Positions 1 to 60,000 of a DNA stretch of 60,000 bases are shown here, one piece after another. How positions within the stretch are numbered: the stretch's first letter is position 1; every line of letters starts with the position of its first letter. The stretch covers positions 16,184,001 to 16,244,000 of the forward strand of contig NC_087250.1 in the NCBI RefSeq assembly GCF_037042905.1, in the 5' to 3' direction. Position numbers and translations under genes: made by a program. This DNA is from Lytechinus pictus. Lineage: Eukaryota. The notes under the pieces were generated by a model. The model was not told the DNA's origin and ran no database searches. It saw only the letters and a list, made by a program, of their open reading frames with translations.

Positions 1-300
1 AAAAGAAGGTGAAGAAAAGGAGGAGGAGGAGGATAAGAAGTAGTAATAGTAGAAGATGAAGAAAAAGAAGAAGGAGCAGAAAAAGAAGAAGAAAGGTAAA
101 GAAGACAAAAGAGAAGAAGAAGGAGAAGAGGAAGAGGAGAAGGAGAGGAATAATATTAATGATAATAATAATGATAATAATAATAAGAAGAAGAATGAGA
201 AGAAGAAGAACAAGAACAAGTTCAAGGAGAAGAATCAGAAGAAGAAGAAAAAGAGGAAGAGAGAAGAAAGAAGAAGACGAAAAAAGAAACAAATATTCCT
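1..300. repeat. GAA/GAG/AAT low-complexity tract
   Basis: Direct reading. Confidence 0.9.
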
Positions 301-1250
301 GATGAAAAGACAATTCAAATTAATGATGACAAGTAAAACAGTTATAGGCTAGATGTGTGGGTGTCATGAAGAAGTTGTTAAACTACTGATGGAAAACATG
401 ACCCTTGGTGCTGGGGGCGTTGTGTATGCAATACACCACAGGCAACATTTTGTTAATTCGGAACGATTTCTTGTTTTACGATAAAAAAGTGAAATATTAA
501 TTGAAAAGGTCAACATTCTTTCACAGTTAGTTGTCCAATGCACCATGTCTGACATTATCAGGGAACATGATAAATGTCACAATGAACTGGTCAATATAAG
601 GCAACATCTAGATGGTCACCACAAGATCAATTTTTCAAAATATAATACTTTGCTTGTCGTGATAAATATCGTTGTTCAGAGCTAATGTGGTTGTCATAGG
701 TGAAAGATTAATAATATATTAATCGCAGGATTCTGTGAAACATCATCAATCATCACCTTCATCAATAATGTAAGCGAGTCTGTAGACCTATGTATGTTAC
801 CTCGATAACCTAAATTAAAATCAATTTGAACTAGATCACTCATTGTAATCGAAATGTGAGGAGGATTTGTGTCGTGAATAGCCTCATAGAATTACTCGAT
901 ATCATAAATTACATGCTCTATTGTCGTAAAATTATTCTAAAAACGAACCTGAGCTAATCTATTCACCCAAAGTATTCGCCTTATTGGTTAAAGAAAGAGA
1001 ACCTGATGGTTCGGGTGAAAAAGCTAAGTTAATGTTGTTGTTTGGTTTACATATCGTATCTTATATGTAATATAAGAACTCCATGAAAGTTAAATTCGAT
1101 GAGATCTTGAAAATTAAAATGATTTGTCCATAGAGGGTTTTGGTATCTTTTTTATTTATTTTTCTTATTCAATACTTCCATTAAAAACATGTATATACAC
1201 ACATATAAATGAGAAAAGACATAAGGATAAAGAAAACCTATGAAACAAAG

Positions 1251-4200
1251 CAGGGGCGGAGATCTCTTCCAAAAGGTAGGGGGGACACAGGGGCGGATCC
1301 AGCCTTCGCCAATAGGAGGGGGGGCGGAAATTTGTTTCAGCCATATTTTCCCCGATCGGCAGCTCGAAGATGATTTGTGTTTGTTTCTTTTAAGGGGTAG
1401 TCCTCATTAGTCAGTTTTTAGCTTTATTCTTATACATTCATATATAATATCATAATCCTTATTTATATGATGCGAGCGCGAAGCGCGAGCTAATTTTTGG
1501 AAATTTTATGTATTTTTTCCTAAAATTTGAACATTCTGGGCAATGTTTGATATCCTGAAAAAAATCTGTATGCAACTTAATAATTACTACAAATGCAAAG
1601 CGCGAGCAGAAATGAACTGATGGAAAAGATACCTGTTAAAGACTGCGTGCAGTTAGCATTTAACAATCAAATAATGCGAGCGCGAGCTGTTTTTTTTGTG
1701 GACATTTTTACCTAAAGAATGGAAATTCTAAGCACTTTTGTATCTCAAGCAGAATAGGTATATAAGAAGAAAATTGATGCGAGCGCGAAGCGCGAACGGA
1801 AAATTTCGAGATTTAGTCCTATAATATTTACTGAACGAGACACTCTATTCATGTTTTGTAAATCATGAAAAAGATGAGTATTAATCATGCGAGCGCATAG
1901 CGCGAGCAAAAATTTGTTATATACGTACCTGTTGAAAAGGTACCTGTTAAGGACTGCTTGCACTTAGCCATGAAGGCGTTACATATTTCAACAATCAAAA
2001 AATGCGAGCGCGAAGCGCGAGCTGAAAATTTCAAAAGAAAGAATGGAAAATTTTAATCAATTTTTGTAATCGTGAACAGGATAGATATATAATTCAACAA
2101 TTGATGCGAGCGCGAAGCGCGAGCAGAAAAAAAAATCGAGATTTAGACCTAACAAGTGGAATGCCTCTGGCCGTCTCACCTGCATCACGCGATTCAATAT
2201 AGCAGCAGTGCTGATTTTGAAAACTACTATAACTCGCACAAGATGTTCAGTGATACTTGGTTACTCTTATTTCCACGTTTTATGAACTAGACCAATACAC
2301 TTATAGAGATATGATGGCAATTCAAAAAATACCCCCAACGTGGCCAAAGTTCTTTGACCTTACATGACCTTTGACCTTGATCATGTGACCTGAAACTTGC
2401 ACAGGATGTTCAGTAATACTTGATTACTATTATGTCCAAGTTTCATGAATCAGATCCATAAACTTTCAAAGTTATGAGGGTAATTCAACAGATACCCCCA
2501 ATTCGGCCAAAGTTCATTGACCCTAAATGACCTTTGACCTTGATCATGTGATCTGAAACTTGCACAGGATGTTCAGTAATACTTGATTACTATTATGTCC
2601 AAGTTTCATGAATCAGATCCATAAACTTTCAAAGTTATGATGGTAATTCAACAGATACCCCCAATTCGGCCAAAGTTCATTGACCCTAAATGACCTTTGA
2701 CCTTGGTCATGTGACGTGAAACTCATGCAGGATGTTCAGTGATACTTGATTAACCTTATGTATAAGTTTCATGAACTAGGTCCATATATTTTCTAAGTTA
2801 TGATGACATTTCAAAAACTTAACCTTAGGTTAAGATTTTGATGTTGATTCCCCCAACATGGTCTAAGTTCATTGACCCTAAATGACCTTTGACCTTAGTC
2901 ATGTGACATGAAACTCAGGCAGGATGTTCAGTTATACTTGATTAACCTTATGGCCAAGTTTCATGAACTAGGTCCATATACTTTCTAAGTTATGCTGTCA
3001 TTTCAAAAACTTAACCTCAGGTTAAGATTTGGTGTTGACGCCGCCGCCGCCGTCGGAAAAGCGGCGCCTATAGTCTCACTCTGCTATGCAGGTGAGACAA
3101 AAATGGGCCACTCTGTTCGTGTTTTGTAAACAGCCATAGGCTGATCGAGGGCTTTTTACCGTGTTTAAATAAAATAAATCAATTGAAATTAATGTTTTGT
3201 AAATCATGAAAAGGATGAGTAATAGGGGGTCTTCCTACATTAATAATGTGAGCACAAAGCGCGAGCAGAAAAATTTTGATATTGTGATCTGAAACTGGAT
3301 AATGATTTAAATATAGAACAAGTTGAGTATTTGAATAAACATGCGCGCGCGTGTTTCATATTTAGACCTAGAATCTAGGCATTCTAAATACATCTTTAAT
3401 CATGAAAATCATGAAACTTTGATATTCCGATCTGAAAAAAGAGTCAATTACCGCTTTATATTTCAAGCACTTTGTAGGAAAATTGTAAGGTGGATATGGA
3501 TTGCACTTTAAAAAAAAGAGCTAAAATTGTCATTATTATTACTTTGAGTTTTGACATAGGACCGGGACATCCTTACGACATGTTATGAAAATGATGACTA
3601 TCTTCCTATTCCTCTTGCTAAGTGCGAGATGAAACAAAAGGGACAATTTAATTATTAAATTAATATCATATTTATTAATGCCTAAAGAGGGCGCGAAATC
3701 TGATGATATTATGGCATAAAAACTGGAAATTTCACTTTTGTAATTATGAATAGGATGCATCAGTTAATATGATTTATTTTTAACCATTAATGCGAGCGCA
3801 AATCGCGAGCAAAAATTTTTGATAAACCGTCATGAAAAGAGGATTTTAAGTAGTTTGTTGTATAATCAATATTGAAACATACATAACTCGCCAATCAAAA
3901 TGCCAGCGTGCAGCGCTAGCTGATACGTCTTGACAATCAGACCTGAAAAGGGATATTTTGAAAACTTTATGGAATACACGAAAATAATAGGTACCTGATA
4001 AATCAAAATTTGCGAGCGCGCAGCGCAAGCAGCAAATGTTGATAAAATTATTCAGACCATAAAACTGACATTTTTACAGAGCACTTTTTAAAAATCAATT
4101 TGTAAATCACACAAAATAATGAAAGTTCGATCTCCGAGGTGAAATATGTTTTGTATATTTACTTCTAAACTTGATATTTGAGCTCCATATTGAACAAGAT

Positions 4201-4679
4201 ATGTAAATCACCTAACAGGCAATGCGAGCGCGAAGCGCGAGCGAAAATTTTATATAGTGGCACGAAAGATTCTTTTTATTTTCCAAGTCTTCCCTTCATC
4301 TTATTTTATGCACTCGTCGCCTTCTCTTCTTTTTCTCCTCTCTTTTCCCTCTTTTTTTCCTTTTTCCTTCTTTCTTTCCCTTTTGTTTTCTCTTGTTGCT
4401 CCGCCAATAGGGGGGGGGGGGCTCGGCCTCCGGGATCCGCCTATGGGGACAAGGGGCGGGAAAATTTGAAAAGCAAAAAAAAGGTTATCATCCAAAAAGT
4501 ACGGTCATCTCGTCCCAACTCGTCCCAAAATACATGTTTTATTTCGATTTAGAATGATGTATTTCTTACCATCATAAAAGACAAAAAATAGTAGGGGGGA
4601 CATTTGATATTGTGTCCCCCCTACTATTTTGAGTAGGGGGGACACGTCCCCCCTGTCCCCCCTGGGATTTCCGCCCATG
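1251..4679. mobile_element. hAT-like non-autonomous element with internal GCGAGCGCGAAGCGCGAGC repeats
   Basis: TIR CAGGGGCGGAGATC / GATTTCCGCCCATG; 8-bp TSD AAACAAAG; homologous to 53969-56214. Confidence 0.88.
2151..3103 (-). mobile_element. Helentron-associated (HINE/DINE-1/pearl-like) element with ~163-bp tandem core repeats
   Basis: Subterminal IR GTCTCACCTGCAT (2173-2185 / 3086-3098), GCC microsatellite, tgacctttgacc units at 2365, 2528, 2691 and 2883. Absent from the paralogous host copy near 54940. Confidence 0.75.
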
Positions 4680-4860
4680 AAACAAAGTAATACGAATGAC
4701 TTTTTGTACAATATAAAGTATTAGGAGAGCCAGAAGGCAGAGCCTTATAATTATTAAAAGCCAATCTCCATAACATTAAGTAAATTTTTGATGTTTAAAT
4801 TGTTGATTAAAAGTAGTAAAGTAAAGTTATTTAAAATACATACACATATACATTAAAATC

Positions 4861-4863
<3 letters not shown>

Positions 4864-4908
<45 letters not shown>
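4864..4908. repeat. (CA)n microsatellite
   Basis: Direct reading. Confidence 0.95.
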
Positions 4909-4911
<3 letters not shown>

Positions 4912-4959
4912 CCACTCAAACCATTTGCTTTCAAACACCCGCATACATATTTTATCTAA

Positions 4960-7900
4960 AATTCCAGACTGTTACACTGAAAGGTAATTCTGTAGTAAAT
5001 AAGATTCCATTTTTTTCTTTTAAAACTATTCAGCGTTAGGCTCTGTTTTATTGTGATTGGTAATCCATTCCAAATCAAAGGACTTAAATAAATGAAATAG
5101 TATTTTGGTAGGTTGAAGTTTTTGTAAAAAGAAAGTGAAAATTATTGGAATGCCTAGTTTGATTCCATGAACATTTCTGTTCATTTAGAATTATTAAACA
5201 TTAGAAGTTGGTAATAATATATGGATACATATCTACATGAATATTGCTCATTAGTATACATAATATGTATCTGGTACTTTCAGAGTCTTTAGATAAAAAA
5301 ACATCAGTCATGTTAGTCTGATGAGAAAACCCTTCACTCGAGTTAAGTGTCTGAATTTGCAGCCTACTTATGTCTTGTGTACTGAAGGCCTCAATTGAAA
5401 CAGCATGTTTTGTATGTGCTAGTCTTTGCGTGGAGACACACTTGTTGATCAAAGTTTTAATCAGGGTCTGTGCCTGCAGACTAAAAGAATACAGGATTGG
5501 CATGGCAAGGTATTGGCTATGGTAAACACTATGAGTCTATTAGTATTTTGCATACTAAAGCATGTCAATGTAAGAATACAGTAATATATTATATGGCAAT
5601 ATTAATGTGTTGTGTAAAATCATTAGAGTTTCTTTGGGAAAAAAAATCAATTAAAAAAATAAACCAATGCGCTTGGCTATCCTATTGCAGATGACACTAG
5701 TGTGTTCATTCCATGTTAATTTACTATCAATAGTTACACCTAAACAAGTTTTTCGTTGACTTGATCTATAAAAGAGTCATTAATTCTTAATTTTATCTGG
5801 GTTGCATCAATATGTTTTTCTTTTTTTTTAAAAGTCATGTAATAATTTTTTCATATCGCGTACAATTTTACTAAAAAATAATCATGTCATGGTGGGAAAT
5901 AAAAACACTAGTATGTCATCCGCAAATAATATTTAATATTTAAGTTCGAAATATTGCACATGTCATTTACAAATAAAATAAATAATAATGGGCCTAATAA
6001 AGAACCTTGGGGCACTCCGCATCTTACTGCCATCATCTGAGATTCACATTCATCTACTATTACGTATACTATTTACGATTACATAGACAGTTTTTAAACT
6101 ATTAGAATACATCATCTCTAAATCCATATCTCTCTAACTTATTTAAATAAATTACTATGGTCAAGGGAATCAAGTCCACACTAAGGTCTAAGAACAGCTA
6201 ATTATCACCTTTTTTCAAAAGGCAATTGATACTTTGTGTATTAACTCAATAATGGAAAAGATGTAACCTGCACAAAACCCGAATGATATTGTCCAATAAT
6301 GTATATACACGAATATACACAAATTGCTCTAAAATTTTGGAAAAAATAGAAATAGATATAGGTCTGTAATCAGTTGAACTTTCTTTGGATCCCTGTTTAT
6401 CAACTGGAATGACTTTAGCAATTTTCAATTTATCACACTCTTAAAAATATAAGGCAAAAATGCTCCTCGAGGGTAGTTATGTGTCCAACCAACATTGAGC
6501 ATTTCTTTTGGGCATTTTATATCCAGTCTGATGAAAATTTTGCCCATTCTAAAGTAATTGCTGCTTATTTTTTTTAACCTTACTGGACAATAAGCTTCCC
6601 GCAGTGGGTAAAATATTGCCCCAAAATCGTTGGACACATAATTAACCTCGTGCTGGTTAAAATTTTTCCCAATGTTTTTTTTTTACAATGCAGATACAAT
6701 ACCAGTATTTAGGGATAAATCGATTATCTCACATAAGGGATGGCATCAAATATATAACACTTTTAACCAATTGACCACATACACCATCAAAACCAGGGCT
6801 CTCACCATTCTTAAAATTCAAAACAATAGTAATGACTTATTTGTACGTGCATTGAGCAAAAGACTTAGTTGATTCATTTCCATTGACATATTGCATAAAG
6901 TACCCAAAATCAGTGAAGGAATAGTGAATAGTGAATGACATACATGTAGCTTTACAAATATATATTGAAGGCATTGCATATTGCACGTGTCTCATTTATA
7001 GTTCCATCATTACATTGAATTGCACTTGGTATAACATTCTTTTTCACACCCATTCCTAACACATTATTAATGTCTTTCCATGTATTTTTTAATTTCATCT
7101 GGAGCATTTTCAAATTTGCATTTATAATATACTCTTTTTGCCTTTTTGATATCATGCTTTACCATATTTCTGATTTGTTGTATACTTTACAAATCTTTCT
7201 TGATTATTTTTTTCTTTTATATACTTTAAATCAAAATTATTATTACATATCTTTCTAAACGATTTACTAAGCCATGGTTTATCTTTGAATCTCCTTTTCA
7301 CAAACCGTTTTAGTGGAAAACATGATTCGTAAGTGGTTTGGAACTTTAGCAAAACTATATTGTATTCTTCATTGTGATCACGGCCTTCAAGACTCCAATA
7401 TAGACTACTCATTTTCTGAATAAAAAGATTTTTGTTTTCTACACTGAAAGTACGTTTCTGTAGCTTCAGATTTGAAATGGGAAAAACTAGAAAGTGACCG
7501 CTTAAATAATACCAGCAGATATTTCGTCTACATGTAAATCATTGGTAAAAATATTGTCTCACAATGAAGCTGAATGATTAGTTGACCATGTAGGAGTATG
7601 AGTCATTGGATATTTTTCATAGGACATGCAATGATCAAGAAATTCTTGAAACTATTGGCAAGTTGTGGCTTCAAATAAATTCAAATTTAAGTTCCACAGT
7701 TTAAATGAAATCCTTGTCATTTCCACCAAATTTTGCACGGAGCTTCTTTAACGCCTAAGTATTCCAAATATATAAAACCTAACATGGATTCATACGCTTG
7801 ATTTTTTGCTATCGAGTCTTGAAGTTCACCCATTTGAAAGGTCTTGAGAAATGAAGAGTTTGGTTGCAAAAAGGGTTAGGTCCACTTTGGACCATTCAGA

Positions 7901-8560
7901 GAAAAATCACGTTTTTTATTCTCACTTTATTCTTATGAGAAACTATAGTGTCATGATGTACTACAGATAGGACTGCTCACAAACATAACTAAGGAACGTC
8001 CTTAAAGCGATACTTAAATAAAATAACTAATTGTCTCTATTAATTTAGAATATTTAAAATTTCATCAAACTATTACATAAAACATTGCACTGGTTGATTT
8101 GGTGGACAATATATTACTCCAACAATAATCGTAATTTTTTAAAAATCAATTTCAATTAATAAAGATTCAAAATATGCAGTATTCAAACCTAATTCATCTC
8201 TACATTTAAAAGTCAAATCATTTTTAAGATAGAATTCAAATACACCACCTCTTGTAGATTCCCTAAAATAGAGCTAAATATGAATAATTATCATGTCATA
8301 AAAAGAATTGGCCTCTTTGAGCAATGTTTCTGTGATGCCCATAACTGAGAATTGTACATATGGAATAAAAAAGTAAAACTATAAAACTTCTTGGTAATAC
8401 TTATACAATTGAAACATAATACACTAAATGTACATGATATTTTACCATCTAAATTATTACTGTATTCATTAAATTCATCGAGGGCATAAAAAAAGACTGA
8501 GTAGGTCCAAAACTGAACATGTGTTCGTTATCATTAATGTCAGGTGACAGGTATTTAGTA
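4960..8560 (-). pseudogene. Decayed CR1/L2-group LINE ORF2
   Basis: Minus-strand fragments: SVMGITE (~8335), KPWLSKS, AKVIPV..YRPISI..FSKILE, GVPQGS (6001-6018), LFADD (5915-5929), WNGLP (~5060); many stops and frameshifts; ends approximate. Confidence 0.85.
5313..5484. mobile_element. ~175-bp MITE (TTAGTCTG..CAGACTAA)
   Basis: Short TIRs; similar copy at 57708-57886. Confidence 0.65.
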
Positions 8561-8839
8561 ACAGTTTATAAATCAATATTACAAAACAAATCATAACATT
8601 GTTTCACATACATATTCACACCACACACACAAGAACATCTTAATTATAAAAAAATATGGGTATAAGAAAAGGTACAATTTTTTAAATATGTTAATGCGTC
8701 TTTTAAGAAATGCCACTACGTGACTACCCCATATATCATTACAAAAATGAACAATACCCCATCCTACCACCCTATTCCCTTCTTCCAAAAATATAATAGT
8801 ATAATGATAACAACGTGTATTTGATTACATTTGTTACAG

Positions 8840-8891
8840 GTCTTTTTCTGGATACTGCTCTCTGTATGCATGGTAATACAAATGACGAATG
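8840..8891 (+). CDS. Exon 1 (first visible): signal-peptide-like [17 protein letters not shown](G)
   Basis: ttgttacag acceptor, g|gttagt donor, hydrophobic peptide, phase-1 end fits next exon. Confidence 0.6.
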
Positions 8892-11800
8892 GTTAGTATA
8901 CATCTAAAAAAATAGATAATGTTCCTTATATAATTTCATAAATTGTAAAACGTCAACGTTTATACAATTACGGTGCTTCATTAAAACTTAAAAGCATTTA
9001 ACTAGCAAAGTTTAAACAACAACGTTCGTATTTTTTGGATACGCATTGTTTGAAAACTAGAACATGGTTAATACGTGTAAACAGTTTGATTTAAAGCGAT
9101 GCCTTATAAGACAGCATCATTAATTATATATGATTTAAGTAGATTGTTTATTGTAGTTTTGGTGTGTTTTAGAATGATGCTCCATGGCATTCAATTGTTA
9201 TATTTTCCCTTTTCAGGATCCTCATCATCTAACCTGAATGATATATGTCCCTCTGTTCCTCCTGACATGATGGAAGCATGTCCTTATACCTTCTCTGAGC
9301 ACACACACGATATGATCAAAGAGATTCCTAAGATAGTACCACTAGATCACCCTGACTATCATCAACTCGTACCCCCACAGGCACGGGGAAGGACCAATCT
9401 ATACTGTGCTCACCCAGGTAATAAGAGAAGCACTGGCATTTTTTTTGCAGGAGGGGGGGGGGGGGGTAAGACGTCCTAAATTGACTCCTTCTCGTCTTTT
9501 AAGGAGTTAGACCTCATAAATTATGACCTTTTTTGCAAGTTGTGCCATTTTATTTCCCCTTTCTCCCTTCAGGGTCTTCCCCTTTCTCTCTCCTTTTTTT
9601 CAAGTAGATAAAGGACAAGTCCACCCCAACAAAAAGTTGATTTGAATAAAAAGAGAAAAAATCAAACCAGCATAACACTGAAAATGTCATCAAAATCGGA
9701 TGTAAGATAAGAAAGTTATGACATTTTAAATTTTCACTTAATTTCACAAAACAGTTATTTGCATATCCTGGCAAGTATGCAAATGAGAAACTGATGACGT
9801 CGTCTACTCACTATTTCTTTTGTACTATATTATGTGAAATATGAAATTTTCTATTTTTCCTCTCATTGTCAAGTGAAACGACGATTAATTCCCCCCTGAA
9901 CACGTGGAATTAGCATTGTTTACTACTATACGGTTCAGTCAAGTTGATCCTTATTGTCCAATTGGTAAGAAATGAAATATTGTATAATTCAAACAATAAA
10001 AAACAAAAGAAATAGTGAGTGATGGACATCATTGACTGACTCATTTGCATGCCATTGAGTTGTGCATATCACTGTTTTGTAAAAGATAAGCGAACCTTTA
10101 AAATGCCATAATTCTCTTATTTTACATCCGATTTTGATGAAACTTTCAGTGTTATGCTAGTTTGATTTTTCTCTATTTATTCAAATCAACACTTTTCTAG
10201 AGTGGGGGCGATCTTAAGGGCGGTGTACGTTTATCATTAACAAGTTGATTTAGTTTTTACCAAACGGAAATTGCCTTCACTCTAAAAAGACTACATGATT
10301 GAAATATGTTTATCGTTACAGCATGCATACCGAATCCTTGTCTACATGGAGGCTCTTGTCAGGAAACATTTGCTGACTTCGATTGTAACTGTACAGCCTT
10401 CTACGTCGGGAAACGGTGTGAAAAGCGTAGGTACCCCTTGCGTTCATACACTTTAGAATTTACCCCTGATTCGGACTTCGATTTGTTTAAGCCTTTAATA
10501 ATTTAAGAATAAAATCTTACATTCTGATAGGTTTTGAAAATTAAAGAAAAGATAACAACAAAAGAAAAGCCAGACATTAAAATGTATAATCACTTGTATT
10601 ATAAAGTTAAACTTATTCATATACGAATGGAAGCATGTAAGCGTAAACATGATACTATATTTTAGTGATTCCTCAGTCACAATTGCTCTACCGCGGCTGT
10701 ACGGCGAGTCGAAAACAGCCGTTTTATTCATTTTTTTTAAACCACCTATATGTAGCCGGTCCAAAAAATGTTGAAGCGGCTTTTTTCGACTCGCCGTACG
10801 GCCGCCGTAGAGCAAATGTGACCGAGGTATAACTATGATGCCAAATATGCTGAAGATTTTCAGAATTAAATTCGACTTCAGATTTGAAAAATCGTTCAGA
10901 TCTTAAAAAAAAAAGGATTTATTTATTTCAACCATAATTTATTTCTGAAAGTACGGAATGAATGTGTTTATTTAAAAAAGACCTAAACATCGATTGGTTG
11001 TGTAAAAAAGAGTGACACTTAATTTCTTTTAATGTATATGTGTGCTCTATGTATAAATGTGCTAATTACAAGAAAACCAAACGTGTATAGAAACAATGAC
11101 GAAACATATAAAAGACGAAGAAATCATCAATCAAATTCTCACTGATGTAAATTCAATGAAATATTAGAATAAAAACTGTCTGTATAGCACCCAACGAGCC
11201 ATCCCCATCTAATTTTTTTTTTTTTTTACTGTTGGTTGTCACAGGGAACACAATCACTGATGTCAAATTCCTTGATACCGGATCTCGCCAGGGAGTAGTC
11301 TCCTTCAAGCCAATTAAAGAAGAATCTCCATGGGAGATTATGAGCTTCTGGGGCTGGGAACCTTCGACTTCTGACCTCATATGCAAATACCTTGGCTTTC
11401 CTGGAGCATACTCGACCGTAGATGGCGTCGTATTAAATAGTTTACCAGAGAGCGCCATCCTCGGTGCGAAGGTTATAGTGTGTCCTGGTGATGCAATGAA
11501 CATCACGGATTGCTGGCTTAGTGATGACGTTCAACTGGAGGGAACCGGAGTGGTCGGCGTAATATGCTGTGAAGGTATAAATGCATATTTTTTTGTATAT
11601 TTATTGTCCTCCCAAAACGACACTACACGTCATCAAGCATGGATGGTAATTTTTCCTTAGGGATGATGACCTTAAAATTCCTTAAATCCTGAGTGCATAT
11701 ACTTTGTTCAAGTTTAACCTTGATTTGATATCACATGCTTGAATGACAACCTAACTTAGTTCTTACACTCGACAAAGCCTGGAGTTAAAGAGTCGAAGTC

Positions 11801-14800
11801 GATAAAATACATAAACAAGTAAAGCAAGGTGATAAAAAGAGGGAGATAAAGAGAGACAGACAGAAAGTTGGTGGATGGAAATACGGACTCGGGGAGGATA
11901 AATATATATATATTATTATTTATATCTATATTAAAGAAAAATAACGAAGAACAAGTATAAAGAAATAAATTCTTGGTAGTGAGGAAAATATTTCAAAGCA
12001 ACGCACACTGATCAATTCCTTATTCATGTGAGGAAGCTATGATTATAATAATTTCTCAAATCGAGGACTACCTTTTTCAGGTTGGATACGCATATATATT
12101 CTTACAACATTAATTATGATATCATTCATAGATTATGAGTGTACCAGTCCAGGAATTCCCCTTGGCCTTGAGAATGGTGACGTCATAGATACACAGATCA
12201 CAGCATCCAGTGAGGATCAGACGTACAAGACGGCCACTGCAAGATTACACGGACCACAGTGCTGGCAGCCCTTAATACACGATAAATTGCAGTGGTTACA
12301 AGTCGACCTACTCGACGCACACCTTCTTACTGGTCTCTCCGTGCAAGGAAGGGTTGATGAAGATTATTACGTCACAGCTTTTACTTTGAAGTACTCCCTC
12401 ATTGACACAGTATGGTCAGTTTACAAAGATGAACTTAAACAAGTTAAGGTGATACATTTATCTTCTGTCTACTTTTGATCCTTATATCAGCTGTCCTTAT
12501 ATACCTGGCTACTATGTAGTTATTTTGGCTATGATCATAAAAGCTTTAATGAAGGTTGAAAACCCTCAAACATTCAACAATCAATTAACAATATCCACGC
12601 TTTACGTGTTTGGTTGGTGCTTGACTTTAATATTGTTTTTATTAATGAGAATAATTACACACCATTACACAATGTTCGGTATTTCCAACTTCACTCTAGT
12701 TACTGCCACAGAGAAATAACCGTGATCTAACAGCTATCGTATCTCTATCAACCAGCTCCGTTTACTCGTATTTCTGTGATATAACGGTGGACGCTATGAA
12801 ACTATGACGTCATAATCATAAGGTACACTACATAGATGTGCCACACTCCCAATATCACTTCTTCTGTTCTGAATGAAACCCAAGTATTTCCCAGGTAACG
12901 TCGATGGCTCCTCTGTGCAGACTCACTCCTTATACCCCGGTGTAGTGACCCGTTACGTTCGTATCCAGCCGTGGGCCTGGGAAGGGCAGATAGCTATCAG
13001 ACTAGAACTCATCGGTGTTGGACCAATTGCAGTGTGGGATGGTAAGTTGATAGTACTTTTATATTGAGTGTTTTGAATTGACAAGTTACTGTAAAACATG
13101 TTAAAAAGAACACCCGCCCTTTATGATTAAACTGGACAGTTCTTAAAAGAGAAATATAATTTGGAAAAGTAGGGAGTGCTCAATAGATGTGTTTGCATGT
13201 TTATGGGAGGTAATGAGGATGAGGGGGGTAATATCGAGCGAGAGGGAGAGAGACGGAGAAAGGTACGGGTGAGATTAAATCCATCGAAATAGGCAAACCG
13301 AACCAGGCCTTAGAATTAATGAAAGAAAGTATATGTATTCCTCTTTTCAGATGTAATGAAGAGCAACTGCAGCTTTGATATCGATCTTTGTGGCTGGCAA
13401 CAAGCCTTGGATGACGATTCTGATTGGCTACACCAGGGATCACGTGTGCCATCACATGACTCCTATCCTGCGCATGATCACATGAATTCGTGTGAGTAAT
13501 GAGCAAGATATAGATCTGTATTCAACTCTACTTCATTTCTGATTAGTATCCCTCGAGAAACAATGTTGTCATTAGACACAGTGGTTCTAATGAATCCCCC
13601 CCCCCAAAAAAAAATATATATAGAAAATAAATATAAATTAAAAAGATTGCCCTATTGAAAAAAAAATCCACGTGGAAAAAAGTGGAATACACAGCGAAGT
13701 TTGTCATGCCGGAGTCAACACTGGACTCCAATTATCTATTCGATTGCAATCTACATTATATATTATTATTCTATTATTATTTAACAGAGCAATATACCTA
13801 TATATCTATATCACTTTAGATGGCGCCTACGTCGTTATGACATCTAACCCTTCAATCAACCAAACGGCTAAACTACAGAGTCCACCAATTAAAAGTCGGG
13901 AAAGTTCTAACTCAAGTTGTCTTCGATTCTGGACTTACATGAATGGGGGTAGTGTTGGGAACCTCCGTGTTTATGTTTCTAACAACAAGACCGTCGTGAC
14001 ATCAGAGCATTTAGTGTTTGCTAGGTCAGGCAATCAAGGTGATCGCTGGATCTCTGCTGAGGTAAGTAATCTTGAACACTTTGGAAAAGAATTTCAGATG
14101 CTGCCTATATTGTGCTTGGGGTCCCTGCATTAGTGAAACACAGATCTTTCATTTCATTGCTTTAACAGTGCTGTTCCCTCATTTTTGTCATTAATTTGTA
14201 CAGCATGGATATATTACAATATCATATAAAAAAGAACAACTCGCAATGAACATAGGACGATCAGATTGTACGAAAATGAGTTTATTTACCTATGTAGGCC
14301 AATAATTGCAGTTTATTGTCAAGATACACATAACAAGTAGGTTAAAATTTACACTATCAATCAATCGAAATTACAATGCGAAAGCTTACAACTATGTGTT
14401 TCGCTCTTCATTCTCCGTGTAAATTTATGAGTTTATGATGCAAATTCAAAATCTTGGAAAAAGAGTTTTGTTTACAATTTTCAGTCTAATCGCATTGTTT
14501 TTGTTTGATACAAAAAGACTCCTAAATAAATACTGCAACCCCTTAAAGGGGTACACCGGACTAGAAACAACATGGTTTCGAACATATAAAAATCAGACAA
14601 ACAAAACACTGACAATTTTATGGAAATCGGACTCTATGCAAAACACGGACATGTTTACCTTGATATGAAAAAAAAAATCGAACTTTGAATCTCACAGACG
14701 TGAGAAGGATAAAGTAACTTATTCTCTAGAACCTCATTTTCCTGGCCTACGGAACATGATGTTATTGTCTCAAAGTAGAACTACTAGCAAGGAACTGTAT

Positions 14801-15171
14801 TTGCTATTATTAATCAAAAGATAATAATGATAATAAACATGGCGTAAAACCAAACAACATAGATTATTGGTGAATCTTATAACAATTGGCCAGCAACGTT
14901 CATTATTGTGTAACTGCCCTTTCACATGGTAAAACAAATCGCAATTTGAATGATTCCAGTGAAAAATAAGGCTAATGACGAATATTTAGCACGTGTAAAA
15001 CCAAACTAGGACATAATTAGAATCACGAACGCCAATCACAGTTACGATTACAATAGCAACCATCGTTACACCGATGATCCAAGATTCACGTGTGAAAGGC
15101 CCTAAGTCTTGTGGGCCGATCACCAAAGCTGTCTTAGGCTGGCATTTGCTATTTTAGATATAAATATATAC

Positions 15172-15205
<34 letters not shown>

Positions 15206-18200
15206 TCAAAATAGATCGTTCTCTCATATCATTCTCGAATTCAGCAGGAATCTGCTCAAATAGGAGTATCCGTATCAAACTACACTCTTAAAACTGTTGG
15301 GCATCATACTGTCCACACAGTTAAAACTTTATCCGATTCTGCTAAGTTTGAAACCAATAATGTGTGCTTTGGGTGAAAACTACACATTGTTGGTTAAAAA
15401 CTGCCCATACTTGGATACATTTTTAAACCAATTGAAGAGTGCAAAGTAAGTGTTGGAGATTAGCAAACTGTCGATATGCCATTGTTCTTTCTAGAAGCAT
15501 CTAATCCATGAACATGCAATTTTTTGTGAATCCCAGTACAAGACCGATGATTGTGGGGCTTTTATTTAATCTTTCTCATTAGGTTGAATTCATAATGCCC
15601 CATGATGCACCATTCTACATCACATTTGAAGGCAGGCTCAAATCATGGGACATTGGCTCTATAGCACTAGATGACGTCACAATCACTCCAGGCAATTGCC
15701 CTGCAAGTAAGTGTAATGGGTCTGAAGCATGTATTTAAAAACCTCACAACCAAAACCACAAACACAGCAGCAAGAATCACACAGAGCGTTATAAGTTGCA
15801 ATGTTTATCAAAATCTAATAAGTTTCTAATGTGTGCGAATCAATAAAAACATTTACACATGTATTAATGATTTTGCTACTTAAACGATGATATCAATTAT
15901 GCCTGTATAACCTAAAAAATGAAAGAATAAACTTCGCGTTACTTATAATAAGCATCTTAAATATATAACCGATGCATTTATTTTGTTGTTTTATATGGTT
16001 ATATTGCCAATTTAGGGATTAGATCAATAGAATGTGATTACGATGTCACTGATTGTGGATGGTATCAAGAGGATTCAGATGACACAGATTGGATGTTCAT
16101 ATCAGGAAGCCCTCCTACCAGCTCCAAGATGCCTCAGCACGATCATTCTATGTCACGTGGTAATTTGTTGCTATTGCATAGAAAGATAATCCAACACACA
16201 CATACACACACCCAGACACACGCGCGCCCCCTCACACACTTCCGTGCACACACACTAGGGAGCGACGCCCATCCGACTAGTCCCCCAACCAAGGGTTTTA
16301 TATAAGTCACCCCCCCTCGAGGACGGCGTTTGGATATGGTAACTGCATGGTGACACACCCTCGAAAATTTTTACTTGTTTTAATTGAAATAGGTAGGGAG
16401 CAAATCTGGGTCTTAATATCAAGGAGATTATGGTTAAAACACATTTTATTTGGTGAATTCACACCTTCTTACCCGCAAGTAACACACAAGGCATCCCCGG
16501 GAAGGTGTGACTCGTTATAGTCTGCCCTCCACAAATAAATAAAAGTTTTTAGAGCTGACTAAGTTATAAATAGTGATATTTTGTCCATTCAATTATTATT
16601 TCATTTGTTATATAACGAACAACTGAAAAACTACTAGACATGGTTTACCCACTCAATACGAAAAGCTTACACGTGATTGTAAACGCAACACCATGTGATG
16701 TGAATCCAATAAGGCCTATCATTTAATGTCAGTTTTGAATTACACATTCATCTTAATTGTAATACATAAGTACTGGCTTCAATATCGCTCTTAAAATCAT
16801 TAATTGTCACCCAAGACACATTTTACCAGAGTACTTAGTCAAGGGGTTTTATCGTATTCATCTGACTTCTTATTTGTATTCAAATGTAATCTTCACCGAG
16901 TCCCTTACAAGATAATCGAAGCAAATACCAAAGTCACTACTACGCCTCTTAACTATCGATTTTTATCATCTAGTGTGAAATATCAAAACTATGAATAATT
17001 TGTTACGCTTTTTTTTTTTTTTTTTAACTTGGCAAAATAAAGAAGAAAGGTGTATTGTACATGGATATATTACGGATAATACTGTGTGAAAACTAATATT
17101 TTCCTTCCTTCAGTGTACGTATTCGGAAGGGTTTATAGTATTGATTATTGCTGATTTACCCCAAACCAGATGGAAGATACCTGTACATTCTGGGATCGGG
17201 GAATGATGAATTTCACGAAGCTCGAATAGCAAGCCCTGTCATAACGATAGACGACTCTCCAGACAAAATCTGCTTCAGTTTCTGGTATTACGCCCTCAGC
17301 GATGGAACCAGTGAATTGAGTGTGGAGTTTGTGGAAGACGGGCCTGTCACAAACGTTGCTCTCACAGAAAAGATAACTATTGTATACAACAATGAAAAAG
17401 TTTGGCGACAGTCAAGGGTATGAAAATTGCATTTTTTTAATGAACTTTGTATTTTCTCATCATAATGATACATACAGTCAGTTATTGATTGAAACTGATT
17501 TGAAAGATTCCACGTGTTGCAACTCTTCGTCCAATGGCCGTTCATTATTTTCTTTTATCCTGAAGTTTGTGCCGGAGCAATGGATAGATAAATGGTTCTT
17601 AAGAAACCTTCATTTGATGTTTAGTATCAATGGTGCAATGGGAAAATCAAGATTCGCAGAAAATACATATAGATAGACACCCAAAAGAAATAATTATATT
17701 TCCTTGGACATCATTTAGTGTACAGAATGATTTACTTTCCCTTATATTTCTCATGTTAATAAGATACTGGGTGACTTTGCATGTAGCTGATTGGACGTGT
17801 CAAAGTGTGTCTCGGGCTGCCGCATTCGGAAATATTGAGTCACTAGAAACTATTCAAATTTATGTAAAATCTATGAAAAAGTAGTAAGTAAAAGTGCGAA
17901 TTGATTGATTTTTTTTTCGTACATTAGATCACCGTCTACTATCCGCCTCCTACTCCATTTTACATGGTCATAGTAGGCAAGGTCAAAGGTCATCATATTC
18001 TAGCTATTGATGACAGCACCCTCTATTACGGTCAATGTCTGGATGGTAAGTAAATAGTAGAGTATTAAAAACGTTCTGATTGCAAAGTTACAAACGGAAA
18101 TACGAGCGTCTTAAATAATGAATATAAAAAGCCTGCACTGGATTTTCGATGAATTACAAGGATTTTCTAGATTCATTATTTTCTTAGAATTTTAGATTTG

Positions 18201-21200
18201 CAGGTGCTGATAGTAGTTAAATATTGAATTTAATATTAGTGAAGACAGGGGCGGATCCAGGATTTTCCAAAGGGGGGGGGGCATTTTGCCGAAAAAAAAT
18301 TGGACAAGCAAAAAAAACAGGATCTCAACAAACAAATAAGGACATTTCGTCCACGAAGAATGTGAAGTCTTCCCTTTCAAGGGGGGGGGGGGGCACACTT
18401 CTGTTTAACGGCATTTTTACATTACAAATTTTAATTGTGCCTCTCAAAAAGGAGGCCCGTGCCCCCTCCCCCTTGCTATTCGCCAGTGAGTGCAGAGAAT
18501 GAAAAAGGCTATATTTGAAAGGAAATAACGTTCAGCATAGTTAAAATTGATTAATTTACCATAAATATCTTCGGGCTTTCATTTTCGTAGTTTCTAGTTG
18601 TGTTAAAAGTATTGAAACACAACCGGATGAAAAGAGAGACATAAAATCAGATATGGATACAACTGATTTCAGAAACGTGTATGCATTCTCCTTTTTAATG
18701 AATGCATTATAATAGATCAAATAGGGTCATGTGGCCCGGTGGTTAGAGTATTAGACTCCAGATGCCGAGATTTTGAATTCGAATCTCCGCTTTGCCATTG
18801 CATCCACTAAAAGACCCGATAGTAATTTCTGTCATCTATAAGGTCAGCCACTATACCTGATTAAATTAGACGTAAGAATATGATAATTATTATCAAGGCC
18901 AATTGCAGCGGGTCGTAACTGTTGTATGTAATCATTTATAAATGATATCAATAGCCTGGTAACTTGTATTTATTATATTGTTTAATTAGTAAATGCTTAT
19001 TTTTCCAATACATAGGTTAGAATATTAGATAAAACAAAAATGGAGTTATTTCACATCTACCTTAGATGAAATACGATCTTTGCTTTAATTCGTTATATCA
19101 GACCCGTCATCGCTTCCTCAATCTGGGTACATCGATGGCTATCAAACATTACCAGGTAAGCCGTGACGTCTTAGGTCAAGGGTCATGAATGAGTGGTAAA
19201 CATATTGTTCAGTTCAGACGTGGGATCAGAATAATGAAGAAATTACATCATTGAAAATAAAGCAGCTTCTGTTCTTCAATTAATTTAACGATTATTACAC
19301 TTATGCTTATAGAAATGATGATGATAATAATAATAACAACAATAATAATGATAAAAATTATGATGAGGAGGATTTGATGATAAATTACGATAATTCAGTC
19401 ACTTTTTTACTAGGTCATGACAGACAATAAATGCATATTCAGCTTGTTCATTAAAACAAATTAATTATCAAACACTACATTACGGAAGTTACACGAAAAT
19501 ACAAAACAATTGAACAATATAATTAACCATACCACAACATTGCTTACTTGCACTCGTTAATGATTTTATGCAACGAGGTATGGGAAATTAATGTTCAGTA
19601 AACGCGACAAATTTAATATTGAAATAGAGATAGGAAATATAAAACTTTAAGTCATTGTCTAGGTCTGATGTTCATTATTTCTAATCTATCTGATGATTTA
19701 AATCCACTACCTTTTAATAGCATCATGCGCTGTCTGGAAGCGACGCGGGCAGACATCAGATGGTCATTACACAATAGATCCTGACGGTCCAGGGAACGGC
19801 GTTCATCCATTCAGAGTGTACTGTGATATGACGACTGATGAACATACAGGTAAGGAATTATAGTGGGGAATATAACAAAATATACCATGGTGACCCCTGG
19901 CCTAATTCGAGGTTATCCAGTGCATATACTACTGATTTTGGAAAGAATATGGGAAAATAGACACCAAAGGGTCCCGGAATGTTGTCAACCTTATTTATTT
20001 TATTTGTATTACTAATCATCATGAAGCAGAAACGATAAGTTTACAATTCATAACATAATTCTTGACATTAATATGCATGCCTATTATTGAAAAAGGTAAA
20101 TGATAACATCAAATTATAGCTATAGATATGATAGTTGATAATGAAACGAATATGTGATTGATCATACCGAAATGAGAGACAAGTCGGAATTTTTCAAATC
20201 CAATTTTTTTAGTGATTATTATTCCCCGTTTCTTTACCTTTAATTTGATATATCACTCGACCCTTAAGAGTAAATATTAGTGGAGATATTAGCCTTAGAA
20301 TGCAAGAAGAATTGGGATCTTGAAAATAAAAATCAAGAGAAAAACGCCTTCGAAGTTTGACTTCCGTTTTGACCCTGCTCCATGAAAAAAATCTATTTTG
20401 CCACCGTCGAGCTAACCGAAATGCCCTAGTAACCGCTTGCCAAAAAAGGCGAAACGATTAACCAATGAGGAGGCTGCATTGAGAACAATAGTCAACTTGC
20501 AAGTCACGCGCGACTGCAAGACGAAACAACGTTCCATGTCAATCAATTATCTTCTCCGCATTACTGGTTAAACCGGGGTTTTATAATAATCTTCGTGAAG
20601 AATGCCATGATCTCCCTTATTAATGAAATAAAAGGCGGAGATAAAAGGTTGGACCTAAAACCATGGAGGAGGGAGTATTCCAATGATTTTCATTGTGCCA
20701 TCGGCTTGTTTGAATGTCGATGGCGTTTACTCTCACCCGGACTCTTGACATGTAATCTAGCAAGCGAGTCATTATGACCTGAACTTTAACCGCATGTCAA
20801 AAAAAACTATCCCTGATAAAATGGTAAGATGGACCATCAAATTAATTTGTACCTCACCTTTACTAATGGCTTGTGTGCTCATGTTTTATTAATGCTTATG
20901 TTAGATTGAGAAAGTGATGACAAAAACGCGAATAATTTGTCCAATATCGTCTATTACCGATCATTTGGGGGGGTATAATTTACAACATTGGAATGATTCA
21001 AAATAAAGGTATATTAAAGGTCAAGTCCACCTCAGAAAAATGTTGATTTGAATGAATAGAGAAAAATCAGACAAGCATAATGCTGAAAATTTCATCAAAA
21101 TCGGATGTAAAATAAGAAAGTTATGACATTTCAAAGTTTTGCTTATTTTTAACAAAATAGTTATATGAACGAGCCAGTTACATCCAGATGAGAGAGTCGA

Positions 21201-24200
21201 TGATGTCACTCACTCACTATTTATTTTGTTTTTTATTGTTTGAATTATACAATATTTCAATTTTTACGAATTTGATGATTAGGACCTCCTTGCCTGAAGA
21301 ACAAAATGTTAAAATAATGGAATTCCACTTGTTCAGGGAGGAATGAAACTTCATTTCACATGGCAATGACGAGAAAATCAAAATATTTCATATTTCATAT
21401 AATAAAATACAAAAGAAATAGTGAGTGAGTGACGTCATCGACTCTCTCATCTGGCTCGTTCATATAACTATTTTGTAAAAAATAAGCGAAACTTTAAAAT
21501 GTCATTACTTTCTTATTTTACATCCGATTTTGATGAAATTTTCAGTGTAATGCTTGTTGATTTTTTCTCTTTTTATTCAAATCAAGTTTTTGTTGGGGTG
21601 GACTTGTCCTTTAATGAAAAAGGTAATAGAAAAAGGGTTATAGCGATTCTAAAAGTTATGCAGAAAAACTTGACATAAACGTTTTAATTCTACAACAAAA
21701 ATAGCGAGGAGGTACCCTGCGTAAAGTCCCGTCGTAATTATTTCCAACAGAGGATAGATTAGGGGAGATACGCTTTTTATTTTTTAAACAAACAAGCGCA
21801 CACCTAGTTACAAATAATACGTAATGCATTTCCATTTATCTGAATGTAGTATATAAGAGCAAAGGTGTCGTAGCCGCGGAGATCGATCCCGGACTCTCCA
21901 TGTATAGCCAGGCACCTTAGACCACTCGGCCACGGCACCTTCAATATGAATAATGATTCGGATCGATATCAAGCACAACCAATATTTTATTGATTTGATT
22001 TGATTTATTGATTTCCGTTTCACAACATGATAAGTATAACAAAACAAGGTAGAAAATAACGCAAGACGTAATAAAATATATATAACATAATCTTAGATTT
22101 AAGGAGCACAATTCAATAAAAAAAAATTACCTAGTATGACAATTGTATTTTAAAGTAAAACGGAGGGTCTTGCCGGAAAAAGCAAAGCTTGTACAAAAGG
22201 CAATGCCCTAAATAAACTTAGTTTCATTACAAAAAAAACCCACAGTATTCGAACACAGTAACAGAATAGAATGAGAACATGCAAATGTCCTGTGCAACAA
22301 GTCTTTGTAAGATTGGATGATTAAATTTGGAAGAGAGAGAACCTCTCCCCCCCCCCCTCAAAAAAATAGGAAAAAAACATAATAATCATAATAGATTTAA
22401 AATCAAACGATGAAATGAAACAAAAATCCGAGACCAAAACATGACAGGACGGTGTCCTGGATGCTACGCTTGATTGTAACATTAATTATCTAGTTAAGTT
22501 TAAAATGAGTGTAAAATTAATGTTCTTTTCATTACAAGTTCATATGAGACATACTGAGTTATCAAATAATGATTGATATACATTATTTGATTTTATATTT
22601 ATTGCGATTTTTTTCTTCCTCGAAATTTATCAAACAAATGATTAAGAAATAGTTTTCTTCATTATAGCTATCATTCTCATACTGGCAATGATCGAGTTAA
22701 GCGAAGGATGTGGTTTGTTGAAAGAAAGTTCAAAGGACACAAAACGCCAAAGATCCCCTGTTAGTTATCCCTCGAAAATGGGATAACCCCCTCCCCCCAT
22801 ACACACACAGGTCAGGCCCTGTTTACAATCTCGCCGTTGGAATCGACTTGACCCTCACCTGTTCACTGTCAATAGGCCTACACTGCTTTGCGAAGAATGA
22901 AAGGTAAACAACGGGGATTTCTCCCTCTTCTTTCTTTTGTTGCCATAAGAAAGCGCTAGAATGAAAAGAACTATTATTGATTTTTTTTATTTCTTTTAAA
23001 TGCGTATCCGCCAAGCGACGTTGCCAAGATCGATACAAAGGTGTATCTTATCGATACAAAGGTGTATCCTTAAAAAAAAAATCTTGACTGGCGACTCCGA
23101 TTCTATCCTCATTTCCCACGAAGAAATGAACTCGAAGAATTTGCTTTTATATTACCAAAGATTTTTGAAATAAATATCAATAAATGAAAGAATTGACACA
23201 ATGTTTATTGTTGTCAGTTAACTTCATTTCAAGAAAGCTTCTGATAGAAAGATTGATTGAAGAGCCTTTGTATGTCTATTTTTATTGTTATTATTATTAC
23301 CAAGTTCCATTTTAACCCTAGTTCTCCCGGGGTTGGGGGACAATAATGCTTCCCCCCCCCTCGACAATTTTCTCGATATAAAATTATCTGCTGCTCAAAA
23401 TGTTTTCACCTCGCCGCTCACTAACTGTTTAATTTCAAGTCTCGCTCAAATTTTGAGACCAGATTTGTGACGCCGGGTACACGGTTACATTGCGCAACAT
23501 TATGTAAGTGCATGTCAGACCCCAAATTGCTCATAAACGTGATTTGATGTACAAATCCAATGCAAATTGTATATTTAGCCAAAATTCACAAACGAATCAT
23601 TATTTCTACTTTACTGATTAAACCCAAATTAATTCTGCCTTGTTTATGATCAGAATTAAGTCTGGAACAATTTCCATTGAAAAAAATTTGAAAAAACAAA
23701 GAAATACACAAGAAATAAAAAACAATAAAATACATAAGAAATCGGCCTTGGTACCAGATTATTTTTCATTCACAATTGTTAGGAATGCTATAAAGAATAT
23801 TTCCACCAAAAATAGCATTCTAGGAGCTTTATTTAGTGAATAAGGGTAAAAAGTATGATTTCATGTAAATTAGCATAACTAATTCATATAAAATAAAAAT
23901 ATATGAATTCAGTGAAATTTACCAATGCAACTGCGTAGACTACGTCATTCTCTACCATCATGCAAATTTTCGTTCTGATTGCGCGATCCGCGGCTGAGAT
24001 CTTAAGGGGGGGTCATAATGCCCCCCCCCCCGGGAATGACAAGAATAAAAATACCCCGGGAGATTTATGGTTAAACCTTAAAACTAGCCGCCATTTTAAA
24101 TCGAATTGCAGGTATGATTAAAATGTAATGTGTTTATAGTTCTCTGTTTTGTCTTGTCCGTTTTCTTAATTTTCCAATCGAACTTTCGACTCATTCCATT

Positions 24201-27200
24201 CTACCTTAATTTCCCGCTGTTAATTGTTTGCTATTTTGTCATCGTTGTTGTTAATTTCCCTTTCTTACTAATCACGCTAGCATAGTGTTTTGGAGTGACG
24301 TTCTTTCTCACAATGTTCTTCTTTCCTTCCTTTCCCGCTTTGTATGTTTTTATTACTTTTTAATAGGCGGATCCAGCTCTTGACGAAAGGGGGGGGGGGG
24401 GGGCATACTGCCGAGCGGCGCTCATAATTTTGTACTTCAACGGCGCCATAAAAGAACATTTAAAAAAAGGGGTAAAGTCTGACCCTGTTAAATGCTCTTT
24501 TATTTTATTTTATTTCCTTTATTTGTATTTTTTAAGCAGCGCCTTTTCTTTCTTTTACTTTTCTTTTCTTTTTTTTGAGCGGCGCCTTAGGGGGTTGGGG
24601 GCGTGCGCCCCCTCTGCCCCCTGGATCTGCTAGCATAGTATTTTGGAGTGACGTTCTTTCTCACAATGTTCTTCTTTCCTTCCTTTCCCGCTTTGTATGT
24701 TTTTATTACTTTTTAACAGGCGGATCCAGCTTTTGACGAAGGGGGGGGGGGGGGCATACTGCCGAGCGGCGCACATAAAAGAACATTTTGAAAAAGGGGG
24801 GTAAAGTCTGACCCTGTCAAATGCTCTTTTATTTTATTTGAATGCACGGCCCCCGGGTAGATACGAAAAATGGCACTTGCTAACACATTTAAAAGAGAAG
24901 ATCAAACTGGGAAAGAATGATAAACCGAAATATGAAGAGGATAAAACAAAGATAAGAACAAGAAGAAAAGGGGAATGGAGGAAAAGGCGGTAGGTGTGGC
25001 AAGGAAGAATAAAGAACGGCTGTGATAAAAAAAAATAGAAGATCGAATGGGGAGAACAAGCCTTATATAGAACAAAAAAATAAGAGGGAAAGGAAGAGGA
25101 ATAAGACGTTGGGATGAGCAAGGGAGAGAGAAAGTAGAAGAAAAAGGAAAAGAAATTAGATTTTAAGAAAAAAATAGAGCAAATCGACGAGGTAGGAGAA
25201 AACGAAATGGAGGAGGAGGAATAAGATCGTGGGGATGAGCAGGTGAGAGGAAGAAGGAAAACAGAAGTATAGTAAAGACTGGGAACGAAATTAAAAAAAA
25301 AGAATGAGGCGGTGGGTGAGGGAGGGAGAAAAGAGTGAAGGAGAGAAGAAAGAAAACCGGCAAAAAGAGAGGAGATCGAATGGTGAGAAGAACGAAAAAC
25401 AGAATTATGTAAATAGAAACGAAAAAGAAGAAAAGGGGAGAATAGGTTAAAAAGGTGGAGGGTGAATAAAGGGGGAGAGAAGAAGGAAAGAGGGAGAAAA
25501 TAATCGACATGGAAAAAAAAGAGAAGATCGAAAGGGGAGAAGAACGGAAAACAAGAGGAATTAACGAATTAGAATTAAAGAAGAAAAAGGGGTCGAGGAA
25601 AAACAAGGGGGAAAGAGACAGAATGGCCTGAATGAAAAGAGCGAACGAAAAGGGGGAGAAAGGAAGAAAAGAAGAAATAAAACACAAGAAAGACGAAGGA
25701 AGAAGGTAAGAGAATAAGAAAGAGAATAGATCTGGGCACAGTCAAATGAGACAACATGGCAATGACTTATAGGAAATGGAAATTTCAATAGCTGTATTTT
25801 AAATGACTTATTTTTTAAATCAATATCGTAAGACCCGTATACCATTATCAAAAAATAAAAATACAGGCCTACTGCATGGTCCTTTCGGGCCATATTTCAT
25901 TGGGAGCGGATCTAGAATTTTCCCAAAAAAGGTTTTCAACTATAATTATTAAGGATATTTCGTACCCGACAAAAAATTGACAAGCAAGAAAAAAAATAGG
26001 TCTTCAGTTTCAAAAGGGGGTACATCCCGGGGTACATCTCGGCTTCAATGGCATTTTTACATTACAATTTTTAATTTTTCTTCTCAAGGGGGGGGGGGGG
26101 GTTACCCCCCTGGATCCGCGCCTCAATTGTCGAAGTTAATATTCTACTGTCTCTGAATTCCTGTTATTTCTGACAGTTATTTCTTTCTCTATCGTTCATT
26201 CAAACATGATAAAAAATTGAATGTAAAAATAATTGGAAATAATGAATCCCACTACGCTTTTATGATAAACTTTTTTTCTTTTGTTAATGACACTGCAGAT
26301 CAATTAACCCACATTCGCGAACATACAATACTTTTGTGGATTTTAAACCCTTTCTTTTGAAAATAAAGTTTTATCTTCGAAACATCCCGATCACTTGCAA
26401 ATAATAGAGATTCTTCAACATGTCCATGTTATGTTTCATGAAATTAATCCTCGCCAACAAACCGTGTTATGATTACTTTGCGTTTATGCATGACTTTTTT
26501 CGCGATTATAGACAAGGCCTACACTCTAAATCAGGGAGGCCTATTAATCTATTGCTAACGCCCCCGCCTGGTACCAACTACAATTACCACAAAAATAACC
26601 CTTTAGAATTTGAATCCCGTTTGTTAACTTTTGCCAAGAAGCCCCCTTTTCAATTCCAAAATACGTATTGAAAGCGATGCTTTTGATCTTTCTTTTGAAG
26701 CTCATTGAACCATGGGTCCATGATTGAACCGACCGATCGATCGAGCGGCCGGTCGGACGCCGCCAGCTGAACACGAGTTTAATGAATAGCCAATCAACAA
26801 TGGCGTACGTTGCTAGGGGCGGGGCTTAGAATGAAGCGAAATTCGATAAGTCGAGCGTGCCAAGAATCAAAAAAATTTCGAACTGACCGAAAAAAAACAC
26901 TCGCAGAAAAACTGTTTTTTTATCACTTTCCCGTCATCAAATTCACTCATTATTTTTACAGAGTAATTATGAAACATGGAAGAATCAGAAAATGAAAAAA
27001 AAGAAAATCTTCAAAATCTTGACTTTTTTATTAGTTTGTCGAATTTCTAGGAATTTTGATTTGCGACTTGTCTCTCATTTCGGTATGATCAATCACATAT
27101 ATAAAAAAGTGACAGGTTTGACAGAGGAATATCACTAAATATCATCATCTTCTTTAAGGGTCTGTCGCGTCGTTTCGTAAAAGCCTTGAGGATGAGTAGC

Positions 27201-30200
27201 AGCTGATTGCCAACAACTCAGCCGCAAAAATGTTTTGAGCATGTTCGAAAATTTTCTGAATGGAAATGAGACCTGCGTGCGAGATACACGCGATATATTG
27301 TCAATGCAGCCGACCTGCGGGTAGCAAAAATAGTTACACGCAAGGCTTGCACGGAACGATGTGATAGGGCCTTCATATTCTATGCAAGTATATAATGTTT
27401 ACAGGGGCGTCGATCCATTTTTCAGATGGGGGGTGTTACACCCACAAATGTAATAATCGCCCACACATGTAATAACGCCCACAAATGTAATAACACTTTA
27501 CCCACAAATGTAATAACGCCCACAAATGTAATAACACTTTACCCACAAATGTAATAATTTTTGATCGCCCACAAATGTAATAATGACTTTACCCACAAAT
27601 GTAATAAATTTGAAGGGATTTTTGGCGAATCCGTTCTGAAATCCTATAGTAATACGCTCATATAGCACAAAAGTGCAAAGTCTTTATTTCCAGACCCGGT
27701 TAATAAAGAAAGTATAATATAATCCAAAGTCTTTTCTTCCAGACCCGGTTGTTTCAATTATTATAATACAAGTTCAAAGTCTTTTTTCCAGACCAAGTTG
27801 TTAAAAAAAATTATAATATAAGTCCAAAGTCTTTTTTTCAGACCTGGTTGTTTAAAAAATTATAATATAAGTTCAGTCTTTTTTTCCAGAGACGGTTGTT
27901 TAAAAAATTATAATATAAGTCCAAAGTCTTTTTCCAGACCCGGTTGTTTAAAAAATTATAATATAAGTTCAAAGTCTTTTTTCCAGACCCGGATGTTAAA
28001 AAAAAGTTATAATATAATATAAGTCAAAAGTCTTTTTTCCAGACCCGGTTATTTCAAAAATTATGATATAAGTCCAAACTAAGATATGATAATGATATTC
28101 CAGTGGAATAAAAATGAGAATCGAGCTTAGTCTTTTTCCAGACCCAGTTAAGTAAAACTGGTGGAATTAGTGTCTTTGTTGTTGTTTTCACTTATACGGC
28201 GCATATTGTGAATATATGCGCTAAGGGTAAATTGAGAATCAAGCATAGTCTTTTCTCCAGACCCGGTAACTAAAACTAAAACCCTATAGTAATGTGTTCG
28301 TATAGCACAAATGTGCAAAGTCTTTTTTCCAGACCCGGTTAATTCAAAAATTATTATAAGTCCAATGTCTTTTTTCCAGACCCGGTTGTTAAAAAAATTA
28401 TACTGTAAGTTCAAAGTCTTTTTTCCAGACCCGGTTGTTTCAAAAATTATAATATAATTTCAAAGTCTTTTTTCCAGATCCGGTTGCTTTAAAAATTATA
28501 ATATAAGTCCAAACTAAAACAACAAAACAAAGACCTATGATGTAGTCTTTTCTCCAGACTCAGTTGTTTCAAAATAGGAAATAATAAGAAACAATAAAAA
28601 AAAAACTATATCAACTAAGACCCCACAATATCAATGATGTAGAATAACGTTGTTATTGTTATCTTGGGTTTTGAGGTGCGTATCATTCAGATATGAACAT
28701 TTACGCCTATGATTAATTTGTCGTTTTTGTGGTATGCTTTATCACAGGGTTTTAATAGTTTAGAAGATGCTGGGGTTAAGTCTTAAGATTAAAGTTTCGC
28801 TTAATTTGTATTTTTTCAGAAAACTGGGTGTGGGGTACAGACAACACTCTAAACCCAAGCATTTTAACTGGGCTTAATTTTGAAATTTGGTCTTATTTTT
28901 TTTTTCTCAATATTTCTTTATTTTTTAAATAACCGGGTCTAGACGAAAGACTATGCATAATACTCGTGTGTTATTCCACAGGAATAAGAATATGACAAAG
29001 TCTTGTGTTTTTAAGACTGTTTGAATTATTTTTTAAATGACTGGGTCTGGAATAAAGACAACGCTCTAAACATGTGCTTTTCTACATGGTCTTAATTTGG
29101 AGGATTGTTGGTTCTTAGATTCGTTGTTGGGGTTGGGTTTTATTGCTTTTTTATTCTTGAAATAACTGTGTCTGGAGGAAAGTCTACAATCGATCTTCAT
29201 GTTATTCCACAGTAATTAGATTATTGGGTATTCATTTTAGAATATTTGTAAAAACTATTTTTTTTTTCAAATAATAACCAAGTCTGGAGAAAGGATGTTT
29301 GCTTTACCCATGCATTATTACAATGTTTTGTAAGGGTCTTAGTATTATAAAAAAAAAACTGGGTGCGGGGTAAATACATATTTTTACACCCAGTTACACC
29401 CAGTAAGGGTGTAACTTTTGAAGATTGGTCTTAGATTTGAACTGTTGAAGTTTTTTTAATTCATTTTTTTTAAATAACCGGGTCTGGTGAAAGGAGTACG
29501 TTTTAAAACTCGTGTTATTCCAGAAGAATAAGAATATGATATAGTCTTACGTTAGAAGATTTTTTTGGTAATTTTGTTGATGATTAGGTCTGGAACAAAG
29601 ACAATGCTCTAAACCTCTTTTTAAAACAGGTTCTTAGGTTGAAGGATTGTTTGGTCTTAGATTTGGAATTTTCTTATTATTACTGTTAGCGTTGTTTTGA
29701 AAAAAAAATGGGTCTGGCTGAAAGACTATGCTATATGTCCATGTTATCCAGCATTAATAGGATTATGGGGTCTTTATACTGTTTTGTTGTTGTTGTATTG
29801 TTATTTATAATTTTCGAATAACAGGGTTTGGAGAAAAGACTGAGCTCGATTTTTATTTTTATTCCACTGGAATATCATTATGGTATCTTAGTTTGGACTT
29901 ATATTACAATTTTTGAAATAACTGGGTCTGGAAAAAAGACTTTGGACTTATGTTGTAATGTTTGAAACAACCGGGTCTGGAAAAAGACTTTGGACTTATA
30001 TTACAATTTTGGAAACAACCGGGTCTTGAAAAAAAACTTAATTTAGACTTATGTCATAAATATTTAATTAACCAGGTCTGGAAAAAAGACTTTACACTTT
30101 TGTGCTATATGAATGCATTACTATAGGATTTCAGTTTAGAACGGATTCGCCAAAAATCCCTTCAAATTTATTACATTTGTGGGTAAAGTCATTATTACAT

Positions 30201-33200
30201 TTGTGGGCGATCAAAAATTATTACATTTGTGGGTAAAGTAATGAGTTAGTCAGTAGTGGGTTAGTCATGACTTCGTAGGAGACGGACGTGTTTCAGCGAG
30301 CTCCTCAAACTCTACAGTTATGTGAGGAATACACCGAACAATCTTCAATGAATTTTTAGACATGAGCCAAGGAAAAAATAGCTACAACCTACGGAAACAA
30401 ACTGATCCAAAGAAATCCGCAAAAATCTCAAAATTTTCGAGCAAAATGGAATCAACTCCCACCCCATCGGTCAAGAGAAAGCCCCCAAAGCTCCCATCTT
30501 TGACGCCAGACCCGCGAAATAACGATCACGTGACGAATGACCCGCCGAATGCTGACCGATCGCCAATCATCGAAGCCATTGGGGAGCTAAAAACCATGTT
30601 CACTGGATTGTCTGTAGAAGTAAACAAAGTGAACGCTAAACTTGATTGTGTGATTGACGAACTTAATGCCATCAAACGTGACCTTTCTTCTACCAAGGAG
30701 TCCGTCTCCGAGCTTAAAGTAAGTGTATCTCTTGCTCATGATAAAATAACTGACATTGAAAATGATGCCATTCCATTACTCAAAAGTGAGATCGACAAAA
30801 ACAAGGAAGACATGGAAACTAAACTGAATTTACTAGAGATACATGATAGAAAACAGAATTTACTGTGCTACGGAATCCCAGAAAGCAAACCTGAAAATAT
30901 CTTTGCTGTCGTTCAAGACATATTTTGTCATTTTCTAAGGGTATCCCGAGAAGAAGCAGCTAAGATTCCTATCTCAAATGCTCATAGGATACCATCGACG
31001 AACCGCCCTAAACAGTTCGGTGGAAACCGCAACGTACCCATGGCCGCTACGCCAGATCCCATCATCATCCGCTTCGTGAGGATACCGGACCGTGATCGCC
31101 TCCTCAACGCTTTCGAACGCCAACCAAGACGACCTCGATCAGATCACACCGATATACAGACGCCGGCGGACACCCCGACCGACGCCCATGCCACACCCCC
31201 TTTTGGATACGCCGCCGCAGCATCCGCCACCACTCCCGAAGACAACCCTGCCTTCTCCCGCGTCACCATTCGCACAGACCTCCCGCCCAACCTGAAGAGG
31301 GAGAGGGGTCGCTTAGCTTCCATAGCCTATAATCTTCGGCGCGAGAAGAATGTTTCGACCAGAATAAGACTTATAGGAGCCAAGCTATTCCTACAAACAC
31401 GAAAGATAAGCAGAAACGGAAACCCCCATCAAACTACATGGAGCAACTGGTCACCCGCAACGTAAATCAGACTGGGGAGTTATCATAGACAGAGTTATCA
31501 CAGCAACCGACCAAAAAAACACCTCCCATCACAAGGTCCACCTATATGCGTAAGTTCTACATACAATGAAATATCATGTTTATTATACAGTTTATCTCCC
31601 CTCCCTAGAAAGTTAAATATATCTTTATTTGAAGCGGTAACCATTTTACCCCAATAACACATTTCTAATGTCCCCAAATCTGTCTTAAAACCGTTTCAAC
31701 CATTACAAGTTTAATAAAATAATTCACGAAAGTAAAATGCATTTGTAAATCGGGCTTTTCTGCCCCCCCCCCCGAACCCATCAATACAGGTTGAATTAGC
31801 GTATTCTATTGTTAACAGAATGTTTTTGCTACTTGTCATCAAAAGGGGAAATGTGTATTAAGTAACATGTAGTGCGTGCTCTGTTCCAAAATATCTTTTT
31901 TTGAAAGAAAAACAATAATTAACAAAAACTGAACAAGAAATGAAACGTCTAAGTGCAGTTTTTATGCCAAAGTTGCTGTAAAATGCAAAGCGTTAATCAT
32001 TTCGTTGACATAGCAATACGTTCGACCATCCATGGGTATTTTCGTTGTTGACAATACTTAAAATAGATCAAATGGTATAAAGCACGAAATATATGTAAAT
32101 ATTCAAGAAGACCGAATAGAAAAAATGTGCATATTCTCAAAAATTGTGACAGATAATATAGCCATTTTGTGTGGATTAAATCGTTTGTGCGTTAGAGTTT
32201 TAACGATGTATTTCCTCAAACAATCTAATTCACCCACCCTTAAAAGGGGAGAAAATCGGTATTTTTCTCGAAAATATTTAAATCAACGATAGAAATACGA
32301 TTGGAAATAAATTTTGTTGACAACCATGTATGACTTATCTTTCGTCAAAGTTTATTTAATAAGCCAACATGCAAGACACGCATTACATGCATGAAACAGG
32401 TCAAGAGCAGAACAGAGAAATATCGTTTTGTTTTTTTGGAAGCATGCTCAATTGACTTACTAGTAATATCTTTTGATTTGATTGAAATCGTTCCTGAATG
32501 ATAATTGAGCGATTTTACTCAATGTTTTAAAACAGACTGAATTGCTCAAAGAACTAATCGGTATTGTTCTTTTACATTACACCAACGTTGTTTTCAATAG
32601 AAAAACGGGTATGCAATTATCTTGACAATCGTGCATGTAATGCTTCCTCCCAAAAGTTTCGTATTTTTCTTATTGTTTCTTTTGCTTTATCGTTGTGAAT
32701 GAAATCGTTCCCAGCAAAAGTTGAACGATCTTTACTCGAAAAGAGTTAAATTGTCCATGACCTAAAAGGGGCAATCGGCATTTTTTTTTTTTTTTTTTTT
32801 TTTCCATTTACTTTTCAAGACAGTGTTGCATTGAAAATAAACACGGCAATCCAAAGATTTGTTAACGATTGTTTGTTTTCCCGCCAACATGCTGTCTGTG
32901 TTGTAACAATATGAATCAGGTCAAGAATTATAGTGTTATGTTTTGTTTTTTGTTTTTATTTTTACAATAAGACTATCAGGGTTACGCATTTATCTTTACA
33001 ACCATGACTGGTAATGCGTGTTATCCCTCTCAAAAAAGGGGGAAATCGGTATTTTCCTGGAAAGTATTTAATTCATCGTTAAGAAATTTATTTTGTTGAC
33101 AACTATGTATTACTCTGAATTCTCGTCAAAGTTTATTTAATAAGCCAACATGCAGGACACGCATTACATGCATGAAACAGGTCAAGAGCAGATCAGAAAA

Positions 33201-36200
33201 ATATCGTGTTTTTTTTTTTTTCTTTTGGAGCATGCTCAATTGACTTACTGGTAATAACTTTTGGTTTGATTGAAATCGTTCCTGAATGACAATTGAGCGA
33301 TTTACTCAATGTTTTAAAACAGACTGAATTGCTCACAGAAGTAATCGGTATTGTTCTTTTACATTACGCCAACGTTGCTTTCAATAGAAAAACGGGTATG
33401 CAATTATCTGGACAATCGTGCATGTAATCCTTCCTCCCAAAAGTTTCGTATTTTTGTTTGTTTCTTTGCTCTATCGTTGTGAATGAAACCGTTCCCAGCT
33501 AGAGTTGAACGATCTTTACCTGCAAAGAGTTAAATTGTTCATTATCAAAAAGAGCCAAACGGTATTTTTTTCCTTTTACTTTTCAAGCAAGTCTTGCATT
33601 GATAATTAACACGGCAATCAAAAGATCTATTAGATCGTTTTCGATTGCTTGTTTTCCCGCCAACCGGCTGTCTGTGTTGTAACAATATGAAGAAGGTCAA
33701 GAATTGTAGTGCTTTCTTACAATAATACTCAATGTTAATGCTTTGAAAAGAAATCAGGGTTGCACATTAATCTGACAACCATGTCTGGTAATGGGTTTTT
33801 TCCCGCCAAAATGTTGTGAATGAAATCGTTCCAGCTATAGAGTTGAACAATCTATACTCGAAAAGAGTTAAGTTGCTCATTACCCTAAAAAGCCCATCGT
33901 TATTTTTCCATACAAATTTCAAGCCAGTGTTGCATTGATAATTAACACGGCAATTCAAAGATCCAACTCGTTAATGATTGTTTTTCCCCGCCAAAATGCT
34001 TTCTGTGTTGTAACAATATGAATAAGGTCAAGAAGTGTTTTTCTTACAATAAGACTCAATGTTAATGCTTTGAAAAGAAATCAGGGTCGCACATTAATCT
34101 GACAACCATGTCTGGTATTGCTTTTTTTTTTTTTCCCGCCAAAATGTTGTGAATGAAATCGTTCCAGCTATAGAGTTGAACAATCTATACTCGAAAAGAG
34201 TTAAGTTGCTCATTACCCTAAAAAGCCCATCGTTATTTTTTCCATACAAATTTCAAGCCAGTGTTGCATTGATAATTAACACGGCAATTCAAAGATCCAA
34301 CTCGTTAATGATTGTTTTTCCCCGCCAAAATGCTTTCTGTGTTGTAACAATATGAATAAGGTCAAGAAGTGTTTTTCTTACAATAAGACTCAATGTTAAT
34401 GCTTTGAAAAGAAATCAGGGTCGCACATTAATCTGACAACCATGTCTGGTATTGCTTTTTTTTTTCCCGCCAAAATGTTGTGAATGAAATCGTTCCAGCT
34501 ATAGAGTTGAACGATCTTTACTCGAAAAGAGTTAAATTGCTCATTACCCTAAAAAGCCCATCGTTATTTTTCCATACAAATTTCAAGCCAGTGTTGCATT
34601 TATAATTAACACGGCAATTCAAAGATCTAACTCGTTAATGATTGTTTTTCCCCGCCAAAATGATTTCTGTGTTGTAACAATATGAATAAGGTCAATGATT
34701 ATAGTGTTTTCTTACAATAAGACTCAAATGTTAATGCTTCGTAAAGAAAAAGGGTTACACATTTATCTTGACAATCATGCATGTCTGGTAATGTGTTTTT
34801 TTCCCGCCAAAGTGTTGTGAATGAAATCGTTCCAGCTATAGAGTTGACATGGTTGAACGATCTTTACTCGAAAAGAATTTAATTGCACATTACCCAAAAG
34901 AGCTAAACGGTATTTTTCCTTTTAAATCTCTTTTGTTCTATTTGATCTCTTCTGTTAATATATATTCTAGGAGCTGAAAAGTAAAACAGTTGATATCAAT
35001 GCTTTGTTAGTTTGCCCCCCCCCCCATGCATATCTTCGCTTTTTCTCTCTGTTTTTGTCCCCCCCCCCCCCGTTTATTCTTACTTTGGTCTCTAAATTTG
35101 ATTTGATTGTCTGGTGTCCCTTCACCCGCACGTAGTGAGTATATATACTTTGACACACCGTATAGTTTCCCCTTGAAAAACAAAACTGGTGTATTCTATC
35201 ATTCTGTAATTTAATCCTTTCTCAACTGCTCGCTGATTGATGCATGGTCACGGCTTTGTCTTATATTCTTTATTTTCTGAGACTCGTTTGAGTTTATTTG
35301 AATTATCTTCTGTTTGTTTGTTGATCTTTTGTTTGTTTGTTTGTTTTTCCCCCTTTCAAGTCATTACTCATTGTATGCTTGTATTTGCTTTATCTACGTT
35401 GTTTATACGTTTAGTCGTACTGACAAGCTTTCTCCCAGCCCCCACAGCTATTATATCCTTTTCCCCTTAGGTGGCCAATGATTACCCTTTATGGCAAATA
35501 ATGTCACCCCTGGTACTGACCTAACTAATGACGATTTCTTGAATGTCTTTCAATCATTAATGCATTCCCACTCTAACGATCGCGACAGTGATTTTGTTAA
35601 TAATATGATCTCTACTCTCAACTCAAATAATTTGGATTTTGTAGCCCCTTTTGATGAAAATGAGCAAGAACAGGTTAACCCTTCCTCTTACTACACTGAA
35701 AATCAACTTGTTTCTCACTTTTCAAATCTAGATAAGACTGTATTTTCAATGTTCCACACTAACATTAGGAGTATGAATAGCAATTTCGAGTGCCTACGTA
35801 ACCTTCTTGACCATAGGCTTAATCTAAATTGTTCTGTGATCGGCTTAACCGAAACTTGGCTTTCAGATACACCACACTCATTATATTCCCTACAAGGTTA
35901 TGACTTAATAGTGAACAATAGACCTAACAGACAGGGAGGTGGCGTTGCGTTATACATTAAAACTGACTTTAATTATACTAAAAAAAATGTCTTAAACCAT
36001 GTCAATGACTCCATAGAAACAATTTTCGTAGAAATTGAATTCGTCGGTAGAAAAAATATTGTAATTGGAATAATATATCGACCTCCTAATTCCAGTCATA
36101 ATGATTTTTTGTTAAATCTCGAAAACATTCTTTCTAATCCAATTTTACGGAGTAAGGATTGCTTTTTAATGGGTGATTTTAATGCTAATCTACTGAAATA

Positions 36201-39163
36201 TGATTCTGATTCCTTTGTTCAGGAGTTCTATGGAACATTCCTTACGTCATCATTTATTCCACTTATATCTAAACCAACTCGTATTTCGGAACACTCCTCC
36301 ACTCTAATAGACAACATATTTACCAATATGCATCCTTTTCCACACGCTGGAGTGGTCATCTCTGATATCACTGATCACTTCCCAATATTTGCAAATTTCC
36401 AAATTTTACAGCAGACTCAACAACCTTCTAAAATATACACACGATTTTTTTCTGAGGGCAATATTAACACATTCAAAGAAAGACTTGATGAACTAGACTG
36501 GGGTAATATTTATAATATGACTGACGTAAATAATTGTTTTAACGATTTTATGGATAAATTGACTAATTTATTTAATGAATGTCTCCCGGTAAGACAATCT
36601 AATCAGCGTAGTAGGAAAAGAAGCCCCAGATCCCCATGGATCACAACTAGCTTACTCAGATGTATAAATAGGAAGAATAATCTTTATCTGAAACATAAAG
36701 CAAAGCCAACTGTGAATAATAAATCAAGATATTTAAATTACAAAAACACACTGACAGGGCTATTACGAAGAGAAAAAAAGAATTATTTTTCTTGCCAGTT
36801 CACGAAATGTAAAAGAGATGCAAGAAATACATGGAAAATTATAAATGAAGTATTGAATAAACATGAAAAGAAAAATGCTGTATCTAAGATAAAAATCGAT
36901 AATAGAATTATTGATAATGTACAAGAAATTTCCGATCACTTTAATAACTTTTTTGTAGAGATTGGCCCAAATTTAGCCAGTAAGATACCAGACAGTAACA
37001 AAAGTTTTCATGAATATTTACCTAATCCTAACCCAAATTCTATGTTTTTTGCCCCGGTGGATGAAAGTGAAATTCTTGATATAGTTAATAATTTACATAG
37101 CAAACGGAGTTGTGGACATGACGGTTTTGATAATGCCATAACGAAAAATATTATTTCTTGTATTATTGAACCTTTTACTTATATTTGTAATTTGTCTTTG
37201 AGAACTGGTGTTTTTCCAAATAGAATGAAATTAGCCAAGATAATACCGATTTTTAAAAAAGGTGATCCTCTTTTAATATCAAACTACAGACCCATATCAT
37301 TATTATCAACTTTTTCAAAAATATTAGAAAAGATAGTTTTTTCACGTACAATTGACTTTTTGAATAATAACGAAATTCTAACTTGTTGTCAGTTTGGTTT
37401 TAGAAAACATCATAATACATCTCATGCTATCTTGTCCCTAATCAACAAAGTAGCTAACTCTTTTGACAAAGGCTCCCATACGATAGGAATGTTTTTAGAT
37501 TTTTCTAAAGCGTTCGACACAATAGATCACCAAATTCTTTTATATAAACTGTCACATTATGGTATTAGAGGTATTGTGTTAGACTGGTTCCGTAATTATT
37601 TACACGAACGCCAACAATATGTTAGCATTGAAAATCATGCGTCACAATTGAGAAATATTAATTGTGGTGTCCCTCAGGGTTCCATACTTGGCCCGCTGCT
37701 TTTCATACTTTATATCAACGACTTTAACAGATCCTCGGACTTATTTTCATTTATTATGTATGCAGATGATACCAATCTTTTTCTTTCACACTCAAACATA
37801 GAAACTCTTTATCAGATAGTCAACTCCGAATTAAACTTTGTGTCAACATGGGTTAAGGCCAACAAATTATCCCTAAATCTAGAGAAAACTAATTTCATGC
37901 TATTTAGCAACACATTTAATGAACTACCTTATCCAATTCTAATAGATAACATACAAATAAAACAGGCAACTACAACAAAATTTTTAGGAACATTCATTGA
38001 TGACAAACTTTCATGGAAATATCACATTAATAATATATGTAAGGTAATATCTAGAAATGTTGGTGTAATAAATAAGCTCAAATGGGTATTCCCCCCTAAC
38101 ATTCTGAAATCTTTATATTCAACATTAGTTTTACCCCACTTGAATTACGGAATACTCGCCTGGGGAAATAGTGCAACATATATGTTAAATAAAGTATTAC
38201 TCTTACAAAAAAAAGCTATGCGGATCATAAATCAGGTTGATTTTAGACATCATACAGACGGTCTTTTCCAATCAAACAATACTCTAAAAATTTACGATAT
38301 TTATCGATTGAATCTTGCGATTCTTATGTATCAGTATAACAACCAAGGGTTACCCTCCATTTTTAACAACATATTTCGAGTAAATAATGAAATTCACCGT
38401 TACCCAACTAGACAAATCAATTTGTATCATCTGCCAAGGACTCGTACAGCATTTACACAAAACACTTTTATATTTACTGCCCCCAAATTTTGGAATTCCC
38501 TTCCCCTAAATACGAGAGAGAGCTTAAGTATAGGTACATTTAAATTTAAGGTTAAAAAATCACTACTTGCCCCCTACTCACAACAAACCTCAATTACTTG
38601 ATAATCATACAGATCCCACCTCCCCCCGACCCCTTTCCCCTACTCGCTCTTTCTTATTTGTCTTTTCCTTATCGTTTTTCTTGTCCCCCGTCCATTGTTC
38701 TGTTTGTTTTGTTTTGTTTTGTTTGTTTGTTTTTTGTTATATCATCCATGACCATGACCATGCATTTATCTTCCATATGTTCAGCGATTTTCCTACTATT
38801 TATGTTCCCTTATTTCGAATGATCATTTACCAAGTTTACATTATATTACGTTATTTACATTATTTACGAATTCGAGAGATCAGCGTCCAACAAGCCTAGC
38901 TTCTCAGCTGGTCTCTCTTTTCATTTCACCCCTTTCTTTTTTTTTTAACATACACAAGAATACCCAAGCTTTTAAGAATGTTAAGTTTTATAAAATGAGG
39001 ATATATAAGTATCGTATTTTGTTCGTATAATTACCAAATCTTTGCAAATGTATAAGGTCGTTACTTATGTTCATTTTTGTAATTGTATTTATGTATTTGT
39101 ATTTATGTATTTTTGACTTGTATGTGAAAAATGGAAAGAAAAGAAATGAAATAAATCAATAAA

Positions 39164-39223
<60 letters not shown>

Positions 39224-42200
39224 GTTATTACATTTGTGGGCGTTATTACATTTGTGGGCGTTATTACATTTGTGGGTGCAACAGGGGGGGGGGGCAAAAT
39301 CATGAATCAATGTTCCAAAGCCGCACTTGAATACACAAAACAAACAAACTCACTCCCACACATACACCCTCACACATATGTATATATACATATATATATG
39401 ACTCATGAGAAAGGGACACATATCTCACCAACAAATTAATGCGAGCGCGAAGAGCGAGCTGAAATTTTTTAGTATACTGACCTGAAAGCAGGAAACAGGT
39501 ATCTGTTAACTGTTTGTAGTAACTCATGAGGAGGATACATATCTCACTACACAGATAATTCGAGTGCCGAGAGCGAGCCGAAATTTATTTATGTTCTGAA
39601 CTGAAAGCTTGATATTCTAAGGATTTTGGTACCAATGATTAAGATGGGTATTTAAAAGAACAATAGATGCGAGCGCGAAGCGCGAGCTGAAAATTTTGAT
39701 ATTTCGATCTGAAAAAACTTGACAGTTTCATGGACTTTTTAATAAAGAACAAGACATATATCCAACAAAAGTTTATTGCAAATCGAAGTGGGATTTATAT
39801 TGAGGTTTAGAAAACTGGAACGGGACATTCTATTCACCTATTTAATCATGAAAAGTATGGGTTTCTGCCACAGAAATGATGCGAGCGCGAAGCGCGAGCT
39901 GAACTTTTTTATATTCCAATCTGAAAAGTGGACATTTTGAGCACGATATTAAATAAAGAACGCTTGCTGATTTCCATGTAACATTACAATCTTATTTTAT
40001 TTTTGCACATGGAGAATTATTGGGGGCAAAACGACCTGTTTGCCCCCCAATATTTCCATTGGTGAGGCGATCGCAACCCTGCCCCCCAGGATCGACGCCT
40101 CTGAATGTTTATATTATCATAATTATATTATGTGCAGGTATATGATGTTCATATGTAGGGATATATTTTTTTATGATATATCATTTATAGTCCATGTAGG
40201 GATGTAATTTTTTATATATTATTATATTCCATGCTGTATGCAGGTATAATGGTGTTCACCCATAATTTGAATCCCGAATCGGAGGTCACTGATTACGAGC
40301 TTCCATACAGCTACCCATTCATTGTGACGTATGAGAGAGCGTCATTAACACAGATAGCTGCTGCAGCTGACATCAGTGGAGAATGCACGCAATTTATTAA
40401 GGTATGACTAGAAGAAAATAATCACCTAACCATTAAATAAATCAGCTGATAATGTAGACAAGATAGCAAAATAAATGAATAAAGATTGATTGAAGAACAA
40501 GCTTGACAAATATCTGAGCGTAAATGGTTTGCTTCAAACATTTATTTTACACACGATTATAGGTCTGAATAGTAACTTTACATGTTTCAATTTTGAAGGC
40601 CGTGCAGAAAAAATTAAGCAATTAGACTTACTTACACACACGTTCGCAAACAGAATGGCGTCTAGTCATTACAAAGATATATAATAAAGTTGAAAGACAT
40701 TATTAGATACGAATGAATGGATAAATGATCGAATAAAGGATCAAAACATGAAGAGGAACCAAAGACATAAGATGAGCTAAAATGGGGGAAAAATGTACAA
40801 GAACGAAAGACGAAAAAAGAAGATACAATAGAACAGATAGCATAGAAAATAGATGAAGAGTCAGGGGAAAAATGAAGATTTCTAAATTTTTCAATGATAA
40901 AATGAATCTCTATATCATATAGGCCTACTGCTTATAAAACTACAACATAATAAATAAGTTAACAAGCCACTATTAACGATTGCACATTCAACACTCGAAA
41001 TGATTTAAGTACTTTCTCTATTGTACTTACTAATAGCTTGGGTGTACGGAGGTTGCACTGACTGGCTATACAGCATGGTATGACAGGCATGGTGATCAAA
41101 TGAACTACTGGGGAGGTGCCCCGGAAAACAGCAGCTCGTGTGCCTGTGGGAGCAAGGGTATGATTAACAGACTTTTCTATTTGGTACACTGTAAAAACTG
41201 TGGTGTTAAACTGACACCAGTTGGTGTTAATAGAGGACCACATCCTGAGGTGTTGAAATTACACCCTAGAGATTGAACACAACACTAAAGAGTGTAAATG
41301 TAACAACCACATGTGTTGTTATAACACATATAGGTGTTAAACTAACAACGTCAATTAACACCGGTGTAAAATAACTGGTGTGGTCCTCTATGTACACCGG
41401 TTAACACCACAGTTTTTTGCTGTGTACAATATTAAGTAGAATGGTGAGGTAAGTATGTGACTGGTCATGCGCATTTCTATTACGTAAACTAGGAATTACA
41501 TGAAATTCATTGATTTGACGATGTAATAAAATAACCACTAACTTGACTACGCTATGAGTAACGTGCTATTAAAGTGCTGCTCCACTACTGTACCAACATT
41601 TTATTTCATGAATGACATGATATCGCGATTAGTCTTATATCAATAAAAATATTCAATTAACTGTCACCACATAATTTATTATGTGAAGTGAGCGAGCAAA
41701 TAATTAACAATGTCAATACAAAAAATGCGATAAATTTGTCATTTTATTTACAATTTCCACATTTTTTTCCAATTGTATTTTGTTTTTCTCTCTCCTGTTG
41801 TTGGTCGTGGAACTTTTTTAGGGTCATCGCTCCTGAGCCCCCCATCATCTGTATGCCTTTGTATAATACATAACCCGTATAGCGAAAAGAATTCGATAAA
41901 TTGTAGGTTTAGATGCTTTATTTGTAAATAATAATGAATAAAGAAATACATATAAAGTGAAAAAAAAATCCCACCGTTGTAGATTGAGAGAGAAAAAAGT
42001 AACCATGTTTTTCAGGTTCTTGCATAATCAGCAGTTTGCCCTGTAACTGCGATGGTAAACTCAAGTTTGTACCGTTGGAGGACAGTGGTAATATTACCCA
42101 GAAGTCATCATTACCAGTTAGTGAAATACGCGTCGGGGACACGGGAGGTAGTTTTGAAAAGGCTGACGTCACTCTAGGCCCACTGTACTGCAAAGGCGAA

Positions 42201-45200
42201 GACCCACAATGTAAGTATCTATGGAACGCCAGATGCAACAAAACGCGTGAAACACATAAAGTTTCACAGACTCGTGCCTAAAAGAGTACGCACGAGTAAT
42301 TCAAAATCTAATTCACCTGTGTGTTTTATCGTAGCCCAGTATTTAGCAGATTTGCAACATCAATGAATATTAAAACACAAAGTAAACAGGTTTTCTTAAA
42401 GTTGCTTAATATTATTACGCTTCATGTTGAGAATCAAATGATGCGACGACGCGGATACCAAGTGTTGAGTCATACGAACAAATACGGAGGTAAAACAAAT
42501 CATACCTTCTTTCATATATCATTTAGCCATCGTAATGGATCAGTTTGAATTCACTATCCTGACCAATACAAGAACTCCTGGACTTTTCATAGCAGAACTC
42601 GTAACAGCAAGCGCTCAGTTGTGTGCTGAGGCGTGCATCGCTCAGGATTCCTGCCAATCACTCTCATACAATAAAGACAATGGTACGTGTATTCTAAAGG
42701 AACGTGGAGACCCGATTACGTCACGGATTAGAGACGCCGCCTGGAATGAATACCTGCGAATATGTGAGTACATTAAAAAGCACAAAACTCAAATCGACCC
42801 GTGTTTTCAAAACTATTTCAACTTATTTATTCATTTATAGAAATACACAATATTGTGTAAACAATTTTTATAAATTTCGTGTAATCAATGCCAATGTATT
42901 ATGAATCAATAATAAAGAGGGTCAGTAACAAGTCAGGGAACAATGTTCTTATGTCAGCTATTCATGTTTTAAAGAAAGAAGATTCACCGCCCTTTCACAC
43001 GGTTAAAAAAAAATCGGAATTTGAATGATGATTCCAGAGAAAAATAAGGCTAATGACGATTTTTTTAGCACGTGTGAAACCAAACTCGAATCACGAACGC
43101 CAATCAAAATCACGAATTCATTTTCTACTTCGGAGGTGAATTCCAGTTCAGTTTCGATCACTCAAATTACGGTACGAATTTTACGTGTGAAAGGCTTGAC
43201 CTCCAAAACACCTTTGAGGGGCGGAGCTTACGTGTTCTTTCAAGCACTTCCGTATGTAATACAATTGTCATGCACTCATTGTCGTGCACTGACAAGTCAC
43301 CATTGTCATGCATTGACTAGTCACCAAGGACACATAGGGCCTACCGCCTTCGCTCTGGAATTCGAATTCAAATCAGTTTTCGAGTGAGCGTGTGAAAGGT
43401 CCGATGATTCGAAAGACGAATTGCATTCATCGTTACAATGATGATTCAAGATTCACGTGTGAAAAGACCCTAAGAGCATTTCGATACTGTACATCATATA
43501 TTATGTTCGAACCTACATGTATCTTAATAAGGGCCCGCCGATGACAGGTCAGTCAACTGTGATTTCGGAAAAGATGGGTGTGGCTGGATTCAAGACTTAT
43601 CCGACGATGCTGATTGGATAATATCAGACGGTAACCAAGGTAACGTGAGAAGGACTGGCCCTCTTCGTGACCACCGTGACACATCAGGTTAGTTTAACCC
43701 CACCCTGTCCCGTTACGAAAAGCGTAGCATTTTATCGTAGGAATGAATATGATATTGGTTGGTCGTAAAAATCAACTGTATAAATTCTATTGCACTATGT
43801 CAAAGGCCACATGAAGTGTATTTGCTCGTGAAATTGCTTAAAGACAAATGTTTCTTAAATTAATAGTAGATATGTATGATTTTACAACAAAACAACATGC
43901 GAGATAATAGTGTAAATTGCTGTTACATGAAATAAAAGATTATACAGAATTTGCTATTATAATAGCTTACATGGTTTACATAGCATGTAAATGAGTTTCA
44001 ATTTATCTACTAGAAAACTATTATCTCTCCTTACAGTCAACCAACACAACACCATGTTTTCTTTCAGGCCGCCATTACTCTGGTATCAGATCAGTACGGC
44101 TCGTTGACGGACCAACACCGCGCGAAGGACGAGTCGAGATATTCTACAAGGGCCAATGGGCGTCCGTCTGTGGCATCACGTTGTCTCTTCCGCAGGGCAA
44201 TATTTTGTGCCAATCCCTGGGATTCGGTGACGCGCGTCACGTGACTGCCAATGCATCGTACGTTCAAGGATCGGGTGAGATGGTGGTTGATCTACAGTGT
44301 AATGGCGACGAGGGTGATATCAGGGAATGCCCTATGCGAGACATAGGTCATACCGCCTGCCCACACACAGACGAAGCTGGTGTAGTATGTTCCCCAGGAG
44401 GTCAGTATGATGGATTTATATCAGTGTTTGGTGTTGACAGCTCGTGCTGAGTGTATTTTACACAAACCTAAACACCGAACTTACAAAAAAAAATATGCTC
44501 ATGGGAATTTGAATAGGTATAACGGGTGGTGTTGTACCTATTCCTATATAACGGATGGTGTTAACCATATGGATTTTTTCCCCCAGTGTCACAGCTAAAA
44601 ACTTAAGACGATGCTGATGCATCGTTCAGGGAGGCAGTGTAGCTCAGTCGGTTAGAGCGCCTGTTCCGGATAAGATCGTAGATCTCAACGTGCGTGGGTT
44701 CGAGTCCCGCAGCATGCCGGAAGACGTCTAACAAAAAACTGATGCTAGCGTTGTGTGTTAGCGTGCCTCACCGCTGTGTTCAGTGCGGGTGTGAATGCAG
44801 TTGGAAAACACTCCGTCCATCGGAAAGGACGCAAATGTTGGTCCCGTGTATAGGAGAGTCACAACCTATGCACGTTAAAACCAATACACTATTCGTCAAA
44901 GAGTAGGGTGTTCACCCGGTGTATTGCACCTGCCGGTCCCCGGTACTACAATACTGCAAGAATCTTCAAGATTGAAGGAGGCAGTGTAGCTTGAAGAAGA
45001 AGAAGAAGAAGAAGAAGATGCTGGACTGACTTGACCAAACGAAACTAATCAGGGTTATTAATGATAATGCCCCTGTTTAAAAGAATAAACATATACCACC
45101 ATGATTAAAAAAATTGGACACTGCCTACTATCAGTTTTAAAAATAGAAAATAAATTGAAATTGAAATTGAAAAATATGGAAATTTGTAAACATGAGCGTC

Positions 45201-47675
45201 TCTGGAAATTCAGAGGTCAGTATGCGCAACAATGATATAATATAAACTTAAATGACACTACCAAGGAGTTTAGAATACACCTTTGCTCTTTCACAGTGAG
45301 ATTGACCGGGGGTGTCACTCCTAGAGAAGGCACGGTAGAGTTACTATACAACGAATCTTGGGGTTCTATTTGCCACACCAACTGGGATATCGACGATGCC
45401 AATGTAATATGTCGAGGCTTAGGATACGACAGAGCCCTCAACGCTGTTGGATCAGCATTCTACACTGAAGGATCTGGTGAGATTCTCATAGATGATGTGT
45501 CTTGTACAGGGTCTGAAGAGAGTGTCTTTGACTGCGGACATTCACCAATCGGAGAAACAACATGTGTCCATGATGAAGATGCTGGTGTTGTTTGTTCGTA
45601 CGAAGGTAAATCCATTATCATGTTAATTTGCAAGTACCTCATACGCTTATAGCGGTTTTGTGGGTCTTTGAGTTAAGAAAGAGAACCCTTGTTCAGTTTA
45701 CTTTCATTATTAATACTCAAATGGCGAGGTGGAATTATATATATTCAATCTGAGACGACGTGGTTTCATTAAGCGTGGGCATTTCTTTTCTTTTCATACA
45801 ATAGGACATTGACCTCCTTATTTTTTTTCAATTAGCTTCTTTGCTTCATTGACAGAGGCCTAATGTAGATACCGAGAGCAGTGTCGTGAATCTTTGAGTT
45901 GGGAAAGGGTATACCTCAATATTTTGCTGGATCCAGTGTACCATTCTTCACTTTTCATCATCAATACTCAAATTAAAAGGAAAAATTAAAGAGAGTCAAA
46001 TTCAAACAACGTGATTGCATTGATTTTGGTTAAATCGTGGATTTCTTTTTAAATCAAAGTAATGAATTCCCTCTGATTGATAGTGTAATTATATAACCAT
46101 TGGCAATTTATTATTTATCATTTTGTTTGGTAGGACTTCGCATTTCCAGCTCCGTATAATTGGAACATAAACTTTTTGGTGTCATTTACCATGCTGCGAT
46201 TTATTATTTCGGTTTTCGAATCACCCGTATTTCACTGCCCAGGAATGTTCAATCTGTTTCAGAATGTGGACATCTATTCCATAATAAATTATGAAAAATG
46301 AACGGGTGTAGGTGTTACACTGCAAAAACTCTGGTGTTGATTTTACACCAACCCGGAATCTATATAACTCCACACCAGAGAAGTGTTAAACAACACCAGT
46401 TTGGTATTGGTCTTACACCAGATAGGTGTTTATACAACACCAATTAGTATTAAAACAGCATCGGTTTGATTCCAAACTAATGTTTCAATACTTCTGTGGT
46501 GTGGACATATATAGATTCCAGGCTAGTGTTAAATCAACACCGGAGTTTTTGCAGTGTAGGCCCGAGTTATAGATTTCAAGCTGACAATGTTTTCTTTTAT
46601 TGATATGTTACTAAACCACTCTATACCTTCTTTAATATTTTAAATAGATGATTCAGAGTTCTATCGTCTTAAAGGATCGTATCTCTACATCGACTCCAGT
46701 GAACAACTCTCTACAGCAAATATCACCAGACTGCAAAGTCCAATTATACAAATACCCGTCGCAGAGGGCGCTTTATGCTTCAGGTTTTGGTATTACATGT
46801 TTGGTGAAGATGCCCAATCACTGAGAGTGTATGTCAATGATGTTGAGGATGGTGTTGCTAGTGGAGAGATAGCTTTTGAAGTAAGTGGTAACCATGGTGA
46901 GCAATGGATTATGGACCAGGTAAGTCGTGACGTCATAATGACACTTTGGTTTAATATCCTTTTGGTCTAATTGCAGCATGAATTGCAATTTAATTTTTTT
47001 TTTTAGATTTTCAATAAATCAAACTGCAAATTTGGCATTTGCGCGTGTTTTCCTTCAACGGGCCCCTTTATTTTGTATATCATTATCAAATACCGATTTA
47101 ACTCCAATGAATTTCGGCTATTATGTTGATCGTGATTTCAATGATAGCTTGTGCGGGGAATGTAAACCTATATATGTGAATACTGATAAGATTGCCACCC
47201 TTGACTAGTTTATTGAATTCTATGGACTGAATTAAGGAGAAGCATTGTCCTCTTTTGTTACCTTTGAAACTATCAGAAAGAAAACATTCAGTGCAGATAA
47301 CCCTTATGAAGCGGTACCACAGTCTAATTGACGATTCTTTGACTTCTATGATGTACGAGATCGATCGTTTAGCTCTAGCAACCTTAGAATTTCGTATTCC
47401 TCTCTGTGCATGACGTATTTTATCCATAGTTTGACATCGTTGGAAATGATACAGCTCCGTTCACTGTAACAATCGAGGCTGTCACAGGTGTTGGTGTTAA
47501 TGGTGACATAGCAATCGATGATATTGAAGTACTAGCCGGAAGCTGTCCTTACGGTAGGCCATACCTTCATATGTTATCTTTATTTAGTTTGTTTTTATTG
47601 CTTTTCACCTATGATAAAGTGTATATACATGCATATATATATATAAATATATATATATATGTATAAACATATATG

Positions 47676-47738
<63 letters not shown>

Positions 47739-47769
47739 ACTACTATTACTACTACTACTACTACTACTT

Positions 47770-47824
<55 letters not shown>

Positions 47825-50800
47825 CACTACTACTACTACTACTACTTCTACTTCTACCACTATTGCTACTGGTAGTAGTACTTCTTTTTGCTTTAAATAT
47901 TTGGTAGTAGAGGTGGGTAGAAGTAACGACTAAAATTGTAGTCAACCTTATTTGTATCAACAGCATGTTTTGGCTACCTCTCAATTCACAGAACACTTGA
48001 GTTCTAATGACTACATTCATCTGCCTTTTATTGCTTAATCTCTGATTTATATTACCTTTTCCAACGCAGAACCGATGTCTTGTGACTTCGAAGAGACGTT
48101 CATCTGTGGTTTCATCCAGGATGAAGAAGATAATGCTGATTGGAGGAGAGGAAAGGGTGACGTCATACAGGACGATGAGAAACCTCCTTATGACAACACC
48201 TTCCATGATATCCATGGTAAATTTCGCCGGTTATGTTTTTTGAAATTATGCGTAACGAGAATATTTTAATCGGTCTACATTTAAATGGGTAATATCATCG
48301 CTTGCTCTAGGTGGCCTAATGTGGACAGTCACGGATCCGGGGGGGGGGGGGGGCACGTGGCCCCCCTTTGAGAAGCAAAATAAAAAAATTGTACTGTAAA
48401 AATTGCCATACAAACAAAAGTGTGCCCCTCTTCAAATTGAACCCCCCCTTTTTTGTTTTGCTTGTCAATTTTTTTGGGATACGAAATATCCTTTATTTGT
48501 GGTTGAAAACCTTTTTATTTTGCTTGTCAATTTTTTTTCGGGTACGAAATGTCCTTAATATGCCCCCCCCCCCTTTTGGAAAATCCTGAATCCGCCTCTG
48601 AATGTTGATGTGGTTAAATGTACATTTTTGACGCATTCCTTATTAGTGTACATGGTACATCTTTATAAACATGATCCACTAAACTGTGAGATACCGCAGG
48701 TATCCGTTTTCGTGCCATGACTTTTCTAAGAACAATATGATTCCAAAATGCCGTTTAATAAAATCACTTCTTGGTCTCTTGTTCGATTAATAAATTATCT
48801 GGTGCAACTTTTTCGCCTTTGATATCGATGCATTGCAAGTTTAAGTTGAATCGTTGTTTGTTTTATTTTCCTTTTTTCACCGCCTAAATATATGAAGAAA
48901 AAAAATCATTGATGTATACTCGGCAGGTTAAATGATAGAAGGATGTCATCGTGCAGACCCCAACCCCCCCAAAAAACATAAAGATGATGAGACAAAATAG
49001 TTTATCAAAATTTACACGCTAGGTGTAAATTTTTTTATTTGTAAAACCTTAAGCTGAAATTATTAATAGAATATATGAATTAGGTAATGATAAATTTGAA
49101 TGTTGATGTGATTTTCCCGCCTTTTCTTTTTTTATAGAATATTTTTATGTTATTTGAATCTTGTTGTCAGGATACTACATGTACTTCGATTCCAATGAGA
49201 CGGTTCAAGGGTCAACCGCTCGCTTGTGGACCCCGCCCTATACATTCCCCGGTCAACATTGCCTCACATTCTTCCACTTTATGCACGGAAGTGAGATAGG
49301 CAGTCTGCAAATTTACGCTATTGAGTCAGGGGGGACAATTAGTGGTAGCTCCCCCGTTTGGGCTCGTATTGGTCCGCAAGGGTTTGAGTGGATAAAGGCT
49401 GCAACTACAATTGTGGCTGACTCGAATTTTCAGGTACGAAGTTCATCGTCAATGTTTTTTTGCAATGTCAAAACGTCAAATTTTTACACTAATATATTTT
49501 GGAAATGGCTTTTTTTTTTAAATAGTGTCTTGACTAACTTTTTAATACTATTGTAATAAATGTCAAACATCGATCCTTAACGTTTACTCTCGCTTTGTTA
49601 TGTTTCTTAAGTATCATGTATATGTATGTCACGCATTTTACAGCACCACAGAGGTTGTCATTAGAAAGCATTTTCCATTTGCATGCCCTATTCTCTAATC
49701 TGAATGAATAAACAATAATTTTATAACTTAAATCAATAAAAAAACTGAATAAAATGATTAAAAAAGAACAGATGAAGGATTTAAAAAGTTATGAATAAAT
49801 TAATGACATACGGATTGAATTGTCACCTTTTTTGCAGGTTGTTTTTGAAACAACAAGTGGAGGACCTACATATTCCAATATCGCCATTGATGACGTCACC
49901 ATTACAAAAGGCCCCTGTGTACGGTCGCTGCAAGGTTTGCATTAATGTTATCGTCAACATGGTCAATGATGATGAAATATTAATATTCAAAACGATGACT
50001 AAATACTTCGAGTAAAGAATTTGAAAGTTCGTTGGTTTTCTCCTAAGGGATGGATGTGCATCGTGTGTGTGTGTTGGGGAGGGGGGGGGGGGGGGGGAGA
50101 AATAGGGCCTATCTGTAACGCACTTCTATGTTCTATGTAGAATTGGAATGATATTAATTAAGTTTTGATTTGTATTATATATGTCAGACAGTTAAAGTAA
50201 GCAGATGAAATAGTTGACAATACTTGCGTCATTTCTTGAGCATGTGTTACAGCTTTACAACCAAAAATGAATTTCCTTATAATATTTGACGCTTTCTTCA
50301 CCTTTATACAAATGTATCACAAAAGGGACGGATAACCGGCAATATACCCATACATATTTTTCGCTCTTTTCTCAGATGAAACGAGCACCACAAATACCGG
50401 ATGCAGGAAGGCTATCGGCTCTCGGTTAGGAGTAGAAGATGGCCGGATACCCGATTCGGATTTCAAAGCTTCTTCGGACAATGGCATAAGTGAACCGTAC
50501 ATGGCAAGGCTTAACAGCTACGCCACCAGCGGTGGTTGGATGCCAGCTGACGGAGAACAAAGTAGCTGGATTGAGGTATCAATTCTCTTTACATCCACTT
50601 ACTATTGTGAATTTAGAATGACATTACGTGTGCAAGAGAAAATAAACTAAGTCAGTTAATACGCAGGTGGAGCTTTTTAAGGATCCTCCTTACTCTCTTG
50701 GCGTTAAGAACACCTCAACTTCGAAATCCGATTATCATGATTATGATTTAAACAAAACAATTGCTTTTTTTACGTAGTTAACGAAGATTGACTGCTGTAC

Positions 50801-53800
50801 TGCAGAGATCACGTTACAAAGTGCTCCGATTTCGGTTTGATTTTGCCGGGCTAAATTAAAAATAATAATAATGAGCGCCACCTATCTAGAAATATTCTAT
50901 TCCGAGGCACGTTATTATTATTATTACCCCGGCTTTAGCTCGAGCTGCCTTTCAGCGCTCATGAATTCAAGGAATTAATCTTGCCGGGTACTCATTCACC
51001 TTACCTGGGTTAAGTGCAAAACAATGTGGAGAAATTTCTGGCTGAAGGAAATTACGCCACGGCTGGGATTACGCTTGGATGTGGGCACAAAAGCTAGATG
51101 GACACACACAGTTACACGTTTTACCCCATCATGAAATTAAGGAGAACCATCATGTCTCTAGTCATTCTCAATTGATTTCATTCTTAGGTTGATTTTGGTC
51201 TTCGACGTTGGTTGACGGGCGCCCTCACACAAGGTGTGTTACAGTCATCAGAATGGAGTACATTGCTATCATTCTCTTATATCAACGAGAGCAACGGAAG
51301 ATCGTTCATTGCTGAACATGAGTGTAATTTACCGGGAGGAAAGGTATGGTTCTAAAGTACACAGCTTCAACACTGTGTGAACACATGGTAACCATGTGCA
51401 CGGCCACGGTCATGACGTTGCATGGAACATAGTATAGGGGGTGGGGCGCATACTGAAAGTAAACAATAGTGTGCATATTGTCAGCTGTCAATAAATAACA
51501 TCAAGATAAAGTATTATGTGAATGATATTTCTGTTCAAGTTCATTATGGTTGCGATAAATATCCCACTCATACATATGTCATCAACAGCATATTAGATTT
51601 GATTTCTTGTGTACATCTTTTCAACCTTTTCTTGTACAATTTCAGTTTCTTAAAATTATTTAAATTAAAGAAAAAAAGGAGCTTTAGTTACTTGATTTTA
51701 TTCAGTGTTTTCTTTCGGTCATTCTGCTTTATCCTGATACGTGGCAAGAATTGAATTTTTAATATGCATCACCAAATAAACGTTTGGTCTTCTTTTTCTT
51801 TCAGATTTTTCGAACTAACTTTGACAGCAATTCAATAGTGACTACCCTGTTTCCCAAGCCAATACTCTCAGCAAACATTCGAATCCACGTTGAGGGCAGC
51901 CATTCAAACAGCGCCCTCAGGTTTGAAATACTAGGTAAGATGAACACCCCTCGAAATAAAAACCAGTATACCGTTTTATAGAGACTCGTGATACATGTTA
52001 TAATAACAAATGCAAAGTTGTTATAACAAATTTACCACCAGCCAATCATAATGATTTCAGTAGCATTCAACTGCTATTGCAAATTTTATATTATAACACG
52101 GGTCGTGTGGTCCAGTGGATAGAGCATTGGACTCATAATCGCAAGGTTGTGACTTTGAATCCCCACTCTGCCATTGTCTCCACTTTGATAAAAAGGCCCA
52201 AGAGTAATATCTGTCGTCTATAAGGTCACGCAGCCACTATGACTGATTAACCTAGACGTAAAATGACTCCTAGGTAATTGGTTATATACCAGCTTGGCGT
52301 TTACAAGCAAAATGCTGTCCTGTCGAGTTCTTACGCGAGTTACCATAAACAGAAACAGAAACAAGTTTTAAGACGGCCCTTGAGCACCCTGGAGCTGCTT
52401 GCATAGTGGGTAAAACTTGGTAAAATTGACAACATATTCCAATTTGAGCCGAGTCATAGAGAAATATAAATATGTAAATATAATTGGATAAATACGCCGT
52501 TGTATATTTATATCTGATTGTTTTGAAGGGCTAAAAGTGGCTGCAAAAAGGCAAGTTGATCTCTGTGTTGGAAAAGTATCACTCTATAATTTTATACTAT
52601 TATTTGCAGCGATCAAATGGTATGTAACTTAATAACAATGCTTATCATGAAACGTAACAATGCAATCAGAATTACGGGCTCCAGAAGAAGGGGAAAATTG
52701 GCTAGCTATGTCGAATTTCAACGAAACTTTCATGATACGAGACCTTGATTATTACGATCGTGATAACTAATACTGTTACACATAAAACCTTCCGAATTCT
52801 TCAGCAACAATGACGAACGCAACTTTCTTTAATGATCAATACATGAGCTCAACTCATCTTGATATTGATTTTGTTGTCTTGAAGGGATGCAAGATATCGA
52901 CTGTAATGATCTGTATGTAAGTGGGCACACAGAGAGTGGCATGTATACTATTAGACCAGCTGACGATGATCAGTCGTTGAGGGCGTACTGCGATATGGTT
53001 TCTGATGAAGGCGGTTGGATGGTAAGTTTGATTTCTTTTTAAGAAATGGACACAGCAATCTAATTATCAATTGAACATACTTCAAATGATCAGTCGAGTT
53101 TAAGACAAATGAGCACTTTCCGTACGTACACACGATCGACGAATCAGAGCAGTTGTTTAGAGGATTACTCTGCCGAATTGTTACTGATACAAACTATTAA
53201 AAATATGTCTATCAATTAACTATTTGGGGTTTAAGTTCCCTTATTGTAAGTGTTTTAAAGCGATGTAAATATTAGGGAAAATAGATTTTCTTTCATTTTA
53301 TTGTCCTTTCCCCCATTTGTTTCTTGGGGGGAGGGGGGAGTTAAGAAGAGAGTTGCCACTCATATCATAAAGATTAATGCTTAACAGATTACGTTAAATT
53401 TTCAAAAAAAGATTATCAATTGCAATTTAGTTGAAAATCTTGGATAGTAGGGTCTAAGGTTTACAGTTGGGTGAAACAGTAATTAATTTTCATGTTCATG
53501 ATTATTGAGTTTAACCTAGCGCATGCAAAAATGAATTTTCAACCGTTATTGAAATAACATTTAAGTTTCTAATCTTTTCTAATGTTATGAAAAATACCAG
53601 ATCTTTCAGCGTCGAACGAATGGTAAAACATCTTTCTCCAAGACCTGGTCGGATTATGAAAATGGGTTTGGCGCCCTGACCGGTGAACACTGGATAGGAC
53701 TCAAGATTCTTACTAGGATCTTAGCTCAAAGGCCATATGAACTTCGTATTGAACTGGAGTACGCTAACGGGACCATGTATGTAGCCGACTACCCGGGTTT

Positions 53801-56800
53801 CTCGGTTAGTAATCGCTCAACCGGATATCGGCTTAATATCGACGAGCTTGAAGGCAGTTCAGGTAAGAATAATATTTATATTAAGTAATGAAGAATATCC
53901 CGGACAATACCGAGTAATGTCGACCGCGAATGCCGAGCAAATGATTAAGAGAAATAGAGCTAGCCAACCATGGGCGGAAATCTATCTCGAAAGGTAGGGG
54001 GGACAACGGGCTGATCCAGCTAGCCTTGGGGGGGGGGGGGGGGCAAAAACATTTTCAGCCATATGTTAATCCCCGATCGGCCGCTCGAAGGTAATTTTTG
54101 TCTGTTTCATTGAAGGAGTAGTCCTTATGGTCACTTTTTAGCTTTATTCTTATAAATCAACATAAATATATGATATCATTGTCCTTATTTATATAATGCG
54201 AGCGCGAAGCGCGAGCAAATTTTTTGGGGAAAATTTATGTATTTTTTCCCTAAAATTTGAACATTTTGGGCAATGTTTGTTATCCTGAAAAAGATGTATA
54301 TACAACTAAATATTTACCACGACCGCGAAGTGCGAGCAGAGGTTAACTGGTGGAAAAGGTACCTGTTAAAGACTGCTTGCAATTAGCCATGAAGACGTTA
54401 CATATTTCAACAATCAAATAATGCGAGCGCAAAGCGCGAGCTGAAATCAGTTTTTGAATTGTTTACCTAATGACTGGAAATTCTAAGCACTTTTTGTAAC
54501 TTAAACATATAATAGGTATATAACTAAACAATTGATGCGAACGCGAAGCGCGAGTGGAAAGTTGTGAGATTTAGACCTAAGAACGAGACACTCTATTCAT
54601 GTTTTGTAAATCATGAAAAGGATGAGTAATTGGGGGTCTTTCTTACACCCGGTCCTTACATAAATAAAGCGAGTGCAAAATGCAGCCAGAAAATGTTCAT
54701 ATACGTTTAATTTGAATTGATCGAAAAGGTACTTGTTAAGGACTGCTTGCACTTAGCCATGAAGACGTTACATATTTCAACAATCAATGCCAGCGCGAAT
54801 CGCGAGCTAAAAAATTTTGACATTTTTTCAAAAGAATCGAAAATTTTAATCAATTTTTGTAATCGTGAACAGGGTAGCTATATAACTAAACAATTGATGT
54901 AAGCGAAGCGTGAGCAGAAAAATTCGAGATTTAGACCTAAAAACGGGACACTCATGTTTTGTAAATCATGAAAAGGATGAGTAATATGGGATCTTTCTAC
55001 ATTAATAATGCGAGCACAAAATTTTTGATATTGTAATCTGAAACTGGATAATGATTTAAATAGAGAACAAATTGAATATCTGAATAAACATAAGCGTTTT
55101 TCAGATTTAGAACTAGAATCTCGGCATTTTACACATCTATCAGCGAGCGCGAAGCGCGAGCTTAAACTTTTTGATATTCTGATCTGAAAAAAAAAAGAGT
55201 CAATTTCAGCTATATATTTCATGCACTTTGTAGGAAAATTGTGAGGTGGATATGGATCACACTTAATATTTCATTATTATTTGAGTTTTGACATAGGACC
55301 GGGACATCCTTATAGGACAAGTCATATGAAAATGATGACTATCTTCCTATTCCTCTTACTAAGCGCGAGATGAAACAAAAGGGACAATTTAATCATTAAA
55401 TTTATATCTTATTTATTAACGCATTTTGCGGGCGAGAAATCTGATGATATTATGGCCTGAAAACTGGACATTTCAAGCACTTTTGTAATTAGGAATAGAA
55501 TGCATCAGTTAAAATATTTTTAACCATCAATGCGAGCGCAAATCGCGAGCCAAAATCTTTGATAAACTGTCATGAAAATCAATATTGAGACATACATAAA
55601 TCGCCAATCAAAATACAATTAGCACTATCTGCTACGTTTTGACAATCAGGCTTGAAAAGGGATATTTTCAATCTAAATGGAATACACAAAAATAATAGGT
55701 ACTGAATAAATCGAATTTTGCGAGCGCTCAGTGCGAGTAGAAAATGCCAATATTCAGACCATAAAGCTGTAACTTTTATAGATCACTTTTTTTAAAATCC
55801 GTTTGTAAATCACACAAAATAATGAAAGTTCGATTTCCGAGGTGAAATGTATAATGTATATTGACTTCCAAACATGATATTTAAGCTCCATATTGAAAAA
55901 TCACCTAACAGACAATGCGAGCGCGAAGCGCGAGCGAAAATTTTATACAGTGACATGAAAGATTCTTTCCAAGTTTTCACCTCATCTTATTTTATTCACT
56001 CTTGAAAATTTGACAAGCAAAATAAACAAAGGTTTTCACCCAAAATGTAAGGTCATTTAGTCCAAAATACATGTATTATTTCGAATGTGAATGATGCATT
56101 TTCTCCATCATAAAAGACCAAAAATAGTAGGGGGGACATTTGATATTGTGTCCCCCCTACTATTTTTGGTAGGGGGGACACGTCCCCCTGTCCCCCCTGG
56201 GATTTCCGCCCATGTAGCCAACAATGCCGATTGGGTATCGCTATCCTTGACTACTCATTTGACAATGTCATCTACTTTCAACAATTCCTGAGAATGTTGT
56301 TGCATGACATAGTGGCATGTATCTTTATTGAGAGTTTGGTAGGACAATATAATTATGTTTACCTTCGCACGGGCTGTATGAGTTATATTAATGATACATT
56401 AATGAGTGTATAATTCATCGATATCGATAGCTAGTATCGATCCATGCGTGTTACGTTTTTTAAATGTACGTTCCTCACCTAGAATATAACAAATTTTATT
56501 AACAACCTTTGTTGATGAAATAAATATGTCATGGGCATGACTGCTTTGTGTTTGCAACCGCCCTGATTGTAAGGATGCTATACTTGAAAAATCAATCACC
56601 TTGTAAATAATTTATTCACCTTGACTTTAAAATCAAGTACATGTGGGTCTTCTTATTTCGTAGCTCATATTTCATAACATAGCTCATTGCCAGTAAATAA
56701 AGAAGCAAGGTTTTTATCGATGTGGACGACAAATCAATCTATTATTATAAAAGAGATTGTTAAAATGGCGTAAAATCAATATTAAACAAACTTTAACTCT

Positions 56801-57387
56801 TTGTGTTTTGCCGTATTTCTAAATAAATGATTTTTATCAAATTTCATTCATAACAATATACTTGTTTTTATCTTTGACTAAATATCTAAATTGAGGAAGA
56901 TAGTGAAAAAAACCAATGGGCCTACGCAATATTGTTTCGAGGTTTGCTATGTTTTGCAGTTAAAAGAGTGGATTTTTATTTTCCTTCCTTTATATATAGC
57001 TGACACCGGTATCATCATTGAATATTGATTGAGATAATTGAAAACTGGATCGGACAGTGAAATGATGTAGATGAATGAATAACCAGCTTACGTTAATGTG
57101 TACAGCTGATTATACAAAAACTAAATAAATTGAATCATCTTGCTGTGTAACACAGTAATTGGATTTTCACTGTTTAATACGTTCATTCCTTGAATAAAAT
57201 ATACTTTTAGGACTACGACATGTTTGCTTAGAAGGGTTCTTCTCAGATAGTAGTAGTAGGAGTATCAAAATCAAGTAGTAATGCAAAGATATGTGTTTGT
57301 AACAAAAGAAGTACATATAGTAGCAGCAGAACGTAGTGATAGTAGTAGTAGTTGTAGTAGTAGTAGTGGTAGTAGAAGTAGTAGTAT

Positions 57388-57441
<54 letters not shown>

Positions 57442-58796
57442 AAGAAGTAGGAGCAGCAACATCGATTACAGAAATAGAAGTGCAAAAATTGGTGTTAGTT
57501 ACACAAATAGTAGCAGTATAGTCTAAAGTAATAGTAGTAGTAGCAGCAGCAGCAGCAGAAGTCAGTGGTAGTAGCAGCAGTAGTTGTAGTTGTAGTAGTA
57601 GAAGTAGTATAATCAGTAGCAGGAGCAGCAGCGGTAGTAGTTAAAGTAGTAGTATAAAGTACCAGTAGAAGTAGTAGTAGCAGCAGCAGCAGCAGCAATC
57701 TTAGTAATTAGTCTGCTAAGCAAACCTTTCATTGAGTTAAGGGTCTGAATGTGCAGCCTATCAATGGTATTGTGTACTGATAGCCCTCTCGCTTTATATT
57801 CAGTGTTATTTTTGTATGTGTTAGTCTTTGCGTGGAGACTCACTTGTTAATCAAAGTTTCAATCGGGGTCTGTACCTGCAGACTAAGTAGAAGCAGCACC
57901 AGTAGTAGTAGAAGCAGCAGTATTCATGGTAGTATTAGTATAGATAAGTAGTATTACTAGTAGTAGTAGTAGTAGTAGCAACAGCAGCAGTAGTAGTAGT
58001 TCTAGCAGTAGCAGCTCTACAATTACTACTACTAAGGGCCCCATTCCACAGAGGGGAGACCTTTGAAGGACCTTTCAAAGACAAAAAATTGACATGGTCT
58101 TACAGCAGTCTTTCAGAGGTCTTGCTCTCTGTGGAATGGGAGTTTAAGTGGAGGAGTATATATAAATTGTGTATATCAAAGAATTCAGATCGAGTTAAAA
58201 GTCACGTACAAAGTAAGGAGGGAATGTTTCTTTGATAATAGCAATGCTGACCAACCGACACCATCTGATTATTTCCTATTATCGTCCACAAATCACTCGC
58301 AATTGACCAAAATCAGATTTAGATGGCGTATACCCAGAATAAATCTAAATGCCTTTTTAATGGCAGGCATTTGATCATTACGCAGATCAGTACAGCTGAG
58401 TCTTCGATTAAAAAATCAATTCAACAGCTCTTGACAGCTCAAACTAGTAATTTGCCATAACGGGAAGCACCAAAGAGTTGGTTAGTCGATTTATTTTAAC
58501 TTTCATTTTCATCCAATCTTCTTTTCTTCCCATAATGCTCAGATGACCCACTTGCCTACCACAACGGAAAATCCTTCGTGACCCCTGATCAGTTGCCTAG
58601 TAACGAGATGCCTTCATGTGATGGACCACGCCCATCTGGCGGATGGTGGTACGTCGGGCAATGCGATGGTCGCGTGAATCTGAACGGTTTGTATCCAGGT
58701 ATGACTGGTGACGTCACACGTGAGATGTATTGCGAGGTTCCAAATGACGGTTCCCCTTTGATATACACACAGATGAAGATCAAACCAATATCCTAA
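8840..58796 (+). CDS. Multi-exon gene (>=32 coding exons, ~1970 aa, 5' exon missing) for a large, probably secreted EGF/SRCR/FA58C/MAM/fibrinogen-like/PAN mosaic protein
   Basis: Manual exon chain with AG/GT boundaries and consistent intron phases. Exon lengths sum to 5913 nt (divisible by 3), ending at TAA 58794-58796. Recognisable domain motifs in nearly every exon; no transmembrane segment seen. Confidence 0.85.
9217..9417 (+). CDS. Exon 2: N-terminal region with 3 Cys, no recognised domain
   Basis: ttttcag acceptor, g|gtaat donor, 201 nt phase 1-1, open frame [15 protein letters not shown]...LYCAHP. Confidence 0.7.
9612..10205. mobile_element. Kolobok-like MITE, second copy (opposite orientation)
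   Basis: aggacaagtccaccccaacaaaaag end and internal inverted arms match 21018-21610. Confidence 0.78.
10322..10426 (+). CDS. Exon 3: EGF-like domain
   Basis: [33 protein letters not shown], six-Cys EGF pattern; 105 nt phase 1-1. Confidence 0.92.
10671..10827. mobile_element. Short palindromic MITE
   Basis: cctcagtcacaattgctctac..tacggcgagtcgaaaa mirrored by ttttcgactcgccgtac..gtagagcaaatgtgaccgagg. Confidence 0.7.
11245..11574 (+). CDS. Exon 4: divergent SRCR-like domain
   Basis: W...[10 protein letters not shown]...[12 protein letters not shown]...VGVIC pattern; 330 nt phase 1-1. Confidence 0.8.
12132..12448 (+). CDS. Exon 5: FA58C/discoidin domain 1, N part
   Basis: [18 protein letters not shown]...ARL...QWLQVDL...[12 protein letters not shown] sites. 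Confidence 0.92.
12885..13041 (+). CDS. Exon 6: FA58C domain 1, C part
   Basis: YFPGNVD...[23 protein letters not shown]; donor gtaag. Confidence 0.9.
13351..13491 (+). CDS. Exon 7: MAM domain 1, part A
   Basis: [21 protein letters not shown]...PAHDH; not in ORF track; cttttcag / gtgagt sites. Confidence 0.9.
13820..14061 (+). CDS. Exon 8: MAM domain 1, part B
   Basis: GAYVVM...AKLQSP...[20 protein letters not shown]...GNQGDRW; gtaagt donor. Confidence 0.92.
14916..15102. mobile_element. Harbinger-like MITE, internally deleted copy
   Basis: gccctttcaca .. tgtgaaaggccc ends; longer relative at ~42989-43470. Confidence 0.6.
15583..15706 (+). CDS. Exon 9: MAM domain 1, part C
   Basis: FYITFEG...[16 protein letters not shown]; gtaagt donor. 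Confidence 0.9.
16016..16159 (+). CDS. Exon 10: MAM domain 2, part A
   Basis: [21 protein letters not shown]...PQHDHS. Confidence 0.88.
17170..17417 (+). CDS. Exon 11: MAM domain 2, part B
   Basis: GRYLYI...ARIASP...ICFSFWYY...W. Confidence 0.9.
17928..18045 (+). CDS. Exon 12: MAM domain 2, part C
   Basis: PFYMVIVG...[13 protein letters not shown]; gtaag donor. Confidence 0.87.
18246..18488. mobile_element. Short hAT-like MITE (GGCGGATCC family)
   Basis: CAGGGGCGGATCC start; 8-bp TSD AGTG(A/C)AGA. Confidence 0.7.
18723..18880 (+). mobile_element. tRNA-derived SINE, degenerate copy
   Basis: gggtcatgtggcccggtggttagag head; shared ctataaggtca..gccactat..tgattaa..tagacgtaa body. Confidence 0.6.
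19102..19155 (+). CDS. Exon 13: 54-nt linker exon
   Basis: tatcag acceptor, g|gtaag donor, phase 1-1, [17 protein letters not shown]. Confidence 0.65.
19721..19849 (+). CDS. Exon 14: Caspr/neurexin-IV-type fibrinogen-like domain, part A
   Basis: [36 protein letters not shown]. Confidence 0.9.
21018..21610. mobile_element. Kolobok-like MITE
   Basis: TTAA TSD, AGG..CCT ends, long imperfect TIRs; second copy at ~9612-10205. Confidence 0.8.
21865..21940 (-). mobile_element. tRNA-like SINE head
   Basis: Minus strand ggtgccgtggccgagtggtctaagg (A box) .. gggatcgatctcc (degenerate B box). Confidence 0.5.
23316..24070. mobile_element. piggyBac-like MITE
   Basis: TTAA|CCCTAGTTCTCCCGGGG ... CCCCGGGAGATTTATGG|TTAA. 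Confidence 0.65.
24277..24840 (+). repeat. Local tandem duplication (~353-bp period) including a GGCGGATCC MITE
   Basis: ctagcatagt..ttttggagtgacgttctttctcacaatg at 24277 and 24630. Confidence 0.8.
24890..25735. repeat. Purine-rich low-complexity tract
   Basis: A/G-dominated + strand. Confidence 0.8.
27158..27372. mobile_element. Degenerate short MITE
   Basis: gggtctgtcgcgtcgtttcgtaaaagccttg versus caaggcttgcacggaacgatgtgatagggcc imperfect IR. Confidence 0.5.
30362..31465 (+). CDS. LINE ORF1 (coiled coil plus L1-ORF1-like RRM region), 367 aa
   Basis: Heptad region followed by [12 protein letters not shown]...AHRI...PIIIRF...IRTDLP motifs typical of LINE ORF1 proteins. Confidence 0.88.
   Translation: MSQGKNSYNLRKQTDPKKSAKISKFSSKMESTPTPSVKRKPPKLPSLTPDPRNNDHVTNDPPNADRSPIIEAIGELKTMFTGLSVEVNKVNAKLDCVIDELNAIKRDLSSTKESVSELKVSVSLAHDKITDIENDAIPLLKSEIDKNKEDMETKLNLLEIHDRKQNLLCYGIPESKPENIFAVVQDIFCHFLRVSREEAAKIPISNAHRIPSTNRPKQFGGNRNVPMAATPDPIIIRFVRIPDRDRLLNAFERQPRRPRSDHTDIQTPADTPTDAHATPPFGYAAAASATTPEDNPAFSRVTIRTDLPPNLKRERGRLASIAYNLRREKNVSTRIRLIGAKLFLQTRKISRNGNPHQTTWSNWSPAT
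32240..34920 (+). repeat. Tandem repeats inside the LINE inter-ORF spacer (~780-bp duplication plus ~330-bp unit x ~3.5)
   Basis: tcgtcaaagtttatttaataagccaacatgc recurs at ~32342 and ~33123; caataa(g/t)actcaatgttaatgc recurs at ~33720, 34047, 34381 and 34715. Confidence 0.88.
35491..38601 (+). CDS. LINE ORF2: APE endonuclease plus reverse transcriptase, 1036 aa
   Basis: IGLTETW, YRPP, MGDFN, TDHFP (APE); [35 protein letters not shown] (RT); no stops. Confidence 0.97.
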   Translation: MANNVTPGTDLTNDDFLNVFQSLMHSHSNDRDSDFVNNMISTLNSNNLDFVAPFDENEQEQVNPSSYYTENQLVSHFSNLDKTVFSMFHTNIRSMNSNFECLRNLLDHRLNLNCSVIGLTETWLSDTPHSLYSLQGYDLIVNNRPNRQGGGVALYIKTDFNYTKKNVLNHVNDSIETIFVEIEFVGRKNIVIGIIYRPPNSSHNDFLLNLENILSNPILRSKDCFLMGDFNANLLKYDSDSFVQEFYGTFLTSSFIPLISKPTRISEHSSTLIDNIFTNMHPFPHAGVVISDITDHFPIFANFQILQQTQQPSKIYTRFFSEGNINTFKERLDELDWGNIYNMTDVNNCFNDFMDKLTNLFNECLPVRQSNQRSRKRSPRSPWITTSLLRCINRKNNLYLKHKAKPTVNNKSRYLNYKNTLTGLLRREKKNYFSCQFTKCKRDARNTWKIINEVLNKHEKKNAVSKIKIDNRIIDNVQEISDHFNNFFVEIGPNLASKIPDSNKSFHEYLPNPNPNSMFFAPVDESEILDIVNNLHSKRSCGHDGFDNAITKNIISCIIEPFTYICNLSLRTGVFPNRMKLAKIIPIFKKGDPLLISNYRPISLLSTFSKILEKIVFSRTIDFLNNNEILTCCQFGFRKHHNTSHAILSLINKVANSFDKGSHTIGMFLDFSKAFDTIDHQILLYKLSHYGIRGIVLDWFRNYLHERQQYVSIENHASQLRNINCGVPQGSILGPLLFILYINDFNRSSDLFSFIMYADDTNLFLSHSNIETLYQIVNSELNFVSTWVKANKLSLNLEKTNFMLFSNTFNELPYPILIDNIQIKQATTTKFLGTFIDDKLSWKYHINNICKVISRNVGVINKLKWVFPPNILKSLYSTLVLPHLNYGILAWGNSATYMLNKVLLLQKKAMRIINQVDFRHHTDGLFQSNNTLKIYDIYRLNLAILMYQYNNQGLPSIFNNIFRVNNEIHRYPTRQINLYHLPRTRTAFTQNTFIFTAPKFWNSLPLNTRESLSIGTFKFKVKKSLLAPYSQQTSIT
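40244..40401 (+). CDS. Exon 15: Caspr-type fibrinogen-like domain, part B
   Basis: IMVFTHN...[26 protein letters not shown]; phase 1-0. Confidence 0.87.
41037..41157 (+). CDS. Exon 16: Caspr-type fibrinogen-like domain, part C
   Basis: [26 protein letters not shown]. Confidence 0.9.
41187..41424. mobile_element. CACTG-ended MITE
   Basis: ta|cactgtaaaaactgtggtgttaa .. ttaacaccacagttttttgctgtg|ta inverted ends. Confidence 0.65.
42016..42210 (+). CDS. Exon 17: Caspr-type fibrinogen-like domain, part D
   Basis: CNCDG...[22 protein letters not shown]...TLGPLYCKG. Confidence 0.9.
42527..42763 (+). CDS. Exon 18: PAN/apple domain
   Basis: [29 protein letters not shown]; 237 nt phase 1-1. Confidence 0.85.
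42989..43470. mobile_element. Harbinger-like MITE
   Basis: gccctttcacac .. gtgtgaaaagaccc ends; shares arms with 14916-15102. Confidence 0.6.
43532..43687 (+). CDS. Exon 19: MAM domain 3, part A
   Basis: [21 protein letters not shown]...TGPLRDH; 156 nt phase 1-1. Confidence 0.87.
44068..44400 (+). CDS. Exon 20: SRCR domain
   Basis: [26 protein letters not shown]...LCQSLGF...[11 protein letters not shown]...[11 protein letters not shown]. Confidence 0.93.
44630..45017 (+). mobile_element. tRNA-derived SINE with (GAA)n tail
   Basis: A box TAGCTCAGTCGG, B box GGTTCGAGTCC, ~300-nt body, GAA tail. Confidence 0.8.
45297..45605 (+). CDS. Exon 21: SRCR domain (group A, 6 Cys)
   Basis: [25 protein letters not shown]...[10 protein letters not shown]...[15 protein letters not shown]...[11 protein letters not shown]. 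Confidence 0.95.
46318..46556. mobile_element. CACTG-ended MITE
   Basis: ta|cactgcaaaaactctggtgttga .. tcaacaccggagtttttgcagtg|ta inverted ends. Confidence 0.7.
46648..46919 (+). CDS. Exon 22: MAM domain 3, part B
   Basis: GSYLYIDSS...TRLQSP...[10 protein letters not shown]...LRVYV...GNHGEQW; not in ORF track. Confidence 0.9.
47430..47553 (+). CDS. Exon 23: MAM domain 3, part C
   Basis: [30 protein letters not shown]. Confidence 0.9.
47620..47880. repeat. Compound (TA)n-(CTA)n microsatellite
   Basis: Direct reading. Confidence 0.95.
48070..48216 (+). CDS. Exon 24: MAM domain 4, part A
   Basis: [22 protein letters not shown]...PPYDNT. Confidence 0.9.
48326..48600. mobile_element. Short hAT-like MITE (GGCGGATCC family)
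   Basis: cagtcacggatcc .. gaatccgcctctg; 8-bp TSD AATGT(G/T)GA. Confidence 0.7.
49171..49433 (+). CDS. Exon 25: MAM domain 4, part B
   Basis: GYYMYFDS...ARLWTP...[19 protein letters not shown]...GPQGFEW. Confidence 0.92.
49838..49934 (+). CDS. Exon 26: MAM domain 4, part C
   Basis: [27 protein letters not shown]. Confidence 0.88.
50376..50575 (+). CDS. Exon 27: FA58C domain 2, part A
   Basis: C...[17 protein letters not shown]...ARLN...GGW...SWIE. Confidence 0.9.
50861..51070 (-). mobile_element. SINE fragment
   Basis: Minus strand aatcccagccgtggcgtaatttccttc..acccaggt..gaatgagtaccc resembles a SINE central region; (AAT)n segments. Confidence 0.5.
51188..51343 (+). CDS. Exon 28: FA58C domain 2, part B
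   Basis: [16 protein letters not shown]...; phase 0-0. Confidence 0.87.
51805..51934 (+). CDS. Exon 29: FA58C domain 2, part C
   Basis: [12 protein letters not shown]...IRIH...ALRFEILG. Confidence 0.9.
52100..52365 (+). mobile_element. tRNA-derived SINE
   Basis: gggtcgtgtggtccagtggatagagc head, degenerate B box, (AAACAG)n tail; related to 18723-18880. Confidence 0.7.
52885..53021 (+). CDS. Exon 30: fibrinogen C-terminal (FReD) domain, part A
   Basis: [20 protein letters not shown]...[13 protein letters not shown]. Confidence 0.92.
53601..53862 (+). CDS. Exon 31: FReD domain, part B
   Basis: [34 protein letters not shown]...YELRIEL. Confidence 0.93.
53969..56214. mobile_element. hAT-like non-autonomous element, second copy
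   Basis: TIR CATGGGCGGAAATC / GATTTCCGCCCATG; 8-bp TSD TAGCCAAC. Confidence 0.9.
57245..58035. repeat. Interrupted (TAG)n/(CAG)n microsatellite region
   Basis: Direct reading. Confidence 0.9.
57708..57886. mobile_element. ~175-bp MITE, second copy, within a TAG microsatellite
   Basis: Same TIRs and internal sequence as 5313-5484. Confidence 0.65.
58036..58141. mobile_element. Short palindromic MITE
   Basis: cccattccacagag .. ctctgtggaatggg inverted ends. Confidence 0.55.
58543..58796 (+). CDS. Exon 32 (terminal): FReD domain, part C, stop TAA
   Basis: [13 protein letters not shown]...GGWWY...C...NLNGLY...TQMKIKP*. Confidence 0.9.
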
Positions 58797-58939
58797 AGGC
58801 TGTATGCCAAATTCGCCTTGTATATCACCTGCTGACTTCGTTTGGTCCTATAAACGTGATGAATCCGTTTGTGCACTTATATGTGTCTTAGCAAAAAAAA
58901 ATCGCCACCAGCACCTTAATATAGCGATAATATTGAGAC

Positions 58940-59728
58940 TTGTTATAAAAGGCCGTGTAGGTTGCGCTTAAGTTTTAAGGGTAGTAGTAAGGGCCAAATC
59001 AAACAGCCGGGTGAATGGAGTAAAAGCTAGCTAAAAATACATGTAGCTGGACAATTTTTCCTAGTCTTTCAAAGAACAAAGCTACGAAAAAATTACACAC
59101 GTGAGAGAGATTACCAAATGTGCAATTTACCTAAATTTGCCGTAACAGGGTCGCGGATAAAGCATGTTTAGAAGCCTGTTAAATTGCGCATGGCTTTACG
59201 AAGAAAGTATTAAAATACCGGTCCATACACACGTGTACAGGGGTGTCACAGGGGTTCAAATGCTTTTTAAAGTAGTGAAAAAAAATGACAGAGGAAAAAA
59301 GAAGGGGAAAAATAATAAAGACTAAATCCTATCAAGATGTCAGATATGGATTGTGATACTCTATAATAACCCCTATTATTCAATTGAAACAAAAATGTCA
59401 TCCCCTTTTGGTCGTTTTGCCCCCCCCCCCTTAAATAAGAAAAGTCACTGTGCTGTCCTCTTGAATGCGAATAATTTACAAAAGTAAAAAAACCAACTGT
59501 TGAATGGGATATGTGATCTTATATTGGATTCAAATAATCTGTTTAAATATGGATCTCTATCAATTGCTTAATTCAATGGTAGCCTTGTACAGAAAGAAAC
59601 CATTGTAAAATGGTCGGCTGGCTAGCTTACACTCCACTTACCGAGCCGTTTAATTTTGACCATCACGGCTGCCCATTGAGATTTTCCCGACAGTTAAGCG
59701 CAACTTGCACCGCCTTTTGTAATAAGCT
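58940..59728. mobile_element. ~790-bp TIR element just downstream of the stop codon
   Basis: cttgttataaaaggccgtgtaggttgcgcttaa versus ttaagcgcaacttgcaccgccttttgtaataag imperfect IR. Confidence 0.6.
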
Positions 59729-60000
59729 TATAATGAGGTGGAACTTCGTTGTCTTGTAGCAGTAATCGAATTTGTATTATGAACCATCTTTGACAGTCTA
59801 GACATGCCTAGATTATCATGGTGGTAAATGTGATGATCTCATATAGCACGTTGAAGTCGGAAATAATTTTTTTTACAGACTTACGAACTTTATGTATTAA
59901 CATCCAATAAAAATTGATAATTTGTAATGTCTGTTACACCGGGAATATATTTTGGAAGTGGTAAATTGTTTATGAGCCATATTCTGCTTGTAGTGTATTT

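Follow-up and report, generated by a model that had tools for sequence, protein, structure and literature searches.

The window, a stretch of 60,000 nt of Lytechinus pictus DNA, carries on its + strand a chain of 32 GT-AG exons between positions 8840 and 58796. Spliced by coordinates, these form a single stop-free frame of 1,970 aa, with the domain order [signal part]-X-EGF-SRCR1-FA58C-MAM1-MAM2-linker-FBG-PAN-MAM3a-SRCR2-SRCR3-MAM3b/c-MAM4-FA58C-FReD. An initial set of 30 exons was located by six-frame translation and splice-site inspection of the + strand, all flanked by an AG acceptor and a GT donor in consistent phase, the sole stop lying at 58794-58796. A further exon (9217-9417, phase 1-1) was found by a splice-site/codon scan trained on these 30, and an 18-aa linker exon (19102-19155) was revealed by a homologue. 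The GC content of the exons is 0.47, as compared to 0.36 for the whole window. A preliminary description of the same DNA had postulated a continuous-phase exon chain for a mosaic of about 2000 aa combining six domain families, in agreement with our reconstruction: all 30 exons that it implied lie on the + strand with compatible phases in one frame, and only the domain X and linker exons had been missed. Pfam matches EGF, SRCR, F5/8C, MAM, Fibrinogen_C or PAN in 23 of the 30 exon peptides scanned, a set that left out the signal exon and the linker exon; several single-exon matches lie below the gathering score, e.g. SRCR1 with 23.4 vs 26.1 bits.

The first exon in view (8840-8891, phase 0-1) encodes the hydrophobic part of a probable signal peptide, which aligns with the hydrophobic N-terminus of the S. 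purpuratus models P0004 and P0009. It opens in phase 0, and an in-frame stop closely precedes it; hence the ATG exon lies further 5'. None of 18 ATG-to-phase-0-donor candidates in 1-8800 was confirmed; a candidate at 7851-7874 would give a basic n-region. The signal peptide proposed earlier is thus probable, but only partly in view. It is followed by the domain X exon (9217-9417; 66 aa with three invariant cysteines), the EGF exon (10322-10426; phase 1-1; PF00008, E 5.9e-5) and a degenerate SRCR1 exon (11245-11574; phase 1-1; five cysteines; PF00530, E 7.5e-5). FA58C-1 (12132-13041; exons 12132-12448 and 12885-13041; PF00754) precedes MAM1 (13351-15706; exons 13351-13491, 13820-14061 and 15583-15706; PF00629) and MAM2 (16016-18045; exons 16016-16159, 17170-17417 and 17928-18045; PF00629 on two of the three exons). 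The phase 1-1 linker exon, which is present also in P0003, P0004, P0009 and P0010, leads into the FBG domain (19721-42210; exons 19721-19849, 40244-40401, 41037-41157 and 42016-42210), assigned through Pfam and homologues. This domain is interrupted by an intron of 20,394 nt, and its four exons are contiguous in the same four models. Its label as Caspr-type rests on matches named contactin-associated, Pfam detecting the first FBG exon only, and weakly.

Downstream of the PAN exon (42527-42763; phase 1-1; PF00024, E 2.9e-9), the third MAM domain is split. Its N-terminal part, MAM3a (43532-43687), covers Pfam profile positions 1-38 and ends in a DH motif, whereas MAM3b and MAM3c (46648-47553; exons 46648-46919, profile positions 41-117, and 47430-47553; Pfam) follow only after two nested exons. 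These are SRCR2 (44068-44400; phase 1-1; six cysteines and a 9-aa N-terminal linker; PF00530, E 1.6e-23) and SRCR3 (45297-45605; phase 1-1; six cysteines; PF00530, E 3.7e-30), which are 42% identical to each other; the MAM3b exon carries an N-terminal extension of about 9 aa. The chain continues with MAM4 (48070-49934; exons 48070-48216, 49171-49433 and 49838-49934; Pfam and contigs) and FA58C-2 (50376-51934; exons 50376-50575, 51188-51343 and 51805-51934), the latter based on a weak Pfam match on one of three exons, similarity to FA58C-1 and the PF00754 listed for P0005. It ends with the C-terminal FReD (52885-58796; exons 52885-53021, 53601-53862 and 58543-58796, stop TAA; PF00147 and a contig joint between FReDb and FReDc). 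The probable 3' UTR (58797-59900) is covered by contig pieces at 58539-59442, 58840-59302 and 59547-59900, with poly(A)-signal-like hexamers at 59209, 59314 and 59906.

In the hydropathy analysis, a strongly hydrophobic stretch occurs at the N-terminus only. No internal transmembrane stretch was detected, 1.55 being the highest value of any 19-residue hydropathy window beyond the N-terminal region in the 30-exon version, consistent with the absence of a transmembrane helix noted in the preliminary description. The predicted protein has 17 N-glycosylation sequons and no furin-type site, and is probably secreted and soluble. Eleven exonic variants (6 synonymous, 5 not) are present among the rows listed; they were not used as evidence.

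Homologue searches yielded a single collinear model set for each species and no expanded family. Per exon, models from L. pictus are 94-100% identical where shared (P0005 is identical over 823 aa), those from L. variegatus 84-98%, and those from S. purpuratus 51-81% outside the signal part, with the same order in all three. The older entry P0009 (1,890 aa) spans the chain without MAM1a, MAM4a and part of PAN. The statement that there is no obvious named ortholog therefore needs modification, as models exist in all three urchins; it stands insofar as these models are fragmentary and carry names that say little or mislead ('uncharacterized', 'MAM and LDL-receptor class A ...-like', 'neuropilin-1-like', 'lactadherin-like' and 'MFAP4-like'). 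In P0001 (L. pictus XP_054757152), retroelement RNase H sequence is fused to the N-terminal exons, probably an annotation artefact. Among the 15 matches of a near-length word search, none outside these urchins has the same architecture, and a HMMER search with FBG-PAN gave 1,334 matches, where among the best 150 listed MAM occurs in P0003 only (0 of the 149 others). The suggested lineage specificity is hence supported, the architecture having been found in Lytechinus and Strongylocentrotus only in the searches run; restriction of the gene to camarodont urchins is provisional, as the best 150 of 1,334 matches were seen and fragments could hide orthologues. In the open-access literature (supplements and subscription papers lying outside this search), we found no description of the protein or of SRCRs inside a MAM, no mention with 4/5 domain terms, and no paper citing six of the accessions; urchin proteome or expression tables may list fragments of the gene.

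What the protein may do was approached through its ligand residues. SRCR group A is defined by a six-cysteine SRCR domain, and SRCR2 and SRCR3, with six cysteines each and Pfam scores of 83 and 105 bits, belong to it, while SRCR1 has five and is under the cut-off. FReD lectins of the ficolin, FIBCD1 and tachylectin type have a D-x-D-x-D Ca loop and, in the acetyl site, a Cys-His. In the alignment, the D-R-D-x-D and Cys-His of FIBCD1 and MFAP4 are replaced in the urchin FReD by P-E/D-Q-L-P and Cys-Asp. SALSA binds ligands via cation site 2 (D1019, D1020 and E1086), and D1019A alone abolishes binding (PMC7043408). The equivalents of D1019/D1020 are G-I in SRCR2 and H-T in SRCR3 (C-G-I and C-H-T past the second cysteine), using a numbering mapped through motif spacing; S. 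purpuratus SRCR2 retains one Asp of the Asp-Asp pair. SRCR3 retains the structural cation residues (equivalents of D1023 and D1026) as well as DD at 1058-59.

The loss of these canonical SRCR and FReD ligand residues speaks for a scaffold in matrix or mucus rather than a recogniser of the DMBT1 or ficolin type, leaving room for other ligand surfaces. Steady conservation and the single collinear model set likewise seem more typical of a structural protein than of an immune family undergoing diversification. Based on these sequence comparisons, we propose that the most likely role is multivalent cross-linking, protein-protein or through glycans, within extracellular matrix, cuticle or mucus, to which we assign a probability of roughly 0.55. 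Of the immune, matrix or adhesive functions considered in the preliminary description, the matrix part is thus favoured and the immune and lectin part weakened. Alternatively, the protein may be a soluble multivalent pattern-recognition protein or agglutinin, similar to DMBT1/SALSA or ficolin, that would act via SRCR, FA58C and FReD in gut mucus or coelomic fluid. The presence of SRCR, discoidin and FReD modules and the retained structural cation residues and DD 1058-59 of SRCR3 are compatible with this, as is the resemblance of SRCR2 and SRCR3 to the VEVLxxxxW bacteria-binding motif, which is named in a reference title (PMC7043408). However, the G-I and H-T pairs, the P-D-Q-L-P and Cys-Asp of the FReD, and one model set per species rather than an expanded family argue against it, and we regard such a recogniser as a tentative second choice, with perhaps one chance in four.

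MALRD1/DIET1, the automatic name of P0003 and P0005, has MAM alternating with LDLa, plus a transmembrane helix. Several MAMs are present in both, but the urchin protein lacks LDLa (no PF00057 match in the exons or P0009) and a transmembrane helix, and the name is a similarity label. Caspr/CNTNAP proteins, arranged as FA58C-LamG-LamG-EGF-FBG-LamG-EGF-LamG-TM, share the FBG-like domain, whereas laminin G and the transmembrane helix are absent from the urchin protein as judged by Pfam and hydropathy. DMBT1/SALSA/gp340 is secreted, as the urchin protein probably is, and likewise has several SRCRs; the closest solved-structure relatives include DMBT1 and CD163. DMBT1/SALSA also carries CUB and ZP, neither of which was found in Pfam scans of the exons or P0009. 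The urchin protein has three SRCRs with five to six rather than eight cysteines and without the canonical cation site 2, in contrast to the many type B (four-disulphide) SRCRs of DMBT1/SALSA (PMC7043408). FIBCD1, MFAP4 and ficolin also have a C-terminal fibrinogen domain, and the S. purpuratus orthologue matches FIBCD1 with E 5e-38; the urchin protein differs in the replaced Ca loop and Cys-His, and has no collagen stalk. Several adhesive proteins of echinoderms contain discoidin and EGF domains, and Nectin and Sfp1, which are secreted components of echinoderm extracellular material, share discoidin (F5/8C) domains with the urchin protein (PMC7037938). Nectin has six discoidin domains, though, and in Sfp1 they are combined with vWD, C-type lectin and C8; for neither is a MAM, SRCR or FReD described there (PMC7037938). 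In L. variegatus, the spines are marked by another discoidin protein (PMC11574069).

The FBG-PAN junction is 43-46% identical in three representative proteins, S. purpuratus XP_030841851, Acanthaster XP_022086669 and Ptychodera XP_070541414. These contain C-type lectin and in some cases FN3, without MAM, SRCR or FA58C, and are not orthologues. As an urchin, a sea star and an acorn worm all have C-type-lectin-rich proteins with this pair, it has moved as a cassette, and such ambulacrarian proteins are its likely source.

We conclude that 8840-58796 is probably one gene, as the preliminary description had assumed. Splicing of its 3' part is observed in sequencing-run contigs, which were compared over 40000-59900; although none of these runs is recorded as RNA, introns are missing from the contigs, which connect SRCR2 through to the last exon in overlapping pieces. 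X14 record 7 joins SRCR2, SRCR3 and MAM3b and extends 148 nt further upstream, and the 4-nt overhang before SRCR2 matches MAM3a, whereas the 30 further donor exons compared gave no fit. The guest SRCR exons are hence included in spliced sequence. X1 record 3 runs from MAM3b to MAM4b across exactly 271 nt, equal to MAM3c plus MAM4a; X14 record 9 has 453 nt beyond MAM4b, exactly MAM4c plus the first two FA58C-2 exons; and X1 record 4 joins FReDb to FReDc. Raw-read exon depth is about 1 or less in two RNA runs (6% sampling), in which repeats dominated. The 20-kb intron is bridged by computational models, namely the predicted proteins P0003, P0004, P0009 and P0010 from three species.

The chain could instead comprise two or three neighbouring genes or transcripts, for example with a cut at the 20-kb intron, as drawn by current RefSeq, where the entries of L. 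pictus, L. variegatus and S. purpuratus come as separate pieces and the locus is divided into 2-3 genes. A sense-strand LINE in this intron with a 55-nt A-run in sense (39167-39221), and the restriction of contig and read evidence to the part 3' of position 40000, would suit such a break. Against this, the long intron interrupts a single domain, FBG, and is crossed by the four models, P0009 alone covers the whole chain, the annotation break points vary and fall inside domains, and the downstream pieces are without a signal peptide of their own. A split locus is therefore improbable in our estimate, and what RefSeq lists in each of three model urchins as two or three entries under different names probably represents a single gene.

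The LINE in the 20-kb intron measures about 9 kb (30243-39221, +) and ends in a 55-nt poly(A). It has an ORF1-like frame of 367 aa (30362-31462) without Pfam match and an ORF2 (35488-38598) with intact endonuclease-RT, separated by an unusually long spacer of 4 kb that contains a 334-bp tandem array. The LINE interrupts the right arm of a foldback-like element (27441-39276), in which the short tandem units 30168-30242 and 39224-39276 are mirror counterparts of those at 27441-27613, and two 49-bp arrays (27671-28513 and 29892-30093) lie in inverted orientation. An inverted pair of copies of about 590 bp (21015-21613) matches an intronic repeat at 9609-10198. Interspersed repeats at 44618-44990 and 52100-52261 attract hundreds of stranded reads in RNA runs, and a repeat at 18724-18875 matches 52100-52261 at 75%; no tRNA or Rfam match was obtained for the short interspersed repeats.

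Novel mosaics of such modules are common in invertebrate deuterostomes, and the domain list alone is therefore modest news. The most unusual feature of the protein is the nesting of the SRCR pair in MAM3, which the preliminary description listed without stress and which we confirm. MAM1 to MAM4 are each built from three exons and have in common a phase-1 intron just past the DH motif; in MAM3, this intron contains the two phase 1-1 exons of SRCR2 and SRCR3. Consequently, the loop from the DH motif to the next strand, 4-9 residues in 42 of 42 motif matches of other MAM proteins, comprises 228 residues in MAM3. The split MAM was seen in four of 19 MAM-bearing proteins compared, all four being orthologues. 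The MAM3 halves retain four cysteines, C-D-F, both W, DH and IAIDD, and their conservation between genera equals that of the intact MAM1 and MAM2, with a stem branch of 0.65 vs 0.99 and 1.75, the shortest of the three. The extensions of about 9 residues of SRCR2 and MAM3b are retained in S. purpuratus and absent from other MAM exons.

It could be argued that MAM3 is a broken relic, or that the two SRCR exons form a regulated cassette, left out most of the time so that a plain MAM results. Skipping would preserve the frame, both exons being phase 1-1, and one X1 contig enters MAM3b with a 2-nt overhang compatible with SRCR3 or MAM3a; moreover, the exon-joint listing is dominated by repeats, so that the joins known are those among the rows listed. 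The inclusion form is, however, present in X14 record 7 and in each of the 4 models that span this part, the insert has conserved linker extensions on its flanks, and the halves are no more diverged than intact MAMs, which makes either version unlikely.

MAM3 probably still folds as one jelly-roll around the insert, and modelling is compatible with this. AlphaFold2 was supplied with P0003 residues 695-1093 and a 20-row alignment including 8 intact MAM rows with contacts across the split. With this guided alignment, pLDDT is 70-83 for MAM3a (residues 11-30), 70-91 for MAM3b/c and below 50 for the SRCRs, with a mean of 53.6. The guided model superposes on whole MAM domains over 161-168 residues (5l73: Z 18.6, rmsd 2.4, 161 aligned), as compared to about 125 columns for the C-terminal MAM half alone; as intact MAM rows were part of the alignment, this indicates compatibility with the MAM fold rather than proof. 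From motif spacing, the insert presumably falls between the equivalents of NRP1 D685 and N691, while the E651 equivalent is Ser in S. purpuratus MAM3. In NRP1, a Ca2+ with E651, D685, D796 and the carbonyl of N691 as ligands ties the N-terminal region to the first strand and the last (PMC5104691). SRCR termini meet in one sheet (PMC7043408), which suits insertion into a loop.

We propose the following assembly. The product would be a soluble modular glycoprotein of roughly 1,980 aa, built by class 1-1 exon shuffling in camarodont urchins. A two-exon SRCR pair would have landed in the post-DH phase-1 intron carried by every MAM of the gene, opening the short post-DH loop of MAM3 into the 228-residue excursion, which would be closed by SRCR folds with adjacent termini. 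The linkers of about 9 residues on either side may absorb slack, and we infer that the MAM Ca2+ site clamps the two halves, so that the SRCR pair would jut from the chain as a side branch.

Such an event is in agreement with the exon-shuffling rule that class 1-1 modules enter pre-existing phase-1 introns (PMC3927616), although in one survey only a minority of novel exons had been gained in the middle (PMC2926785). MMP-2/9 offer a precedent for nested class 1-1 insertion, in that their fibronectin II modules of class 1-1 are inserted internally (PMC3927616) and occupy a loop of the catalytic domain (PMC4466143). Both cases share class 1-1 modules internal to a loop of the host domain, in MAM3 between the halves at profile positions 1-38 and 41-117. 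The urchin protein differs in that the host is a mobile MAM, the guest an SRCR pair and the site between putative Ca2+ ligands, with no enzyme involved; an SRCR pair inside a MAM appears to be undescribed in the open-access literature. The DH loop of MAM domains can thus be considered insertion-tolerant, and the locus is a clean natural example in which exon shuffling has placed modules inside a further mobile module, an arrangement kept in Lytechinus and Strongylocentrotus. With about 400 aa, MAM3[SRCR-SRCR] would be a small construct for the folding of a split, metal-clamped domain.

We give little credence to a Ca2+-gated version, in which the N-terminal piece of MAM3, 228 residues away from the remainder, would complete the MAM of its own or a neighbouring chain and domain swapping, aided by the odd cysteine of domain X, would polymerise a Ca2+-dependent mesh, switched by inclusion or skipping of the SRCR exons and displaying SRCR pairs as side branches. 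Domain X itself is 76% identical in S. purpuratus, including the three invariant cysteines, and its odd cysteine could link chains. It matches no Pfam family and gave no usable ESM Atlas match, and AlphaFold2 yielded no fold for the N-terminal half from a 4-sequence alignment of close relatives (pLDDT 27), which does not in itself demonstrate novelty. An RGD at residue 1005 was considered as an integrin ligand and dropped, since it is not kept in L. variegatus or S. purpuratus.

The searches also returned a family in which SRCR is followed by one or two FBG domains (P0033, P0034, P0037-P0039, P0031 and P0182), two of which (P0033 and P0182) additionally have Link and CUB; its named members are uncharacterised proteins of shark, gar and frog. 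In P0025, an acorn worm protein named DMBT1-like, two FBG domains lie between SRCR arrays.

Follow-up and report, generated by a model that had tools for sequence, protein, structure and literature searches.

The window analyzed here, a 60,000-nucleotide stretch of the Lytechinus pictus genome, carries a gene that spans most of its length (Table 1). It is one large gene encoding a mosaic protein, whose domains run from a signal/N-terminus through EGF, SRCR, F5/8C, MAM1, MAM2, a fibrinogen/COLFI-like domain, and PAN to a third MAM domain (MAM3) with two SRCR domains inside, followed by MAM4, F5/8C, and a fibrinogen C-terminal domain. Since the N-terminal stretch of an orthologue model is hydrophobic and the C-terminal end of the protein is a fibrinogen domain, the product is presumably secreted. 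A LINE resides inside the 20-kb intron of the gene (19851 to 40243). Two overlapping L. pictus models exist at NCBI for this gene, of which P0003 begins at a methionine within the first SRCR exon of MAM3. The PAN exon lies directly upstream of exon A of MAM3. It ends in phase 1, one base into a codon, and models P0001, P0126, and P0002 all splice it to exon A. Its contig depth is zero in both X1 and X19, the two runs with spliced contigs used here, and X1 record 1 extends 7 nt into the upstream intron; the link of exon A to the upstream exons is therefore drawn from the gene models only.

Table 1. Features of the host gene and of its MAM domains, in positions of the window.
Feature	Position	Strand	Length	Phase	Evidence and remarks
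Host gene	9123..58793	+	~50 kb		tblastn of P0001, P0003, and P0002 on the window; Pfam on ORFs
MAM1 exons A/B/C	13351-13491, 13820-14061, 15583-15706			1-1, 1-0, 0-1	
MAM2 exons A/B/C	16016-16159, 17170-17417, 17928-18045			1-1, 1-0, 0-1	
PAN-domain exon	42526..42762	+			PF00024, E 7.6e-9; tblastn
MAM3 exon A	43532..43687	+	156 nt	1-1	PF00629 positions 1-41 of 158, E 2.4e-6
SRCR exon 1	44068..44400	+	333 nt	1-1	PF00530, E 4.3e-23; AG/GT; in X1 and X19 contigs
Intron repeat between SRCR exons	44620..45010	.			Outside the coding unit; very high RNA depth, at least 400 in X21 and X22
SRCR exon 2	45297..45605	+	309 nt	1-1	PF00530, E 9.3e-30; AG/GT; in contigs
MAM3 exon B	46648..46919	+	272 nt	1-0	PF00629 positions 41-124, E 1.6e-14
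MAM3 exon C	47430..47553	+	124 nt	0-1	PF00629 positions 126-158, E 1.3e-3
MAM4 exons A/B/C	48070-48216, 49171-49433, 49838-49934			1-1, 1-0, 0-1	

MAM domains are characterized by four conserved cysteines and by the motifs C-x-W, D-W, G-P, and D-H. In MAM3, exon A, which encodes the first third of the domain, supplies the first two cysteines (in NCDF and GCGW) together with CGW, DDADW, GP, and DH motifs, exon B the third cysteine (in ALCFRFWYY), and exon C the fourth (in GSCPY), such that all four cysteines and the motif list of PF00629 are present across the three exons; they are also kept in three species. Between exons A and B stand two SRCR exons, each of which encodes a whole domain with six cysteines and matches positions 2–100 of the 100 positions of PF00530; three residues, SPG, separate the last cysteine of the first SRCR from the first strand of the second. 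All ten splice sites of the five exons are AG/GT, and the joined frame of 397 codons is open. The bounds and phases assigned to these exons in the initial annotation, which had been made from the sequence alone, thus proved correct to the base, and the A/B/C plan with phases 1-1, 1-0, and 0-1 that it had ascribed to MAM1, MAM2, and MAM4 was recovered. The SRCR exons sit exactly at the intron that parts A from B in these three siblings, and of seven paralogous MAM-A loci elsewhere in this genome, six have an A exon that stops at the same profile position, 45–50. The intron that separates the SRCR exons holds a repeat whose start looks tRNA-derived by eye; ARAGORN detected no tRNA in it.

A full-length PF00629 match for MAM3 is reached by the two halves together only. 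With our own MAM profile, built from 256 domains, residues 702–752 of P0001 matched positions 2–52 and residues 961–1089 positions 39–158, with two full SRCRs (755–854 and 857–957) between the halves, and the same holds for P0002, P0125, and P0126. Upon removal of the SRCR exons in silico, MAM3 became a single domain covering profile positions 2–158 with 120.8 bits (MAM2, the one sibling counted in the same scoring: 92.6 bits). When run on 590 six-frame ORFs of at least 12 aa between 38700 and 50200, the profile matched the six known exons of MAM3 and MAM4 only (i-E 9e-19 to 1.1e-6); after these, the strongest match lay on the minus strand, at an i-E of 2.2. At the sensitivity of this profile, there is thus no missed A exon in the interval 45605–46648, in keeping with what had been noted on first inspection, and no relic of exons B and C after 43687. 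These findings bear on the possibility that nothing was inserted and that an ancestral MAM-SRCR-SRCR-MAM arrangement lost exons B and C of its first MAM and exon A of its second. Both losses would preserve the frame (B plus C run from phase 1 to phase 1, and A is 1-1), and in the old S. purpuratus model P0125, MAM1 and MAM4 both lack their A exon, so that forms of this kind can at least be predicted. We nevertheless regard exon loss as improbable: it takes two independent deletions versus one insertion, the profile found no relics of the lost exons in the introns, and the halves fit a single profile with neither overlap nor gap. Because the 51 residues of exon A gave no tree, insertion and loss were judged against each other by parsimony, which points to insertion as the direction of the event.

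At the RNA level, X1 and X19 were taken as spliced RNA solely because their contigs skip introns, the run labels reading ‘RNA?’ or ‘?’. Record 7 of X19, a contig of 1062 nt from a public run, consists of the adjoining pieces 43540–43683, 44064–44398, 45295–45603, and 46646–46919 with no intron letters in between; it contains the joints 43687>44068, 44400>45297, and 45605>46648 expected from the initial annotation, the offsets of 2–4 nt being due to the same letters repeated at both intron ends. In addition, X1 record 2 joins 44398 to 45295 (SRCR to SRCR) and X1 record 6 joins 46917 to 47428 (exon B to exon C). Exon A has a single locus in the genome, with a second-best match of 55% identity, so the lack of introns in this contig is not accounted for by a processed copy. 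The raw-read RNA runs X21 and X22 yielded few reads on the MAM3 and SRCR exons and zero joints. A mis-assembly, or two separate genes abutting between 43687 and 46648, would be in line with the two overlapping NCBI models, one of them starting inside the first SRCR, and with the lack of contig coverage on the PAN exon. We give hardly any credence to such an artefact, as one RNA-derived contig crosses all three introns, the same order is found in independent assemblies of two other species, and splice sites are canonical in an open frame throughout; in particular, a break between two genes in this interval, which had been considered at the outset as the finding that would speak against a single split domain, is largely ruled out by record 7 of X19.

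A related issue is whether the SRCR exons are always retained. Because exons A, SRCR1, and SRCR2 are all of phase 1-1, the frame is kept when none, one, or both of the SRCRs are skipped, and the SRCR-less MAM3 is a perfect MAM domain by the score given above. The two exons might then represent frame-preserving cassettes, with functional MAM3 derived mainly from double-skip isoforms and with inclusion being minor or tissue-specific. As contigs drop rare forms and a further 20 joints lay beyond those listed, an SRCR-skipping isoform could exist. However, the inclusion form was seen in all contig pieces listed over the interval (X19 record 7 and X1 record 2), the joint 43687>46648 was not among the contig joints listed for X1 and X19, both SRCRs are part of all five gene models (P0001, P0003, P0126, P0002, and P0125), and between species the SRCR exons are conserved to the same extent as the MAM exons. 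We thus consider it unlikely that the SRCR exons act mainly as skipped cassettes.

In L. variegatus and S. purpuratus, the models of this gene have the same domain order. Identity between S. purpuratus and the window amounts to 63% for exon A, 70% and 69% for the two SRCRs, and 74% for each of exons B and C, values that fall within the range of 56–81% for the other exons of the host gene; in exon A, motifs comprising 21 residues and the DH motif are identical across the three species. The second SRCR of S. purpuratus has one cysteine missing (C to F) and three residues fewer, which could reflect relaxed constraint on the insert or an error in the model or sequence. Some 50 million years separate the urchin lineages that retain the nested SRCRs. 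Searches for orthologues beyond Lytechinus and Strongylocentrotus, swamped by multi-SRCR (DMBT1-like) proteins in one case and by multi-MAM proteins in another, turned up none, nor did they yield an orthologue with an uninterrupted MAM3. With a query composed of the fibrinogen-like, PAN, and MAM-A parts, the 14 best non-self matches scanned were other mosaics (C-type lectin plus PAN, Xlink-CUB-SRCR, and others), none of them with a MAM domain, and a search of the ESM Atlas returned nothing. Among the 393 proteins gathered, MAM and SRCR were combined in five, all of which are the orthologous models.

Candidate source modules are plentiful in this genome, in which we scored, from 886 candidates, at least 150 SRCR paralogues that are likewise single-exon and of symmetric phase 1-1; the second SRCR is 45–58% identical to at least 150 genomic copies, its best paralogue reaching 58%. 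One exon per SRCR domain is also what a 2024 paper describes for urchins (PMC10855680). As for the insertion site, solved MAM domains have a distance of about five residues between the positions that match the last of A and the first of B (46 and 52 in 8yt7_A; in enteropeptidase, the A part ends at 202 and the B part then follows), so that the SRCR insert would be located in a short loop. The alignment of exon B with solved MAM domains begins at the strand right after the A part. SRCR domains, for their part, have their N- and C-termini close together in solved structures, and according to Patthy’s phase rules symmetric 1-1 modules enter phase-1 introns with the frame preserved.

We consider it probable that exon shuffling carried two single-exon SRCR modules into the phase-1 intron that lies inside MAM3 and that the result is a constitutive domain-in-domain protein. 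Such a shuffling event had been suggested in the initial annotation, and it finds support in the use of the same intron as in the sibling MAMs and in the symmetric 1-1, single-exon nature of the guests. In mechanistic terms, a pair of phase 1-1 SRCR modules would have entered, as a block, the ancestral phase-1 intron between MAM exons A and B. MAM sequence interrupted by complete guest domains is seen in the mRNA, as represented by the X19 record 7 contig, and in the models of three species. Since the mRNA has all five exons, the protein would read MAM residues 1–45, SRCR, SRCR, MAM residues 46–158, and a nested domain is its most likely form. The N-terminal strands encoded by exon A would pack back on the B/C part, thereby completing the MAM β-sandwich, and two linkers, each of roughly 8–10 residues, would suspend the SRCR pair from a surface loop that has about five residues in ordinary MAMs. 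A binding or recognition role of the SRCR pair displayed in this manner seems plausible.

The two MAM halves would presumably refold together. Structure predictions spoke neither for nor against this: AF2 modeling of the whole P0001 (1146 aa) on a 5-row alignment reached a pLDDT of 34.9 on average, every MAM staying below 50 in its A part and the intact MAM1 and MAM2 scoring no better there than MAM3, and the predicted complex of MAM3-A with MAM3-B/C obtained a score of 0.21 against a mark of 0.34. It is conceivable that the halves do not refold as one MAM, exon A encoding a conserved linker or relic next to a truncated B/C part, or that pairing is intermolecular in the sense of a domain swap, which the long insert would possibly favor. 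MAM domains of meprin and RPTPmu mediate oligomerization, and we have counted this for the domain swap. Yet exon A retains every MAM consensus residue in three species, unlike a mere linker, and, to judge from solved MAM domains, B/C alone would miss part of the sandwich; we therefore regard these alternatives as very unlikely. MAFFT alignments with whole multi-MAM/multi-SRCR proteins were set aside, since they matched the A part of one MAM to the B/C part of its neighbor and forced SRCR proteins onto MAM columns.

Nested extracellular domains are known from integrins (alpha-I in the beta-propeller, beta-I in the hybrid domain) and from laminin, where L4 lies inside an LE module. There, too, a complete module interrupts a host module and projects from a loop of the host. 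In MAM3, by contrast, the host is a MAM and the guest a tandem SRCR pair, and the exon record is intact, with 1-1 guests in the phase-1 intron of the host and three uninterrupted siblings in the same gene. Relative to classic class 1-1 exon shuffling, phases and frame are the same, but the receiving intron is within a domain and not between domains. The suspicion that this architecture had not been described is borne out insofar as we found no description of it in the literature; the domain-architecture table of PMC10855680 may list the S. purpuratus gene, and the terms MAM, SRCR, and scavenger are absent from the main text of a 2026 survey of insertion architectures (PMC13114784).

Several proteins share parts of this domain inventory. 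The heavy chain of enteropeptidase (8h3s, 8zi4) likewise combines MAM and SRCR, and among solved structures it matches exon A best (E 0.0025), but its domains are arranged in series with an uninterrupted MAM, A covering 162–202 and B starting at about 207 in one chain. P0001 and P0003 bear the NCBI name ‘MAM and LDL-receptor class A domain-containing protein 1-like’, and MALRD1 also contains several MAM domains. Membership in a MALRD1-type family was rejected, as LDL-receptor class A repeats (PF00057), which alternate with MAM domains in proteins of that type, were found neither in the 178 plus-strand ORFs scanned in the window nor in the Pfam lists of P0001–P0003; the name is a similarity label and not a family assignment. 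The urchin SRCR multigene family and DMBT1-like proteins have the same six-cysteine, one-exon SRCRs but are tandem SRCR arrays. Neuropilin, the name given to P0127, also combines F5/8C and MAM, and the MAM of NRP1 matches exon B; the host gene differs in being without CUB, in that no membrane anchor was seen, and in its extra EGF, PAN, SRCR, and fibrinogen domains.

One may speculate further that the split MAM serves as a conserved scaffold of obligate nature with the SRCR pair as a rigid recognition head, or that the long insert drives the A strands onto the B/C part of another molecule as a domain-swap oligomerization switch, and that intradomain introns are regular targets of shuffling in urchins, whose genomes have hundreds of single-exon 1-1 SRCR modules, making nested domains a recurrent source of immune-type receptors. 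We consider this extended scenario unlikely. In practical terms, MAM3 is a warning for annotation, since what is listed as ‘partial MAM, SRCR, SRCR, partial MAM’ may stand for a single intact domain and not for two fragments. Exon shuffling is usually described between domains, and here one gene preserves every trace of a module pair shuffled into the interior of a domain. It offers a natural test of how well a β-sandwich adhesion domain tolerates an insert of about 214 residues in a five-residue loop, as well as a test case for whether phase rules are by themselves enough for nested architectures to be explored by mosaic genes of the immune type.

The five exons that the initial annotation had assigned to the interrupted MAM3 domain proved exact in their bounds: each is preceded by AG and followed by GT, the frame is open once they are joined, and the Pfam assignments agree. 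The bounds of the sister exons were fixed by a small spliced-alignment script, and exon lengths in MAM1, MAM2 and MAM4 agree with the phases proposed for their A, B and C exons (1-1, 1-0 and 0-1), which puts the SRCR pair precisely at the A/B intron of the three sister domains that are uninterrupted.

Exons of the four MAM domains and of the SRCR pair within MAM3 (window positions)
Feature	Position	Strand	Length, assignment or method
MAM1 exons A, B, C	13351-13491, 13820-14061, 15583-15706	+	spliced alignment
MAM2 exons A, B, C	16016-16159, 17170-17417, 17928-18045	+	spliced alignment
MAM3 exon A	43532-43687	+	156 nt; Pfam MAM positions 1-41 of 158
SRCR exon 1	44068-44400	+	333 nt; SRCR positions 2-100 of 100, E 4.3e-23
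SRCR exon 2	45297-45605	+	309 nt; SRCR positions 2-100 of 100, E 9.3e-30
MAM3 exon B	46648-46919	+	272 nt; Pfam MAM positions 41-124
MAM3 exon C	47430-47553	+	124 nt; Pfam MAM positions 126-158
MAM4 exons A, B, C	48070-48216, 49171-49433, 49838-49934	+	spliced alignment

Judged by sequence, the two MAM3 halves would indeed make one domain: joined in silico without the SRCR exons, they are matched as a single domain over profile positions 2-158 with 120.8 bits, MAM2 reaching 92.6 bits in the same profile run. In solved MAM structures, the residues ending A and starting B are about five apart (46 versus 52 in 8yt7_A), so that the insert of about 214 residues occupies a short loop; in enteropeptidase, the A part ends at residue 202 and the B part follows. 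MAM3 carries extra linker residues (13 after DH, and EDDSEFYRL before KGSYLY) at sites where the sister MAMs have 0-5. In solved SRCR structures the N- and C-termini are close neighbours, which would allow a tandem pair to exit and return at a single point. An AF2 prediction for the whole L. pictus model P0001 from a five-row alignment averaged a pLDDT of 34.9, and the intact MAM1 and MAM2 scored as low in their A parts as MAM3 did.

A MAM profile scan of 590 six-frame ORFs of at least 12 aa in 38700-50200, conducted with all filters off, gave no sign of the refuting case raised initially, in which an A exon was missed before 46648 and B and C exons are missing past 43687. Our own profile was built on 256 domains: this gene family contributed 6, and the other 250 were a sample of 982 full-length MAM domains in multi-MAM proteins. 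Only the six known MAM3 and MAM4 exons were matched (i-E 9e-19 to 1.1e-6), the next best match (i-E 2.2) lying on the opposite strand; as noted initially, no other A exon lies between 45605 and 46648 among these ORFs.

Four public runs, their RNA nature being guessed, were compared over 42400-47590. A 1062-nt contig (record 7 of run X19) comprises 43540-43683, 44064-44398, 45295-45603 and 46646-46919; its record coordinates adjoin, and therefore all three introns were removed in one molecule, which, with the run taken as RNA, joins A, SRCR1, SRCR2 and B as predicted. In run X1, record 2 joins both SRCR exons and record 6 joins MAM3 B and C. Contig and exon bounds differ by 2-4 nt, corresponding to letters common to both intron ends, and intron bins are at zero depth save over repeats. 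Exon A has one locus only in the 812-Mb assembly (next match 55% identical), so that a processed genomic copy is no explanation for the spliced contig. The two true RNA-seq raw-read runs (X21, X22) gave few reads over the region and no joints. A rare SRCR-skipping transcript form may exist, because 20 joints fall outside those listed. Record 10 of X19 (567 nt, depth 2.9; 46890-47457), unspliced across the MAM3 B-C intron, represents a retained intron, pre-mRNA or DNA carry-over. Contig depth over the PAN exon (42526-42762) is zero in X1 and X19, with depths of 3-9 over the following exons, and record 1 of X1 extends 7 nt into the intron upstream of exon A; the zero depth may reflect a contig hole or a transcript form starting near exon A.

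The intron between the SRCR exons harbors a repeat (44620-45010) whose start appears tRNA-like by eye, ARAGORN calling no tRNA in it. Its RNA depth is at least 400 in X21 and X22, the first mate lies mostly on the minus strand, and many molecules end at 44642; it is probably a SINE family transcribed elsewhere. Two further intronic stretches, 42922-43617, adjoining the exon A acceptor, and 46228-46575, are dispersed repeats; contig depth over them reaches thousands, with numerous variant joints. Long TA/TATG and trinucleotide microsatellites (47600-47930) occupy the intron after MAM3 C.

The proteins closest to the MAM3 B exon are two L. pictus models with 100% identity to it, P0001 (1146 aa) and P0003 (823 aa), followed by P0002 of S. 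purpuratus (XP_011664368.1; 76%); a cluster look-up added two more models, P0126 of L. variegatus (1388 aa) and, from S. purpuratus, P0125 (1890 aa), which is older and longer than P0002. With our own MAM and SRCR profiles, P0001, P0002, P0125 and P0126 all read MAM 2-44/52, SRCR, SRCR, MAM 39/46-158, and P0003 begins at a methionine within SRCR1. The interrupted MAM3 is hence present in the models of both other species, and MAM and SRCR were combined in 5 of the 393 proteins gathered, these five orthologous models only. The two urchin families diverged about 50 My ago. Compared with the window, S. purpuratus is 63% identical in exon A, 70% and 69% in the two SRCR exons and 74% in both B and C, values inside the 56-81% spread of the gene's remaining exons. 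Across the three species, exon A is unchanged at its cysteines, in a stretch of 20 residues and at DH, and changes fall in linker and loops, as would be expected if a folded MAM segment were under purifying selection. In both S. purpuratus models, SRCR2 has F for the third cysteine of both Lytechinus species (alignment columns 1297-1303), lacks three residues and has an odd number of cysteines. P0125 is without the MAM1 and MAM4 A exons, in frame (columns 426-472 and 1464-1512), which could be a model artefact or hint at skippable phase 1-1 MAM-A exons. Three large protein searches did not find the gene outside Lytechinus and Strongylocentrotus, which is weak evidence of absence: one was dominated by DMBT1-like and another by multi-MAM proteins, and the best 14 candidates of the third were other mosaics, all without MAM.

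The host is one gene spanning about 9.1 kb to 58.8 kb of the window (tblastn of models; Pfam on plus-strand ORFs). It starts with the N-terminus, EGF, SRCR, F5/8C, MAM1 and MAM2, continues with a fibrinogen/COLFI-like domain, PAN and MAM3 with the two SRCRs inside, and ends with MAM4, F5/8C and a C-terminal fibrinogen domain. The overlapping partial L. pictus models P0001, P0003 and P0127 are named 'MAM and LDL-receptor class A...' or 'neuropilin-1-like'. Pfam detected no LDL-receptor class A domain in the plus-strand ORFs, so that the NCBI name is a similarity label only; CUB is likewise absent from the L. pictus gene. A 20-kb intron divides the fibrinogen/COLFI-like domain and contains an open, apparently intact LINE ORF (35482-38601, +; 1039 aa) whose domains are an endonuclease (PF03372) and a reverse transcriptase (PF00078). 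The fibrinogen/COLFI-like and PAN succession (19714-19851, 40243-42209) is a cassette common to unrelated mosaics, matches to the C-type-lectin proteins P0265 and P0258, for example, spanning both domains; this too points to shuffling of modules. Given its domains (EGF, PAN, F5/8C, SRCR, fibrinogen), we infer that the product would be a secreted binding or recognition protein.

Urchin SRCR domains are each encoded by single exons according to a 2024 survey (PMC10855680). For SRCR2, at least 150 single-exon paralogues were scored in the genome among 886 candidates; the best is 58% identical, which leaves no recent donor but plentiful raw material. When seven paralogous MAM-A loci were compared with 1.5-kb flanks, the A exon ended at profile position 45-50 in six, a MAM-B exon came next within the locus in three, and an SRCR followed in none. 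The A/B intron is thus old in MAM genes here and the insertion particular to this gene. Derivation from a MAM-SRCR-SRCR-MAM ancestor takes two exon losses versus one insertion, so that the more parsimonious course is a single event in which an SRCR block entered, or one SRCR entered and then duplicated. The proposed shuffling of SRCR exons into the internal MAM intron is supported by sister-exon position and phases, parsimony indicating the direction.

Nested domains are well known, as in integrin I domains and laminin L4. A recent survey (PMC13114784) puts insertions at 20% of multidomain proteins, its main text naming neither MAM nor SRCR. In keeping with the initial impression of novelty, neither these gene models nor a MAM broken up by SRCRs was described in the literature searched. 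The SRCR pair in MAM3 is real, transcribed and conserved, and offers a clear case of class 1-1 exons shuffled into an intron that lies inside a domain.
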